The translations under genes and the position numbers were made by a program. From NCBI GenBank assembly GCA_963781585.1, contig CAWAGQ010000013.1:32001-96000 (forward strand): a stretch of 64,000 nucleotides of DNA, read 5' to 3'. The notes below the pieces were generated by a model. The model saw nothing but the letters and a program-made list of their open reading frames with translations, was not told where the DNA came from and did no database searches. Positions within the stretch are counted from its first letter, which is position 1, and every line of letters begins with the position of its first letter. Shown in pieces: positions 1-64,000 of this stretch. Source of the DNA: an uncultured Gemmatimonadaceae bacterium (GTDB taxonomy: Bacteria > Gemmatimonadota > Gemmatimonadetes > Gemmatimonadales > Gemmatimonadaceae).

Positions 1-23
1 GACTCGGCGTAAACGACGCTCAC
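1..23 (-). CDS. PIN-domain (VapC-like) toxin, 5' fragment cut by the window edge
   Basis: GTG overlaps the antitoxin stop (GTGA) and reads MSVVYAES, resembling the first strand of PIN toxins. Only about 8 codons are visible. Confidence 0.45.
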
Positions 24-310
24 TCGTCGCGGTCCTCGTCGATCAACCGCCGCGCGAGCCCATCCGGTGAACTGAGCGGTGACGCTCGATAAGTCGCACG
101 CGGCCGCTCGGCCATGCGCAGGTGACCCTCCGCGGCGAGGCGCGCGAGGGCGCGCTCGTCCGGCGACACCAGCCACTGCCCGGCGTCGGGGCGGCGGAGT
201 TCGGCGATGACGCGACCGCGGTCCGTGATCAGATACACGTCTCCGTCGCGCACGCCGCGCAACACCTGACTGAGGGTCGCCTTGAGCTCCCGAACGCCGA
301 TGGTCCGCAT
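20..310 (-). CDS. Phd/YefM-family type II antitoxin
   Basis: MRTIGVRELKATLSQVLRGVRDGDVYLITDRGRVIAEL is a typical Phd_YefM N-terminus. Confidence 0.85.
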   Translation of the reverse strand: MRTIGVRELKATLSQVLRGVRDGDVYLITDRGRVIAELRRPDAGQWLVSPDERALARLAAEGHLRMAERPRATYRASPLSSPDGLARRLIDEDRDE

Positions 311-318
311 GCGACGCA

Positions 319-340
319 ATGTAGTCTCGTGTGACTACAT
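319..340. promoter_or_regulatory. Palindromic operator overlapping the -10 of the TA operon
   Basis: Perfect inverted repeat ATGTAGTC-N6-GACTACAT. Minus-strand TACATT lies 7 nt before the antitoxin ATG. Confidence 0.7.
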
Positions 341-362
341 CGTCAATCCGCGAGTAATGCCT

Positions 363-394
363 GGGAGCGCGCGCCGAGCGGGCTGGGCGCTCCC
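363..394 (-). terminator. Possible hairpin downstream of ybdD
   Basis: GGGAGCGC...GCGCTCCC inverted repeat right after the stop, with no clear U-tract. Confidence 0.3.
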
Positions 395-396
395 GC

Positions 397-597
397 TCAG
401 CAGCAGCGATTCCCCGGCCGGCTGTAACGATCCTCCAGCCGCTGCTTCGCGAACTCGTCGCGCGTCATCGGCACGCGGTCCGGATGACACTGCCGCACGT
501 GCTCCACGTACCGCTCGTAATCCGGCGCACCGATGATCGTGCGTAGCGTGCGCGCCGCCTTCCGCGCCCAGCCGCGGACGTGCTCTCGCGTGGTCAT
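397..597 (-). CDS. ybdD: YbdD/YjiX (DUF466) CstA-associated small protein
   Basis: [13 protein letters not shown]...HPD...MTRDEF...RY...RCC C-terminus, in the cstA operon. Confidence 0.9.
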
Positions 598-3179
598 CGT
601 TCGCGCCCTCCCATGCCCGTCGCCCTGGTGGGCAAGTGCGCCTCGAACAACTCGAAGATACGCCGGTACTCGTCGGTCCACGAGTCGGGACGCACGAAGC
701 CGTGATTCTCCACCGGATACACCGCGAGCTGCCATCCGGTTTTCCCGAGCTCGATGAGCCGCTGGGTGAGCCGCACGATGTCCTGGAAATGCACGTTGGT
801 GTCCACCATGCCGTGCGCCATCAGCAGCGGATCCTCCAGCCCCTCGGCGAAGAAGATCGGCGACGAGCGTCGATAGGCGAGGGTGTCGGTCTGCGGCAGG
901 TTGAGGATCTGCGACGTGTACGGGTGATTGTAGTGCGCCCAGTCGGTCACCGACCGCAGCGCGGCGCCGGCGCCGAAATCCTTCGGGGCCGTGAACAGCG
1001 CCATCAGCGTCATGAAGCCGCCGTAGCTTCCGCCGTAGATGCCGATGCGGTCCGGCGAGATCCCGAATTCCTTCTGGAGGTACCGCGATCCGTCGACGTT
1101 GTCCTGCAGGTCGCGTCCGCCCATCCACCGGTAGATGGCCGTGCGCCAGTCGCGTCCGTACCCCGCCGACGCGCGATAGTCGACCGCCAGCACCACGTAT
1201 CCCTTCGACGCGAGGAACTGGTTGAACATGTACTCGCGGGCGTAGTAGTCTGCGACCAGTAGTTGTGCACGTTGTGCGCGTAGCCCGCCCCATGCACGAA
1301 GATCACGCCGGCCCCGTTAGGCCGCGCTCCCATGTCGGCGGGCCGGTAAAGCTGCGCCGGCACCTTCACCCCGTCGGACGCGGTGAACCAGATGATCTCG
1401 GGCTTGATCCAGGGGAAGCTGAGCCAGTCGGCGGTGGGCGAGGTGGTGAGCTGGGTCAGCGGCGCGCCCGCGCGGTACGGCATGACGAACAGCTCGGGCG
1501 GCCGATTGGCCGTGGAGTAGACGTCGGCGAGCATCGTGCCGGCCGGCGACACCACCACGTCGTGCCCTCCCACCTGCGTCGTTATGCGCTCGGCCGGGCC
1601 GCCGCCCACCGGCATCCGGTAGAACTGCCGCTCGAACGGCGACACCTCGCTGGTGTGGAGCTCGAAGTACCGGCCGTCGTCGGAAATGCGCGCGTCCAGT
1701 ACTTCCCACTGTCCGTGGGTGAGCTGCCGGCGGTCGCTGCCGTCGGTGTTCATCGTGTACAGGTGCGCGAAGCCGTCGGCCTCGCTCACGAACCAGACGC
1801 GGCCGCCGCCGGCACCCGCGCTCGAAATTCGAGCCTGACCCTTATTCTGGGCGGGCGGCTCCGGGACGAACCCACCGCACGGGAAGCACGGCCCGCCCAC
1901 CCACGCCGAATCGCGCAGCACGTCGAGCGTCGTCAGGCGGCCGTTGCCGGCGTCCAGCCGGTAGAAGTAGCGCTCCTTCCAGTCGCGTCGCTCGGCGAAC
2001 AGCAGCGCCTGGGTGCCGTCGTCGTTCCAGTCGAGCACCGCGACCTGGGCCGCGGTCTGCGTGGTGTCGTCGGGGATCGGGTGGATCCAGCGCAGCTGCC
2101 CCGACGGCAGCTCCATGAAGGCGACCCGCCCGCCGTTGGGGACGTCGCCCACCTTGGTTCGGGCGGTGAGATCTTCGGTGTACCCGCTGAGGGTGACGTA
2201 GCTCGGCACTTCCGCCTGACGATCGTCGGCGGCCGGAATCGTGGTGGTGAGGACGAGCGCCTTGCCCGAGGGCGACACCGACAGGCTGGTGACGCGCTCG
2301 TTCTTCATCAGATAGAGCGTCTTCGGGTGCAGCGAGTCGCGCGCCGCGCGCTCGGCCTTGGCGATCGAGTCCTGGCGCATCCGGTCGCGGATGACCTCGA
2401 ACAGCTCCTTCTGCTGCGCCTCCAGCGCCGCGCGCTGCGCGTCGGGCTTGGGCGGCTCGGCCGGCGCCGGACCGGCGCGGATGTCGGTGAGCTGGTGCAC
2501 CAGCGGAGAGTCGAGGTCGAGCGACATGACGTTCATGCCGTCGCGCACGAACAACACGCTCTTGCCGTCCGCCGAGAAGTGCGGGTTGCGCTCGTCGACC
2601 ATGGTCTCGGTGAGGCGGCGCACGGCCGACGTCTTCATGTCCACCAGGAAGAGGTCGCCGTTGTACGAGACGACCTTGCGGAGCCGGTCGCGCGACAGGG
2701 AGCCGGGTTCGAGGAGCGGGCCGGCGCTGTCCATCTGCGACTTCGGTGAGCCGCTCGGGCGCGGCGCCCGCCTGCGCGCGCACGCGGTACGGGGCCATGG
2801 ACTCCCGCCAGTCCGAGCCCGGCGGGAGCCACATGAAGTAGAGGTAGTTGCCGTCTGGCGTCCACCGGACGCGCTGCGGCGCGCGGCCGAACACCTCCGG
2901 CCCGCGCATGATGTTCTGGATGGTGAAGTCGAAGCGGGGAGCGGCAGACTGTCCCGGAGCCGGTTGCGGGGTTGTCGCGTGCGCCGCACCGGCTGCGGTG
3001 GCGCCGGGTCGCGTGCCGTCGGATTGCGCTACCGCCGGAAGGGCCGTGGGCGCCAGCAGCGCGGTGGCGGCGAGACCAGCCCTCGTCAGGCGGAGGGCCG
3101 AAATCACGCACGCTCGCGGCGCGCGCGCCCGGCGTGCGGTGGCCCGCACGGCGACTGCAACCGGAATGCGCGAGCGCAT
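594..3179 (-). pseudogene. S9 family prolyl oligopeptidase / dipeptidyl peptidase IV-like protein, two frameshifts (about 2740 and about 1250)
   Basis: Signal-like N-terminus and beta-propeller region, then [22 protein letters not shown] and ENHGF catalytic motifs, spread over ORFs 1842..5144, 1010..2989 and 594..1229. May be an intact gene with sequencing indels. Confidence 0.8.
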
Positions 3180-5248
3180 CAGTCCCCCGCCACCGCCACT
3201 CTGGGCTCGAAGGGGATTTCGGTCGATATCGCCGGCTTGTGCGCCACGACGACCGCCCACCATTCCCTGGCCGAGGCGGCGAGGATGACGATCACCGAGA
3301 GGCCGAAGAATGCCGTGACCGCCGCGTCGAAGCGGTCGTTGAAGATGAACCGCGACGCCGCCGCCGCGCTGGCCACCCCCGCCGGGACGTTGCCCGCCGC
3401 CACGGTGGACTCGAACAGCCGTGCGTGCGCCAGGAAACCCAGCCGCGGGTCGTCGGCGAAAACCTTCATCCAGCTCGCCGTCATGGTGACGGCGGTGAGC
3501 CAGGCGAGCGGCAGCAGGGTGATCCAGGCGTAGCGCGCCTTCCCCATCTTGATGATCACCGTGGTCCCCACGCACAGCGCCACCGCCGCCAGCAGCTGGT
3601 TGGCGATCCCGAACAACGGCCACAGCGTGTTCACGCCGCCTAACGGGTCGATCACCCCCTGGTACAGGAAGTATCCCCACATGAAGACGAACACCGCGCT
3701 GGTGAGCACGGTGATGGGATACGACGATCCCCGGCCGAGCGGCGCCCAGACGTGCTTCAGGAGGTCCTGGAGCATGAACCGCCCCACCCGGGTGCCGGCG
3801 TCGAGCGTGGTCAGGATGAACAGCGCCTCGAACATGATGGCGAAGTGATACCAGATGCCGAGCGCGGTCGTCCCGCCGAGCACGTTCGAGAAGAGGTGGG
3901 CCATCCCCACCGCCAGGCTCGGCGCGCCGCCGGTGCGCGAGAGGAGCGACACCTCGCCGATGTTCTGCGTGAGCTGCTGGAATTGCGCCGGGTCGAGACT
4001 GAAGCCCCAGTTCCGCACCGCCTCGGCCGCCGTCTGCACCGTGCCGCCCAGCGCGCCGGCTGGCGCGTTGATGGCGAAGTAGGTCCCCGGCGTGAGCACG
4101 CAGGCGGCGATCAGGGCCAGCGTGGCGACCAGCGACTCGGTGAGCATGCTCCCGTAGCCGATGAACCGCGCGTCGGGCTCGCGCTCCAGCAGCTTGGGCG
4201 TGGTGCCTGACGAGATGAGCGCGTGGAACCCCGAGATGGCGCCGCAGGCGATGGTGATGAACGCGAACGGGAACACCTTGCCCGCGAAGATCGGTCCGGT
4301 GCCGTCCACGAACCGCGTGAGCGCCGGCATCTGGAGCGGCGGGAGCACGATCAGCACGCCCGCCGCCAGCGCCACCACCACCCCGATCTTGACGAACGCC
4401 GAGAGGTAGTCGCGCGGCGCGAGCAGCAACCAGACCGGCAGCACCGACGCCGCGAATCCGTAGGCCATGATCAGCCAGGCGAGGGTCGACCGGCTGAGCG
4501 TGAACGCCGGCGCCAGCGCCGGGTTCTCCGACACCGCGCGCCCCACGAACAGCGCCACGATCACCAGCACGATCCCCATCAGCGTGGCCTCGAGCACCCG
4601 GTGGGGACGGATCCATCGCATGTAGCCGCCCATCAGCAGCGCGATCGGAATCGTCAGCCCCACGGTCACCACGCCCCACGGACTCGAGCCGAGCGCGTTC
4701 ACCACCACCAGCGCCAGCACCGCGATCAGCACGATCATGATGCCGAGCACGGCGACCAGGGCCGTCATCCCCGCGACCGGGCCGATCTCCTCCCTGGCCA
4801 TCTGCCCCAGCGTCTTGCCGTTCCGCCGCACCGACGCGCACAGAATCACGAAATCCTGCACCGCTCCGCCGAGCACGACGCCCACCACGATCCAGATGAT
4901 GCCGGGGAGAAACCCGAACTGCGCGGCGAGCGTCGGCCCCACCAGCGGGCCCGGTCCGGCGATGGCCGCGAAGTGGTGCCCGAAGACGATCCACCGGTTG
5001 GTGGGGACGTAGTCGCGCCCGTCGTTGAGCCGCTCGGCGGGGGTGCGCCGGTTGGCATCGAGCGCGAAGATGTTGGACGCGATGATCCGGCTGTAGAACC
5101 GGTACCCGACGAGATACGTGCACACCGCCGCCGTCACCAACCACGCGGCGTTGACCGTCTCGCCGCGCGAGAGCGCAAGGAAGGCGAACGAGCCCGCGCC
5201 GGCCAACGCGACGAGCACCCAGATCAGAATCGAAAGAGGTCGGGGCAT
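3179..5248 (-). CDS. cstA: Carbon starvation protein A (CstA/YjiY) peptide/pyruvate transporter
   Basis: GHHFAAIAGPGPLVGP, ITIACGAISGFH, LWPLFGIANQLLA motifs and many TM helices. Confidence 0.95.
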   Translation of the reverse strand: MPRPLSILIWVLVALAGAGSFAFLALSRGETVNAAWLVTAAVCTYLVGYRFYSRIIASNIFALDANRRTPAERLNDGRDYVPTNRWIVFGHHFAAIAGPGPLVGPTLAAQFGFLPGIIWIVVGVVLGGAVQDFVILCASVRRNGKTLGQMAREEIGPVAGMTALVAVLGIMIVLIAVLALVVVNALGSSPWGVVTVGLTIPIALLMGGYMRWIRPHRVLEATLMGIVLVIVALFVGRAVSENPALAPAFTLSRSTLAWLIMAYGFAASVLPVWLLLAPRDYLSAFVKIGVVVALAAGVLIVLPPLQMPALTRFVDGTGPIFAGKVFPFAFITIACGAISGFHALISSGTTPKLLEREPDARFIGYGSMLTESLVATLALIAACVLTPGTYFAINAPAGALGGTVQTAAEAVRNWGFSLDPAQFQQLTQNIGEVSLLSRTGGAPSLAVGMAHLFSNVLGGTTALGIWYHFAIMFEALFILTTLDAGTRVGRFMLQDLLKHVWAPLGRGSSYPITVLTSAVFVFMWGYFLYQGVIDPLGGVNTLWPLFGIANQLLAAVALCVGTTVIIKMGKARYAWITLLPLAWLTAVTMTASWMKVFADDPRLGFLAHARLFESTVAAGNVPAGVASAAAASRFIFNDRFDAAVTAFFGLSVIVILAASAREWWAVVVAHKPAISTEIPFEPRVAVAGD

Positions 5249-5429
5249 GGTGATCCGAGGTGGAGGTCAGGGACCGGAGAAGAGAGGAAGTGAGGGCGGC
5301 GCGACCCCGCCCTCACGCCTCGAGACCCGGGCGCGAGACTGCGGCTCGAACTTGTGCCGCCGTCGGGCCGGGGTCAACGACATTCCCTGAGCCGCTGCCG
5401 GGCCTCCGACGAGCGACGTACCTTTCGCC

Positions 5430-6098
5430 GTGCCTTGCCAAGTGGTGAAGTCCCGTCGCGTCATTCTCGCGGTGTTGCTGGCCGGGTGCGCCAGCGCGGG
5501 CGGCCCGTCGCTCGCGGACACCGCGCCCGTCCTGTCGGAGCCGCTGTCGTCGTTTGCCACGCTCCGCATGATCGTCTTTCCCGTGCAATCGCTGCGCGGC
5601 GGAGACACCCTGGGCTGGGCCGCACACGTGGGCAATCCGAAGGCGTTCCTGGCCACGGTGGACTCGGCACTGGAAACCGAATTCCGGGACCGCGGGCTGG
5701 GTACCACCTGGGCGATGCCGAGCGACCTGGCCCGCACCGCGAAGCGCAATCCGACCTATGCGACGGACCCCGCGCTGATCCGCGCCGGCGATGCCTCACG
5801 AGTCATCGAGCGGCGGCGCGATGGGCAGATTCCCGAGCCGGTGGCATCGCAGATGCGCGCTCTGGCCGGTTTCCATGACGCCAGGCACGCGCTGGTCCCG
5901 GTGGAGCTCCGCTTCGAGCCGGCCCCGGTGGGCGCCGACTCGGGGCAGCGCCTGGTGCTGCACGTGGTGGTGCTGGATGTGCGCGGGTCGCGCCTGGCCT
6001 GGGTCGGGGATGTCGCGGGCGCCGCCGCGACGACATTCTCGCCGGCGATGGCAACCGATCTGGCGCGACGGTTCGCGGATCTGGTGGTCGCGCGGTGA
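5430..6098 (+). CDS. Hypothetical lipoprotein
   Basis: Signal peptide with lipobox LLAGC. The start could be 5430, 5442 or 5445. Confidence 0.65.
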   Translation: MPCQVVKSRRVILAVLLAGCASAGGPSLADTAPVLSEPLSSFATLRMIVFPVQSLRGGDTLGWAAHVGNPKAFLATVDSALETEFRDRGLGTTWAMPSDLARTAKRNPTYATDPALIRAGDASRVIERRRDGQIPEPVASQMRALAGFHDARHALVPVELRFEPAPVGADSGQRLVLHVVVLDVRGSRLAWVGDVAGAAATTFSPAMATDLARRFADLVVAR

Positions 6099-6108
6099 GG
6101 TAGGTGCG

Positions 6109-7125
6109 ATGGATGTCCCATGTACGTTGATCCCGGGCGACGGGATCGGGCCTGACATCGCGGCCGCAGCGGTGGGGATCCTCGAGGCCGCCGGCGCATC
6201 GTTCGAATGGGACCGGCAACTGGCGGGGGCGGCCGCGCTGAAGGCTTGTGGCACGCCGATGCCGGAGGCGACGCTCGATTCGATCCGCCGCACGCGCCTG
6301 GCGCTCAAGGGTCCCCTCGAGACGCCGGTGGGCGAGGGCTATCGGTCGGTGAACGTGGCGCTGCGGCAGACCTTCGACCTGTACGCGAACGTCCGTCCCG
6401 CGCGCGACATCGTCCCCGGTGGTCGATTCGAGAACGTCGACGTGGTGCTGATCCGCGAGAACACCGAGGGGCTCTACGCCGGCCTCGAACACTACATCCG
6501 GATCGGCGACGATCCCCAGGCGGCCGCCGAGTCGATCGCGCTGATCACCCGCGTCGGGTCGGAGCGGATCGTGCGTTATGCGTTCGACTACGCGGTACGG
6601 CACGGCCGGCGCAAAGTCACGCTGGTGCACAAGGCGAACATCCTCAAGTTCTCGCAGGGGCTCTTTCGCGCGGTGGGACAGCGGATCGCGAAGGAGTACG
6701 AGGGGCGGCTGATCTACGAGGAGCGGATCATCGACGCGGCGGCGATGCATCTGGTGATCCGGCCCGAGCAGTACGACGTGATCGTGACGACCAATCTGTT
6801 CGGCGACATCCTGTCCGATCTGGTCTCCGGCTTGGTAGGCGGACTGGGGCTGGCGCCAGGCGCCAACATCGGCCGCGACACGGCCATCTTCGAGGCGGTG
6901 CACGGTACCGCGCCCGACATCGCGGGACAGGGCATCGCGAACCCCGGCGCGCTGCTGCTGGCCGGATGTCTGATGCTCGAGCACGTGGGCGAGCACGACC
7001 GGGCGCAGCGGATCCGGCGCGCGCTGGAGTCGACCATCCGCGACGGGGCGACGCTCACCCGCGACCTGGGCGGGACTGCGTCCACGGCGGAGTTCTCGGC
7101 GGCGGTGGTCGCCCGGCTGGCGTGA
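6109..7125 (+). CDS. icd: Isocitrate/isopropylmalate dehydrogenase family (NAD-IDH-like)
   Basis: TLIPGDGIGPD, IRENTEGLY, VHKANILK, NLFGDILSD, FEAVHGTAPDIAG motifs. GAGGT RBS upstream. Confidence 0.85.
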   Translation: MDVPCTLIPGDGIGPDIAAAAVGILEAAGASFEWDRQLAGAAALKACGTPMPEATLDSIRRTRLALKGPLETPVGEGYRSVNVALRQTFDLYANVRPARDIVPGGRFENVDVVLIRENTEGLYAGLEHYIRIGDDPQAAAESIALITRVGSERIVRYAFDYAVRHGRRKVTLVHKANILKFSQGLFRAVGQRIAKEYEGRLIYEERIIDAAAMHLVIRPEQYDVIVTTNLFGDILSDLVSGLVGGLGLAPGANIGRDTAIFEAVHGTAPDIAGQGIANPGALLLAGCLMLEHVGEHDRAQRIRRALESTIRDGATLTRDLGGTASTAEFSAAVVARLA

Positions 7126-8048
7126 CCACGCCTAACGACTCGGGCGCCGGCGGGCGTGGCGGCGGCGATCGGGCCGGCGGCACCGGGCGCTCCGATCGCG
7201 GTGAGGGGCCAGGGCAGGCGGGCGGCGCGCTCTCCATGTTGCACGTCTCGGACCTCCACTTCGGACGCCCCGCGGTGCCGGCGGTGGTCGACGCGATCGA
7301 GGAACTGATCCGCCAACACCGGTACGACGTGGTGGCGGTGAGCGGCGACCTCAGCCAGCGGTCGCGCGCCGGCGAGTTCCAGCGGGCCCACGCCTTCCTC
7401 CGCGATGCGGCTCGGGTGAGCCACGTGGTGGTGGTGCCGGGGAACCACGACGTGGCGTGGTGGCGCTCGCCCCTCCATCTGGTCGGCGCCGCCACCATCT
7501 ATGGAGCGTATCGTCGCTACATCTCCGACGACCTGGAGCCGGTGCTGCGCGTTCGCGGGGCCACGATCGTCGGCCTCAACACCGCGCACGGCGTGAGCGT
7601 GGGGACGCTCACCCGCAACCCGCGCGACATCTCCATCATCGGCGACGTGCGGCCGCGGCAGCTGGAGCGGGTGCGCGCCGAATTCGCGGCATCGCCGGAG
7701 CGGGACGCGCGGATTATCATCATGCATCACAACCCGGTTCGCGGCGCCCTGTCGCGCCGCTTCGGGCTCAAGGCGCCGGCGCGGTTGCTCGACGCCCTGT
7801 CTCAGATGGGGGTGGATCTCGTGCTGTGCGGGCACGACCATCAGGAGTCGATCGATCTGATTGAGCGCACCGAGAAGGGGATGGTGATTTCGACCGCGGG
7901 TACGGTGTCGAACCGCTCGCGCGGCGGCCGCCCGTCGTCGGTCAACGAGATCCGGCTCGCGCCGTCTTCGATCGAGGTCCGTACGCTGGTCTGGTCGTCA
8001 GGCGACGGCGCGTTCGCGCCCGGCCCGGCGCGGTGCTTCCCGCGATGA
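7122..8048 (+). CDS. Calcineurin-like metallophosphoesterase (CpdA-like)
   Basis: SDLHFG, SGDL, PGNHD, MHHNP, GHDH motifs. Alternative start at 7236. Confidence 0.85.
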   Translation: MTTPNDSGAGGRGGGDRAGGTGRSDRGEGPGQAGGALSMLHVSDLHFGRPAVPAVVDAIEELIRQHRYDVVAVSGDLSQRSRAGEFQRAHAFLRDAARVSHVVVVPGNHDVAWWRSPLHLVGAATIYGAYRRYISDDLEPVLRVRGATIVGLNTAHGVSVGTLTRNPRDISIIGDVRPRQLERVRAEFAASPERDARIIIMHHNPVRGALSRRFGLKAPARLLDALSQMGVDLVLCGHDHQESIDLIERTEKGMVISTAGTVSNRSRGGRPSSVNEIRLAPSSIEVRTLVWSSGDGAFAPGPARCFPR

Positions 8049-8797
8049 ACGCACGCCCGGACGCGCGCGTGCACGCGGCGCAGTTCGAGCTGGCGTTCGC
8101 GCCGGTGGCGCTTCCGGCTCGAGCGGCATCGACGGACGCCGGAGACGCTGCCGCGCTCCTGGCGTCGTTGCGCGCCCTCGGCCTCCGCGGCATCGCGCGC
8201 TGCTGCCTGACGAGCAACCGGACGGTGATGGTCTCGTTCCGCGGCGCCGAGCTGCGCGTGCATCGCACGTTCTGCTCGGCGCCGCGCGACGTGCTCCAGG
8301 CGATCGTGACGTTCGTGCAGGGGCGGGGGCCGGCGCGGCGCCGGGCCCGGCGCCTCATCCTGTCGTATCAGGTGGATACGTCGGACCGCGCGCCGCGGCG
8401 CCGCCTGCCCACCCATCCGGACGACAGCCTGCTCGCGGCGCGGCTGGCCCAGATGCACGCGCGCTCCAATCGCGAGCTGTTCGACGGCTGCCTGACGCCT
8501 GCCGCCATTCGCGTCTCGCGCCGGATGCGGGCGGCGCTGGGCAGCTACCACCCGGCGCGCGCGGGCGACGCCGGTGCGGAGATCGTCATCAGCCGGCGGC
8601 ACATCCGGCGGCATGGCTGGGCCGCCGCGCGCGAGACGCTGCTGCACGAGATGGTGCACCAGTGGCAGGATGAATCCGGCCTGCCGCTGGATCACGGCGC
8701 TTCGTTCCGGGGCAAGGCGCGCCAGGTCGGCATCACCGCGTCGGCCCGGCGTCGTCCGGAACGGCTGCCGCCCAACCTCCTTTCCCGCTCGGCGTGA
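8045..8797 (+). CDS. SprT-like zinc metalloprotease domain protein
   Basis: TLLHEMVHQW...HG..F motif. ATGA overlap with the upstream gene. Confidence 0.8.
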   Translation: MNARPDARVHAAQFELAFAPVALPARAASTDAGDAAALLASLRALGLRGIARCCLTSNRTVMVSFRGAELRVHRTFCSAPRDVLQAIVTFVQGRGPARRRARRLILSYQVDTSDRAPRRRLPTHPDDSLLAARLAQMHARSNRELFDGCLTPAAIRVSRRMRAALGSYHPARAGDAGAEIVISRRHIRRHGWAAARETLLHEMVHQWQDESGLPLDHGASFRGKARQVGITASARRRPERLPPNLLSRSA

Positions 8798-11283
8798 TGC
8801 GCGCGCTGGGGAGCGCAGCGGCGGCGGTGGGACTCGGCGTCGGGCTCTGGGCGGGCGCGCGCGGCATCGGACCGCTGCCGCCGCTGGGGGGACTGCTGGA
8901 TCCGGCCAACGGCGCCTGGGCGGCGGCGCGGTTCGCCGACCTGCCGCCGGGCGGCCAGGTGCGGATTCCGCACCTGTCGGCGCCGGTCGAGGTGCGCTAC
9001 GACCGCCGGTGGGTTCCGCACATCTTCGCCGCGACCGAGGACGACGCGATTCGCGCGTTAGGCTTCGTGGTGGCGCGCGACCGGCTCTTTCAGCTCGACG
9101 CCCAGGCCCACGCGGCATCGGGGCGGCTGACCGAGTGGGCGGGAGCGCTGGCGCTGGACGACGACCGCGAGATGCGCCAGCTGGGCCTGCCGCGCGCCGC
9201 GGAACGGGAGTTCGCCTCGCTCGCCCCCGACGGTCCCTCGCGCCGCCTGCTCGACGCCTATACCGACGGGGTCAATGCGTACATCGACGGGCTCTCGCGC
9301 GCCGAGCGGCCCATCGAGTACAAGCTGCTCGGCGCGGCGCCCGAGCGCTGGGCGCCCGTCAATTCGGTTCACATGTTCAACCGGATGGGGTGGACATTGG
9401 CGCTGCTCGAGGGCGAGCGCGCGCGGCTGGCGGCCGCCGGCGTGGTGGGAGACAGCGCCGCCCGCGCCCTCTTCCCCCTCGATGCCGTCATCCAGGAGCC
9501 GATTCAGCCTGACGGGCAGCATCACCCGCGCTTCGACTTCCGGCAGCTGCCGCCGCCCGGCCGGCCCGACACCCAGGCGCTGCGGCTCTCGGCGCTGCTC
9601 GGCGTGCCGGGCACGAACGACACCGGGGAACCGCGGTGGCTCGCAAGCAACAACTGGGCGGTGGCCCCCCGCCGCACGCAGAACGGGCACGCCCTGCTGG
9701 AGGGCGATCCCCATCTCCCGCTCACGCTGCCCAGCATCTGGTACGAGGCCCATCTGGTCGTGCCCGGGCAGTTGGACGTCTACGGCGTGACGATTCCGGG
9801 CATACCGGGAATCGTGATCGGATTCACCCGGGACCTCGCCTGGTCGTTCACCAACACCGGCGCCGACGTGCTCGACTTCTACCGGGAGACGGTCGACGAC
9901 AGCGTGCGCCCCACCAGGTACCGGGTGGACGACGTGTGGCGACCGGTGGAGTCGCGGGTGGAGACCTATCGCGGCAAATCGGGCGAGGCCCTGCACACCG
10001 ATACCGTCCTGTTCACGCACCGCGGCCCGCTGTCGCGCGTGAACGGGAGCTGGGTGTCGATGCGCTGGACGATCCTGGACGGCGGGCCTGACGAGCGTGC
10101 GTTCCTGAGCGCGGCGCACGCGCACACGGCGCGCCAGTTCCTCGATACGATGGCGGCGCAGTACGGGAATGCCCCGGCGCAGAACATGCTCGTCGCCGAC
10201 CGCGCCGGATCGATCGCCATCCGCTCCACCGGCGAGTTCCCGATCCGGGCCGGGCGCGGAGACGGGCTCGTCATCCGCGACGGCTCGCGGAGCGCCAACG
10301 ACTGGCAAGGCTACTGGCCGGTGGAGCAGTATCCCCAGGCCTTCGATCCGGAGCAGGGCTATCTGGCGTCGGCCAACCAGCAGCCCATCGATCCGCGCGC
10401 CGCGCCCGCCTATCTCGGCTACGAAGCCGCGTTCGATCCGTGGCGCGCGCTGCGCATCAATCATCTGCTGCGCGACGATTCGGCGGTGACGGTTGACGCG
10501 ATGCGCCGCTTCCAGACCGACCCGGGGAGCGAGCGCGCCGAGCTGCTGGCGCCGTTCTTCGTGGCGCCGGACGCGGACGCGCCGATGCGCGGGAGCGATG
10601 CGTCGCGCCTCGACTCGGCGCGCGCCTGGCTGGCCGGATGGGATCGCCGCTATACGCGGGAGAACGAGCGCACGGTGCTGTTCGAGGCGGCGGTGCGCCA
10701 GCTGATATCTCGGGCGTGGGACGAGCTGGCGCCCGAGGGCGGACGTCGCGTGGCCACGCCCACCACCGAGATACTGCTCGAGCTTCTGCACGACTCCGCC
10801 AGCGTGTGGTGGGACGACCGCCGCACGCCGGACCGGGTGGAGCGGCGCGGGGACATCGTCGGCGCATCCCTGCTCGCTGCCTACGACAGCCTCGTCAGGC
10901 GGCTGGGGCCGCCCGGGCCTGCGTGGCGGTGGGATCGGGTTCAGCCGGCGCGGGTGAACCACTTGCTCGGGTTACCGGGCTTCTCGGTGCGCAACATTCC
11001 GGTGCAGGGAGGACCGGGGACGCTCAATCCGGCCGGTCCGGGCGGCGACGGGCCGAGCTGGCGGATGGTGGTGGAGCTCGGGGCCGAGGTCCGCGCCTGG
11101 GGCACGTATCCCGGGGGGCAGAGCGGGAATCCCGCGAGCCGGCGCTATCTCGATCGCCTGCCGCTCTGGCGCGAAGGGCAGCTCGACACGCTGTTCGTGC
11201 CGCGCGACACCGGCGCGGTCGCGCCGTCGCCGGCGCGGGTGCGGCTCGTTCCATCGTCGGCCGCGAAAGGAGGAACGCCGTGA
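8797..11283 (+). CDS. Penicillin acylase family (Ntn hydrolase; AHL-acylase-like)
   Basis: VPHIFA, ARDRLFQLD, ASNNWAV nucleophile, DPHL, PGGQSGNP motifs. Confidence 0.92.
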   Translation: MRALGSAAAAVGLGVGLWAGARGIGPLPPLGGLLDPANGAWAAARFADLPPGGQVRIPHLSAPVEVRYDRRWVPHIFAATEDDAIRALGFVVARDRLFQLDAQAHAASGRLTEWAGALALDDDREMRQLGLPRAAEREFASLAPDGPSRRLLDAYTDGVNAYIDGLSRAERPIEYKLLGAAPERWAPVNSVHMFNRMGWTLALLEGERARLAAAGVVGDSAARALFPLDAVIQEPIQPDGQHHPRFDFRQLPPPGRPDTQALRLSALLGVPGTNDTGEPRWLASNNWAVAPRRTQNGHALLEGDPHLPLTLPSIWYEAHLVVPGQLDVYGVTIPGIPGIVIGFTRDLAWSFTNTGADVLDFYRETVDDSVRPTRYRVDDVWRPVESRVETYRGKSGEALHTDTVLFTHRGPLSRVNGSWVSMRWTILDGGPDERAFLSAAHAHTARQFLDTMAAQYGNAPAQNMLVADRAGSIAIRSTGEFPIRAGRGDGLVIRDGSRSANDWQGYWPVEQYPQAFDPEQGYLASANQQPIDPRAAPAYLGYEAAFDPWRALRINHLLRDDSAVTVDAMRRFQTDPGSERAELLAPFFVAPDADAPMRGSDASRLDSARAWLAGWDRRYTRENERTVLFEAAVRQLISRAWDELAPEGGRRVATPTTEILLELLHDSASVWWDDRRTPDRVERRGDIVGASLLAAYDSLVRRLGPPGPAWRWDRVQPARVNHLLGLPGFSVRNIPVQGGPGTLNPAGPGGDGPSWRMVVELGAEVRAWGTYPGGQSGNPASRRYLDRLPLWREGQLDTLFVPRDTGAVAPSPARVRLVPSSAAKGGTP

Positions 11284-11323
11284 GGCGGGCGTGGATGCCG
11301 GAGCGCAGCGCGCGAGGGACGCC

Positions 11324-11716
11324 GTGAGGCACGCGCCGCGCATCGTGCTCGGCGCCGCGGTCGTGGCGTTAGGCACCTGGTTCGGGGGATGGCTGGCGCC
11401 GCCGGTGTGGGGAGCGCTGCTGGGGGCGGCGTTGCCCCGCGGGCGTCCCGCCCGGTGGGCCGCGCTCGACGCGGCGGTGGGGTGGGCCGCGATTCTGGCC
11501 CTGCTTGCCGTGGGGGGCGATCCGGTGGGCACGCTGGCGGGGCGTCTGGCGGGCGCGATGGGGGTGCCGGTCGTGGCGCTGGTGGCGGCGACGGTGGCCT
11601 TCCCGGCGCTCCTGGCCTCGTGCGCGGCGTGGCTGGCGGCGCAGATCCCGACCCCGCGGCGCACCGACACGCGTGGCAGCAAGTCGCCGGCGATGATCAT
11701 GAGGGACGCGGCCTAG
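11324..11716 (+). CDS. Small hypothetical membrane protein
   Basis: Several hydrophobic segments, directly downstream of the acylase. Start uncertain. Confidence 0.6.
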   Translation: MRHAPRIVLGAAVVALGTWFGGWLAPPVWGALLGAALPRGRPARWAALDAAVGWAAILALLAVGGDPVGTLAGRLAGAMGVPVVALVAATVAFPALLASCAAWLAAQIPTPRRTDTRGSKSPAMIMRDAA

Positions 11717-11846
11717 CCCGGGTTCGGGTTACGGCGCGGTGTCTCGCCGGCCTTTCGGGTCGTCGCAGGATGGTCGACGCTGGATCAAGTGCGCTCGTGC
11801 CAGATGGTTTGGTCACTTCACACCTGCCGCGCAATAGGCACTCCGG

Positions 11847-12662
11847 TCAGGCGCTTCGCGAATTGGTTGTGTCGAAGTGGTCGCGCGCGGCGCGCACGCA
11901 GATGCCCACCAAGGTTGCTTCGTCCAGTACTGCGCAGAGGCGGCCTGGGGTCAGTCCCGTGAGCTTGCTTACCTCTTCGATCAAGGCGTTCCGTGAGTCG
12001 ATCCCTGCCGCGTGTGATGCTTGCTTGAGCCCGTAGTTGAAGTTGCGCACGAGATTGAAGACGAGTGCCACCCTGGCCGCGCGGCGAAGGACGCGAAACC
12101 GTCGTAGCCCGGCGCCCGCGAGTTCCCGGTTCAACCTGCGGATCCGCACGTCGAGCGGTCGTCCGACCTCCTTTTCGGTTCGGTACAGCGCGGGCTCCTG
12201 AAAAAGGTGTCCGAGGAGGCAGGCGGCGTCGCGCGAGAGGGGCCGGGGCAACGATGCGCAGATCGCATCGAGCACGCGAATGCCGAGGGCGCCGGCGGCG
12301 GCACGTTCAATCGCAGCGCGACAACCGACGGCGAGCGCGGTCGAGGTGCGAAGGGCGACGTGAATCCACGCGTTATGGGCCGCCATCGCGACCCACTGCA
12401 ACGCTCCGAGGGATGCCGGCGTCAGCAGGACGACGGGGAGCCCCAGCCGGCGGTAGAACGCGCGGAACTGACCTTCGGGATCGTCTCCGGAACAGATGGA
12501 ATCCAGATCGCCAGGGTCGAGGACCGCTACGTCAAACGCGGATCGCTGCGCGCGGCGAACCAACTCACCCAGATCAGTGGTCCATTCGAGCGCATGCTCA
12601 GGCCCGAGCTCCTGGCGCACTGCTTCGAAGCCTTCTCGGTCAAGGCAACACAGGACACGCAT
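11847..12662 (-). CDS. Transcriptional regulator: degenerate receiver-like N-domain plus AraC-like HTH
   Basis: FDVAVLDP...LPVVLLT followed by RRLNREL..AG and LKQASHAAG.DSRNAL....KLTGLTP, an AraC-like C-terminal pattern. Confidence 0.6.
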   Translation of the reverse strand: MRVLCCLDREGFEAVRQELGPEHALEWTTDLGELVRRAQRSAFDVAVLDPGDLDSICSGDDPEGQFRAFYRRLGLPVVLLTPASLGALQWVAMAAHNAWIHVALRTSTALAVGCRAAIERAAAGALGIRVLDAICASLPRPLSRDAACLLGHLFQEPALYRTEKEVGRPLDVRIRRLNRELAGAGLRRFRVLRRAARVALVFNLVRNFNYGLKQASHAAGIDSRNALIEEVSKLTGLTPGRLCAVLDEATLVGICVRAARDHFDTTNSRSA

Positions 12663-12819
12663 ACCGCGACATTCGCCTCACTACGCTCGCGCGCGCGGGC
12701 ACGTTCAACCTGCCGCGCGTTCCTCGTCCGATTTCCACGCCGAGCGTACGGTGCGATTCCACGCATCCTTCGTCAAGGCCATGCCTGGTTCCGCCGTTTG
12801 GCGCGCGCGGCGCGGGTCA

Positions 12820-12849
12820 AAAACAGGACAAATATGCGCAAAACGGGAC
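12820..12849. promoter_or_regulatory. Direct-repeat candidate operator in the divergent intergenic region
   Basis: AAAACAGGAC (12820-12829) and AAAACGGGAC (12840-12849), 20-bp period. Confidence 0.4.
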
Positions 12850-12965
12850 TGTCCATGCGTCCCGGGCCGCCGGACTGTTCATCGGGTCGGAAGCAAGCGA
12901 ACGAAGCAAGCCTCAGGATCTGCGAGTCGCATTAGGCAACGCAACACCCTCACGCGGAGAATCCC

Positions 12966-14107
12966 ATGCAAGAGAGAACCGCTCTATTCCTTCTGACCAC
13001 ACTGGCTCTTGTTGCATCCCATCTGCATGCCGCGAGGCGCCGACCGAAGCCAGGCCAGGTGTTCCTCGCCTTTCGGCAGATCCTGCAAGAGTGAATCCAC
13101 CTCTGGAAGACACGAGCGCGTTGACGCTTTCGGACGCACTCGTCGAACCAAAGCGTTCTGTCCTTCAGACCATGGATTTCTACAAGGCTAATGGAACCCT
13201 TGAACAGCACATCGAAGGTCACGACCTCTCGGCGAAGATGTTGTCCTCCGTAACGGAAGCGCGTGGTTCGGAGCCCTCCGCTCTCGACAGTCTTAGTCGC
13301 GTCCTGGAGCAGCATGCCCAGCGCCCGTTTGCGAACACTGAGCGGGTGCTCCAAATCATCGATGCCATTCGGGCACAAACAGCGGCAGAGTTTCACCAGC
13401 GCGTCCGGAACCTACCTGTTACGCTCACCATGTCCTTGACCCGGGACGCGCAAGGACGTCAAGGGGTTGAGAAGGTATACACCCATGTCACCGGGCGAAA
13501 GCTCGTGGTGTTTACCGTGACCAACCAGACAGATGAACTGAACCCTCTGACGGGCCTGCAGGACCCAAGTGATGGCGCCACCGAGAACAGAACGGTGGAA
13601 GGGGAGTTGGAGGTTCAGAATTCGACAACGGAGGGCGCGGAATCGAGCGCATATGATTGCGACTATACCGATGACGAGTCAAACTACTGGTCAGGTGAGT
13701 GTGCTACCGAGCAGGACATTGAGGACGCTACGATCGTGGCGCTCAGCATGGATGCCGAGAGCGAAGCTGTTGTCAACCAGGAGGATTCCGAGATAGCGTC
13801 GTACTGCCTCAGCCATAATGAAGATGAGCTCTGTGCGGCGCAGGAGGAGTCCGGGAAGTCCTTCGCGATCGGAGACATGACCGGTCCAAATGCCTTCGGA
13901 GGAGGAGGGCTTAGCTGCTCCGCCGCGGGAATAACATTCTTCGGAACAGCTGTGAACTATGGCTACAGGGCGTGGAAGCTGTGGCGAGTGATCAACGCGA
14001 TAGACCCGCCCGCCGGCGCGCTCGGTGACGCAGTTATCCTGGGCGGCATAGCTCTTGCCGGTGTCTCGGCAGCGGGTATTGTCTTGCACGATTGCTTGGC
14101 GCAGTAA
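12966..14107 (+). CDS. Putative lipoprotein with a C-terminal hydrophobic bacteriocin-like domain (1-nt frameshift near 13020)
   Basis: GGAGA RBS and MQERTALFLLTTLALVAS in one frame, with SAC-REAPTE lipobox and the rest in ORF 12065..14107. Acidic linker, GGGG, then a Cys-flanked hydrophobic 65-aa tail. Confidence 0.6.
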
Positions 14108-14154
14108 GAGCGCGCTTGGCGCGCACGCGGCCACTCTCCATAATCGGAGGCACA

Positions 14155-14415
14155 ATGACGTGGGCTCTGATGTTCACAAGCTTGGCCATTGGGGGCTGCA
14201 TTGCGTTCATCATTGTGCGCGTGAGGCGATACAAGAGCGCGTCACGATCGGCACTCCTCGGAGCGTTCGCGACTTTGAACCTCGCAGTGGCGGTACTGCT
14301 CTTCCAAATACTATCGGCCAGCGCTATCCGCTCAATAATGGTGGCCCTCCTTCTGTTTGTTGCGCTTTGGTTTTTCGTCGCGGAAATCCGAACATCGAGA
14401 GATACCCTAACGTAG
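14155..14415 (+). CDS. Small 3-TM membrane protein (immunity-like)
   Basis: GGAGG RBS, 86 aa, three hydrophobic helices, basic loop RVRRYK. Confidence 0.65.
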   Translation: MTWALMFTSLAIGGCIAFIIVRVRRYKSASRSALLGAFATLNLAVAVLLFQILSASAIRSIMVALLLFVALWFFVAEIRTSRDTLT

Positions 14416-14658
14416 TCAGTGGAGTTGATCGCGCTCCCACCGCCGATCCCGCAGTTCCAGTGGGAGGTATCGGGACTGGCGCATTCAGAGACGATCACGA
14501 CTGCTCCGGGGGCAAACGCGGTTGTGGCAGTGATTCGGGCCATGACGGGCCAAGGCTAAGACGCTGCACGCTGAATGACCTGCTCCTATAACGGCCGGCT
14601 GTTCTCGAAGAAGACTGATCGCCCCCGGGATGGAGAGCGGGGTGCGCTGGTTCGGAGG

Positions 14659-15909
14659 ATGAGTCACGGGGTACAGCGAGCGTCGCTTGCAATGCTCCTG
14701 GCTCATGGGCTCGCGAGTTGCAAGCTCGAGCGGGCGGTGCTGGGATCCAGTGGCGCACTGCCGCACGCGGGCGGTATCAACCCCCTCAGTTTGCTCATCT
14801 GGCGGAATGCACAGGTGCGTGACATCGCACGCGTGCCCGTCCTGGATTCCGAGAACGTCTACACCCTGAGCCGCACGCATGTGGTCTCGGCGCTGGCAAA
14901 GGCCGAGGGACGCTCCGCTGGCAGATCACGCTGCCTGTTTCGCACCCCGAGCGCGGTGGGTTTGGACTTGCGCTGGCGGGTAGCACACTGGTCGTGGGCG
15001 ACATCGATCTGTTTGGACTGGATCCCGCCACAGGACAAGTTCGTTGGACATATCACCCCTCGGTGGGTGCGTGGCCGGGGTTCGGGACGCTGACCAGTGA
15101 TGGCACGACGGTCTTCACGGGCTCGGCCACAGGCCACGTCTTCGCCGTGGACGGAGCCTCGGGTGCGGAGCGCTGGACGGCCCACATCGCGGCCGACACA
15201 AACACGAATGTCTTCACGCCCATCGTGAGGCACGGCGTGGTCTATGCCGCATACACCGACTTCTATCTTGATTCACCGCCGGCGACGCGAGGCCTGCGCG
15301 GGGGGGCGGCGGCGCTCGACGCCGCCACCGGGCGGATCGTGTGGTCGACCTATCTGCCCAAGGCCGACGCCTTGGTCCGTACCGACGTTTACGACGTCGG
15401 CCTCACGGATGACCGTGTAGTCCTGGCGCCCGGCAACGAAACGCGTGTACGGGCTGGATCGGGCCACCGGGGCACTACGGGACACGGTTCCGGCCAGCAC
15501 GTACCTGCAGGTGAGCACGACGCTCCCGCAGGGGGACTTGAGGGGAGAGTTGGTGCGAGCCCTAGCGAGCGCGGGCAACCTCGTTGTGGTCTCCAGCAAC
15601 TTCGTACGACCTAACGGGCCGAATGTGACAGCGCTGTCCGTGCCCGATCTGAACCGGCGCGTGTGGCATACGCTCACGATCGGCTCGGCGATGAGCGTCG
15701 CCCTCGACTCGTCGTTCGCGTACGTGGGAAATTTCGCGGGCAGTTGCTGGTCCTGCGTCTCTCGGATGGCAGCGCAGTCTGGCAGATCAACCGCTTCGAT
15801 CTGCGGCCGAACGACGGCGAAGAGGGACTCTTCAGCGGTCCCGCCATCGAGGGCGACCGGCTCTATCTGGGTGTCGTTGCGGAGGTCTACGCGTTCAGGA
15901 AACCGCGAG
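14659..15909 (+). pseudogene. PQQ/BamB-like beta-propeller lipoprotein, three frameshifts and no stop
   Basis: LASC lipobox; repeats FGLDPATGQVRW, FAVDGASGAERW, ALDAATGRIVW, LSDGSAVW. Pieces lie in four ORFs and end VYAFRKP-CGA. Confidence 0.7.
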
Positions 15910-16028
15910 CCAACGCGGCCGGGCAGCTTGGTAGACGCGTCTCGACGTTGCCAGCGCGGTGGCACGACAGTGCCTCGCGACCACGGCTGCTAGGCTCGGC
16001 GCACCGTCAGGCACTATGTTTCGCCCCG

Positions 16029-17210
16029 ATGGCCGCCCCTGCCGACTTCTTCAACATCGATAGCGCGCTCTCCGAGGAGGAACGCGCGGTGCGCGACAGC
16101 GTCCGCCGCTGGGTGGACGAACGCGTGCTGCCCGTGATCGGCGATGCCTACGTGAAGGGCCACTTCCCGAAGCAGTTGGTGCCCGAGATGGCGGAGCTGG
16201 GTGTGTTCGGCGCCAATCTGCCGGAAGAATACGGCTGCGCGGGGCTCAACAACGTGGCGTATGGCCTCATCATGCAGGAACTGGAGCGTGGCGATTCGGG
16301 GGTGCGCTCGTTCGCCTCGGTGCAGGGCGCGCTCGTGATGTACCCGATCTTCGCGTTTGGCAGCGAGGCGCAGAAGCGCCACTACCTCCCGCGGATGGCA
16401 AAGGGCGAGATCATCGGCTGCTTCGGCCTCACCGAGCCGGACTTCGGCTCCAACCCCGGCGGCATGATCACCATGGCGCGCGAGCAGTCCGATGGCACCT
16501 GGCTCCTCAATGGCGGCAAGATGTGGATCACCAACGGCTCCACCGCGCAGGCCGCGATCGTGTGGGCCAAGACAAACGGCGACGCCGATCCCCGTTCCAT
16601 TCGCGGATTCGTCGTCCCCACCGACAGCCGCGGATTTACGGCGCGCGACCAGAAGGGAAAGCTCTCGCTGCGCGCGTCCGACACGAGCGAACTGGTCTTC
16701 CAGGACGTGGCGCTGCCCGCCGACGCGCTGCTCCCGGGTTCCGGAGGACTCAAGTCGCCGCTCATGTGCCTCACCCAGGCACGCTACGGGATCGCCTGGG
16801 GCGCGGTGGGCGCGGCGATGGCGTGCTTCGAGGAGGCCGTGTCGTACGGCAAGAATCGCGTGATGTTCGACAAGCCGGTGGCGGCCTACCAGATCCAGCA
16901 GCAGCGGCTGGCCGACATGCTCACCGAGATCGTGAAGGGACAGCTGGTCGCGCTGCACCTGGGGCGCCTCAAGGACGCCGGCACCTACACCCCCCAGCAG
17001 GTGTCGCTCGCCAAGCGGAACAACGTGAGCATGGCCACCGACGTCGCCCGAGAGGCGCGTCGCTTGTTAGGCGCCGTGGGCATTCTGGCCGAGTACGCGT
17101 CGATGCGGCACATGGCGAACCTCGAGAGCGTGTACACCTACGAGGGCACGCACGATGTGCACTCGCTGGTGCTCGGACAGGCGATTACCGGATTGAATGC
17201 GTTCAGCTGA
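16029..17210 (+). CDS. gcdH: Glutaryl-CoA dehydrogenase-like acyl-CoA dehydrogenase
   Basis: ELERGDSG.RS, IGCFGLTEPDFGSNP, KMWITNG, NLESVYTYEGTHDVH. Confidence 0.88.
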   Translation: MAAPADFFNIDSALSEEERAVRDSVRRWVDERVLPVIGDAYVKGHFPKQLVPEMAELGVFGANLPEEYGCAGLNNVAYGLIMQELERGDSGVRSFASVQGALVMYPIFAFGSEAQKRHYLPRMAKGEIIGCFGLTEPDFGSNPGGMITMAREQSDGTWLLNGGKMWITNGSTAQAAIVWAKTNGDADPRSIRGFVVPTDSRGFTARDQKGKLSLRASDTSELVFQDVALPADALLPGSGGLKSPLMCLTQARYGIAWGAVGAAMACFEEAVSYGKNRVMFDKPVAAYQIQQQRLADMLTEIVKGQLVALHLGRLKDAGTYTPQQVSLAKRNNVSMATDVAREARRLLGAVGILAEYASMRHMANLESVYTYEGTHDVHSLVLGQAITGLNAFS

Positions 17211-17304
17211 GGGGACGCCCCGGTCCTGGCGCGGACGGACGGCGTTGAGGGGGACCTGCGCCCGCCTGCGGCACGCAGGGACGAGGCGTCGCGCTCGAAG
17301 GCGA

Positions 17305-18300
17305 ATGGGGCGCGCCGCCGTGGTCATCGTAGCGCTCGCCGGCGCGTCACGGTCGGTCGCCGGCCAGGCCGCGTGGCTGCCGCGGGTCCGCCTGGACAAT
17401 GACGCCTACGACTTCTGGCTGCGGCCTGGACAGCGTCCCGACGACGAATACACCAACGGCGTCCGGCTGTCGCTGGAAAGCGCGAGCGCGCCCTGGTGGG
17501 GTCGCCACTTCGCCCGGGGACGCCGCGACTGTGCCGAGGGAGTCAGGGAACGAGCGCCGTGCCGCGCGACCGTCGTCACGTTAGGCCAGGATCTCTACAC
17601 GCCGCGGCTGGATCGCGCGCCGTTCGCGGTTCCGGACTGGGAGAGCGAGCGCCCGTACTTCGCGTGGCTCTACCTGAGCGGTGAAGCGCGCATGCTGGCC
17701 GCGCGCGCCATGCGGTCGATCACCATCGCGCTCGGCGTCACCGGGCCGCCGGCCGGGGGCGAGCTCGCTCAACGCGTCGCGCACGCCGTGAATCACCGCT
17801 TCACGCGCCCGGCGACCGGCTGGGAGACGCAGATCGGGTTCGAGCCGGGGATCATCGCCGCCATGCGACAGCGCTTCCTGGCGGCGCGCCTCGGCTCTGG
17901 AAGCGGCATCGGCTTCGACCTCGCGCCAGCGGTCGGCGTCTCGCTGGGCAACATCCTCACCAGCGCCGATGCCGGCGGCGCCATGCGCCTGGGGTGGAAT
18001 CTCTCGCATCCCTGGGATCCGCGCGCATGGGGCGAGCGCGACGCGGCGGAAGCGTGGCTCTCGGCTGGCGCGCGGGGTCTCTATGTTGCGCGCAACATCT
18101 CACTCGACGGGACCACGCTGAACGCCGTGCGCCACGTGCAACGGGTGCCGGGGGTCTTCGAGTACGAATTCGGCGCCGGGCTGCGCTTGCGTCGGTTGCT
18201 ACTGACCTACCGCGCCGTGACGCGAACCAGGGAGTACCTCACTGGCCCTGCGCATCACACCTACGGCTCCATGGCGGCCGGCATCGATTTCGTGCCGTAG
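17305..18300 (+). CDS. Lipid A deacylase LpxR family (DUF2219) outer-membrane protein
   Basis: DND...DDEYTNG, LGQDLYTP, RPYFAWLY, LGVTGPPAGGE, GWETQI motifs. Confidence 0.8.
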   Translation: MGRAAVVIVALAGASRSVAGQAAWLPRVRLDNDAYDFWLRPGQRPDDEYTNGVRLSLESASAPWWGRHFARGRRDCAEGVRERAPCRATVVTLGQDLYTPRLDRAPFAVPDWESERPYFAWLYLSGEARMLAARAMRSITIALGVTGPPAGGELAQRVAHAVNHRFTRPATGWETQIGFEPGIIAAMRQRFLAARLGSGSGIGFDLAPAVGVSLGNILTSADAGGAMRLGWNLSHPWDPRAWGERDAAEAWLSAGARGLYVARNISLDGTTLNAVRHVQRVPGVFEYEFGAGLRLRRLLLTYRAVTRTREYLTGPAHHTYGSMAAGIDFVP

Positions 18301-18390
18301 CCGACGCTGTACCAGACGCTGCGTGCTCGGGCACGATGGGTCATCTGGCGGACTTGAAATCTCCGCCGGCAACAGGTCCGTGGGTAACGC

Positions 18391-19197
18391 TCAGCGCCCG
18401 GCGCCCTCCGCACGTCCCGAGTCCGTGAAACGCCGGCCCAACCGGAGCCGGAAGAGCGCCCGAAACACGGACCGCGGCAGCCGCAGGAAGACAAGCAGAA
18501 TCAGGCGGTAGCGGAGTCCCGGCACTACACGAGCAGGGCGACCGCGTCGCATTGCGTCGAGCGACTCGCGCACCACGCGATCGGCGTTCATCCACATCCA
18601 GGCCGGGATGCGCCGCTTGTCCGAGCCCATGCGCTGATGAAACTCGGTGTGCGTGTATCCGGGGCAGAGGGCCTGCACGTACACGCCCGTCCCGTCCAGC
18701 TCGACCGCGAGCGCCTCGGTGTAGACCCGCAGGTATGCCTTGGTCGCCGCGTAGTTGATGTTGCCCGGCGCTGTGAGAAACGATGCCACGGAAGACACAT
18801 TGATGATGGCGCCATGCCCACGCGACAGCATCCCCTGCACGGCGGCATGCGTTAGGCGGTGCGCCGCCAGCACGTGGACGCGCACCATGTCGTCCTGCGG
18901 CTTGCGCGGCATGCGCGCCAGTCGGCCGGAGAGGCCGAAGCCGGCGTTGTTGACCAGGACGTCCAGCGGCAGCGCGTCGATCCGCTCCACCACACGGCTC
19001 ACGTCGTCATCCACTGACAGGTCGGCGGGCAGGACGTCGACGCGATGCGCGTGACGCGACGAGAGCTCGGCGGCCGCTGCCTGGAGGCGCTGAACGTCGC
19101 GCGCCGCGAGCACGAGGTCGAAGCCGCTCGCCGCGAGCTGCTCGGCGAACTCCCGGCCAAGGCCGGAGCTGGCTCCGGTGATGAGGGCAAGCGGCAT
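18391..19197 (-). CDS. Short-chain dehydrogenase/reductase (DltE-like)
   Basis: ITGASSGLG, LVNNAGFG, YAATK, LCPGYT. Confidence 0.92.
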   Translation of the reverse strand: MPLALITGASSGLGREFAEQLAASGFDLVLAARDVQRLQAAAAELSSRHAHRVDVLPADLSVDDDVSRVVERIDALPLDVLVNNAGFGLSGRLARMPRKPQDDMVRVHVLAAHRLTHAAVQGMLSRGHGAIINVSSVASFLTAPGNINYAATKAYLRVYTEALAVELDGTGVYVQALCPGYTHTEFHQRMGSDKRRIPAWMWMNADRVVRESLDAMRRGRPARVVPGLRYRLILLVFLRLPRSVFRALFRLRLGRRFTDSGRAEGAGR

Positions 19198-19294
19198 GAG
19201 ATGCGAAGGGGGAGGAAGGCGGATCGGTGGCTGTCTGTACCCGTGGGAAGATGCGTTGCGAATGCGCCAACGCGAGGCCGGCTTGGTTCCCGGG

Positions 19295-19376
19295 AGCGGC
19301 GCGGAGAATTCGACTCTGACTCCATCTTTCCTCCGAAGCGGCGCGCAGAATTCGACTCTGACCCCACTTTTCCTCC
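19295..19376. repeat. Tandem 40-bp direct repeat (42-bp period), REP-like
   Basis: AGCGGCGCGGAGAATTCGACTCTGACTCCATCTTTCCTCC / AGCGGCGCGCAGAATTCGACTCTGACCCCACTTTTCCTCC. Confidence 0.8.
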
Positions 19377-19405
19377 CGCCTACTATATCCGGGCGCTATC
19401 TTCGA

Positions 19406-19423
19406 TTGTGAAATCATTCACAT
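19406..19423. promoter_or_regulatory. Rex-type (also CRP-like) operator upstream of etfB
   Basis: TTGTGAA-ATCA-TTCACAT matches TTGTGAA-N4-TTCACAA at 13/14 positions and ends 9 nt before the ATG. Confidence 0.65.
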
Positions 19424-19432
19424 ACTGAACCC

Positions 19433-20191
19433 ATGCCCGTGAAGATCGCGGTCTGCATCAAACGCGTCCCCGAAATGGACGTGAAATTCCGAATCGCGGA
19501 CTCCGGACTCGACGTCGACCAGACCGGCCTCAAGTACGACATGGGCGACTTCGACGGCTATGCCGTCGAGTTCGCGCTGCAGCAGATCGAGAAGCAGGGC
19601 GGTGGCGAGGTCGTCGTCGTCTCGTTAGGTGCGCACTCGGTGCAGGAGACGCTGCGGAAGGCCCTCAGCATGGGCGCCACGCGCGCCGTCCACCTGCGGT
19701 GCGAGTCGGTCCCGGTGGACAGCATGGCGGTGGCCGAGGCGCTGGCGGCCGAGCTCAAGGGCGGGGAATTCGATCTGATTCTCTTCGGACGGATGTCGCA
19801 GGATACCGCTAACGGCGCGGTGGGACTTATGGTCGCGGAACTGCTCGACCTCCCCGCGGTCCATGCCTGCTCGAAGCTCGATCTTGGGGACGGTCGCGGT
19901 ACCGCCCGACGCGAGCTCGAGGGAGGCGCCGAGATGGTGGAATTCCCGCTTCCCGCCGTGCTTACCATAGACGAAGGCATCGCCCGTCCCAGGTATCCGT
20001 CGCTCAAGGGGATCATGGCGGCGAAGAAGAAACCGCTCGACGTGAAACCCGCGCAACTGGGGGCCGAACGGCTCGCCGTGGTGCGCATGGAGCTTCCGCC
20101 CGAGCGGAAGGCCGGACGCATTATTGGTGAGGGTGCGGCCGCCGTGCCGGAACTCGTGCGGCTCCTTCGCACCGAAGCGAAGGTGCTGTGA
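19433..20191 (+). CDS. etfB: Electron transfer flavoprotein beta subunit
   Basis: KIAVCIKRVP, ALSMGA, PRYPSLKGIMAAKKK. Confidence 0.95.
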   Translation: MPVKIAVCIKRVPEMDVKFRIADSGLDVDQTGLKYDMGDFDGYAVEFALQQIEKQGGGEVVVVSLGAHSVQETLRKALSMGATRAVHLRCESVPVDSMAVAEALAAELKGGEFDLILFGRMSQDTANGAVGLMVAELLDLPAVHACSKLDLGDGRGTARRELEGGAEMVEFPLPAVLTIDEGIARPRYPSLKGIMAAKKKPLDVKPAQLGAERLAVVRMELPPERKAGRIIGEGAAAVPELVRLLRTEAKVL

Positions 20192-21180
20192 TGGGAAACA
20201 TCCTCGCGTTCGCGGAGACACGCGACGGTACGCTTCGCAACGTCGCCTTGGAGACGGTGTCGGCAGCGCACGCGCTCGCACAACGGGCGGGAGGCGAGGT
20301 GCACGCCATCCTGGCGGGTGCCTCGGCGATGAGCCCCATTGCGCCGCGACTCGGCGAGTACGGCGCGGAGACGGTGTTCGTGACCGAGGCCGCGGCGTTC
20401 GCCAGGTACAATCCCGAAGCGACGGCGTCGCTGGTGGCGGAGCGCGCCAGCTCCGGCGGTTACCGCGCCGTGATCTTCGCTGCGTCCGCCCAGGGCAGGG
20501 ATCTCGCCCCTCGGGTCGCCGCGAAGCTCCGCGTCCCGCTGGCCGCCGACGTTCTCTCCATCGCGATGGACGCCGACGCGATCGCGGTAACCCACTTTGC
20601 CTACGCCGGCAAGGTGGTGGCAACCCTTCGACTGTCGGCCGAACCAGCCGTCATTTCCGTGCGCCCGGGAACGCTGCCGCCAACGAAAGCGGCCGGTGCG
20701 GGTCGCGTGGAATCGGCGTCACCGGTTGGCGATCCGTCCGCGGCGCGGGTCGTGGTCACCGAGACGATTCTCGGCGATTCGCGAAAGCTCGACCTGGCGG
20801 ATGCGCCGGTGATCGTGAGTGGCGGACGGGGACTCCGGGCCGCCGAGAACTTTCAGCTGGTCGAGGCGCTCGCCGCAGCATTCGGGAACGCGGCGGTCGG
20901 GGCCACGCGCGCGGTGACGGACGAAGGATGGCGTCCGCACAGCGATCAGATCGGACAGACCGGACGCCAGGTGAGTCCCGACCTGTACGTGGCCCTTGGT
21001 ATTTCCGGCGCCATTCAGCACCTGGCCGGCATGAAGACATCGAAGACGATCGTCGCCATCAACAAGGATCGTGAGGCGCCGATCTTCAAGATCGCGGACT
21101 ACGGGATCGTGGGTGACGTGTTCGACGTGGTGCCCGCACTCACCACCGCCGTGCAGGAGGCAAGGAAGCACGGGGCATGA
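20191..21180 (+). CDS. etfA: Electron transfer flavoprotein alpha subunit
   Basis: VSGGRG, QIGQTG, GISGAIQHLAGM, INKD.EAPIF. TGATG coupling to etfB. Confidence 0.95.
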   Translation: MGNILAFAETRDGTLRNVALETVSAAHALAQRAGGEVHAILAGASAMSPIAPRLGEYGAETVFVTEAAAFARYNPEATASLVAERASSGGYRAVIFAASAQGRDLAPRVAAKLRVPLAADVLSIAMDADAIAVTHFAYAGKVVATLRLSAEPAVISVRPGTLPPTKAAGAGRVESASPVGDPSAARVVVTETILGDSRKLDLADAPVIVSGGRGLRAAENFQLVEALAAAFGNAAVGATRAVTDEGWRPHSDQIGQTGRQVSPDLYVALGISGAIQHLAGMKTSKTIVAINKDREAPIFKIADYGIVGDVFDVVPALTTAVQEARKHGA

Positions 21181-23267
21181 CCACGCAGAACATCGTCTTC
21201 GCGCTTGTCCTCGCCGTGGCAGCCGCCACGTTCTCGTTCAGCGTGCAGCGGCTGTATCGCTTCCTCCGGCTGGGCGTCGACACGAGCCGCGCCGATGAGC
21301 CCCTGCGACGCCTGTGGAATGTGTTCTCGATCGGCATCGCGCAGCGCAAAATCCTGCGGGACCGCGTGGCGGGTCCGCTCCACGCGCTCGTCTTCTGGGG
21401 ATTCATCGTGCTCACCGCCGGAAGCGCCGAGATACTGGTGCGCGGTGTGGTCCCGGCGTTCTCATACGAAAGCCTCGTCCCCGGACCACTCTACGGCGCG
21501 TTTCTCTTCTCCCAGGAGATCTTCGCCCTCTTCGTCCTGGTCGCCGTCGCCGTATTGCTGTACCGGCGGATCGTGGTAAGGCCACCGCGGCTGCAGGGTG
21601 ACAACGTACATAGCGGCGACGCCATTCTCATTCTGTCGATGATCGCCGTGCTGATGATCACGCTGTTCCTCATGGCGGCCTTCGATCGCAACCTGGGCGC
21701 GGCCCGCGCCCCGGCCGTGCAGCCGGTGTCCACGCCCATGGCCATGGCATTGGCGTGGATGTCGCCCGCCGCGGCGCGGGCCGGTCACGACGTGAGCTGG
21801 TGGATGCACGCCACCGTTATCCTGATCTTCCTGAACTATCTGCCGTATTCGAAACACCTCCACATCATCGTCGCCCTGCCGAACACCTGGCTCTCGAACA
21901 CCAGCGGTCCGGGGGTCATCGGCGCCATGCGGCCGATGGACCTTGAGCGCGAGGACGCGACGTTCGGCGCCGAGGACGTCACCCAGCTCACCTGGAAGAA
22001 CCTCCTCGATGGGTATGCGTGCACCGAGTGCGGGCGCTGCACCGCGGCGTGTCCGGCGAGCATCACGGGCAAGCCCCTCTCCCCGCGCAAGATCGTCATC
22101 AACACACGGCAGAGGTTGATGGAGCTGGCACCTGTCCTGCTCGGCGACCGGGATCCGGCGGCGGCTTCGTTCCTGGGCACTCCCGGGCCGAACGAGGCCG
22201 ACGCAGCGGAACTGCGCGGTCACCGCCTGCTCGATCACTACATCAGCGAAGAGGAGCTGTGGGCGTGCACGTCCTGTCGCGCGTGTGTGCAGGAATGTCC
22301 GGTGTCCATCGATCAGCTGGAAATCATCAACGAACTCCGCCGCAGCCTGGTCCTCTCGGAGTCGCGCTTCCCCGAGGAAGTGCTCCCCGCGTTCGAATCG
22401 CTCGAGCGCAATGGGTCCCCCTGGGCGTTCCAGCGCGACGACCGCGCCCAATGGGCCGAGGGCCTCGGCATTCCCACCATGGCCGACCTGGCCGCGCGGG
22501 GCGAGCGCCCCGAGGTACTGTTCTGGGTGGGCTGCATGGGATCGTTCGACGACCGGGCGAAGAAGATCGCGGTGGCATTCGCGCGGATCCTCCAGGCCGC
22601 CGGCGTCCGATTCGCAATCCTCGGACGGGAGGAGAGCTGTCACGGCGATCCGGCGCGCCGCATGGGGAACGAGTATCTCTACCAGATCCTCGCGAAACAG
22701 GCGATCGAGACCCTGGATCGGTACGCCGTCACCACGATCGTTACCAGCTGCCCGCACTGCTTCCACCAGATGGCGCGGGAATTTCCGCAGCTCGGCGGTC
22801 ACTACGAGGTCATCCACCACTCGACCTATATCGCGCTGCTCCTCCAGCAGGGTCGCGTTCCCCTCGACAACGACGAGAACGAGCGGCTCACCATCGCCTA
22901 TCACGACAGCTGCTACCTCGGACGGTACAACGGGATCTACGATTCCCCCCGCGAGACCCTGCGCCGGGCGCTCCCGATCGTGACCCTCTCCGAGCCGGCC
23001 CGCTCGCGCGATCGCGGCCTCTGCTGCGGGGCCGGCGGCGGTCGGATGTTCATGGAGGAGCGGGTCGGAAAGCGCATCAACGTCGAGCGCACCGAGGAGC
23101 TGCTCCAGACGGGAGCCGACGCGCTGGCGGTGGCCTGCCCGTTCTGCATGACCATGATTTCCGATGGAGCCGCGGCACTCGGCAGCGATACGCCGGTTCT
23201 GGACGTAGCCGAGGTAGTGGCACAGCGGCTCTCCGGCACCCTGGTGACCCCGCAGGCGCGAGGCTAG
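21177..23267 (+). CDS. fadF: Membrane Fe-S oxidoreductase, FadF/EtfD-like (HdrD/GlpC CCG domains)
   Basis: N-terminal TM helices, CTECGRCTAACP, CTSCRACVQECP, YHDSCYLGR, CCGAGGG, ACPFC. Confidence 0.85.
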   Translation: MTTQNIVFALVLAVAAATFSFSVQRLYRFLRLGVDTSRADEPLRRLWNVFSIGIAQRKILRDRVAGPLHALVFWGFIVLTAGSAEILVRGVVPAFSYESLVPGPLYGAFLFSQEIFALFVLVAVAVLLYRRIVVRPPRLQGDNVHSGDAILILSMIAVLMITLFLMAAFDRNLGAARAPAVQPVSTPMAMALAWMSPAAARAGHDVSWWMHATVILIFLNYLPYSKHLHIIVALPNTWLSNTSGPGVIGAMRPMDLEREDATFGAEDVTQLTWKNLLDGYACTECGRCTAACPASITGKPLSPRKIVINTRQRLMELAPVLLGDRDPAAASFLGTPGPNEADAAELRGHRLLDHYISEEELWACTSCRACVQECPVSIDQLEIINELRRSLVLSESRFPEEVLPAFESLERNGSPWAFQRDDRAQWAEGLGIPTMADLAARGERPEVLFWVGCMGSFDDRAKKIAVAFARILQAAGVRFAILGREESCHGDPARRMGNEYLYQILAKQAIETLDRYAVTTIVTSCPHCFHQMAREFPQLGGHYEVIHHSTYIALLLQQGRVPLDNDENERLTIAYHDSCYLGRYNGIYDSPRETLRRALPIVTLSEPARSRDRGLCCGAGGGRMFMEERVGKRINVERTEELLQTGADALAVACPFCMTMISDGAAALGSDTPVLDVAEVVAQRLSGTLVTPQARG

Positions 23268-23443
23268 CCATCACGCGTCGGCTTCGTTCCGGTTTGGCGG
23301 AGAGGTACGGATGCGGGGGAGACCACCGGTGCGGACGAGCCTGGCACGTTGCCATCGCTCGACGTGAAAGACAATTTGCAGTACCCACGCAGCGCGGCGG
23401 GTACCGCCGCGCCGACCTGCTGACGGGATCAGGAGAAACAGCA

Positions 23444-23884
23444 ATGCGTCATGCTAGAGCCGCCTCCCCTCTGGGCCTGTTCGCCCTGCTCGTCGCCGCC
23501 GTGGCCATCGCGGCCTGCGGTGGCGGAAGTGAGCAGGCAACGCCGAGCGCTGACAGTGCGGTCGCTGCCGCGCCCCCACCTCCACCCGAGTCCTTCGCTG
23601 TGACGGGGAAGGACGACTCGTGGACGGTTGATATCACCCCGGCCAACATCGTGTGGCACAAGGTGAAGGGCCGGAAGGACTCGATCGTCTTCGATTTCAA
23701 GGCGCCCACGATCGACGGCGCCATTCACGAGTACGAGTCGATCCTGACCGCGCCGGATACGCACACGATCCACGTCACCCTCTCCATGGTGCCCTGCGCG
23801 GACAACAGCAAGAAGGAATACACGCACCAGGCGCAGGTGTGGGTGGATCGCGTCGCGTACAGCGGCTGTGCGGTGAAGAAGTAG
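23444..23884 (+). CDS. COG3650-like lipoprotein
   Basis: AGGAG RBS, lipobox IAAC, C-terminal PCAD....Y...A.V......YSGCA. Confidence 0.65.
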   Translation: MRHARAASPLGLFALLVAAVAIAACGGGSEQATPSADSAVAAAPPPPPESFAVTGKDDSWTVDITPANIVWHKVKGRKDSIVFDFKAPTIDGAIHEYESILTAPDTHTIHVTLSMVPCADNSKKEYTHQAQVWVDRVAYSGCAVKK

Positions 23885-23890
23885 CGCTGT

Positions 23891-25141
23891 TCAGAGCGCA
23901 AACGACTCGGCGAGTTCCGCGTCGTCACTCACCAGCAGCGCGTTCAGCCGATCGCCCGCTTCTGATCGCGGGCGATCGTCGGGGACGATCAGCAGGGCAT
24001 TGGCGCGCGCCATCGACGTGAGGATCGCAGAGCCCTGAGGGCCCGTGAGGCGCGCACCAAGGGCACCGTCGTCGCGCACGTGCACCACCGCTCGCAGGAA
24101 GTGAGTGAGCCGTGCGCCGATCGCGACGGGTTCCTCCAGTACGACCGGGACCGGTCGTCGGAAGAGACGCGCGTGTCCCAGCATCCGGCGAATCACGGGC
24201 CTCACGAACAGCTCGAACGTCACCATTGCCGAGACGGGGTTTCCCGGCAGGCCGACCCACGGAATGGCGCCGAGCGTGCCGAAGCCCAGTGGGGCACCGG
24301 GACGCATCCGCACCCGCCAGAACCGGATCTCCGCACCAAGGGATTGCAGCACGTCGCGCGTGTAGTCGAATTCCCCCACCGACGCGCCGGCCGACGTCAC
24401 CAGCAGATCCGCGCCGGCCGATCGCTGCAGCATCGCGCGCAGGGCCTCGGGCGCATCCGCGGAGTTGCCGAGGTTGATCGGCGTCCCGCCGGCCTGCCTC
24501 ACGAGGGCGCTCAACGAATAGCTGTTCGAGGCCAGGACCTTCTTCCCGTCCAGCACCTCATGAAAGCGGTCCAGGTCCACCAGCTCATCGCCTGACCCGG
24601 CGATGGCCACCACCGGTCGCCGGTGGACCTCGACTGCGGCGTACCCAAGGCTGGCCAGCACGCCGATCTGTGCCGGCGCCAGGGGCGTTCCGGCAGGCAG
24701 CACCAACTCGCCTTCGCGAAAATCTTCGCCACGCGGGCGAATGTTGCGGTGCCGATCGCGGTCGTTGCGAATGACTACCCGCTCGGTGCCGCCGTCGGTG
24801 TCTTCGACCCTGATCACGCTGTCGGCGTCCTGGGGAAGCGGGGCCCCGGTCATGATGCGGGTCGCCTCGCCGGCCCCCACGGCAACGCTCGGGAAGTCTC
24901 CCGCCGCCACGGTCTCCACCACGCGCAACGTCAGCGGGTGCGACGCGGTGGCACCCGCCACATCGCTCCCCCGCACGGCATAGCCGTCCATCGCGGAGTT
25001 GTCCCACTGCGGTAGCGTGTACGAGGCCGACGCCGGGGCAGCGAGCACCCGGCCCAGCGCGTCGAGCAGCGGTACGCGCTCGGTGAGCAGCGGGCGGATT
25101 CCGGCCAGAATCTGGCGGCTGGCTTCGGGGACGCTGAGCAT
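23891..25141 (-). CDS. moeA: Molybdopterin molybdotransferase
   Basis: NSAMDGYAV, IMTGAPLP, GDEL, GLPGNPVS. Confidence 0.95.
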   Translation of the reverse strand: MLSVPEASRQILAGIRPLLTERVPLLDALGRVLAAPASASYTLPQWDNSAMDGYAVRGSDVAGATASHPLTLRVVETVAAGDFPSVAVGAGEATRIMTGAPLPQDADSVIRVEDTDGGTERVVIRNDRDRHRNIRPRGEDFREGELVLPAGTPLAPAQIGVLASLGYAAVEVHRRPVVAIAGSGDELVDLDRFHEVLDGKKVLASNSYSLSALVRQAGGTPINLGNSADAPEALRAMLQRSAGADLLVTSAGASVGEFDYTRDVLQSLGAEIRFWRVRMRPGAPLGFGTLGAIPWVGLPGNPVSAMVTFELFVRPVIRRMLGHARLFRRPVPVVLEEPVAIGARLTHFLRAVVHVRDDGALGARLTGPQGSAILTSMARANALLIVPDDRPRSEAGDRLNALLVSDDAELAESFAL

Positions 25142-26688
25142 CAGGGGCGACCGAGTCGCATGCGGGTGAGTCGCGCGGCGATTGAGTCCTGCACCGCAGT
25201 GACCAGGGTTGGCGGGACCGTCCAGTTGTTGCTCAGCATGCTGAAGATGAGCCGGTGCCCGTCTGCGGTGGTGGTGTAGCCCGAGAGTGAACGCACCATG
25301 TCGAGCGAGCCGGTCTTGGCGTGCACGACGCCTTCGGCTGCGGTCCCCCGCATGCGCGTGGCGATGGTGCCATCCACCCCCGCCACCGGCAACGCGTCGT
25401 AGAACGCCGCGAAGGCGGTGTCGCGGCGGATGGCGGCCAGCGCGCGGACGATCGTCTCCGGCGTGACAAGGTCGTGGCGGGACAGTCCGCTGCCGTCCCG
25501 CATCACGAAGCCGTCGGGCGCGGCGCCCCACTCGAGGAGCTGGCGCCGGACCACCGCGGCGCCACTGTCGGCGCGGCCGACGCCGGCTACCGACCTGCCT
25601 AACGTCTTGAGCAGAATCTCGGCGATCTGGTTCTGCGACGGCTTGAGAAACGGGGGCAGAATCTCACGCAAGGGTGGCGAGAGAACCGAGAACAGCGGAT
25701 AGGCGTCGCCGGCAGTCGGCGCCCGCACCAGTGGCATGTCCCCCGACCCCATCGAGTCCGCGACTGGAGCCGGGACCGTCCGTTCGCGGACCCGGCTTCG
25801 GACGTTCCCGTCGACCGCGATGCCGCGTTCGGTCAGGGCCTCACGCAGCGCGGTGAGATAGGCGGCCACGTTGTCGCGGTAGGTGATCGTCGCGGTCGCG
25901 CTGTCGCGCGGCGCCACCTCGCCGCTGGCAATGATGGCCCCTGGGTCGGTGGAGTCCTGGGTAACGCGCAGCTGACTCGGGCGGCTCGAGTCGGGCGGCG
26001 CCGTCACGACGCTGCTGCGGACGCGCGGGTAGGTGTGCGAGGGAGCCGTGGTGACGATCGCCGGGTCTCCGACGGCGGCGCCGCCGTGCGCCACCACGCG
26101 CGTGAATCCTTCATTGAAGTAGAGCTCGTCGACCCCCGCCCCGTAGGCCGCGTCGAGATCGTCCCAGTCCCATCCATAACCGAGCGACGCGTCAGGAAAC
26201 GCGTCGATCCCCGTCGCCAGATCGCCCGTGATGCGGACGATGCCTCGCGACGCCAGCGAGTCGGCCAATTCGCGCATACCTGACATGGCGTCGCCGCGCA
26301 TATGGTCGCTGATGCTCGGATCGCCCGTCCCGAACACCACCAGATCGCCGTTGATGACGCCATCAGCCGGCGCGGCTGTTGTCCCGACCGTGGTCGAGAA
26401 CCGGAACGCCGGTCCCAGCAGATGGAGCGCCACCGTGCTGGTGAGGATCTTCTGATTCGACGCGGGCATGAAGAGCTTCCCGGCGTTGCGCGAGTACAGC
26501 GTGTCGCCGCGGTCCGGCTCGACGATGAGAATGCCCCACTCCGCATTTCGGAATCGCGCGTCGGTGACGAGGGAGTCGATCGCGGCGGTGAGGGCCGCGA
26601 CCGCCGGCACCGGACGGCTCCGCACCGCCACCCGGCCGGTGGCACAGGCGGCGATCGCGATTCCCAGCGCCGGCCACGCACGCCGCAT
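25141..26688 (-). CDS. dacB: D-Ala-D-Ala carboxypeptidase/endopeptidase PBP4 (S13)
   Basis: PASNQK (SxxK), SQN, DGSGLSR, AKTGS. Confidence 0.92.
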   Translation of the reverse strand: MRRAWPALGIAIAACATGRVAVRSRPVPAVAALTAAIDSLVTDARFRNAEWGILIVEPDRGDTLYSRNAGKLFMPASNQKILTSTVALHLLGPAFRFSTTVGTTAAPADGVINGDLVVFGTGDPSISDHMRGDAMSGMRELADSLASRGIVRITGDLATGIDAFPDASLGYGWDWDDLDAAYGAGVDELYFNEGFTRVVAHGGAAVGDPAIVTTAPSHTYPRVRSSVVTAPPDSSRPSQLRVTQDSTDPGAIIASGEVAPRDSATATITYRDNVAAYLTALREALTERGIAVDGNVRSRVRERTVPAPVADSMGSGDMPLVRAPTAGDAYPLFSVLSPPLREILPPFLKPSQNQIAEILLKTLGRSVAGVGRADSGAAVVRRQLLEWGAAPDGFVMRDGSGLSRHDLVTPETIVRALAAIRRDTAFAAFYDALPVAGVDGTIATRMRGTAAEGVVHAKTGSLDMVRSLSGYTTTADGHRLIFSMLSNNWTVPPTLVTAVQDSIAARLTRMRLGRP

Positions 26689-26690
26689 GC

Positions 26691-27218
26691 CTAACGCCCC
26701 ATGATGTCGCGCTCCACCAGCGACGCCAGCTCGTCGAGCCAATCGCCGGAATCGAGCCGGAGAATCGGGAGCGGCGCCGCGAACGTCGCGTCGTCGGTGA
26801 CCACCGCACGGTAGTACGCCGCCGCCTCGGATTCCGGGAGCCAGAGCGGCCGCGGGTGCACCGCGCGTCGGTGGATCTCGATCTTCGGCAGGGCGGACGA
26901 CTTGAATCCTTCGCACAGCACCACGTCGGCATCGCTCATGTACGACCTCGCAACCTCCTCGGCGTCCCGCTCGTCGCTCCAGCGCATCACCAGCGCGAAC
27001 TTGTCCGGCGCGACCATTGCCACCCGTTCGGCGTTTCCCTCGTGGAAATGCCGGTAGGTGTCGGTGGTCGCCGGGTCGATGTTGAAGGTGTGCGTGCCGT
27101 GCTTGATCGTCATCACCCGATGTCCCCGACGATGCAACTCGGCCGCCAGCTTCACCAGCAGCGTCGTCTTGCCGCTGTTCTTACGTCCGATGATCGACAC
27201 CATCGGGGGTCGTCGCAT
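26691..27218 (-). CDS. mobB: Molybdopterin-guanine dinucleotide biosynthesis protein B
   Basis: GRKNSGKTTL P-loop, IKH, EGFK...PKIE. Confidence 0.9.
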   Translation of the reverse strand: MRRPPMVSIIGRKNSGKTTLLVKLAAELHRRGHRVMTIKHGTHTFNIDPATTDTYRHFHEGNAERVAMVAPDKFALVMRWSDERDAEEVARSYMSDADVVLCEGFKSSALPKIEIHRRAVHPRPLWLPESEAAAYYRAVVTDDATFAAPLPILRLDSGDWLDELASLVERDIMGR

Positions 27219-27822
27219 GCGCCTCCGCCCGGACCAGCTCGTCCGGGGTGTTCACGTTCATGAACAGCCACTCGGGATCGCCGAAAGCTGCCACCTGCGC
27301 CCACCGAAGGCGAGCGACGCGTACCGCGTCGAAGAAGCCGACCACACGCCGGTCGCCGGCCGTGACACACCGCTCGATCGCCGGCCGGCACGACGGGGCG
27401 TACCAGGCGCAGAGCGGTTCGACCCCGCGCCGCGAGCCGCTCTCCGGAACGGCCGCGTCGGCCCCGGCGCCGAGTTCCCGCAACCGACGCAGCAGCCCGG
27501 AAGGCACGAACGGCATGTCCCACGCCACCACCAGCACTGAACCGGGCGCGTGCGTCAGCGCCGCGTGAATGCCTCCCAGGCCGCCCACCCCGGCCAGTAC
27601 GTCACCCGCATGCCTAACGCCGGGAAGCCACGTTCCGGCGGCCGGGTCGTTGGCCACCAGCAGCAGGTCGTCGGTCGCCTCGCGCAGGGCGTCTGCCACC
27701 CGATCGATGATGCGCCGGCCTCCCACCCGCTCCAGTCCCTTCGGAAGTCCGCCGTATCGGGATGCCGCGCCGCCCGCCAGCACCACGCCGGTGCAGGGCA
27801 CTGTCTCGCCGCTCGGCGCCAC
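27181..27822 (-). CDS. mobA: Molybdenum cofactor guanylyltransferase
   Basis: VLAGGAASRYGG.PK, GGLGGIHAAL, AWDMPF, FMNVNTP. Confidence 0.9.
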   Translation of the reverse strand: MAPSGETVPCTGVVLAGGAASRYGGLPKGLERVGGRRIIDRVADALREATDDLLLVANDPAAGTWLPGVRHAGDVLAGVGGLGGIHAALTHAPGSVLVVAWDMPFVPSGLLRRLRELGAGADAAVPESGSRRGVEPLCAWYAPSCRPAIERCVTAGDRRVVGFFDAVRVARLRWAQVAAFGDPEWLFMNVNTPDELVRAEAHATTPDGVDHRT

Positions 27823-27825
27823 CGC

Positions 27826-28557
27826 TCAGAATCGGTGCAGCTGCGGCTGTCCGCTCACCGCCCGGCCGATCAGCGTCATCCCGGAGGCGCGGGCAATCTC
27901 CACCGCCACGGTCGACGGCACCGACGGCGTCGCGATCACCGCGATGTTCGCACGCGCGGCCTTGTACGCCAGCTCGCCCGAGATCCGTCCCGTTACCAGC
28001 AGCACCAGGTCGTCGGGCCGCTTCCCGTCCTGAATGGCCGCGCCCAGCACCTTGTCCACCGCGTTGTGCCGGCCGATGTCCTCCGCGTGATAGAGCAGCG
28101 ACTCGCCGTCGGTGAGCGCCGCGGCGTGCACCCCCCCCGTTTCCTTGTACCGCGACCCGCGACCGAACATCGCCTTGAACAAGCCCCGCAGCTGGGGTGT
28201 GTCGAGCCGGGGAATCGCACCGCTGCGCCGGGGGACCGCCGCCAGGCTTCCCAGGAATTGCGTGACCGAGCCGCATCCCGAGGCGAGCACCCGTCGCCGC
28301 CCCGATCGCTCCACCGCCGCGACGCGCTCCGCCTCGATGTCCACCCAGAAACCGAGCTCACGCGTGCATGGACGCATGCGCTGAATGTCACCCATGCCGT
28401 CGATGTATCCCTCGCCGAACAGCCACCCCACCACCAGCTCGTCAAGCTGGTCCGGCGTGCACATCCATGTGACCACCGGCGCCCCGTTCACTTCGAGCCA
28501 GACAGGGGTCTCCTCGACGGCATCGAGGGGTACTTCGGTGCGTGTTGCCTCACCCAT
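27826..28557 (-). CDS. fdhD: Formate dehydrogenase accessory sulfurtransferase
   Basis: MCTP, SGCG, TGGVHAAAL, EDIGRHNAVDK, TGRISGE. Confidence 0.9.
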   Translation of the reverse strand: MGEATRTEVPLDAVEETPVWLEVNGAPVVTWMCTPDQLDELVVGWLFGEGYIDGMGDIQRMRPCTRELGFWVDIEAERVAAVERSGRRRVLASGCGSVTQFLGSLAAVPRRSGAIPRLDTPQLRGLFKAMFGRGSRYKETGGVHAAALTDGESLLYHAEDIGRHNAVDKVLGAAIQDGKRPDDLVLLVTGRISGELAYKAARANIAVIATPSVPSTVAVEIARASGMTLIGRAVSGQPQLHRF

Positions 28558-28699
28558 GGTTCGTAATCTCGCGCGACGGCCGCGCGGCAGGAAGCATCGG
28601 CGCCGCCGGTGAATCCGGTTCGGTCTCCCGAACGAGGCACACCTGCCCATCGACGGCCGGCGTCGATCGCCGGCCCGCGGGCCGATGGCTCTCCCGGCG

Positions 28700-29122
28700 T
28701 CAGGCGCTCCGGACGGACACCCGCAGCGTGTCGTCCTCGGCGATCGTGACTTCGCTCACCACCACGCCGGCCCCAAGCGCGCCCTGCACGCGCTCGAAAA
28801 TGAACTGCGCGAGGTTCTCCCCCGTGGGCACCTGCCTGCCCTCGGCGAATTCCGGAACCTCGAGGTTGATGTTGCGGTGGTCGAAACGCTCGATCACCTC
28901 GCGGCGCAGGACGTCGTCGAGCACCCGCAGATCGACCATCATCCCCGTGACCGGATCCACGTTCCCTTCCACCGTCACCGCGCAGGTGTAGGTGTGCCCG
29001 TGAAAATGGGGGCGGGCGCACTGGCCGAAGACCTCCGTGTTGCGACGATCATCCCACTCCGGCCGCCGATACCGATGCGCCGCGGCGAAGCGGACGGTGC
29101 GGGTGAGAAACGCGGAAGGCAT
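28700..29122 (-). CDS. queD: 6-carboxytetrahydropterin synthase / PTPS family
   Basis: FAAAHR, FGQC...HGHTY, DPVTGM..D, FDHRNIN, PTGEN. Confidence 0.8.
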   Translation of the reverse strand: MPSAFLTRTVRFAAAHRYRRPEWDDRRNTEVFGQCARPHFHGHTYTCAVTVEGNVDPVTGMMVDLRVLDDVLRREVIERFDHRNINLEVPEFAEGRQVPTGENLAQFIFERVQGALGAGVVVSEVTIAEDDTLRVSVRSA

Positions 29123-29157
29123 GCGAGGCATGGCGGCGATCAGGCGCGTCCGCGGCG

Positions 29158-29853
29158 TTAGCGGCGGAACAGATACGATATCCCGATCTGATACGATACG
29201 TTGCGCCGCCACAACGAGCGCGGCTCGTCAGGCAGGCGAACGGGATCGTCCGTTCCGGTCTTGAGGTAGTAGGAGTCCGGGTAGTGGATCCGATAGATGT
29301 AGTTGGACCAGTCGAGCCTCGCCTGCCACCGGTTGCCCGACGGCACCCATTTCAGCCCCGTGCCGAACGTGAACGTCAGCGGAAGGCCGAACCGATACCC
29401 CGCGATGTCGTTCTTCCCCCGAAGGTCACCGACAAAGCCGATCCCGCCGCTCACGACCGGGGCCAGTGAATGCCAGGTCCGGAATCCCGTCAGATTGAGC
29501 GAGAGCGCCGCGTCAACGAAGGTCAGCGGCACGGTCTCCTCGCCCACGATGCGCTGGCCGATCGGCTTGGTGGGATCGAGGATCCGTCGCTTGAGCGCGG
29601 CTCCACCGACCCGCGTCGTCACGTATGCCGGGCCACCAAGGCGAACGTCCCACCGCGTGCCGAAGATCGGACCGCTGCGGGGCGCAATGCCCTCGGGATC
29701 CTTGCGCGCGTCGAAATAGCCGACGAACCAGGTCCACTCCTGCCGGTATTCCAGATCGCGATACGGACTGGTCGCGGGCGTGTGTCCCACCTGCCCGATC
29801 GCGCGGGGCGCAATGGCCACGCACAGTGTCACTGCCAGCCATCCCCTCACCAT
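29158..29853 (-). CDS. Hypothetical outer-membrane beta-barrel-like protein
   Basis: GAGGGAGG RBS, signal peptide, alternating aromatic strands, C-terminal GISYLF. Confidence 0.6.
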   Translation of the reverse strand: MVRGWLAVTLCVAIAPRAIGQVGHTPATSPYRDLEYRQEWTWFVGYFDARKDPEGIAPRSGPIFGTRWDVRLGGPAYVTTRVGGAALKRRILDPTKPIGQRIVGEETVPLTFVDAALSLNLTGFRTWHSLAPVVSGGIGFVGDLRGKNDIAGYRFGLPLTFTFGTGLKWVPSGNRWQARLDWSNYIYRIHYPDSYYLKTGTDDPVRLPDEPRSLWRRNVSYQIGISYLFRR

Positions 29854-29860
29854 GCCTCCC

Positions 29861-31408
29861 TCAATCCGGTGGGTCACGAAGGTCCCGCCCAGTCATCTCG
29901 TCAGGTCGGTCGATACCCAGCATCGCCAGCACCGTCGGCCCCACGTCGCGCAACGCACCGCCGGCGCGCAACGGTCGATCGCCGTCAGGGTCCACGACTA
30001 CCAGAGGCACCGGATTGGTGGTGTGCGCCGTGTGTGGTCCACCGGTCTCCGGATCGATCATCGTCTCGCAATTGCCGTGATCGGCGGTAACCAGCACCCG
30101 CACGCCCGCCCGCTCCGCCGAGCGCAGCACTCGGGACAGACACGCGTCCACCGTCTCGACCGCCCGGATCACCGCCGGGAGCACGCCGGTGTGCCCCACC
30201 ATGTCGCAGTTCGCATAGTTACACAGCGTGAAGTCGTATGATCCCCCGTCGATCGACTTGCACAGTACGTCGGTGACTTCGTTCGCCGACATCTCCGGCT
30301 GGAGATCGTAGGTCGCGACCTTCGGGCTGGGCACCAGCAATCGCTCTTCACCGGCGAATGGTACCTCGATGCCGCCGTTGAAGAAGTACGTGACGTGAGG
30401 ATACTTCTCCGTCTCCGCGGTCCGGAACATCGTCATTTGCGCGTCCGAAACGACTTCGGCCACGATCCGCGCCATCGAAAACGGCGGAAACGCAATCGGA
30501 AAGCTGAAGGTCGTGTCGTACGAGGTCATGGTCGCCAGCGTCACCCGCGGACGTCCACTCAGGTCGAAGCCACTGAAGTCGGGGTCCATCATCGCCCGGA
30601 CGATCTGACGCATCCGGTCCGACCGGAAATTGAAGCAGATCACGCCGTCGCCGTCGGTCATAGGGGCGAGCGGACGGCCGTCGGGACCGACCACGACCGC
30701 CGGCGTGATGAACTCATCGGTCTCTCCTCGTGCGTACGCCTGACGAATCGCCTCCACGGGATCGGGGACCGTTGGTCCCACTCCGCGAACCGCGGCATCG
30801 TACCAGCGCTGGATCCGCTCCCAACGCCGGTCGCGATCCATGCCGAAGTACCGCCCCCCGAGACTGGCGATTACCGCACGTCCCTGCGCGCGCGCCACCA
30901 GCTGCTGCATGAAGCCAAGGCCGGAGGTCGGCATGGTGTCGCGACCGTCGACCAAAGCGTGAATCGCGACCCGCCGAACACGCTGCTGCTCGGCCAGATC
31001 CAGCAGCGCGAACAGATGCCGGTCGAGCGCATGCACGCCGCCATTCCCGATCAGCCCCATGAGGTGCAGCGTGCGGTCCTGTTCCCGTACGTGTGCGCAG
31101 ACGTCGAGAAAGGCCCGCCGGGTGAAGAATGACCCGTCGGCTATCGCGTCGCTGATCCGGACGATGTCCTGCTCCACCACGCGGCCGGCGCCGAGGTTGA
31201 GATGTCCCACTTCGCTGTTGCCCATCTGCCCCTCTGGCAGTCCCACCGCCAGACCGGACGCGTCGAGAAGCGTGCCCGGACGGCTCTCCCGAAGTGCGGT
31301 CCAGGTCGGCGTCCGCGCCAGGGCGATCGCGTTCCCCTCCCGCTCTTCGCGATAGCCGAATCCATCCAGGACGACGAGCAGTACCGGGCGCGAAGGGCGG
31401 GAAGCCAT
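29861..31408 (-). CDS. gpmI: 2,3-BPG-independent phosphoglycerate mutase
   Basis: LDGFG, GQMGNSEVGH, MDRD.RW, AETEKYPHVT, TADHGN. Confidence 0.96.
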   Translation of the reverse strand: MASRPSRPVLLVVLDGFGYREEREGNAIALARTPTWTALRESRPGTLLDASGLAVGLPEGQMGNSEVGHLNLGAGRVVEQDIVRISDAIADGSFFTRRAFLDVCAHVREQDRTLHLMGLIGNGGVHALDRHLFALLDLAEQQRVRRVAIHALVDGRDTMPTSGLGFMQQLVARAQGRAVIASLGGRYFGMDRDRRWERIQRWYDAAVRGVGPTVPDPVEAIRQAYARGETDEFITPAVVVGPDGRPLAPMTDGDGVICFNFRSDRMRQIVRAMMDPDFSGFDLSGRPRVTLATMTSYDTTFSFPIAFPPFSMARIVAEVVSDAQMTMFRTAETEKYPHVTYFFNGGIEVPFAGEERLLVPSPKVATYDLQPEMSANEVTDVLCKSIDGGSYDFTLCNYANCDMVGHTGVLPAVIRAVETVDACLSRVLRSAERAGVRVLVTADHGNCETMIDPETGGPHTAHTTNPVPLVVVDPDGDRPLRAGGALRDVGPTVLAMLGIDRPDEMTGRDLRDPPD

Positions 31409-31466
31409 CCTTGGTGTGGAAGCGGACCAGACGATAAACTGAGAGGCGGGGACGCCGGTGGAATGT

Positions 31467-32180
31467 ATGCACGCACCAGGAACCGCTCCAGCAACGAAGG
31501 CGAAGTGGCGCATGTTGCGCCGCAATCATCCCAGGATGGTGGCGGCGCTGATGATCATGATTGGCGGCGCGCTGCTGGCAAACGTTGCGCTGGGATCGCA
31601 GCTCCTCCGTTACCGTGGTGAGGTGAGGCGTCTCCGCGCGGGCATGAGCGACGCCGAGCGGCGTCGCGCCGACCTCGTGCTGTCCTCCGAGCAGCATCGC
31701 ATGCGCGTGATGCTCGAACTGGTGCGGCGCCAGGCGCGTGGTGATCGGGACCTGCACCTTGCGGTGGCGGTCGACAGCGGCCGGATGTACCTCGAGCGCG
31801 AGGGCGTGGTGCTGCGGACCATGACGGTCCGCATCGGCCCCGAGCGACTGGTCGGAACTGCTCCTGACACGCTGCGTCTGGTCGCGCCCAGGGGCGCGCG
31901 CACCGTGGCGCGCATTCTTTCTGCGCGCGACGCCTGGGACGTGCCGCCCTGGGTGTTCCAGGAGCGCGGGCTTCCGGTGCCGGACGACCGGCAGCTGAGT
32001 GGGGCCCTGGGCGAGGCCGGCGTGCTGCTCACCGGAGGAACGCTGCTGTACGCCACGCCGGTCGCGGGGCCGCTCGCCGACTCGTCGTACGTCCTTCCGG
32101 GCGCGGTGCTCGTCGACCGCGCCGACCTGGCCGCCATCGCGCCCAACGTGGTGCCGGGCCTGTCCGTGTATTTCTACTAG
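31467..32180 (+). CDS. YkuD/L,D-transpeptidase-like protein lacking catalytic His/Cys
   Basis: TM segment and coiled coil, then W.VPPW and a C-terminus colinear with the downstream LDT but with LYAT...VLPGAV in place of LHGT...SHGC. Confidence 0.6.
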   Translation: MHAPGTAPATKAKWRMLRRNHPRMVAALMIMIGGALLANVALGSQLLRYRGEVRRLRAGMSDAERRRADLVLSSEQHRMRVMLELVRRQARGDRDLHLAVAVDSGRMYLEREGVVLRTMTVRIGPERLVGTAPDTLRLVAPRGARTVARILSARDAWDVPPWVFQERGLPVPDDRQLSGALGEAGVLLTGGTLLYATPVAGPLADSSYVLPGAVLVDRADLAAIAPNVVPGLSVYFY

Positions 32181-32193
32181 CGGACGCGGCGCC

Positions 32194-33051
32194 ATGGACT
32201 CGGTCGTTCGCTTCTATCGCTCGGGCGGGGCGCTCGCGTGGGCGTTGACGGCGATCGCCGTTCTGGGGTGCGCCGGCACCCTGTGGATGACGACCACCAC
32301 CGCAAACGTCCGCTTTGCGCGCGACGTTACGCGGATGGTCTTCAACGACAACCTCGAGCTGCTCGCTGACGTGCGGCGTCGGGTGGGCACCGCCACCGAC
32401 TCGCTCGATGATCTGATCGCGTCTCCGGGTGACACCGCCGTCGAGCGAGGCTCGATCGTGGTCAGCATCGCCGACCATCGCCTCTGGTACCGGGTGGGCG
32501 ATCAGCTCGTGTTCGAAACCCGGGTCGCCACCGGCAGCGGAAAGGTGCTGGCACAGGGCAGCACGAGCCACTGGAAGTTCGAGACGCCGCGCGGGCGCCT
32601 GGTGGTGCAGAACAAGGAGGCCGATCCCACCTGGGTGCCGCCCGACTGGCACTACGTCGAGGTGGCGAGGAAACAGCACCTTCGCCTAACGAAATTGATC
32701 CGCGGCAAGTCCATCGACGTGGGCGACGGCAGCGTCATCACCGTGTCGGGCAACAACGTGGTCCGGCGTTTCCCCGACGGGCACGAAGAGCCGTACGAGG
32801 TGAGTGAGGGGAAGGAGATCACGGTGAAGGGGATGCTCATCGTCCCGCCGTTCGGCACCAATCAGCGCCGGTATGAAGGGGTGGTGGGCACCGAGCGCCT
32901 GAACCTCGGGGATGGATACGGACTGCATGGCACCGATGTGCCGTCGTCGATCGGACAATCGGTGAGCCACGGCTGCGTGCGATTGCGCAACGAGGACATC
33001 GAAACGCTGTTCCGCATCGTTCCCATTGGTACTCCGGTGTACATCTACTGA
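32194..33051 (+). CDS. L,D-transpeptidase (YkuD/ErfK)
   Basis: PTWVPP, YGLHGT...SHGCVRL..EDI. Confidence 0.9.
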   Translation: MDSVVRFYRSGGALAWALTAIAVLGCAGTLWMTTTTANVRFARDVTRMVFNDNLELLADVRRRVGTATDSLDDLIASPGDTAVERGSIVVSIADHRLWYRVGDQLVFETRVATGSGKVLAQGSTSHWKFETPRGRLVVQNKEADPTWVPPDWHYVEVARKQHLRLTKLIRGKSIDVGDGSVITVSGNNVVRRFPDGHEEPYEVSEGKEITVKGMLIVPPFGTNQRRYEGVVGTERLNLGDGYGLHGTDVPSSIGQSVSHGCVRLRNEDIETLFRIVPIGTPVYIY

Positions 33052-33227
33052 CGTCGATGGCCCCGGGGCCGAGGGGTGGACCGGAGCGCGTCGAAGTGGC
33101 ATCTTTCTCTCCCCGTGCGTGCTCGGGCTCACGTTGCGAGTGCGTGCTCCCTCTCAAAACCCGCGATGGCGTGACCTCCACGGCCCCACACCGGTCGTGG
33201 CTGGGACATTCGGTATCAGAGGGGATA

Positions 33228-34169
33228 ATGAGACCGAGCAGCAGCCGAAGGACCACTATCGCGTTTGGTGTCGCCGCCGCGTTCGTGTGCGCGACGGCGT
33301 TCATGCGTGCGCCGGACGCCGGCGCGAACGTGTCCGTGCGTCCGTCGCCGGAATCGACCACCACGATGCCGTTCGGCGCGGACACGCTCGCGGGGCGCAG
33401 CGGCAAGCTCCTCATGCGGCTGATCGATCGGGAAGGGGATGGCGGACTGGCCATCCTGCGGCGCCTGTTCGGCGACACCGCGACCACCCGACCCGGCATT
33501 TACGTCGCCTTCGACAGTGCGACGCGACGGCCGTTCAGTTTTGTCACGCTCGTCCCGTTCGCCGAGAAGGTCAAGGGAACCATCGGGGCATACCGGATGG
33601 GGTTCTGGCCGGGCGAACGCCGCGCGACGCGCTCCGATGCGTACCAGAATCCGGAGGGCTTCGTCCAGGTGACGCCCGAGAACGAAGACACGCCGGTGTC
33701 GGAACACTTCCGGTTGCGCGACTTCCTCACCCACGATCAGGCGGCGGTGTGGCCGAAGTACGTCGTGCTGAGCGAGACGCTCGTCGACAAGCTCGAGCTC
33801 GCCATGGCTGAGCTCCAGCGGCGGGGGATCCGCGCCGAGCACTTGGCCGTCCTGTCGGGCTTCCGTTCGCCGCAGTACAATGCCCGCGGGGTGAAGAGGG
33901 GTGGTCGCGCCGCTGACAGCCGGCACCAGTACGGCGATGCGGCCGATGTGTTCGTGGACAGCAACGGTGACGGGCGCATGGACGATCTCAACCACGATGG
34001 CCGCGTGAACAGCCGGGACGCGCGGGTCCTGGAGCAGGTGTTCGAAGCCGTGGAACGGGAGTACCCCGATCTCGCGGGCGGTCTGGCGGTGTACGCCGCC
34101 ACCAGGGCGCACGGGCCGTTCGTACACGTCGATACCCGCGGCGTCCCTGCCCGCTGGGGTCTCCGCTAG
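33228..34169 (+). CDS. Peptidase M15 (YcbK/MepK-like) zinc peptidase
   Basis: LSGFRSPQYN, SRHQYGDAAD, FVHVDTRG. Confidence 0.8.
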   Translation: MRPSSSRRTTIAFGVAAAFVCATAFMRAPDAGANVSVRPSPESTTTMPFGADTLAGRSGKLLMRLIDREGDGGLAILRRLFGDTATTRPGIYVAFDSATRRPFSFVTLVPFAEKVKGTIGAYRMGFWPGERRATRSDAYQNPEGFVQVTPENEDTPVSEHFRLRDFLTHDQAAVWPKYVVLSETLVDKLELAMAELQRRGIRAEHLAVLSGFRSPQYNARGVKRGGRAADSRHQYGDAADVFVDSNGDGRMDDLNHDGRVNSRDARVLEQVFEAVEREYPDLAGGLAVYAATRAHGPFVHVDTRGVPARWGLR

Positions 34170-35263
34170 TGCCCTTCCAGGCTCCCGGGCCTTCAGGCTC
34201 CGGGCAGGACGCCGGCGGAGCCGGTTCGGACCGCGGCACCGGCGCGCCTGACGCGCCACAGCCCGTTAGGCAGGATGGATCCCGCGTCGGACGCACGGTG
34301 CGGCACGTCCGGCTCGCCCTCGCCTGCTCCCTCGCCGTCGGATACATCGCATTCCTGCGCCCCGCCGAAGGCCTCGAGAGCACCGCCGCGCGCCTGCGCG
34401 CGGGTCCGCTGGCTCGCCCCGCAGCCGAAGCCTTCGGCCGCAGCGGCCACGTGCGGATGCGATTCGCGTTGCCCGGGACGCTGCTGGACTACCCTCTCGA
34501 GGTGGCCACCCGGGTTGATTCCGTCCGGTACGACTGGATCCCCCTCAACGGCGTCAGTGCGCTCGAGCAACCGCGCGCTCTCGCCAACGGCCTCGTGGCC
34601 CCGGACCAGCCTGGTTTCTACCACCTCGAGCTCCGCACCAACGGTATCCACCGCATGGTGGATGGGGTGTCGCTGTCCGTGCTGGTTCCGTTCGCGGAAA
34701 AGAACGGCGCGTCGCTCAACGGATACCGGATCGGCTACTACCGCGGTGAACGGTCGACTCGCCCGACCGCTGACATGCCGGCGGGCTTCGTCCAGATCGA
34801 CACGTGCGACCTGGACCTCCAGGTCTCTGATCACTTGCGTCTCGCCGATTTCGTCAGCCGCGACGCCCAGTCCACCTGGCCCCGCTACGCTGCGGTCGAT
34901 CCGCGCATTCTCGACAAGGTCGAGCTCGTGCTCGATGAAATCGAGAGCTGGTACGGTGGGGCACGTCGGGCGAGCGTGGCGTTCGACGTGCACTCGGGGT
35001 TCCGCACCCCGCTGCACAACCGGCAGGTGGCGCGCGCCGCGCGCGACAGCCGGCACCAGTTCGGCGACGCGCTCGACCTCGCGGTGGACGCCAACCGCGA
35101 CGGACGGGTGAGCGCAGCCGACACGAAACTGGTCGCCCTGGCGGTGGAAATCGTCGAGCGTGCGCATCCCGATCTGGTGGGCGGCATGGGCATCTACACG
35201 CACAGCGGTCCGGCATACGTGCATATCGACACCCGCGGCCAGCGCGTTCGCTGGCGGGGTTGA
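34169..35263 (+). CDS. Second peptidase M15 paralog
   Basis: HSGFRTPLHN, SRHQFGDALD, YVHIDTRG. Start uncertain. Confidence 0.8.
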   Translation: MPFQAPGPSGSGQDAGGAGSDRGTGAPDAPQPVRQDGSRVGRTVRHVRLALACSLAVGYIAFLRPAEGLESTAARLRAGPLARPAAEAFGRSGHVRMRFALPGTLLDYPLEVATRVDSVRYDWIPLNGVSALEQPRALANGLVAPDQPGFYHLELRTNGIHRMVDGVSLSVLVPFAEKNGASLNGYRIGYYRGERSTRPTADMPAGFVQIDTCDLDLQVSDHLRLADFVSRDAQSTWPRYAAVDPRILDKVELVLDEIESWYGGARRASVAFDVHSGFRTPLHNRQVARAARDSRHQFGDALDLAVDANRDGRVSAADTKLVALAVEIVERAHPDLVGGMGIYTHSGPAYVHIDTRGQRVRWRG

Positions 35264-35269
35264 GCTGCC

Positions 35270-35722
35270 ATGCACCCGACGCTCCGCGACCGAATCGTGC
35301 GCCATCTGGAGCCGCTTCCCGACGAGCGCGCGTATCAGGTGCTCGACTATATCGAGTTTCTCGAGAAGAAGTACGGGACCGCGGACGCGTCGTCGGCGAA
35401 CCTGTTTCAGCGCTTCACCGAGGGCGTGGAAGACACCCTCCGCGCGGGGAAGGTCTCGGCCACCGCAATCGGTGAAACGATGGGCCTCCTCAGCAAGGCA
35501 ATGGGCGTGCTGAGCGGCGTTGCGGCGGCGGGGAAGTCCGTCGCTTCCGACATCGTCGACGTGGCCTCCCGCACCGTGAGCGGCGCGACCTCCTCCGGTA
35601 ACGCCGATCCGCGCGGCCGCGTCACAGGTCCCGACGGGTCCGGGCCCGCTCCGCCGCCCCCTGGTCCCGCACCGGGACAACCAGACCCTCCCGTCCCGCC
35701 CACGACCGGATCGAGCAGGTAG
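35270..35722 (+). CDS. DUF2281-like hypothetical protein with Pro-rich tail
   Basis: LEPLPDERAYQVLDYIEFLEKKY resembles DUF2281. Confidence 0.55.
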   Translation: MHPTLRDRIVRHLEPLPDERAYQVLDYIEFLEKKYGTADASSANLFQRFTEGVEDTLRAGKVSATAIGETMGLLSKAMGVLSGVAAAGKSVASDIVDVASRTVSGATSSGNADPRGRVTGPDGSGPAPPPPGPAPGQPDPPVPPTTGSSR

Positions 35723-35743
35723 GGAGTCGCTCCCACGTCTTGA

Positions 35744-37321
<1,578 letters not shown>

Positions 37322-37400
37322 CGCGGTCGGCAGTCTCCGCTGGCCGTCCGCGACGGCGTGCCGGACGCCCTCACCAGTGCGCGAAGAAAGCCTCCCGTGC

Positions 37401-37430
37401 TTGACGCGCCTTGTTCCGGGCCGATACTCT
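37401..37430 (+). promoter_or_regulatory. Candidate sigma70 promoter of the permease
   Basis: TTGACG-N18-TACTCT (or N16-GATACT). Confidence 0.45.
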
Positions 37431-37475
37431 AGCGGCCGCTTCTCCGGCGTCTGACCCCACATCCCTGAGGTGCGC

Positions 37476-38912
37476 ATGGACCTGTTCCGGCGAAAGAGCG
37501 TCACCGACCTGCAGGCCGAGGCGGAGCATGATCACAGCCTGAAGCGCGCGCTCGGTGCGCTCAACCTCACGCTGCTGGGAATCGGGGCCATCATCGGCAC
37601 CGGCATCTTCGTGCTCACGGGAACGGTCGCCGCGCTGAATGCCGGGCCCGCCGTCGTCCTGTCATTCGTGCTCGCGGGCGTCGCGTCGATCTTCGCTGCC
37701 CTGTGCTACTCTGAGTTCGCCTCCCTCGTCCCCATGGCCGGAAGCGCGTACACCTACGGCTACGCCACGCTGGGCGAACTCATCGCGTGGATCATCGGCT
37801 GGGACCTGATTCTCGAGTATGCCCTGGGCGCGGTCACGGTGGCCATTGGCTGGTCGGGCTACGTCGTCTCCTTTCTCAAGGACATCGGCATCACGGTGCC
37901 CCCGGCGATGTCCGCGGCACGCGGAACCCAGGTGATGCTCGCCGACGGGTCGAGCGTGACGGCGATCTTCAACCTGCCGGCGGTACTCATCATCGCAATC
38001 GTCACCACCCTGCTGGTCATCGGGATCAAGGAGTCGGCGAACGTCAACAACGTCATCGTCTTCCTGAAAGTCGGTGTGGTCCTGGTCTTCATCTTCGGTG
38101 CGTTCCGCGCGATCAACCCGGCCAATTGGCATCCGTTCATTCCGCCAAGCACCGGAACGTCCGGCGAATTCGGCTGGTCCGGAGTGATGACCGGTGCCGG
38201 CATCGTCTTCTTCGCGTACATAGGATTCGATGCCGTGTCGACTGCGGCACAGGAGGCCAAGAACCCGCAACGGGACATGCCAATCGGCATCATCGGGTCG
38301 CTGCTGATATGCACCGTCCTGTACATCATCGTGTCGGCCATCGCTACAGGGGTCATGCCGTACGGCGAGCTCAACGTCCCGGATCCGATCGCCGTCGTGG
38401 CCGACCGCGCCGGCCTCGGTTGGATTTCGTCGTTCATCAAGCTGGGCGCGATCGCCGGCCTGTCGTCGGTGATTCTCGTGATGCTGCTGGGGCAGTCGCG
38501 CGTCTTCTGGACCATGTCGAAGGACGGTCTGCTGCCGCGGTTCGTCAGCCACATCCATCCGAAGTTCCAGACGCCGTGGATCACATCCATCGTGACCGGC
38601 GTCGCGGTGGCATTCGTGTCGTCGCTGCTTACGGTGCGTGAAGCCGGCAGCCTCGTCTCGATCGGCACGCTGCTGGCCTTCGTGATCGTGTCGGCCGGCA
38701 TACTCGTGCTGCGCGTGCGCGAGCCCAACTTGCCGCGCACTTTCAAGACGCCAGCCGTGTTCGTGGTCGCCCCGCTCGGCGCCATCTCGGCGCTCTACCT
38801 CATGGCCTCGCTGCCGTGGCGCACGTGGGAGCGTCTGATCATCTGGTTCGTGATAGGCATGTTCATCTATTTCCTGTACGGCGCGCGCAATTCCCGATTG
38901 GCCAAACGCTGA
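37476..38912 (+). CDS. APC-family amino acid permease (CAT/YfnA-like)
   Basis: GAIIGTGIF, AGSAYTY, FFAYIGFDAV, about 12 TM helices. Confidence 0.93.
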   Translation: MDLFRRKSVTDLQAEAEHDHSLKRALGALNLTLLGIGAIIGTGIFVLTGTVAALNAGPAVVLSFVLAGVASIFAALCYSEFASLVPMAGSAYTYGYATLGELIAWIIGWDLILEYALGAVTVAIGWSGYVVSFLKDIGITVPPAMSAARGTQVMLADGSSVTAIFNLPAVLIIAIVTTLLVIGIKESANVNNVIVFLKVGVVLVFIFGAFRAINPANWHPFIPPSTGTSGEFGWSGVMTGAGIVFFAYIGFDAVSTAAQEAKNPQRDMPIGIIGSLLICTVLYIIVSAIATGVMPYGELNVPDPIAVVADRAGLGWISSFIKLGAIAGLSSVILVMLLGQSRVFWTMSKDGLLPRFVSHIHPKFQTPWITSIVTGVAVAFVSSLLTVREAGSLVSIGTLLAFVIVSAGILVLRVREPNLPRTFKTPAVFVVAPLGAISALYLMASLPWRTWERLIIWFVIGMFIYFLYGARNSRLAKR

Positions 38913-38950
38913 CCGAACGCCCCGAGGGGAGACGCGGGTGGTTACCTTTC

Positions 38951-38985
38951 AGCGGCGCTCCTTCGGGGGCGCCGCTTTCGCTTTC
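38951..38985 (+). terminator. Hairpin with cUUCGg loop followed by a T-rich run
   Basis: AGCGGCGCTCC-TTCG-GGGGCGCCGCT then TTCGCTTT. It could instead be a 5' UTR structure of the next gene. Confidence 0.55.
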
Positions 38986-38997
38986 CCCAGGGAGCAC

Positions 38998-40056
38998 GTG
39001 AATCTGTCGACGCTGCTACAGGTGCCGGCCGAACGCGGCGAGGCGATCCGGCGCATCGCCGGCGCCCTCGATGGCGTACGCACGGTCGGGATCACGACCC
39101 ACATCAATGCGGATGGAGACGCCTGCGGATCGGTTGCCGCCATGGCGCGCTTGCTCGCACAGATGCATCGCACGCCGGTCGTGGTCAATCCCACTCCCTG
39201 GCCGCTCCTGTTCAACTTTCTGCTCGGCAGCGATGTCAGCGACCGCAGCGCGGAGGGAGCCGCCGCCCTCTCGCGTGTGGACGCCGTGGTTGCGCTGGAC
39301 GTGAGCGACATGAAGCGGCTGGGCGGTCTGGCAGCCACCGTGCGCGCCGTGCGGGTACCGCGCATCGTGATCGATCACCACATCGCGACCGACGAGCCTG
39401 CCGGGGACATCATCCTCGCCGACGCCGAGGCGTGCGCGACCGGCGAACTCCTCTACGATTTTGCCGTCGCGACCGGGCTCGAAATCACGCCGGGGGTCGC
39501 CTGCTCGCTGTACTGTGCCATTCTCACCGATACCGGCGGGTTCCGCTACAGCAATACGTCGCCTCGGTGTCATGCGATTGCTGCCGCGCTGCTCGAGCGG
39601 GGCGTCGATCCCGAGTCGATGTACCGCCGGATCTATGCCTCGATGTCACCGGGGCGCCTCCATCTGCTCCGCGATGCCCTCGGGACGCTTGGCGTCGATG
39701 AGACGCACGGCATCGCCTGGGTCTCGGTGACGAATGACGCGATGGAGCGCCATGACGTGAGCGCCGAAGACCTCGATGGGATCGTCGAGCACCCCAGATC
39801 CATCGCCGGCACGCGGCTGGCGATGTTCTTTCGAGACCTCGGCTACGGCAAGGTCAAAGTGTCGTTCCGGAGCACCGGCGATGTGGACGTCAATCAGCTG
39901 GCGCGGCAATTCGGGGGTGGCGGCCACGCCAAGGCGTCCGGGGCACTCGTGGTCGGGTCGCTCGACGAGGTCATGGAGCGCGTGGTGGGCGCGGCCCGCG
40001 AGTTCGTCGGTCCGTCTCCCGGCCAGCCATCCAACGGCCGGCGGTCCGAGAGCTGA
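38998..40056 (+). CDS. nrnA: DHH/DHHA1 oligoribonuclease / pAp phosphatase
   Basis: HINADGD, IDHH, TDTGGF, KVSFRS, GGGGH. Confidence 0.88.
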   Translation: MNLSTLLQVPAERGEAIRRIAGALDGVRTVGITTHINADGDACGSVAAMARLLAQMHRTPVVVNPTPWPLLFNFLLGSDVSDRSAEGAAALSRVDAVVALDVSDMKRLGGLAATVRAVRVPRIVIDHHIATDEPAGDIILADAEACATGELLYDFAVATGLEITPGVACSLYCAILTDTGGFRYSNTSPRCHAIAAALLERGVDPESMYRRIYASMSPGRLHLLRDALGTLGVDETHGIAWVSVTNDAMERHDVSAEDLDGIVEHPRSIAGTRLAMFFRDLGYGKVKVSFRSTGDVDVNQLARQFGGGGHAKASGALVVGSLDEVMERVVGAAREFVGPSPGQPSNGRRSES

Positions 40057-40100
40057 GGCTCGACTCAGAACGCGCTGCGGCGCGGGAGTGATCTCGACAC

Positions 40101-41225
40101 ATGGGACAGACGCTGCAGGAGCGGATCTCGGTCGCCCTCGGCACGGTGCGCAATGCCCGCACCGGAGCCGATGTGACCTCGTCAGGCATGGTCCGCGACC
40201 TGGCGACAACGCGCGATGGCAAGGTTCGCCTGACGATGCTGCTCGACGCCCACGACGACGCCACGCTGGTGCGCGACGTACGCCAGGCCCTGCAGCGCGT
40301 TGCCGGCGTGAGCGATGTCCAGATCGACGTCCGTGATCCGCGCGAGCTCGAGCGACCTGCAGCCCCCAGGGCGACGGCGGGTCGCGCCCTGCCGGTCATG
40401 GACGATCGGCCGGCGCCGCAACGCCCGGCCGCGCCCACCCCCGTCCTGTACCCGAATCTCGGCCACGTCCTCGCCGTCTCGAGCGGCAAGGGCGGGGTGG
40501 GGAAGTCGACGGTGGCGGTGAATCTCGCCGTCTCACTGGCGCAACGTGGCGCTCGGGTCGGCATCATGGACGCGGACATCTACGGTCCGGACATCCCCCG
40601 CATGCTCGGCGTCAATGCGCCGCCCGCGGTCGTGAACGAACGCATTATTCCGCTCGAGGCCCACGGTGTGAAGGTGATGAGCCTGGGGTTCCTCATCGAG
40701 CGCGACCAGCCGGCCATCTGGCGCGGCCCGATCGTGATGAAGATCGTGACGCAGTTCCTGCGCGACGTGCAGTGGGGCGAACTCGACTTCCTGGTCGTGG
40801 ACATGCCACCCGGCACCGGCGACGCCCAGCTCTCGCTGGTGCAGGCGACGCAGGTCCGTGGCGCCGTGATCGTGACCACGCCCCAGGACGTCGCGGCCGG
40901 CGACGCCTTGCGGGGCGCCAAGATGTTCATGCGGGTCGGCGTCCCGGTGCTCGGCATCGTGGAGAACATGAGCTGGTTCGAGTGCCCGCACTGCGGTGCG
41001 CCCACTCCCCTGTTTGGAACGGGAGGTGGACAGGGGCTCGCGGATGAGCTGGAGTTACCCCTCCTGGGGAAAATTCCGCTCTATCCCCGCGTCATGGCCG
41101 GCGGGGACTCCGGCAATCCGATTGTGCACGCCGAACCCGAATCGAGCGCCGCCCGCGAACTGGGGCTCATCGCGGATCGGATCCGTGAGTCGCTGGGAGC
41201 GCCGGTGCGCGTGTCGCACGGCTGA
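40101..41225 (+). CDS. mrp: Mrp/NBP35 (ApbC) Fe-S carrier ATPase
   Basis: SGKGGVGKST, DADIYGP, DMPPGTGD, ENMS...CPHC. Confidence 0.93.
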   Translation: MGQTLQERISVALGTVRNARTGADVTSSGMVRDLATTRDGKVRLTMLLDAHDDATLVRDVRQALQRVAGVSDVQIDVRDPRELERPAAPRATAGRALPVMDDRPAPQRPAAPTPVLYPNLGHVLAVSSGKGGVGKSTVAVNLAVSLAQRGARVGIMDADIYGPDIPRMLGVNAPPAVVNERIIPLEAHGVKVMSLGFLIERDQPAIWRGPIVMKIVTQFLRDVQWGELDFLVVDMPPGTGDAQLSLVQATQVRGAVIVTTPQDVAAGDALRGAKMFMRVGVPVLGIVENMSWFECPHCGAPTPLFGTGGGQGLADELELPLLGKIPLYPRVMAGGDSGNPIVHAEPESSAARELGLIADRIRESLGAPVRVSHG

Positions 41226-41250
41226 GGAGGCCCGGTCGGGGCGTTCGACA

Positions 41251-41349
41251 AGTCAGCCAATCAGTCGCAAGCTTCCAGCCACCAGCAAGAAGTCTCAGCA
41301 GCCAGCTCTCAGTCAACAGCTCTCGGTTCTGCGTCGTCAGCCATCAGCT
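41251..41349. repeat. Degenerate heptamer tandem array (NNYCAGY)
   Basis: AG dinucleotides at 41263, 270, 277, 284, 291, 297, 304, 311, 318, 339 and 346, a 7-nt period. Confidence 0.6.
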
Positions 41350-41364
41350 CCCTCGGTCCTCCCC

Positions 41365-42111
41365 TTGCCCGTCATCACTCTCCTCACCGATTTCGGCACC
41401 GCCGATGGATACGTGGCGCAGATGAAGGGCGTCCTCGTGACCGGTGCGCCGGGAGCGGTAGTGGTAGACCTGTCCCATGAGATTCCGCCACAGGACGTGG
41501 AACTCGCCCGACTCGCCGTCGCCCGCTATTGGCGCTGGTTTCCGCCGGGCACTGTCCATCTGGTCGTTGTTGACCCGGGGGTAGGAAGCGCTCGCGCCGC
41601 CGTGGCCGCGGCGAGCGACGGCCGGTATCTGGTGGGCCCGGACAACGGCGTGCTTTCGCCGGCGCTGCTGGTGCCGGGCGCGCGCGCGGTCGCCCTCGCG
41701 ACTCCCGCCGGGGCGTCGCCCACCTTTCACGGTCGCGATGTCTTTGCACCGGCTGCCGCGGCCCTTGCGCGAGGGATCGACCTCGAGGCGTTAGGCGCGC
41801 CGTTCGCGGAGCCGTGCATCCGCCGCACACCCGAGCCCATCCGCGAACCCGACGGCGGGCTCCGGGGAGAGGTCATCGCCCTCGATCGCTTCGGCAACGC
41901 GGTCACCAACCTGGCGGGCGTACGCGGGGGTATCGTGTCCGCGGGTTCGCGCCGCATCCCCGTGCGGCTCACCTACGTCGAGGTGCCGGTGGGTGAACTG
42001 CTGGCGCTGGTCGGCTCGTCGGGGCTGCTGGAGATCGCCCGGCGCAACGGCAGCGCCGCCGCCCTGGGCGTCCAGCGCGGCACAGTGGTGCGCTGGCATC
42101 CCGACGGCTAG
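41365..42111 (+). CDS. SAM hydroxide adenosyltransferase / chlorinase-fluorinase family (DUF62)
   Basis: ITLLTDFG..D.YV, VVDPGVG, GPDNG, TFHGRDVF, DRFGN. Confidence 0.9.
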   Translation: MPVITLLTDFGTADGYVAQMKGVLVTGAPGAVVVDLSHEIPPQDVELARLAVARYWRWFPPGTVHLVVVDPGVGSARAAVAAASDGRYLVGPDNGVLSPALLVPGARAVALATPAGASPTFHGRDVFAPAAAALARGIDLEALGAPFAEPCIRRTPEPIREPDGGLRGEVIALDRFGNAVTNLAGVRGGIVSAGSRRIPVRLTYVEVPVGELLALVGSSGLLEIARRNGSAAALGVQRGTVVRWHPDG

Positions 42112-42147
42112 GCCGCACCGCCGGGACGATCGCGCGTTCCGGACCTG

Positions 42148-43272
42148 CTACGCGCGCTGGCCGCGCGTCGCGGCGGGCGTAGGTCGTCGCGCGGCCACCA
42201 CTCCCGTCACCGGCGTCGGCGTCAGCCAGACAGCCATCTCGTCGCTCACGGGTCGAGGGCGCGCTGCATCACGACGGGTACCTGCGCGCGAGAGAATCGC
42301 CGCGCCCAGTCCCGCGGTCGCCGCAACATAGGTGATTGCGAGCGCCAGAACCCGTCCGATGCCACTCAGCAGCGGTGACCATTGCAGCAGTGCGGCCGCC
42401 ACCCACATGCCGAGGTAGAGCAGGATGCCCAGCACCAGCCCCCTGAGCGCGCTGCCGCCCGCCGACAAGCGCCTGGACCGTCCCGGCCCGATGCTGCCAC
42501 CAGTCAACCGGGCCATGGCGAGGAACCCCAGCGTGACCAGTCCCGCCACCGCCAGCAGGTAGGCCACGACGGCGAACGGGATCAGCAGAATACCGACCAC
42601 CGTGACAGTGAGCGCGATCAGCAGCAGTGCCAGTACCGGGCCGATCCCGAGCTCTCCCGCCACCCCCACCAGAAAGGAACGCCAGAAGCTCTGTTCCAGG
42701 ACGTCCGTCACGCCCGCGAGATAATCGCCGGCAAAGGCGTGGACGCCGATGCCGATCAGCAGCACGATCACCAGCCAACCTAACGAGAGATTGAGCGCGC
42801 CCTGGGTCGAGAGCCGCGCGGCGCGGCGCTCGGGCGTCAGCCCCAGCCGCGCTCCCAGGGTGGCCGAGATCGACCGCTGGGCGCCTGCCACCGTACCGGA
42901 CGGGGCGCGAACCGCACCGAACGCCGCGATGGCGTCACCCGTCACGCGTCCACCGTCCTCCACGATCAGGTTCCCGGCGATGACGACTGCCGTGCCGACG
43001 ACCGTGCCCCGCACCCGCAGATCGCCCAGCGCCACCACCACCGGACCCTTTACGGAATCGCCGGCCGGGATGACCCGGCCACCGAACCCGATGGTGTCCG
43101 ACCCCACCTTCCCGCTGTCGGGCGATTGCATCGATATCCCCGACGAGTCCGGCGCGTGACCGGCGGCCCCATCCTGCCCGGCCGTCGTGGCGCCTTGTGC
43201 ACTCCCCTCGACCGAGAGGATGCTCAGGGCGACCATCGACGCGACGGTAACCACATGAACCGTCGCGCGCAT
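42148..43272 (-). CDS. Membrane protein with a bactofilin-like beta-helix repeat
   Basis: Signal peptide, GDLRVRGTVVG..V..GNL..EDGGRVTGD repeats, C-terminal TM helices. Confidence 0.65.
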   Translation of the reverse strand: MRATVHVVTVASMVALSILSVEGSAQGATTAGQDGAAGHAPDSSGISMQSPDSGKVGSDTIGFGGRVIPAGDSVKGPVVVALGDLRVRGTVVGTAVVIAGNLIVEDGGRVTGDAIAAFGAVRAPSGTVAGAQRSISATLGARLGLTPERRAARLSTQGALNLSLGWLVIVLLIGIGVHAFAGDYLAGVTDVLEQSFWRSFLVGVAGELGIGPVLALLLIALTVTVVGILLIPFAVVAYLLAVAGLVTLGFLAMARLTGGSIGPGRSRRLSAGGSALRGLVLGILLYLGMWVAAALLQWSPLLSGIGRVLALAITYVAATAGLGAAILSRAGTRRDAARPRPVSDEMAVWLTPTPVTGVVAARRPTPAATRGQRA

Positions 43273-43273
43273 G

Positions 43274-43864
43274 TTACGACCTCCGGCGACGGGACGGCGC
43301 GGTAACCGCGCGCAGCGAGACGGCGGCAACGAGAACCAGCCCAATGAAAACGGAGGCGCCAACCAGCGCGGCGACCGTGGAGCTCCCACCCAGCGTCGAT
43401 GTCACGTTGTGACCGAAGGTCGACGACAACAGACCGTTTACCACGTCGATCACCGAGGCGCGCGCGCGCTGTGTGACCAGGCTCACCAGAAAGAGCACGG
43501 CATCCAGTCGCCCCACCGCCCAGATCGTCGCGGCGGTGAACGTGAGTGCGACGAGCCCGGCGGCAGAAGCTGCGAGCGCCCGCACCGGCCCGGAGTGCGG
43601 CACGAAACGCCGCGCCGATTCCAGCGCCGCAACGTGCCAGGGTTCGAAAACCTGCACGTCACGCATGACGTGGTACGCAAACAACGGAGACGGCGACAGA
43701 TGGGGCAGTCGTTCGAGCGCCGCCACTGTCCCACGCCGCTGGTCCAGCCCGGCGCGGCATGTCGGACAACTCTCGACGTGCCCCATCAGAGGTGCAACGC
43801 CAAAACCCTCCTCGCCATCGACGAGGAGATCGAATTCATCAGGAAGGAGATGCCGATGTTCCAC
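43274..43864 (-). CDS. Zinc-finger (ZAS) anti-sigma factor, RsiW-like
   Basis: H...HVESCPTC motif plus TM helices, downstream of the ECF sigma gene. Confidence 0.8.
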   Translation of the reverse strand: MEHRHLLPDEFDLLVDGEEGFGVAPLMGHVESCPTCRAGLDQRRGTVAALERLPHLSPSPLFAYHVMRDVQVFEPWHVAALESARRFVPHSGPVRALAASAAGLVALTFTAATIWAVGRLDAVLFLVSLVTQRARASVIDVVNGLLSSTFGHNVTSTLGGSSTVAALVGASVFIGLVLVAAVSLRAVTAPSRRRRS

Positions 43865-43883
43865 AATGCCTCCAGGGGCTCTT

Positions 43884-43910
43884 TACGGCGGGTTCCGTAT
43901 GAAGGTTTCG
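43884..43910 (-). promoter_or_regulatory. SigW-type ECF promoter candidate
   Basis: Minus strand CGAAAC-N17-CGTAA, just upstream of the GGAGG RBS of the anti-sigma gene. Confidence 0.5.
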
Positions 43911-44047
43911 GTGGGTCGGGTTGCGCATTCCCAATACAGGTCGGAGCGAACGCCTCCCCGGGAGCGACCAATCCGTGGCAGCCAACACGCCCTGGTCCGG
44001 CGGAGCTGCAATCGCCCTCCCTGCCGGGGCACGGCGCATTCGACGGT

Positions 44048-44650
44048 TCATGTGCGCTCTTCCTCCAGGGCGTCACGCAACTGGTGGCGGGCGCGGTGGA
44101 TGTAGGTCTTGACGGTGCCCAACGGGAGATCGAGGGTGGCCGCGATCTCCTCGTACGAGCGCCCCTCCACGTGACGGAGCAGTATGCACGACCGGTACTC
44201 GGGGCGGAGCGCCGCAATCGCGCGCTCGATGGCGCCGCCCAGTTCCCGGGCCTCGAGTTCGTCCAGCGCCGACTCCTGGCGGGCAACCACATCGAAGCGC
44301 GTGGCCTCCACTTCGGCCGCGGTCGCGGCATGGGGAGACCCATCGATCGACACCGTGTCGATTTGACGCTTCCGCAGGTGATCGATCGCGACGTTGTTCG
44401 CGATCTTGAAGAGCCAGCTGGAGAACTTGAACTCCGCACGATACCGGTCGACGTTGTTCAACACCTTGATGAAGGTGTCCTGCGCCAGGTCCTCGGACGT
44501 CTCGCGATCGCGCACCATGCGGAAGATCAGCGAGAACACCGGTCGCTCGTAACGCCGGATCAACTCTCGGTATGCCGCCTCGCGTCCCTTGCGGGCGAGC
44601 GCGACTACGTCAGCGTCGGGGAGGTTGGTGAGATCGATCAGTCGGGGCAT
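44048..44650 (-). CDS. ECF RNA polymerase sigma factor (SigW/RpoE-like)
   Basis: EDLAQDTFIK, KFSSWLFKIA.N..IDHLRK, SYEEIA...LPLGTVKTYIHRAR. Confidence 0.93.
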   Translation of the reverse strand: MPRLIDLTNLPDADVVALARKGREAAYRELIRRYERPVFSLIFRMVRDRETSEDLAQDTFIKVLNNVDRYRAEFKFSSWLFKIANNVAIDHLRKRQIDTVSIDGSPHAATAAEVEATRFDVVARQESALDELEARELGGAIERAIAALRPEYRSCILLRHVEGRSYEEIAATLDLPLGTVKTYIHRARHQLRDALEEERT

Positions 44651-44773
44651 GTTGCGGGGCACGGGGGCGGCTGCGCCGCAGCCAGCCCTGCAAGAGACCG
44701 GAAGGTATCGAGGCGCGGAAAGGCGGGCCAGCGCGCTTGCTCCACCCTCCGCGGGCGGTCAAGTTTCGCGGCG

Positions 44774-45568
44774 ATGACTCCGACCGGCATCGACGCGGTG
44801 GAAGCGCGAGCGGCTGCGGCGGGTGGAGCGGGGAAGCGAGCCTTCGTCCGCCGGCTCTTCTGGGAGATCGCGCCGCGCTACGATCTCCTGAACCATCTGC
44901 TCAGCTTCAATATCGATCGCCGTTGGCGCCGGTTGGCGATCCGGGAGCTCGTCTGGTGGGACTGCCCGGCCGGCACCTACATCGACCTGTGCGCCGGAAC
45001 GCTCGACGTGGCGGGCGAGCTGGCGCGCCAGCCCCGCTTTCAGGGCATGGTGCTCGGAACGGACTTCGTCGAACGCATGCTCCAGCAGGGGCTTCACAAG
45101 GCCCCTGCCAAGTCGCTCGCTCCCGTCGTGGCCGACGCGCTGGCTCTGCCGCTGCCCGATGGCGTGGCGGCGGGGGCGATCGTGGCGTTTGGCGCCCGTA
45201 ATCTCGCTGATCTGGATGCCGGGTTGGCGGAGGTCTATCGCGTCCTCGTCCCCGGCGCCCGATTCGTGATCCTCGAGTTTTCCACGCCACGGGATCGCCT
45301 GGTGCGGGCCGCGTATCATGCCTACTTCCATCACCTGCTACCGGCCATCGGTGGCCTGGTGTCCGGGAATGGTGCGGCGTATCGGTATCTTCCCGAGTCC
45401 GTGGCGACCTTCCCCGAGGCGGAGACGCTGGCGAATCGAATGCGCGAGGCCGGATTCAGGCACGTCCGTTGGCGCTCCCTGACGTTCGGGGTCGCCGCAA
45501 TCCACGTGGGTGAGAAAGACGGGCCGGACCGAGCCCCGGCGCCGGGCAGACAGGCGGCGCACGCATGA
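44774..45568 (+). CDS. menG: Demethylmenaquinone methyltransferase
   Basis: IAPRYDLLNHLLSF.ID..WR, DLCAGT, AFG.RN, Y.YLPESV. Confidence 0.88.
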   Translation: MTPTGIDAVEARAAAAGGAGKRAFVRRLFWEIAPRYDLLNHLLSFNIDRRWRRLAIRELVWWDCPAGTYIDLCAGTLDVAGELARQPRFQGMVLGTDFVERMLQQGLHKAPAKSLAPVVADALALPLPDGVAAGAIVAFGARNLADLDAGLAEVYRVLVPGARFVILEFSTPRDRLVRAAYHAYFHHLLPAIGGLVSGNGAAYRYLPESVATFPEAETLANRMREAGFRHVRWRSLTFGVAAIHVGEKDGPDRAPAPGRQAAHA

Positions 45569-47046
45569 GCATCGACTCGATCCAGGACTTCATCGCACTC
45601 CTCGAGCGTGAGGGAGAGCTGCGTCGTGTGAGCGTTTCCGTCTCGGCGCGCCTGGAACTGGCCGAGATCGCCGATCGTGTGATGAAGCAGCCCGGCGGCG
45701 GCCGTGCGCTGCTGTTCGAGCACGTGCTGCTGAACGACGGCACGCGCTCACGGTATCCGGTGGCGATCAATCTCTTCGGGTCCAGCCGCCGGATGGCGAT
45801 GGCCCTCGGGGTGGCCGATCTCGACGAGGTTGGAGCGCGCATCACCCGCCTGCTCGACCTGAAAGTGCCGCAGGGAATTCTGGGCAAGCTGGCACTGCTT
45901 CCGCGCCTGCTCGAAGTCGCGAAGTTCCCCCCGCGCCGGCGCAGCGGGACACCTGCCTGTCAGGAAGTCGTGTGGCGCGGTAGCGACGTGGATCTCACGC
46001 GCCTCCCGATCATCACCTGCTGGCCGGGCGACGGCGGCCCGTACATCACGCTGCCGATGGTCATCTCGGTCGACCCGAAGCGGGGCATTCGCAACGTCGG
46101 GATGTATCGGGTGCAGGTCCTGGAGCGCGACTCGCTGGCCATGCACTGGCAGCGGCACAAGGTCGGCGCCGCGCACTGGCGCGAGATGGCGGCGCGGGGG
46201 GAGAAGATGCCGGTATGCATCGCGGTCGGCGCCGACCCGGCCTCGGTCTACGCCGCCTCCGCGCCACTCCCGCCTAACGTCGACGAATTCCTGTTTGCCG
46301 GCTTCCTGCGGCAGGCGCCGGTCCCGCTCGCGCGCGCCGTCACCTGCGAGCTGGATGTGCCGGCCGACGCCGAGTTTGTGATCGAGGGCGAAATTGATCC
46401 CGCCGAACCGCTGGTCACCGAAGGGCCGTTCGGCGACCATACTGGCTTCTATTCGGAGGCCGATCTGTACCCACGCGTCCAGGTGAAGGCCGTCACCATG
46501 CGGCGCGACCCGGTCTACGCCACCACCATCGTGGGGCGTCCGCCCATGGAGGACTTCTATCTCGGGCACGCCACCGAACGGATCTTCCTTCCGCTGCTCC
46601 GGCTCACCGTGCCCGAGATCGTCGACTACCACATGCCCGCCGAAGGGATCTTCCACAACCTCGTCTTCGTCTCGATCGACAAGCAGTATCCGGGACATGC
46701 CTACAAGGTGATGAACGCGCTCTGGGGGGCCGGCCTGATGTCCCTCGCCAAGCTGTTGGTGGTCCTGGACAAGGACGTCAACGTTCGCGATCCCCACGAA
46801 GCGTGGTGGATCGCGCTCAATCACATCGATCCCGAGCGGGATGCGCGTTTCACCATGGGACCCATCGACGTCCTCGATCACTCCAGTCGGGCCTTCACCT
46901 ACGGATCGAAGATGGGATTGGACGCGACCCGGAAGTGGCCTGAGGAAGGGTTCACCCGGGCCTGGCCCGATCGCATCGTCATGGACGCCGCCACCCGGGC
47001 GCGCGTCGACGCACGCTGGGGGGAGCTTGGCCTCGCCGACCGCTGA
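45565..47046 (+). CDS. ubiD: UbiD-family menaquinone biosynthesis decarboxylase (MqnL)
   Basis: WPGDGG.YIT, RNVGMYR, EGPFGDHTGFY, GRPPMED. Confidence 0.92.
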   Translation: MSIDSIQDFIALLEREGELRRVSVSVSARLELAEIADRVMKQPGGGRALLFEHVLLNDGTRSRYPVAINLFGSSRRMAMALGVADLDEVGARITRLLDLKVPQGILGKLALLPRLLEVAKFPPRRRSGTPACQEVVWRGSDVDLTRLPIITCWPGDGGPYITLPMVISVDPKRGIRNVGMYRVQVLERDSLAMHWQRHKVGAAHWREMAARGEKMPVCIAVGADPASVYAASAPLPPNVDEFLFAGFLRQAPVPLARAVTCELDVPADAEFVIEGEIDPAEPLVTEGPFGDHTGFYSEADLYPRVQVKAVTMRRDPVYATTIVGRPPMEDFYLGHATERIFLPLLRLTVPEIVDYHMPAEGIFHNLVFVSIDKQYPGHAYKVMNALWGAGLMSLAKLLVVLDKDVNVRDPHEAWWIALNHIDPERDARFTMGPIDVLDHSSRAFTYGSKMGLDATRKWPEEGFTRAWPDRIVMDAATRARVDARWGELGLADR

Positions 47047-47998
47047 CCCCCGCTCCCGCGAAGGACAGACGTTCGACGGCGAGTCACGCCTCGTCCGCTA
47101 CGTCAATTTCGTCAAGCTCCCCCACACCGTGTTCGCGCTCCCGTTCGCGCTCGTGGGCGCAACCCTCGCCAGCTACCGCGCGCCGGTATCGTTAGGCATG
47201 GTGGCCTGGATAGTTCTCGCCTTTACCAGCGCCCGGTTCGCTGCCATGGGATTCAACCGGGTGGTGGATCGCGAGATCGATCGGCGCAATCCGCGAACCG
47301 CCGGTCGTGAACTCCCGGCTGGCACCATGGGCGTGCGCGAAGCGTCACTGGCGGTGCTGGCGGCGTCCGCCTGCTTCATCTTCGCCGCCTTTCGCCTCAA
47401 CCCGCTCTGCGGCTGGCTCGCACCGGTCGCTCTGGCATGGGTCCTGAGCTACAGCTACAGCAAGCGTTTCACCCGCTGGTCGCACCTGGTCCTTGGATTC
47501 AGCCTGGCCATCGCGCCGGTGGGCGGCTACCTGGCGGTGGCCGGGCGCTGGGGTTCGCCGTGGTGGATGCTGCTCGCGCTCGCGACTGGGGTGGCGACCT
47601 GGGTGGCGGGCTTCGACATTCTCTATGCCCTGCAGGACCGCACGTTCGATCTGGCCCAGGGTCTCCACTCCATCCCCGTCGCATTTGGCGAGGTCGCGGC
47701 CTTCCGCATCAGCCGCCTCCTGCACGTCGTGGCCATTCTCTCCCTGGCCGCCGTCGGATGGGCAACCGGCGCGGGGATCCTCTACGCCGCAGGCGTTGTG
47801 GTCGCCGGTGGCCTGCTACTGTACGAACATTCTCTGGTCTCGCCGCGCAACACAGCACGCCTCAACGCCGCATTCTTCACGATGAACGGCATCATTTCCA
47901 TTGCGTTTTTCACCTTCGTCTTCGCCGAACGCCTCCTCCACAGGTGGAACCTCGCGGCAGCCGGCATCGAGCATCTGCGCTCCGCGGTGCTGCCGTGA
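47027..47998 (+). CDS. ubiA: UbiA-like prenyltransferase (MqnP)
   Basis: VKLPHTVFALPFA, NRVVDREID.RNPRT..R, FDILYALQD. Start approximate. Confidence 0.88.
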   Translation: MASPTADPRSREGQTFDGESRLVRYVNFVKLPHTVFALPFALVGATLASYRAPVSLGMVAWIVLAFTSARFAAMGFNRVVDREIDRRNPRTAGRELPAGTMGVREASLAVLAASACFIFAAFRLNPLCGWLAPVALAWVLSYSYSKRFTRWSHLVLGFSLAIAPVGGYLAVAGRWGSPWWMLLALATGVATWVAGFDILYALQDRTFDLAQGLHSIPVAFGEVAAFRISRLLHVVAILSLAAVGWATGAGILYAAGVVVAGGLLLYEHSLVSPRNTARLNAAFFTMNGIISIAFFTFVFAERLLHRWNLAAAGIEHLRSAVLP

Positions 47999-48609
47999 GC
48001 GATCAACTCCCGGTCGTGCTCGCGATCACTGGCGCCTCCGGGGCACCGTATGCGGTCGAGCTGCTGCGCGCGCTCGCCCAGGTCCGGCAAACCACCTGGC
48101 TGATCGTCTCCGAGCACGGGCTGCGTCTGCTGGCAACCGAAACAGGAATCACCTCACTGTCGATGTTGCGCGATCGCGTCGGCACAACCACCTGGGACGA
48201 TTGCATCAGGACGTTCGATGACCGCGACCGTGGTGCCCTTCCGGCATCCGGGTCGGTGCGCACCGCGGGCATGGTGATCTGCCCATGTTCGATGGGGACG
48301 ATTGCCGCCATCGCCCATGGCACGTCGAGATCCCTCGTCGAGCGCGCCGCCGATGTGACCCTCAAGGAACGCCGGCGGCTGATCGTGGTGCCGCGCGAGA
48401 CCCCGTACAGCCGCATTCATCTGGAAAACATGCTGCAGGTCACGACCGCTGGCGCGATCGTATTGCCCGCGTCACCGGGCTTCTATCACCGGCCGGCGAG
48501 CCTCGATGATCTGGTCCGCTTCGTCGTGGGCCGTGTACTCGACCATCTCGCGGTGCCGCACGATCTGGTGCCGCGATGGGGAGGCCAGAGTCCGCCGGTC
48601 CCGGAATGA
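47995..48609 (+). CDS. ubiX: Flavin prenyltransferase
   Basis: ITGASGA.Y, ASGS, PCSMGT, RAADV.LKERR, PRETP, PGFY. Confidence 0.93.
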   Translation: MSDQLPVVLAITGASGAPYAVELLRALAQVRQTTWLIVSEHGLRLLATETGITSLSMLRDRVGTTTWDDCIRTFDDRDRGALPASGSVRTAGMVICPCSMGTIAAIAHGTSRSLVERAADVTLKERRRLIVVPRETPYSRIHLENMLQVTTAGAIVLPASPGFYHRPASLDDLVRFVVGRVLDHLAVPHDLVPRWGGQSPPVPE

Positions 48610-49091
48610 GTCGGCACCTGATCGGGCTCATCGCCGACACGCACGGGCTCGTGCGGCCCGGGGTGCATCGGGCGCTCGAAGGCGTTGAGGTGATTCTGCA
48701 TGCCGGCGACGTGGGTGGCGAGGAAGTGCTCGCCGAGCTCTCGGCGATTGCTCCGGTCCGCGCGGTTGCCGGCAACACGGATGCCCCCGGCGCCTCACAA
48801 CTCCCGTCTGAACTGATCCACAATGCCGGAGAGCTCTCAATTCACGTGAGCCACGGTCATGAGTTCGGCTCCCCCACCCCTGAGAAGCTCATTGCGCGCT
48901 ACGACAACGACGTCATCGTGTATGGACACACTCATGAGCCCCGGCTCCAACGCGTTGCGGGTCGCCTGGTGGTAAACCCCGGCGCCGCGGGTCCGGCGAG
49001 GTTTCGCGTGGTTCCCAGCGTTGCCCGCCTCCTGATCGATCACGCTGAGGCGGACGTCGAGTTCATTTCTCTGACAGGCGATGACGGCTGA
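48606..49091 (+). CDS. YfcE/MJ0936-family metallophosphoesterase
   Basis: ADTHG, HAGD, GNTD, HGH, GHTH, NPG. Confidence 0.88.
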   Translation: MSRHLIGLIADTHGLVRPGVHRALEGVEVILHAGDVGGEEVLAELSAIAPVRAVAGNTDAPGASQLPSELIHNAGELSIHVSHGHEFGSPTPEKLIARYDNDVIVYGHTHEPRLQRVAGRLVVNPGAAGPARFRVVPSVARLLIDHAEADVEFISLTGDDG

Positions 49092-49100
49092 CACACGCCC

Positions 49101-50183
49101 TCAGGATGTCCAGCGCTCGGTTCGCTCCAGCTCCGAAGGGTGTGCACGAAACCAGGCCGCGACAACGAGCATCTCGTCGATCTCGTGCGTCGGGAGGGCC
49201 GCGCCCGCAATTCGCGCTCCCTGAAAGGTGTGCGAGGCCATCGTCTGGAGCTCCGCTTCAGCCTCGACGGAGCGAGGCGCCGGCACCTCGACCCGTACCA
49301 CGCCTCTCCGAATGAGGTACACGCGGTCCTCACCTTCCACGCCAGGGACCCGATAGGAGAACGTGAGCGTCTCCACGGCGAAGCGAAGACGCTCGAACTG
49401 TTCACGGAGCTCCTCCAGCCGGCGCGCCTTGTCACGCAGGGCAGCCGCGCGCTCGTAGGCCATCTTTTCGCTCGCCTCGGTCATGTCAGCGCGCAGACGA
49501 TCGATCGGACCATCATCGGCCCCTTCCAGAAACGACCGCGCCTGTCCGATGCGTTCGTGGTAGGTACGCGCCGCGACCGCGGCGATGCAGGGACCCAGAC
49601 ACTTTCCCACTTCGTATCGGATGCAGCCCGGCGTCCGCTCGGGCACCGGAAAGATCTCCTGCTGGTCCGAGTAGCGCATGCGCCGGTCCAACGAGCAGTC
49701 CCGGATGCCCAGCGAATCGCTCAGTTCCCGAAGGGCCAGGCGAAGTCGCGCTGCACCCACGAACGGGCCGTACACAACACCCTCCGAGATGGCTGCCACG
49801 GCGCGACGCACCGCCAGCCGCGGCGCGGTACCGCGCGTGATCGCGACGAACGCATAGTTCCGACCATCGCGCTTCAGGGCCACGTTGAATCGCGGCCGCA
49901 GCCTCTTGATCAGGCGCAACTCCTCCAACAGGGCCGCGAATTCGCTTGGCGTGTACGCCCAGTCGATTTGGCGCGCCTCGCGCACGATACGCGCCCCCTT
50001 GTCCTCCGGGTACGCACCACGAAAGTAGCTCAGCAGGCGTGACCGGAGCCGCTTGCTCTTCCCCACGTAGACCACCTCGCCGCTCTCCCCGACCATCCGA
50101 TAAACGCCCGGCCGGTCCTGGGCCTGTTCTCGAACCAGCGTTCGCAGACCGGCAATGCGCGACGCCTCCTCCGAGCGGCGCAC
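49101..50183 (-). CDS. GIY-YIG nuclease with UvrB/C motif (UvrC N-half / Cho-like)
   Basis: PGVYRM....VYVGKSKRLRSRLLSYF, P.FN, Cys cluster, YERAAALRD. No RNase H or HhH domain. Confidence 0.8.
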   Translation of the reverse strand: MRRSEEASRIAGLRTLVREQAQDRPGVYRMVGESGEVVYVGKSKRLRSRLLSYFRGAYPEDKGARIVREARQIDWAYTPSEFAALLEELRLIKRLRPRFNVALKRDGRNYAFVAITRGTAPRLAVRRAVAAISEGVVYGPFVGAARLRLALRELSDSLGIRDCSLDRRMRYSDQQEIFPVPERTPGCIRYEVGKCLGPCIAAVAARTYHERIGQARSFLEGADDGPIDRLRADMTEASEKMAYERAAALRDKARRLEELREQFERLRFAVETLTFSYRVPGVEGEDRVYLIRRGVVRVEVPAPRSVEAEAELQTMASHTFQGARIAGAALPTHEIDEMLVVAAWFRAHPSELERTERWTS

Positions 50184-50186
50184 CGA

Positions 50187-51014
50187 TCAGTGCTGACAGC
50201 GGTAGCAGAACACCGTAGAGCGCCAGTCGATTGTGTGTGTCCCGACGAGCCGGGTGCCGCAACGAAGACAGGGTTCGCCGGCTCTGCCGTAGACCCTGAG
50301 TTGCGCCGCGAATCCTCCGGGCTTGCCGTCAGGGTCCTGGAAGTCGCGAAAGGTCGTACCACGTGCTTCAATGGCCGCGCGCAGCAGCACGACGACAGCA
50401 TCCCGCAACGTCCCGACAGCGGCAGGTCCGACCAATCGACCCTCAAGCGAAGGATCTACGCCAGCCAGCCACAGGGCTTCATTCGCGTAGATGTTTCCCA
50501 CTCCTGCGATTCTGTGCTGATCCATGAGCACCTTCTTGACGGCCTGTCTCGTGTCCCGAAGAAATGCCGATAATCGGTCCGAGGTGAAGTCCGCGTCAAG
50601 AGGCTCCACACCCAGCCTGCGGTCCAGTCGCGCGAATGCTGCTGGTCCCAGCAGCTGCACGGTGCCGAGTCTGCGCACATCCCGGTAGTAGAAGGCACCG
50701 CCGCCCTGCAGGGCGAAGACGGCTGTCACGTAAGGATCGCTCAGAGTCGCGTCCAGGTCACGCACCACGCGCACGGCGCCCGTGAAACGCGGCTGAAATA
50801 CCAGCCGGTCTCCGGTGGACAGGTCGACCACGATGCACTTTGCACGGCGCCATACCCGCTCGATGCGCGCTCCCGAGACACCGAGTCGGAGCTTCTTCGC
50901 CGACGTGTCCCTCAGGATGTCACGCCGGGGTACGTCGAGGTCGGAGATGGATCTGCCTTGGAGCGCGCGCTGCAGGTCTCGCGCTATCGTCTCCGTTTCA
51001 GGTAGCTCCGGCAT
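50187..51014 (-). CDS. mutM: Formamidopyrimidine-DNA glycosylase
   Basis: MPELPE, LMDQ..IAGVGNIYANE, C-terminal zinc finger. Confidence 0.95.
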   Translation of the reverse strand: MPELPETETIARDLQRALQGRSISDLDVPRRDILRDTSAKKLRLGVSGARIERVWRRAKCIVVDLSTGDRLVFQPRFTGAVRVVRDLDATLSDPYVTAVFALQGGGAFYYRDVRRLGTVQLLGPAAFARLDRRLGVEPLDADFTSDRLSAFLRDTRQAVKKVLMDQHRIAGVGNIYANEALWLAGVDPSLEGRLVGPAAVGTLRDAVVVLLRAAIEARGTTFRDFQDPDGKPGGFAAQLRVYGRAGEPCLRCGTRLVGTHTIDWRSTVFCYRCQH

Positions 51015-52284
51015 GTCGTTTCATCTCCCTCCAGCCTATGTCGCCGCGAAACTGCCTGCCTGGGAAATGAACGCGCTCCACACCTCGGAGGCTCTTGGCG
51101 CGAGCCTCCTCCAAAGTGTGTCCGAGACCAGTCACAGCGACAACCCTGCCACCAGCGGTGACGAGGCCCCCGTCCGGAGCACGCTTAGTCCCCGCCTGGA
51201 AGAGAAGAGTTCCTTCCTCGAGCTCCGATACCGTGATTGGTGCTCCTGTACGTGCCGCTTCCGGGTAGCCCGGTGCCGCGAGCACTGTGGTGACGGCGGA
51301 TTCCGGTGAGAATCGCGGTTCGGGTGCCCCATCCAGTCCCCCCGACTCGCTGCACCGGAGCATGAGATCCAGAAGGCTGGAGCGCATGAGCGGCAGAACC
51401 GCTTGTGTTTCCGGGTCTCCGAAGCGGCAGTTGAACTCCACGACTTGGGGGCCTTCCGCCGTTAGCATCAGGCCGCCATAGAGCAGCCCCTGGAACGGCG
51501 CGCCGTGCTCCCGAAGACTGCGAAGCGTCGGAGCGATTATCTCTTCAGACACCCGCTGCAGCACGACGGCTGTGGCGATGCTCACGGGAGCATAGGCACC
51601 CATGCCTCCGGTATTCGGTCCCCCATCACCTGCCAGAAGGCGCTTGTGATCCTGTGCGGGGAGCATGAGAACGAAACGGACGCCGTCGGAGAGCGCAAAT
51701 ACGGATAGCTCCTCACCAACCATGAACTCCTCAACCAGGATCTCGTCCCCGGCATCCCCGAAGACGCGCGTCTGGAGCATGGCATCAATCGCAGAATCTG
51801 CCTCTTCCATGCTCCCGCAGATGCTCACTCCCTTTCCCGCCGCCAGTCCAGAGGCCTTGATGACGACGGGGAAACCTAATCCACGGGCTGCGGCCTTCGC
51901 CGCAGCGGCATCCGTGTGCCACGAGGCACGCGCGGTCGGGATCCCGGCGTCCAGCATGAGTTGCTTGGCGAAGCGCTTGGATGACTCGATCATGGCAGCC
52001 TTTCGGGTCGGGCCGAACGCGCGAATCCCGACCTCGTGCAACGCATCGACCATACCTGCGGCGAGGGGTGACTCCGGTCCCACCACTACGAGATCGACTC
52101 GTTCCAACCGGGCCAGTGCGACGAGGCTCGCAGTGTCGCTCGCCGCGATCGGACGGCAGTCCGCCAGTTCGGCGATCCCGGGGTTCCCGGGCGCGACCAT
52201 GATGTGTGCAGACGGGTCGTCGTTACGCAGCTTCCAGGCGAGGGCGTGTTCCCTCCCGCCCCCGCCGACCAGGAGGAGCCTCAC
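50998..52284 (-). CDS. purD: Phosphoribosylamine-glycine ligase
   Basis: GGGGREHAL, GLAAGKGV, QDHKR, NTGGMGAY, EFNCRFGDPE. Confidence 0.96.
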   Translation of the reverse strand: MRLLLVGGGGREHALAWKLRNDDPSAHIMVAPGNPGIAELADCRPIAASDTASLVALARLERVDLVVVGPESPLAAGMVDALHEVGIRAFGPTRKAAMIESSKRFAKQLMLDAGIPTARASWHTDAAAAKAAARGLGFPVVIKASGLAAGKGVSICGSMEEADSAIDAMLQTRVFGDAGDEILVEEFMVGEELSVFALSDGVRFVLMLPAQDHKRLLAGDGGPNTGGMGAYAPVSIATAVVLQRVSEEIIAPTLRSLREHGAPFQGLLYGGLMLTAEGPQVVEFNCRFGDPETQAVLPLMRSSLLDLMLRCSESGGLDGAPEPRFSPESAVTTVLAAPGYPEAARTGAPITVSELEEGTLLFQAGTKRAPDGGLVTAGGRVVAVTGLGHTLEEARAKSLRGVERVHFPGRQFRGDIGWREMKRHAGAT

Positions 52285-53303
52285 GTCGTCGGGCCAGTAC
52301 CCCCCGGGGTCTCGTCGCCGCTGTCGCCGTCCTTCGACCGCCCGAAAGCGTCGTCGAACGCCGATCGAGCCCGTCCGAGCACGCCGGAGATCGTCTCCAT
52401 CGCGTCGCGCGCCTGATCGCCGTAATAGCCGGCTGCGTCCACGAAATCGTCCGAATACGGAGGCGTGGCCGCGTCATCGCGCCGCCGGTAATCTCCACCC
52501 ACGATCTTGTCGTAGCCGCCGGCGTCGATCCAACGCTGAAGCTCCGCGGCGCGAACCGTGCCGAACGGGTGCGTGCGAAAGGCCGTATTGATCACCTGCC
52601 AGACCTTGTCGGCGAGATCGCCCTCCGTCTGATAGGCTTTCGCCTGCTCCATGAAGGCGTCCACGCTGATGCTGTCTCCGAATTTCCGCCCTCCGGCCAT
52701 CTTGAGGAACGTGCTCATCGTGACCAGTGTGTCCTGTGTGACGAGCAGCCCCGCGCGATCCGCCGAGAGTTCCGCCTTGCGGTACCACTCGAGCAGGGCC
52801 AGCTGAAACGGGAACAGCGCCAGTCCGGCCAGGAAAGGGAGATTCTGCAGGCCGACGGTGAGAATGATGATGGCGATGGTCGTGTACGTCGTATGGCCGC
52901 TCATGATGTGGCCGAGCTCGTGGCCGAGGATGTCACGCTGCTCCTCGGGCTCCAGCAACTCGATCATGCCGGAATTCACTACGATGAACGGCCGCTCGAA
53001 ACCGACGGCGGCCGCATTGACCAGCGGCGTCTGCGTGACGTACAGCTCGGGCACCTCAGGCCAGTCCAGCGTTTCCCGGACCTCCTGGTACATCGCCCAC
53101 AGCTTCGGGCGCTGCGTGGGTCCAACGCGGACGGCGTTTGCGAGAAAGATCTGCCGGATCCCCTTCTCTCCGAAGAACGACGCCACCTTGCGGACGACCT
53201 GGTCAAAGCCCGGGATGGCCCGCAAGGCGTTGAGCGCAGCGCGGTCAGCGGGATGCTCCCACGCCGTCGACGCGATCTGGACGAGCTTCTTGCGTTCTGC
53301 CAT
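52281..53303 (-). CDS. M48 family zinc metallopeptidase
   Basis: WEHPADR, VNAAA.G, GHELGH, ELSADRAG, THP. Confidence 0.88.
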   Translation of the reverse strand: MAERKKLVQIASTAWEHPADRAALNALRAIPGFDQVVRKVASFFGEKGIRQIFLANAVRVGPTQRPKLWAMYQEVRETLDWPEVPELYVTQTPLVNAAAVGFERPFIVVNSGMIELLEPEEQRDILGHELGHIMSGHTTYTTIAIIILTVGLQNLPFLAGLALFPFQLALLEWYRKAELSADRAGLLVTQDTLVTMSTFLKMAGGRKFGDSISVDAFMEQAKAYQTEGDLADKVWQVINTAFRTHPFGTVRAAELQRWIDAGGYDKIVGGDYRRRDDAATPPYSDDFVDAAGYYGDQARDAMETISGVLGRARSAFDDAFGRSKDGDSGDETPGGTGPTT

Positions 53304-53521
53304 GGTGAGAGAGGGTAAGGGGTGAGGGCGCCTGGCTGGCTCGTTAGGCGCACGCGTTCCGGAGATCGGTCGCGTTCCGCGGCCCCGCCTGCGGAGCCCT
53401 GACGCCGTCGCGTGACCGCCGACTTGCCGGTCCCACGCCCATCCTACGTCCGACAGCCGGAAAGGTGTCGCCCGGGCAATCCGCCGGCCCCGGACGCGCC
53501 CGCGACCGACTCCTCAGCGGC

Positions 53522-54691
53522 TCACACATTGGCAAAGGCGCCTTCGATGTCCTGGAGCAGATCCCCTATATCCTCGACGCCCACCGAAAAACGCACCAGG
53601 CCGTCCCCGATCCCGATGGCTGCACGTCGCTCGGCGGGAACCGAAGCGTGGGTCATTGACGCCGGATGGCAGACCAGGCTCTCCACACCACCCAGCGACT
53701 CAGCCAGCGTGAAGACCCGCAGCCCCTCGATCAGACGGGCTGCTCGTTCGCGCGTCGCGACGTCCACCGAGATCATCCCCCCGAAACCCGACATCTGCCG
53801 GCAGGCGAGCTCGTGCTGCGGATGGGAAGGGAGCCCGGGATAATGGACGCGGTCTTCTCCGAGCCGCGCCGCCAGCCACGTCGCGATTCGCCGCCCGTTG
53901 GCGTCGTGTGCGGCCATTCGAAGGTGAAGCGTCTTGGTTCCTCTGAGGACGAGCCATGCATCGAACGGCCCCGGAACCGCCCCCGCCGCGTTCAGGATGA
54001 ACTGCAGACGCTCCGCCAGCTCGTCGCTGCGGACGACGGCAATGCCCCCGACCATGTCGCTGTGGCCATTGAGGTATTTGGTGCTGGAGTGGAAGACGAC
54101 GTCGGCGCCATGCTCGAACGGCCGCTGAAAGACCGGGGTCGCAAAGGTGTTGTCCACAATGAGAAAGGCGCTGGCTTCCCGGGCGATCTCTCCGGCCGCG
54201 CCGAGGTCCGTAAGGCGCATCAGCGGGTTGGTCGGGGTCTCCAGGATAATCGCCCGGGTGGAACCGGTTATGGCGTCCCGAATGCGTTCCGGATCCCGGG
54301 TGTCCACGTAGCTAAAGTTCAGCCCGCAGTTGCCGAGAATTCTGTCAAAGAGACGTGGGGTACCGCCGTACATGTTCTCAGCGCACACAAAATGGTCGCC
54401 CGCGCGGAACAGCTTCATGATGGAGTCCAGGCACCCCATGCCGCTCGCGAACGCGAATCCGTGCGTGCCGCCCTCCAGGGCCGCGACGTTCCGCTCGAGG
54501 GCCTCTCTCGTGGGATTCCGCCCGCGCGCGTACTCGTAACCCTTGTGCCTGCCGAGGCCGTCCTGGGCGTACGTCGACGTCAGATAGACCGGGGTCATCA
54601 CCGCCCCGGTGGTCGGATCCGGCCGCTGGCCGGCATGGACCGCTCGGGTGCCAAAACTCATGCCCAAATCGTCGTCAAAAATGCGAGTCAT
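53522..54691 (-). CDS. metB: Cystathionine gamma-synthase/gamma-lyase
   Basis: YEYARG.NPTR, ETPTNP, VDNTF, SSTKYLNGHSD, AESLGGVESL. Confidence 0.85.
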   Translation of the reverse strand: MTRIFDDDLGMSFGTRAVHAGQRPDPTTGAVMTPVYLTSTYAQDGLGRHKGYEYARGRNPTREALERNVAALEGGTHGFAFASGMGCLDSIMKLFRAGDHFVCAENMYGGTPRLFDRILGNCGLNFSYVDTRDPERIRDAITGSTRAIILETPTNPLMRLTDLGAAGEIAREASAFLIVDNTFATPVFQRPFEHGADVVFHSSTKYLNGHSDMVGGIAVVRSDELAERLQFILNAAGAVPGPFDAWLVLRGTKTLHLRMAAHDANGRRIATWLAARLGEDRVHYPGLPSHPQHELACRQMSGFGGMISVDVATRERAARLIEGLRVFTLAESLGGVESLVCHPASMTHASVPAERRAAIGIGDGLVRFSVGVEDIGDLLQDIEGAFANV

Positions 54692-54786
54692 AGGTGGGAA
54701 GCCGGAGGAAGAGGAGGGAAGATAGTGCACACCGGACACTACCCGAAACACGCGTGCGCCGTGGAACGGAATCCGGGACGGGGTCG

Positions 54787-55896
54787 ATGACGACGCCCGG
54801 TGTCGCGAACACGCGCCGCGGAGCGGCCGCTGGTCCGGCGGACCGCCAGCGATGCCTCATCGTGGACGATGAACCGCATCTGCGTCGCGTCCTCTCGCGC
54901 CTGATGCAGACCGACGGATTCATCTGCGAGGAGGCGGCGAACGGACGCGAGGCCCTGGAGGCACTGGAGCGCCATCCGGCAACGCTGCTACTGACAGACC
55001 TGCACATGCCGGAATTGGACGGTATTGGGCTCTTGCGGGAGGTCCGGAGCCGTTACCCGGACACGGCGGTAATGCTCGTGACGGCTGTGGCCGACGTTCG
55101 CACCGCCGTCGACTGCCTGGCGGAAGGCGCAATGGACTATGTGACGAAGCCCTTCCAGCTCGAGGAGGTTCGGGCGCGTGTCCGGCAGGCGCTCGACAAG
55201 CGGCGGCTCATTCTCGAAAACCGCGACTATCAGGAGCGCCTCGAGGAACGCGTGGGGATTCAATCGCGGCGTCTCGAACAGCTGTTCTTCGCTTCGATTC
55301 AATCGCTCGCCGACGCGCTCGAAGTCAAGGACAAGTACACGCACGGACACTCCCTGCGCGTCAGCCGCTACTCCGTGCTGATCGCACGCGAACTACGGAT
55401 GGACGATGCGTTCGTAGCGCAGGTCGAGCTTGGAGGACGCGTACACGACATCGGGAAGATTGGCGTGCGCGAGACGGTCCTCAACAAGGCAGGGCCGCTG
55501 ACGGATGAGGAGTATCGCCACATCATGTCGCATCCGGAGGTCGGATGGCGCATCCTGAAGCCCCTCCTGGCTGACCAGACCAGGGCTCTCAGCATCGTGC
55601 GACACCATCACGAACGGTGGGACGGCCGCGGACTCCCTGATGGGCTGGCCGGCGAAGCGATTCCCTTCGAGGCGCGGATCGCAGCCGTCGCGGACACCTT
55701 CGACGCCATGACCAGTGAACGACCCTATCGGCCGAGCGCAGGGGTTCCGGCGACCGTGGATGAGCTGCTGCGCTGCCGCGGGACGCAGTTCGATCCCGAG
55801 GTCGTGGACGCCTTCGTAAAGGTGCTCCGGCGCGAAGAGCAGGACGCTGAGCAACATGCCGATCGTCGCACAGCAGTGGCCCAGGCATCGGACTGA
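54787..55896 (+). CDS. Response regulator with HD-GYP domain (RpfG-like)
   Basis: REC domain (VDDE, TD..MP, KPF), then HDIGK, HHERWDG.GLP, AD.FDAM...RPY. Confidence 0.92.
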   Translation: MTTPGVANTRRGAAAGPADRQRCLIVDDEPHLRRVLSRLMQTDGFICEEAANGREALEALERHPATLLLTDLHMPELDGIGLLREVRSRYPDTAVMLVTAVADVRTAVDCLAEGAMDYVTKPFQLEEVRARVRQALDKRRLILENRDYQERLEERVGIQSRRLEQLFFASIQSLADALEVKDKYTHGHSLRVSRYSVLIARELRMDDAFVAQVELGGRVHDIGKIGVRETVLNKAGPLTDEEYRHIMSHPEVGWRILKPLLADQTRALSIVRHHHERWDGRGLPDGLAGEAIPFEARIAAVADTFDAMTSERPYRPSAGVPATVDELLRCRGTQFDPEVVDAFVKVLRREEQDAEQHADRRTAVAQASD

Positions 55897-56131
55897 CGTC
55901 GCTGCGGATGTTACGAATCCGCCGCTCGCGATGTCGCTAGGAGCTGGGCAAGTGTCTCCGTTTCCAATACATAGCGCGACCTGAAGGCGTCTGCCGTCGC
56001 CGGGTTTTCGCCGTGCCGCGTGCAGAGGCTCTCCCGAATCGGGTCACGTCCTGTGATCCGTGTCGCGCTGCCGCACTGCGCAGTGCGGTTAAGATTGAAG
56101 CCTCGGCCAGACGAGGTTCACCAGCGGGAGC

Positions 56132-57511
56132 ATGGCGCAGATGCCCTTCGGTGGGTTGATGATCAGTGTGTCAGGGATACGGGGCCGAGTTGGCGAGGCC
56201 CTGACCCCCGAGGTCATGGGAACGTACACGGCCGGGTTCGGCGCCTGGTCGCTTGCGCGCTCCACATCTCGCGCGATCGTCGTGGGGCGCGATTCCCGTG
56301 TTTCCGGTCCGATGTTTCAGCGGGCGGTCACCGCGGCGCTGCAGTCGGTGGGCGCCCGGGTCATCGACCTCGGGATGGCCCCGACCCCCACGGTGCAGTT
56401 GGCGGTGGAGGACCATGAAGCGGCGGGGGGGCTGGCAATAACGGCCAGCCACAATCCCATCGAGTGGAACGCGCTCAAGTTCATCGGGCACGCGGGTCTG
56501 TTCCTCGACCAGGCTGAGAGCGCCGCTATGCGGGCCTTCGTGGACCGGGGGGTGCCCCGCGTGGGGTGGCAGGAGTTGGGAGAGGTGGAACCCGATCCTC
56601 AGGCGGTGACGCGCCACCTGGAGCGCATTCTGGCCCTCCCCATCATCGACGTGAAGGGAATCCGACGACGTCGGTTTCTAGTGGCGCTCGATAGCTGTCA
56701 CGGCGCTGGCAGCACGATCCTGCCGGCGCTCCTGGAGCGGCTCGGTTGTGAAGTATGTGCGATCAATCTGGTGCCTGACGGCCTCTTTCACCGGTCGCCC
56801 GAGCCCGTAGCCGAGAATCTTGGGGAGCTGCAGGAGCTCGTCCGATCCACTGGAGCTGCGGTGGGACTGGCGGTGGATCCGGACGTGGACCGCCTGGCCC
56901 TGGTGGACGAGACGGGGCGTGCCATTGGAGAGGACTACACCCTTGCTCTGGCGTGTCGTGTCGTGCTGCGGCGGCAGGCAGGGGTTGTCGTAACGAACCT
57001 GTCGACGAGTCGGGTAATCGACGACGTGGCGGCCGAATACGGATCCTCGGTGGTCCGGGCGCCGGTGGGCGAAATCAACGTGGCGGCGCGGATGCGCGAC
57101 GTGGGTGCCATTGTCGGCGGAGAGGGGAACGGCGGGGTAATACTCCCCGCGCTGCATCTCGGCAGGGACGCACCAGTGGCCGCGGCTCTGGTTCTCCAGT
57201 TGCTGCTGGAGGAACCGCGGCCGCTGTCTCAGGTTGTGGCACGATATCCGCAGTACCACATCGTGAAGGAAAAGCTCGACCGGCCGGCCGTGGCCCTGGA
57301 CGCGGTGTACGACGCCCTTCGCGGCGACTTTGCGGACGCCGTGGTGGACACGCAGGACGGGTTGCGACTGAGCTGGTCCGATCGATGGGTGCACGTGCGT
57401 CCGTCGGGGACAGAACCGATCATCCGCGTCATCGCCGAAGCCCGGTCGGAATCTCAGGCCCGGGAACTCATCGCTCGCTGCCGCGCGCCTCTCGACGCGC
57501 TGGTGGCGTAG
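56132..57511 (+). CDS. glmM: Phosphoglucosamine mutase / phosphomannomutase family
   Basis: SGIRG, TASHNP, DPDVDR, GGEGNGG, RPSGTEP. Adjacent to glmS. Confidence 0.8.
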   Translation: MAQMPFGGLMISVSGIRGRVGEALTPEVMGTYTAGFGAWSLARSTSRAIVVGRDSRVSGPMFQRAVTAALQSVGARVIDLGMAPTPTVQLAVEDHEAAGGLAITASHNPIEWNALKFIGHAGLFLDQAESAAMRAFVDRGVPRVGWQELGEVEPDPQAVTRHLERILALPIIDVKGIRRRRFLVALDSCHGAGSTILPALLERLGCEVCAINLVPDGLFHRSPEPVAENLGELQELVRSTGAAVGLAVDPDVDRLALVDETGRAIGEDYTLALACRVVLRRQAGVVVTNLSTSRVIDDVAAEYGSSVVRAPVGEINVAARMRDVGAIVGGEGNGGVILPALHLGRDAPVAAALVLQLLLEEPRPLSQVVARYPQYHIVKEKLDRPAVALDAVYDALRGDFADAVVDTQDGLRLSWSDRWVHVRPSGTEPIIRVIAEARSESQARELIARCRAPLDALVA

Positions 57512-57530
57512 CTATCATTTCATACCGCCT

Positions 57531-59357
<1,827 letters not shown>

Positions 59358-59376
59358 TCCCGGTGGGGCCCCTGGA

Positions 59377-59844
59377 ATGACGGCGGTATCGGAGGTCCAC
59401 ATTCGCGCCGCGACGACCGCCGACCTGCCGGTGGCGCGCGCGCTTCTCGCGTCGGCCGAGCTGCCGCTGGACGGCCTCGAAGAATCTTTTGGCGAGGGAT
59501 ACGTCCTGGTGGAATCCGACGGAGAGCTGGTCGGCATCGAGGGCGTCGAAGTGCATGGCCGGGACGGACTCCTGCGGTCGGCGGCGGTCGCTCCCGGCTG
59601 GCGCGGGCGCGGCCTCGGCGACCGCATGACCCGCGACCGGATCGCCTGGTCGCGCCGGCGCGGTCTGCGGGCGCTGTACCTCCTGACCACGACGGCGGGG
59701 GACTATTTCCCGCGTTTCGGCTTCCTGCCAGCCGATCGGACGGCAGCGCCGGATGCGATCCGGACATCGCGGGAGTTCTCCCGGGCATGCCCCGACACGG
59801 CGTTGCTGATGCGTATGGCGTTAGGCAGCGACTCCGGAGCGTGA
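59377..59844 (+). CDS. GNAT acetyltransferase, ArsN2-like
   Basis: LLRSAAV...RGRGLG, LYLLTTTA..YF.R.GF, EF...CP.TA. Confidence 0.8.
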   Translation: MTAVSEVHIRAATTADLPVARALLASAELPLDGLEESFGEGYVLVESDGELVGIEGVEVHGRDGLLRSAAVAPGWRGRGLGDRMTRDRIAWSRRRGLRALYLLTTTAGDYFPRFGFLPADRTAAPDAIRTSREFSRACPDTALLMRMALGSDSGA

Positions 59845-59928
59845 CGGATCCCGGCACGCCGGCCCCGGTCGCGAGGAGATCGGGCGCCGGGCTCGGCGCG
59901 CCGCTGCCGGGACGCTACCTTTCAACCC

Positions 59929-60381
59929 ATGCGCGTTCTGCTGCAGCGCGTCTCGCGCGCCGAAGTTCGCGTTAGGCAGCCTGACGGCACGGCGGGAACC
60001 GCCGGCCGGATCGGCCGTGGGTACCTTCTCCTGGTCGGGTTTACGGACGCTGACGACGAGCCCCGCCTGGCGTGGATGGCCGACAAGGTGATCGGCCTGC
60101 GCCTGTTCGCCGACGCCGATCAGAAGATGAATCTGGCGCTTGGCGACGTGGGGGGATCGCTGCTGGTCGTGTCGCAGTTCACCCTCTACGGCGACGTGCA
60201 GAAGGGCCGCAGACCAAGCTTCCTCGATGCGGCCCGGCCGGATGTCGCGGTTCCGCTGTACGACCGTTTCGTGGCGCTCCTCCGCGAGCGCGGTGCAACC
60301 GTGGAAACCGGCGTGTTCGGCGCCATGATGGACGTGGAGCTGGTGAATGACGGCCCGGTGACGCTCTGGCTCGAGCGATGA
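59929..60381 (+). CDS. dtd: D-aminoacyl-tRNA deacylase
   Basis: QRV, VSQFTL, GRRPSF, FGAMM.V.LVNDGPVT. Confidence 0.96.
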   Translation: MRVLLQRVSRAEVRVRQPDGTAGTAGRIGRGYLLLVGFTDADDEPRLAWMADKVIGLRLFADADQKMNLALGDVGGSLLVVSQFTLYGDVQKGRRPSFLDAARPDVAVPLYDRFVALLRERGATVETGVFGAMMDVELVNDGPVTLWLER

Positions 60382-60977
60382 CCGCTCCGCGCGTCGTCCT
60401 GGCGTCTGAATCGCCCCGCCGGCACGATCTGCTGACCCTGATCGGGATACCACACGACGTGCGACCGGCGCACATCGATGAGACCAGCCATCCCGATGAG
60501 GCACCAGCTGTCCACGTGGAGCGGCTTGCCCGCGAAAAGGCCTCCGCGATCGCCGCCCTCGATCCCGGCGCGGTGGTGATCGGAGCGGACACCGAGGTGG
60601 TCCTCGATGGCGCGGTGCTCGGGAAGCCGACCGACCAGGAGGATGCGCGACGCATGTTGGGCCGCCTCTCGGGACGGACCCATACCGTGCTGACGGCGGT
60701 GGCGGTGGCATACGACGGCGCGCTCGCCTCGGGCGTGGAAACGGTGGAGGTGACTTTTCGCCCGCTCACCGACGCGGCGATCGCCTCGTACCTGGCCACC
60801 GGCGAACCGATGGACAAGGCCGGGGCGTACGGGATCCAGGGATACGGCGCCGTGATCGTGCGGCGGATCGACGGTGACTACTTCGCGGTCATGGGCCTGG
60901 CGTTAGGCAGACTCGTGCACCTGCTGGCCGAGGTGGGGATCCGGTATGACTTCGGCGTGCTGTGCGCGGCCGATTGA
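60378..60977 (+). CDS. maf: Maf nucleotide pyrophosphatase
   Basis: LASESPRR, GADT, LGKP, DKAGAYGIQ. Confidence 0.95.
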   Translation: MTAPRVVLASESPRRHDLLTLIGIPHDVRPAHIDETSHPDEAPAVHVERLAREKASAIAALDPGAVVIGADTEVVLDGAVLGKPTDQEDARRMLGRLSGRTHTVLTAVAVAYDGALASGVETVEVTFRPLTDAAIASYLATGEPMDKAGAYGIQGYGAVIVRRIDGDYFAVMGLALGRLVHLLAEVGIRYDFGVLCAAD

Positions 60978-61098
60978 ACCTGGTGCGGCGCCACCTCGCT
61001 CGTCGCTCCGGTTACTCGGGATCAATTCCCGCAATCTACGGCAAGCCGGCGCCACTGACTGTCCCGGGATCGAAGCCGGGCGTCGCGCCACCTGACGC

Positions 61099-61130
61099 AC
61101 GAGCGCCGCGACTTCCGCCGCGGCGCCCGT
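61099..61130 (-). terminator. Hairpin between convergent maf and Spy-like genes
   Basis: 12-bp stem ACGAGCGCCGCG / CGCGGCGCCCGT, with a G-U pair on the minus strand. Confidence 0.35.
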
Positions 61131-61154
61131 GGTGTCCAGAGGAAAGGCTCCCTG

Positions 61155-61532
61155 CTATCGGGTCACGCCCGGCGGCCGGCCTCTCCCCATCGGCATGTTC
61201 TTGCGGTTCTCGTCGAACACCTTTTGCTGATCCGGTGTCAGAACCGCGCGGATCTCATCGTACTGCTTGTTGTTGTTCTCCATCATCTTCGTGCGCGCGG
61301 CCGCCATCCCGGCGGAATCCATACCCTGCATCTGCGGCCGCATGGCGCGGTACTTCGCGACGATCGTGTCGACCTTCGTCTGTTGGTCGGCGGTCAGCGT
61401 GATGTTCTGCATCAGCGCCGTCATGCCGCCCCGGCCACGACCCCCACCGCCGCCACCGCCTTGCGCGTTGGCGACCGGCGCCACGAACATGCTCGTGGCC
61501 AGCACTAGGAGAAAAAAGCGAACCGACTTCAT
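61155..61532 (-). CDS. Spy/CpxP-like periplasmic protein
   Basis: Signal peptide, poly-Gly, LTADQQ and LTPDQQ (LTxxQ) motifs. Confidence 0.75.
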   Translation of the reverse strand: MKSVRFFLLVLATSMFVAPVANAQGGGGGGGRGRGGMTALMQNITLTADQQTKVDTIVAKYRAMRPQMQGMDSAGMAAARTKMMENNNKQYDEIRAVLTPDQQKVFDENRKNMPMGRGRPPGVTR

Positions 61533-61685
61533 GCAAATACCTCGAAGGGTGAGGGTGAGTACCTGGCCTGGGGGGCGTAGTTGTACGCGGCCCGGCCTCC
61601 ACCTGTTGCGCGGAGGTCAGCGCGGCGCGTCAGCGCTCAGACCGCCCCTGCTACCCGGCAACGGGCGCCCGCGGCCATTGATCCC

Positions 61686-62729
61686 CTACGTCACCGATCG
61701 GTTGGCGTACACATCGCGCCATCGCTGCACTCGCTCCACGACGTCGCCGACCGTGATGCGCGCCATCCGTCCCGACCGGGTCGCAGCACTGACCGGATAG
61801 GCTTCGCCGGGCTCGCCGTAGGCGTCAACGATCAGGTCGTGGAAGCGGCGATACGGACCGGTCCGACGCGGATTCGTATATCCCATCACGCTGACGACCG
61901 GTCGATCAAGCGCAACCGCCATGTGGAGGGGACCTGTATCCGGCGACAACACGAGGGCCGAGCCCTCCAGGATCGAGACGAGGTTCCGCAGTCCGCTGCC
62001 GAGCGCCGACATCGGGGGCCGGCGCGCGGCGGAAAGGATGTTCTGTTCCGAACGAATTTCCCGCGGCGAGCGCCCGCCAACGAGGACGGGCTGCAGGCCG
62101 AAGTCGTGGTAGAGCACGTCGGCCACCTGCGCCCATCGTTCAGGGAGCCAGTCCTTGGCAGGGTTGCTGGTGGCCACGACGATCGCTGCCACCGGACGGT
62201 CGAACTGCGCGAAGAACTCACGCTGCCACGTCCGCTCCGGTTCCCAGGGCCCGAGGTGCCATTCGACCGGTTCACTCGCCACACCCAGCGCGGTGAGGAA
62301 CTCGAAGTACTGATCCTGCACGTGCTGACCGGTCTGATGCGGCGGGATGCGGTGTGTCGTGAACAGCCAGTTCAGGTCGCGTGCGCGCGCGCGGTCGAAA
62401 CCGAGCTTGACCGCGGCGCGCGCAAGGGCGGTCACGACGCCCGCCTTGAAATACACTTGCAGATCCAGCACCAGGTCGAACTGTCGCGAGGCCAGCGCGC
62501 GCCCGACCTCGACAAAGGCCCGGAGGCCGCGGGCGCGATCGAAGAGGATCAGCTCATCCACCGCCACGTGGCCACGCACGAGACTCGCAGGTCCGGGTTG
62601 GACCACCCAGGTGATCCGGCACCCTGGATGGTGACGCTTGAGAGCGTTGACGACCGGGAGAACGTGCACGGCATCGCCGACTGCGCTCATCATGACGATG
62701 CCGATCCGATCGAGACCCGCGCTAATCAT
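61686..62729 (-). CDS. Glycosyltransferase family 9 (LPS heptosyltransferase)
   Basis: SAVGD, FDLVLDLQ, KDW, DTGPLHMA.A. Confidence 0.9.
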   Translation of the reverse strand: MISAGLDRIGIVMMSAVGDAVHVLPVVNALKRHHPGCRITWVVQPGPASLVRGHVAVDELILFDRARGLRAFVEVGRALASRQFDLVLDLQVYFKAGVVTALARAAVKLGFDRARARDLNWLFTTHRIPPHQTGQHVQDQYFEFLTALGVASEPVEWHLGPWEPERTWQREFFAQFDRPVAAIVVATSNPAKDWLPERWAQVADVLYHDFGLQPVLVGGRSPREIRSEQNILSAARRPPMSALGSGLRNLVSILEGSALVLSPDTGPLHMAVALDRPVVSVMGYTNPRRTGPYRRFHDLIVDAYGEPGEAYPVSAATRSGRMARITVGDVVERVQRWRDVYANRSVT

Positions 62730-63490
62730 GCGCGCGATGGCATCGCCGCCAGCGATCGCAGCTGTCGCAGTTCGTCGTCGTCGAATCCCGCTCCGTTCTG
62801 CTCGCGCATTTTTCGAACGGAGCGCTCGAGCCGCGCGAGGTTGGCGGCCTGCACGTTGGGGTCGCCTGGCGGCGCGAAGCGGACGCGATCGACGTCGAGG
62901 ACGAAGGCGCGATCCACCCCGGTCGCATCGGGAACGAGGAAAATGTTGCGGACGTTGAGGTCGGGGTGCCAGGCGCCAGCGCGGGTCAGGGCCTGCATGA
63001 GTTCGCCGAGCGACGCCAGCCAGGAACCTCGCGCCGGTGCCGCCGCAGGCGTCATCAAGGCGTCACCGAGGTCGTGGCCGGTGAGCTCCAGCGTCACGAA
63101 GTCGCTTCGGCGGAACAGCCACCCCGTCTGGTAGATGGCGAATGCTGCCACGGGCGGTGTTCGCACCCCGGCGCTGGCGAGGACGTACGAGACCAGCAGC
63201 TCGTAGGGGGCGCGGGTCGGTGGGAGAAAGACGTCCTTGAGCAAGGGGCCCAGCAGGCCGCCGTGGTGACCGTGCCGCACCACCACCCGACGTCCGTCGT
63301 TAGGCATCGGGACCGAGAACGCGGGGACCCGGCCGGGCAGTTCCCGGCGCTCGGGGTGCCGCGACGCCCACTCGTACAGCGTCCCGGTCCGCAACACCTC
63401 GCGTGTCCAGTCGACACAGGAGGTGTGCGCAACCACCCGCGTTGCCCCCACGCGGAAGTGGCTGAACTCCTTCGGCACCGGCAGCCTCAC
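62726..63490 (-). CDS. Kdo/lipopolysaccharide kinase family (KdkA/InaA-like)
   Basis: VRH..HGG, GVRTP, HPDLN..NI, LDVDR, NL.RL.RS..K. Confidence 0.8.
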   Translation of the reverse strand: MRLPVPKEFSHFRVGATRVVAHTSCVDWTREVLRTGTLYEWASRHPERRELPGRVPAFSVPMPNDGRRVVVRHGHHGGLLGPLLKDVFLPPTRAPYELLVSYVLASAGVRTPPVAAFAIYQTGWLFRRSDFVTLELTGHDLGDALMTPAAAPARGSWLASLGELMQALTRAGAWHPDLNVRNIFLVPDATGVDRAFVLDVDRVRFAPPGDPNVQAANLARLERSVRKMREQNGAGFDDDELRQLRSLAAMPSRA

Positions 63491-64000
63491 GACGCCGCGT
63501 TGTAGACGGGAAGCGGCGTGTCGCGACCGGGTACCCAGAGCGCCTCATGGGGGACGAGCGCGTGCGGCCGCGTCAGCGACTCCGCCAGCGCGGGGGTCAC
63601 CAGTATCTGACCCCCCTCTGCCGCCTGACAAAGGCGGTTCGCGGTATTCACCACGTCTCCGATAATAGTGTACTCCAGCCGCCGCTCGCTCCCCAGGTAG
63701 CCGGCAAACACCTCACCGTAGTTGAGTCCAACTCCAACCTGCAGCACGGGGCGACCCTCGGCGGCCCATCGCCTGTTCAGTCTCTCGAGCCCCGAGAGCA
63801 TCTCGAGCGCGGCCTCCAGGGCACGATCGGCGTCGTCGGGGGCGCTCCAGGGCGCGCCCCACTGCGCCATTACGGCGTCTCCGATGAACTTGTCCAGCGT
63901 GCCGCCGTGACGAAACACGCACTCCGCCATCTCGCTGAAGTACTCCGTCAGCAGGCGCGCCGTCGCGTCCGGCGTGAGTCTCGCGGCCAGCGGCGTGAAG
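63487..64000 (-). CDS. Class III adenylate/guanylate cyclase, C-terminal part (5' end outside window)
   Basis: GTLDKFIGDAVMA, VGLNYG, EYTIIGDVVNTANRL. Confidence 0.92.
   Translation of the reverse strand, partial: FTPLAARLTPDATARLLTEYFSEMAECVFRHGGTLDKFIGDAVMAQWGAPWSAPDDADRALEAALEMLSGLERLNRRWAAEGRPVLQVGVGLNYGEVFAGYLGSERRLEYTIIGDVVNTANRLCQAAEGGQILVTPALAESLTRPHALVPHEALWVPGRDTPLPVYNAAS

Follow-up and report, generated by a model that had tools for sequence, protein, structure and literature searches.

To our knowledge, short words that are iterated throughout a genome and have a demonstrated role in DNA uptake occur in only two proteobacterial families. The DUS of the Neisseriaceae is often present as inverted pairs at terminators, and the cyanobacterial word HIP1 remains unexplained after decades. 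Chi of Escherichia coli occurs about once per 4.5 kb and is co-oriented with replication in roughly 75% of cases, within the range of about 70-80% typical of Chi sites. We know of no natural transformation in the Gemmatimonadota. According to PMC2817400, only 65%, 49% and 34.5% of the copies of known uptake sequences are located in ORFs. For HIP1, nucleoid structure and DNA exchange are debated as possible functions (PMC5861425, PMC13756078).

The DNA analyzed here is a stretch of 64 kb, which we refer to as the window. It belongs to the chromosome of a soil bacterium of the Gemmatimonadaceae, as a locus search showed, and not to the Xanthomonadales, which its gene content had suggested. It contains 21 exact copies of the octamer CGTTAGGC, about one per 3 kb, of which 14 are on the plus strand and seven on the minus strand. 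They span the window from position 1315 (first copy) to 63298..63305 (last copy), and their number, coordinates and strand split are the same as those given in the original prediction. The reverse complement, GCCTAACG, is not identical to the word, which is therefore non-palindromic. CGTTAGGC ranks first among all the 8-mers of the window, where an order-3 Markov model expects 0.76 copies versus the 21 observed. Dinucleotide shuffles (n=100) yielded a mean of 0.87 copies (sd 0.85, maximum 3), and none of the 100 reached 21. When synonymous codons were shuffled per gene (n=500), a mean of 0.55 copies and a maximum of 4 were obtained, versus 18 observed in the gene set, which rejects the codon-aware null model that the original prediction had named as a check. 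Across these three null models, the excess ranges from 25- to 40-fold.

The word is sharply defined, with a length of 8-9 bases. The seven-mers CGTTAGG and GTTAGGC are present 25 and 22 times in the window, so that 4+1 = 5 copies have a seven-mer only, the number of such variants that had been predicted. A recount also returned a purine as the ninth base in the predicted 18 of 21 copies (11 A and 7 G, versus 2 C and 1 T); for the copies in coding sequences, the ninth base is a purine in 15 of 18 cases, versus 9.7 predicted by frame-specific composition. The flanks of the copies are unrelated to each other. The original prediction did not recognize the word as a described motif, and our literature search likewise found no description of CGTTAGGC. 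A genome-wide enrichment is extrapolated from the 64-kb window and the orthologous region in two independently assembled relatives (L004 and L001).

Eighteen of the 21 copies are located within genes, which is approximately the coding density. They are read in four coding frames, and one further copy is used as a stop codon. The claim that the word is read in several frames is correct, although the fifth of the five coding frames proposed is this stop-codon use. The frame CG-TTA-GGC is found in 10 genes, always in sense orientation. The codons are CCG-TTA-GGC (Pro-Leu-Gly) in cstA (3638..3645, minus strand) and TCG-TTA-GGC in ubiA (47190..47197, plus). They are ACG-TTA-GGC in lpxR (17579..17586, plus), dacB (25597..25604, minus) and glmS (58639..58646, plus). 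GCG-TTA-GGC is present in the genes encoding the penicillin amidase (9056..9063), a 141-aa hypothetical protein (11367..11374), the SAM hydroxide adenosyltransferase (41789..41796) and the GNAT protein (59819..59826), and in maf (60901..60908), all on the plus strand; at the maf site, L001 has GCG-TTA-GGG (7/8) and L004 has GCG-ATC-GGC. Six of these Leu-Gly genes had been listed before, and the real total of 10 includes the 141-aa hypothetical ORF and the LpxR, SAM hydroxide adenosyltransferase and GNAT genes, which were missing from that list.

The frame C-GTT-AGG-C, also in sense, is used in three genes: mobA (27612..27619, minus; GGC-GTT-AGG-CAT, Val-Arg), the second M15 peptidase gene (34264..34271, plus; CCC-GTT-AGG-CAG) and dtd (59970..59977, plus; CGC-GTT-AGG-CAG), with the dtd copy at a protein position that is variable in relatives. 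The antisense frame G-CCT-AAC-G is present in the S9 peptidase gene (1315..1322, plus; Pro-Asn), ubiD (46272..46279, minus; CCG-CCT-AAC-GTC) and the Kdo kinase gene (63298..63305, plus; ATG-CCT-AAC-GAC, where relatives have Leu-Pro-Asp/Thr/Gly). The second antisense frame, GC-CTA-ACG, is found in two genes, which encode the SDR protein (18850..18857, plus; CGC-CTA-ACG, Arg-Leu-Thr) and the L,D-transpeptidase (32684..32691, minus; CGC-CTA-ACG). The three copies outside gene interiors are at 26689, 7130 and 53342. The first of these (26689..26696, minus) contains the TAG with which mobB stops (CGT-TAG), and it abuts the ATG of dacB. The second (7130..7137, minus) is located 5 nt past the TGA stop of icd (7123..7125), and the third (53342..53349, plus) lies between the start of the M48 peptidase gene and the stop of the Cys/Met PLP-enzyme gene. 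The latter had been recognized as intergenic, whereas the copy at 7130 had been overlooked. The four coding frames, the stop-codon use and the intergenic copies bear out the view that this is not a protein motif. That the word imposes rare codons is equally clear: among the 19,139 codons of the window's genes, TTA is present 19 times, and 10 of these lie within CGTTAGGC.

None of the 18 in-gene copies is in either of the two frames that would create a stop codon, although placement blind to the reading frame would put about one third of them there, and two copies supply real stop codons (that of mobB in the window and one at 7512 in L004). Natural selection has therefore filtered the copies. 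The genic copies are in sense rather than antisense orientation in a ratio of 13:5 in the window and, by automated ORF assignment, 7:2 in L004 and L001. A signal at the RNA level, in which CGUUAGGC in the mRNA would be, for example, the site of a nuclease or an RNA-binding protein, would explain these roughly three quarters of sense copies. However, the compatible peptides number 59 [SPTA]LG and 58 VR[LPHQR] for the sense frames and 7 PN[VADEG] and 25 [SRCG]LT for the antisense frames, and this alone predicts 79% sense, so that the sense bias is explained without a transcription-linked preference. Five antisense and two intergenic copies, the lack of a match to any Rfam family, and the lack of a nearby pairing partner for CGTTAGGC above chance also speak against an RNA signal, which we regard as highly improbable.

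Besides the window, L004 contains seven copies in 21,824 b versus 0.15 expected, and CGTTAGGC is the top 8-mer there, while L001 contains two copies in 6,675 b. The density is alike in the three genomes, about one per 3 kb. Eleven other Gemmatimonadota loci (163,937 b) contain no copies of CGTTAGGC, and seven copies are present in all 78 other loci together (1,302,759 b). The original prediction had proposed that the signal is lineage-specific, and the survey of relatives, with the same density in two of them and no copy in 164 kb of other Gemmatimonadota, agrees with it. When loci bearing the word were compared with non-bearing loci, CGTTAGGC set the two groups apart far more than any other 8-mer (30 versus 0, z 33.6). 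The top 8-mers of other relatives (CAGTTCGA in L053, GAAGTGCT in L054 and GGGCAAGA in L012) are, in contrast to CGTTAGGC, mostly read in a single frame and made up of common codons, and no alternative dialect word was seen in the non-bearing relatives. In a GlmS tree, the window groups with L004 (support 99/99); a single origin of CGTTAGGC is compatible with this tree but is without support (38/2).

These comparisons also bear on a non-biological origin of the word. Such an origin could lie in chance or codon usage, in a protein motif common to the genes, in the insertion of a repeat, or in an artefact of sequencing or assembly. The S9 peptidase gene looks frameshifted, and the assembly may therefore hold errors; the sample, moreover, consists of 64 kb and one orthologous region in two relatives. 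Nevertheless, every null model is rejected, the flanks are unrelated, the alignments with orthologues are free of indels, and the word is also enriched in two further assemblies, which come from separate records, whereas related loci totalling 164 kb have no copy. An artefact, which the original prediction had itself named as an alternative, is contradicted by the three separate assemblies, the lack of internal stops, and the presence of substitutions instead of insertions. We consider a non-biological origin extremely improbable. What CGTTAGGC reflects is a real and ongoing force that acts at the DNA level within a young clade; it is not explained by chance or codon usage, nor by a protein motif or faulty assembly.

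The copies align to their orthologues without indels and are hence substitutions and not insertions, with the orthologous sequences differing from CGTTAGGC at 2 to 4 positions. In a small sample of eight alignable sites, seven are private to one genome and one is shared. The shared site is that of glmS, where the codons ACG-TTA-GGC are common to the window, L004 and L001, and where non-bearing relatives have CTC, TAT, TAC or ATC at the Leu position. Fourfold-degenerate sites among the bearing genomes are only 45-49% identical, i.e., saturated. Synonymous gains are seen at 16645 in L004 (GCG-TTA-GGC versus GCG-CTG-GGT in the window) and at 3428 in L001, which carries the word versus GCG-CTC-GGC. 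Other private sites, in the dtd, maf and Kdo kinase genes, alter the amino acid where the protein is variable, and uptake sequences have likewise been reported at poorly conserved amino acids (Findlay and Redfield, PMC2817400). CGTTAGGC is thus continually gained and retained in each genome.

We also analyzed variants of the word. The one-off variant CGTCAGGC is present 27 times in the bearing genomes versus a scaled expectation of 6.8, and is raised there only, whereas the synonymous precursor CGTTGGGC is depleted in them (2 versus 11.3 expected). The two deviations fit a balance between mutation and drive, although this is only suggestive, as an enrichment of the size of that of CGTCAGGC is also reached by unrelated 8-mers in the comparison of bearing and non-bearing loci. 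Variants with one mismatch and an intact rare core show, as a class, no enrichment in the window (about 11 copies versus about 11.7 expected). The transition variant CGTTAGGT is found five times in the bearing loci and not in the non-bearing loci.

The latter, which deamination of the last C may have produced, would be in line with a role like that considered for HIP1. In this case, a DNA methyltransferase or another modification enzyme specific to the clade would act on the octamer, and selection or biased repair would keep it because of a role in nucleoid structure, in repair or in DNA exchange that depends on methylation. HIP1 has the same length and a similar fold-excess (15- to 300-fold, PMC5861425), and two methylases are reported to recognize it (PMC13756078). 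The copies in the window are also spaced a little more evenly than random placement would give (CV 0.75 versus 0.96, P=0.11), and the glmS site is conserved despite saturated synonymous divergence; it is, however, the only conserved one of the eight alignable sites. CGTTAGGC is not palindromic, and a repair bias acting on a single position cannot build a word from orthologues that are 2 to 4 positions away. The variant with C at position 4 is raised and not drained, and deamination of methylated CGTCAGGC is therefore not the source of the word. No methyltransferase gene is present in the window, and a search for methylome data found none. Taken together, we judge a methylation target to be unlikely.

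Along the window, the copies have the orientations + - - + + + + - - - - + + - + + + + + + +. Polarity of the KOPS type is excluded, because the 14:7 orientations are interleaved and there is no single switch point. With 67% of its copies on the plus strand, the window does show the weak strand bias noted originally, but it is largely predicted by proteome compatibility: for coding sequences, the split is 13:5 versus 9.6:8.4 expected (p=0.16). These values leave room for a polarity like that of Chi, in which case the octamer would be read on single-stranded DNA by a RecBCD- or AddAB-type helicase-nuclease of the clade, would switch it from degradation to RecA loading so that self DNA is protected and repaired, and would be under selection for its density and for sharing the direction of replication. 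An exact non-palindromic word of eight bases that occurs about once per 3 kb, mostly in genes, agrees with this, and so does the observation that [SPTA]LG sites carry the word in 8 of 29 cases in plus-strand genes versus 2 of 30 in minus-strand genes. The word is, moreover, specific to its lineage, and Chi likewise has different sequences in different taxa. However, the strand excess is not significant and, with 4:3 in L004 and 1:1 in L001, the total is 19:11. The 25- to 40-fold excess in rare codons is much larger than the codon-friendly excess of a few fold that is familiar from Chi. The GC skew of the window is near zero and follows the gene strand, so that the direction of replication cannot be read from it. 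A Chi-type function seems doubtful to us.

The word might also be the binding site of an abundant protein for chromosome organization, segregation or silencing, for which density would matter and exact position would not. Its sharp definition, its presence in both orientations in genes and between them, and its fairly even spread without gaps larger than 7.5 kb would suit such a protein, as would the turnover of positions at a density that is kept in three genomes. On the other hand, the systems of this kind familiar to us use tens of sites (matS, parS, SlmA and Noc) or, like KOPS, highly polar words, and this explanation is improbable in our view.

We tentatively favor another explanation, namely that CGTTAGGC is a lineage-specific self-DNA tag resembling an uptake sequence, which we hold to be plausible though short of probable. 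The word is enriched independently of coding, is restricted to one clade, and continues to be gained and retained. A force on the DNA word itself would hold its density at about one per 3 kb, in either orientation and both in and between genes. This force would prevail over codon preference and, where constraint is weak, also over the identity of the amino acid. A sequence-specific protein of a DNA-uptake or transformation route may favor fragments with CGTTAGGC, as with the USS of Pasteurellaceae and the DUS of Neisseriaceae, and homologous replacement would then over-transmit word-bearing alleles (molecular drive). The word would accumulate where proteins tolerate it and mark conspecific DNA. 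The link to uptake and transformation and the existence of a receptor are what we infer from the pattern of copies. In our small sample, several traits of uptake sequences are seen, i.e., hyper-abundance, use of several frames, placement at weakly conserved residues, clade restriction and gain after divergence. An intergenic excess or inverted pairs of the Neisseria type are not seen: 18 of 21 copies are genic, which speaks against an uptake role since known uptake sequences are over-represented between genes, and inverted partner copies in the window are at chance level (2 versus 2.6 expected), without terminator-like inverted pairs. No competence gene was recognizable among the 62 window ORFs scanned. 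A literature search did not find transformation in Gemmatimonadota, and a paper on the evolution of ComEC was silent on the phylum.

It is conceivable, at less than an even chance, that CGTTAGGCR arose recently as the DNA uptake or self-recognition sequence of a clade below the family level within the Gemmatimonadaceae. If so, no such system would have been known before outside the Proteobacteria, the debated HIP1 apart, and a widespread soil phylum would have natural transformation that is sequence-selective and served by a dedicated receptor; for the Gemmatimonadota, it would be the first hint that DNA is exchanged in a sequence-selective way. The receptor gene would then be findable by comparing presence and absence, as the word is lacking in sister lineages. 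More generally, CGTTAGGC is a young and sharply bounded case, present in three diverged genomes and absent from their nearest relatives, so that the origin of such signals becomes directly testable. Gene content across the clade boundary should reveal the reader protein, whether a pilin-type receptor, a nuclease-helicase or a methyltransferase, and the many private synonymous gains are a natural experiment on drive versus selection. The word could also be a marker for binning contigs of the clade and, if it is an uptake tag, could help the genetic tractability of these bacteria.

Among the known systems, the USS of Pasteurellaceae (9-base core) is, according to PMC2817400, like CGTTAGGC in being short, non-palindromic, hugely over-represented and lineage-specific, and in occurring in both orientations and several genic frames, at poorly conserved amino acids and with gains after divergence. 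Unlike the USS, CGTTAGGC lacks AT-rich flanking segments or other context past the ninth-base purine. In H. influenzae, the whole genome contains 1,471 USS copies, whereas CGTTAGGC occurs about once per 3 kb. The USS is genic for 65% and 49% in two Pasteurellaceae, whereas CGTTAGGC is 86% genic; the frames of the USS correlate with preferred codons (PMC2817400), whereas the main frame of CGTTAGGC contains the rarest Leu codon. The DUS of Neisseriaceae is also a clade-specific self-DNA word, whose presence or sequence differs between close relatives (PMC3630211), but it has 10-12 bases and is located in ORFs for 34.5% (PMC2817400), and CGTTAGGC differs from it in that inverted pairing is not above chance and non-bearing relatives show no alternative dialect. 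HIP1 (GCGATCGC) is similarly an octamer in 15- to 300-fold excess in and between ORFs (PMC5861425), and is described as neither a peptide nor an RNA motif (PMC5861425, PMC13756078). HIP1, however, is palindromic, methylated by known enzymes and phylum-wide, whereas CGTTAGGC is asymmetric, confined to a clade below the family level and low in site conservation (1/8). Chi words are non-palindromic and taxon-specific, with 5 to 8 bases, and are mostly genic at one per few kb; CGTTAGGC shares these features, and its mild excess on one strand does not reach significance (p=0.16), but its excess over expectation is far larger and runs against codon preference. Finally, KOPS and other architecture-imparting polar octamers (FtsK, SpoIIIE) are likewise non-palindromic and are spread chromosome-wide, but more than about 85% of such words are on one strand per replichore, with a switch only at ori and dif, whereas the copies of CGTTAGGC are interleaved at 14:7.

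The octamer CGTTAGGC, hereafter referred to as the word, is present 21 times in the 64,000 bases of the window, with 14 copies on the + strand and 7 on the − strand. Our recount returned exactly the 21 copies, and their coordinates, of the original prediction, and the counts of CGTTAGG (n=25) and GTTAGGC (n=22) give the same number of 7-mer-only variants, i.e., five. Dinucleotide-preserving shuffles contained on average 0.87 copies (sd 0.85, largest 3), and none of the 100 shuffles reached 21. The order-3 Markov expectation is 0.76, and the word ranks first among the 8-mers of the window. The base following the word is A in 11 copies, G in 7, C in 2 and T in 1, and the remaining flanking columns carry no information. 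A purine follows 15 of the 18 genic copies, versus 9.7 predicted by frame-specific composition, and 26 of the 30 copies found in the window and its bearing relatives. Because the ninth base is the sole informative flank and is purine-rich, the word can be described as an 8-mer with a preferred purine at the ninth position. The spacing of the copies fits random placement, perhaps being slightly more even (CV 0.75 versus 0.96, P=0.11; largest gap 7.5 kb).

A Pfam search of 62 candidate ORFs identified the window as an ordinary chromosomal region of housekeeping genes, over which the copies are evenly spread. The matched genes include cstA, icd, a penicillin amidase gene, ETF, the Moco genes moeA/mobA/mobB/fdhD, dacB, gpmI, guaB, ubiE/D/A/X, purD, fpg, glmM, glmS, dtd, maf, and heptosyltransferase and Kdo kinase genes; scanning for Rfam families and tRNAs gave no matches in the window. 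When the copies are placed on 58 curated genes, 18 are located wholly within coding sequence. These are read as NCG-TTA-GGC (10 copies), as C-GTT-AGG-C (3 copies) or, in antisense, as G-CCT-AAC-G (3 copies) and GC-CTA-ACG (2 copies). Two other frames would introduce a stop codon, but none of the 18 uses them, and random or artificial placement was rejected for this reason. The word does supply a stop at the end of mobB (26686..26696, −), where the sequence CGT-TAG-GC-ATG contains both the mobB TAG and, two bases later, the dacB ATG, so that one copy forms the whole mobB-dacB junction. Similarly, the copy at 7512 of L004, a related locus described below, closes an ORF with CGT-TAG. One further copy of the window lies 5 nt past the icd stop, and another is intergenic (53342).

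The gene set contains only 19 TTA codons among 19,139; 10 of them are within the word, and four others are in 7-of-8 or 6-of-8 variants of it. When codons were permuted within each gene, keeping every protein and the per-gene codon usage, 500 synonymous shuffles gave a mean of 0.55 copies (sd 0.72, maximum 4) versus the 18 observed. The predicted excess over a codon-aware null model was thus borne out, and the spread over frames, the rare codons and this null together rule out a protein motif or a codon effect.

Several other features of the window were observed. The S9 peptidase gene (594..2989, −) is split over two frames, with the DPPIV_N part in ORF 1010..2989 and the Peptidase_S9 catalytic domain (E 6.9e-47, GGSYGG serine motif) in ORF 594..1229. 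The switch, near 1250..1262, is not at the copy at 1315 but about 55 nt downstream of it, and the gene is either a pseudogene or contains a one-base assembly error. It separates a YbdD/YjiX-like "Sel_put" ORF (about 397..579, −) from cstA (3179..5248); such ORFs usually follow cstA directly. The segment 11847..15614 has the lowest G+C content of the window (0.627, bin 12001..16000), and its ORFs, including one of 680 aa (12065..14107), have no Pfam match and a low GC3 (0.71-0.74); it may have been acquired more recently. No copies are present between 11375 and 17578. A small cell-wall remodelling cluster at 31999..35263 (+) comprises an L,D-transpeptidase (YkuD) gene and, downstream of it, two neighbouring paralogues that encode M15/DUF882-type peptidases.

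With respect to transcription, 13 genic copies are sense and 5 antisense. The word is used at 10 of the 59 compatible sites for the sense peptide [SPTA]LG and at 3 of 58 for VR[LPHQR], and at 3 of 7 and 2 of 25 for the antisense peptides PN[VADEG] and [SRCG]LT, respectively. Since peptide compatibility alone already yields 79% sense copies, a transcription- or RNA-linked preference is not needed, and it is very improbable that the word acts as a signal at the RNA level. Pairing of copies with inverted CGTCAGGC partners (34246, 59979) into hairpins or terminators was also rejected, because inverted partners are no more frequent close to copies than the control predicts (2 seen versus 2.6 expected). 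The genic copies are distributed 13:5 over the + and − strands, versus 9.6:8.4 expected from peptide classes and gene strands (p=0.16), and the word may have a mild strand polarity. Copies on the two strands are interleaved along the window, which excludes a KOPS-like polarity. Owing to the non-significant excess on one strand, a Chi-like signal stays among the candidates; however, the size of the enrichment and its codon cost, set against those of Chi, make it rather unlikely.

To define the range of the word, the GlmS protein of the window was searched against genome contigs, resulting in 80 loci, among which the window's own genome is absent. Those matching best belong to MAGs of Gemmatimonadaceae or Gemmatimonadota, including L004 (85% identity), L001 (82%), L002 (80%) and L053 of a Gemmatimonas sp. 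(79%). L004 contains 7 copies in 21,824 bases (expected 0.15), the word being its top 8-mer, and L001 contains 2 copies in 6,675 bases. No copies were found in the 163,937 bases of 11 other Gemmatimonadota loci, including L002, L003 and L053, and all 78 other loci together contain 7 copies in 1,302,759 bases. When the bearing set, i.e., the window, L004 and L001 (92.5 kb), was compared with the non-bearing relatives, the word differed far more strongly than any other 8-mer (30 versus 0, z 33.6). Thus, the word is restricted to one clade. In the GlmS tree, the window and L004 group together (99/99) within a well-supported group of six Gemmatimonadaceae, in which three further genomes are non-bearing; the tree is compatible with a single origin of the word, without supporting it (38/2). 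A plasmid protein search with the acyl-CoA dehydrogenase gave no Gemmatimonadota among the 15 matches listed, out of 2,053, or among the ten commonest genera. As the evidence from relatives is confined to the counterpart of window 48-64 kb, enrichment across the whole genome is an extrapolation from that region and the 64-kb window.

Three non-bearing loci have top 8-mers of their own with z about 8, namely CAGTTCGA in L053 (n=11), GAAGTGCT in L054 and GGGCAAGA in L012. These are nearly always read in one frame and with common codons (Gln-Phe-Asp/Glu, Glu-Val-Leu, Gly-Lys), and they therefore represent codon effects and not alternative dialects, providing a useful contrast to the frame-independent word.

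Gene order near glmS is conserved, which permits codon-level alignment of individual sites. The glmS site reads ACG-TTA-GGC in all three bearing genomes, while adjacent synonymous positions differ, and the Leu position is occupied by CTC, TAT, TAC or ATC in relatives that lack the word. Among the three bearing genomes, fourfold-degenerate identity of glmS is 45-49%, near the composition-only expectation, so that simple neutral inheritance does not account for the rare codon they share. This is the only one of eight alignable sites common to the bearing genomes. Synonymous private gains are seen at L004 16645 (GCG-TTA-GGC; window, GCG-CTG-GGT) and L001 3428 (GCG-TTA-GGC; window, GCG-CTC-GGC; L004, GCG-CTC-GGG), and private gains by amino-acid changes, at positions variable among relatives, in dtd, maf (where L001 has a 7-of-8 copy) and the Kdo kinase gene. 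The private gains and the retained glmS site indicate that the word is still arising and being retained in each lineage; it is actively maintained, and what matters is its density, not its exact position. Between glmS and dtd, the window has a GNAT acetyltransferase gene (59358..59929), L004 has an unrelated insert of ~2.7 kb (11825..14531) with its own copy (13896), and in L001 dtd follows glmS directly.

Orthologous sites differ by substitutions only, at 2 to 4 positions and with 0 indels; this codon-for-codon alignment and the unrelated flanks rule out an inserted repeat or mobile-element footprint. An assembly or base-calling artefact is refuted by the enrichment in two other records. The word is real, exists at the DNA level and is independent of coding; the findings exclude chance and codon usage as well as a protein motif, the footprint of a mobile element and an assembly artefact, and the probability we would leave to artefact or chance is negligible.

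One-mismatch neighbours of the word are near expectation in the window (64 versus 43.5), and those with the rare core intact sum to about 11 versus about 11.7. Specific variants were compared with a scaled empirical expectation from non-bearing Gemmatimonadota loci. The position-4 variants CGTCAGGC (27 in bearing loci, 6.8 expected, p=2.6e-5) and CGTGAGGC (17 versus 3.9) are raised about 4-fold, only in the three bearing genomes; CGTTAGGT occurs 5 times (0 expected), and the synonymous precursor CGTTGGGC is depleted (2 versus 11.3). In the window, CGTCAGGC has 19 copies (e.g., 1931, 4205, 34246, 59979) in five frames, 16 of them followed by a purine. Deamination of methylated CGTCAGGC was rejected as the source of the word, because this variant is raised and not drained, and the T- and C-forms taken together are far above background. 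The pattern hints at recognition that is tolerant at position 4 and at depletion of the closest synonymous precursors, but is suggestive only, since unrelated 8-mers score similarly in the same comparison.

Literature searches, covering few subscription journals, found no description of the word, alone or combined with Gemmatimonad, uptake or over-representation; the matches listed for the word alone appear to be primers and constructs, and those listed for the combination do not contain it. Nothing relevant emerged from searches on competence or the methylome in Gemmatimonas. By analogy with known systems, the word may tentatively be regarded as a self tag that resembles uptake sequences and is propagated through molecular drive, whereas it is quite improbable that it is the site of another abundant DNA-binding protein. 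Uptake sequences are closest to the word in behaviour: passages of Findlay and Redfield (PMC2817400) describe them as occurring in several frames and at poorly conserved residues, as missing from genes without homologues, and as accumulating after divergence. In contrast to uptake sequences, of which 65%, 49% and 34.5% are in ORFs in three species according to the same passages, the word shows no intergenic excess (18 of 21 copies in genes), its dominant frame takes a very rare codon, and literature evidence of competence was not found for its phylum, Gemmatimonadota. A modification or nucleoid signal comparable to HIP1 would be an unlikely alternative. HIP1, as portrayed in parts of two reports (PMC5861425, PMC13756078), is likewise an octamer and is over-represented 15- to 300-fold; it is conserved, periodic and methylated, and has lately been proposed there as an uptake signal; unlike the word, HIP1 is palindromic and phylum-wide.
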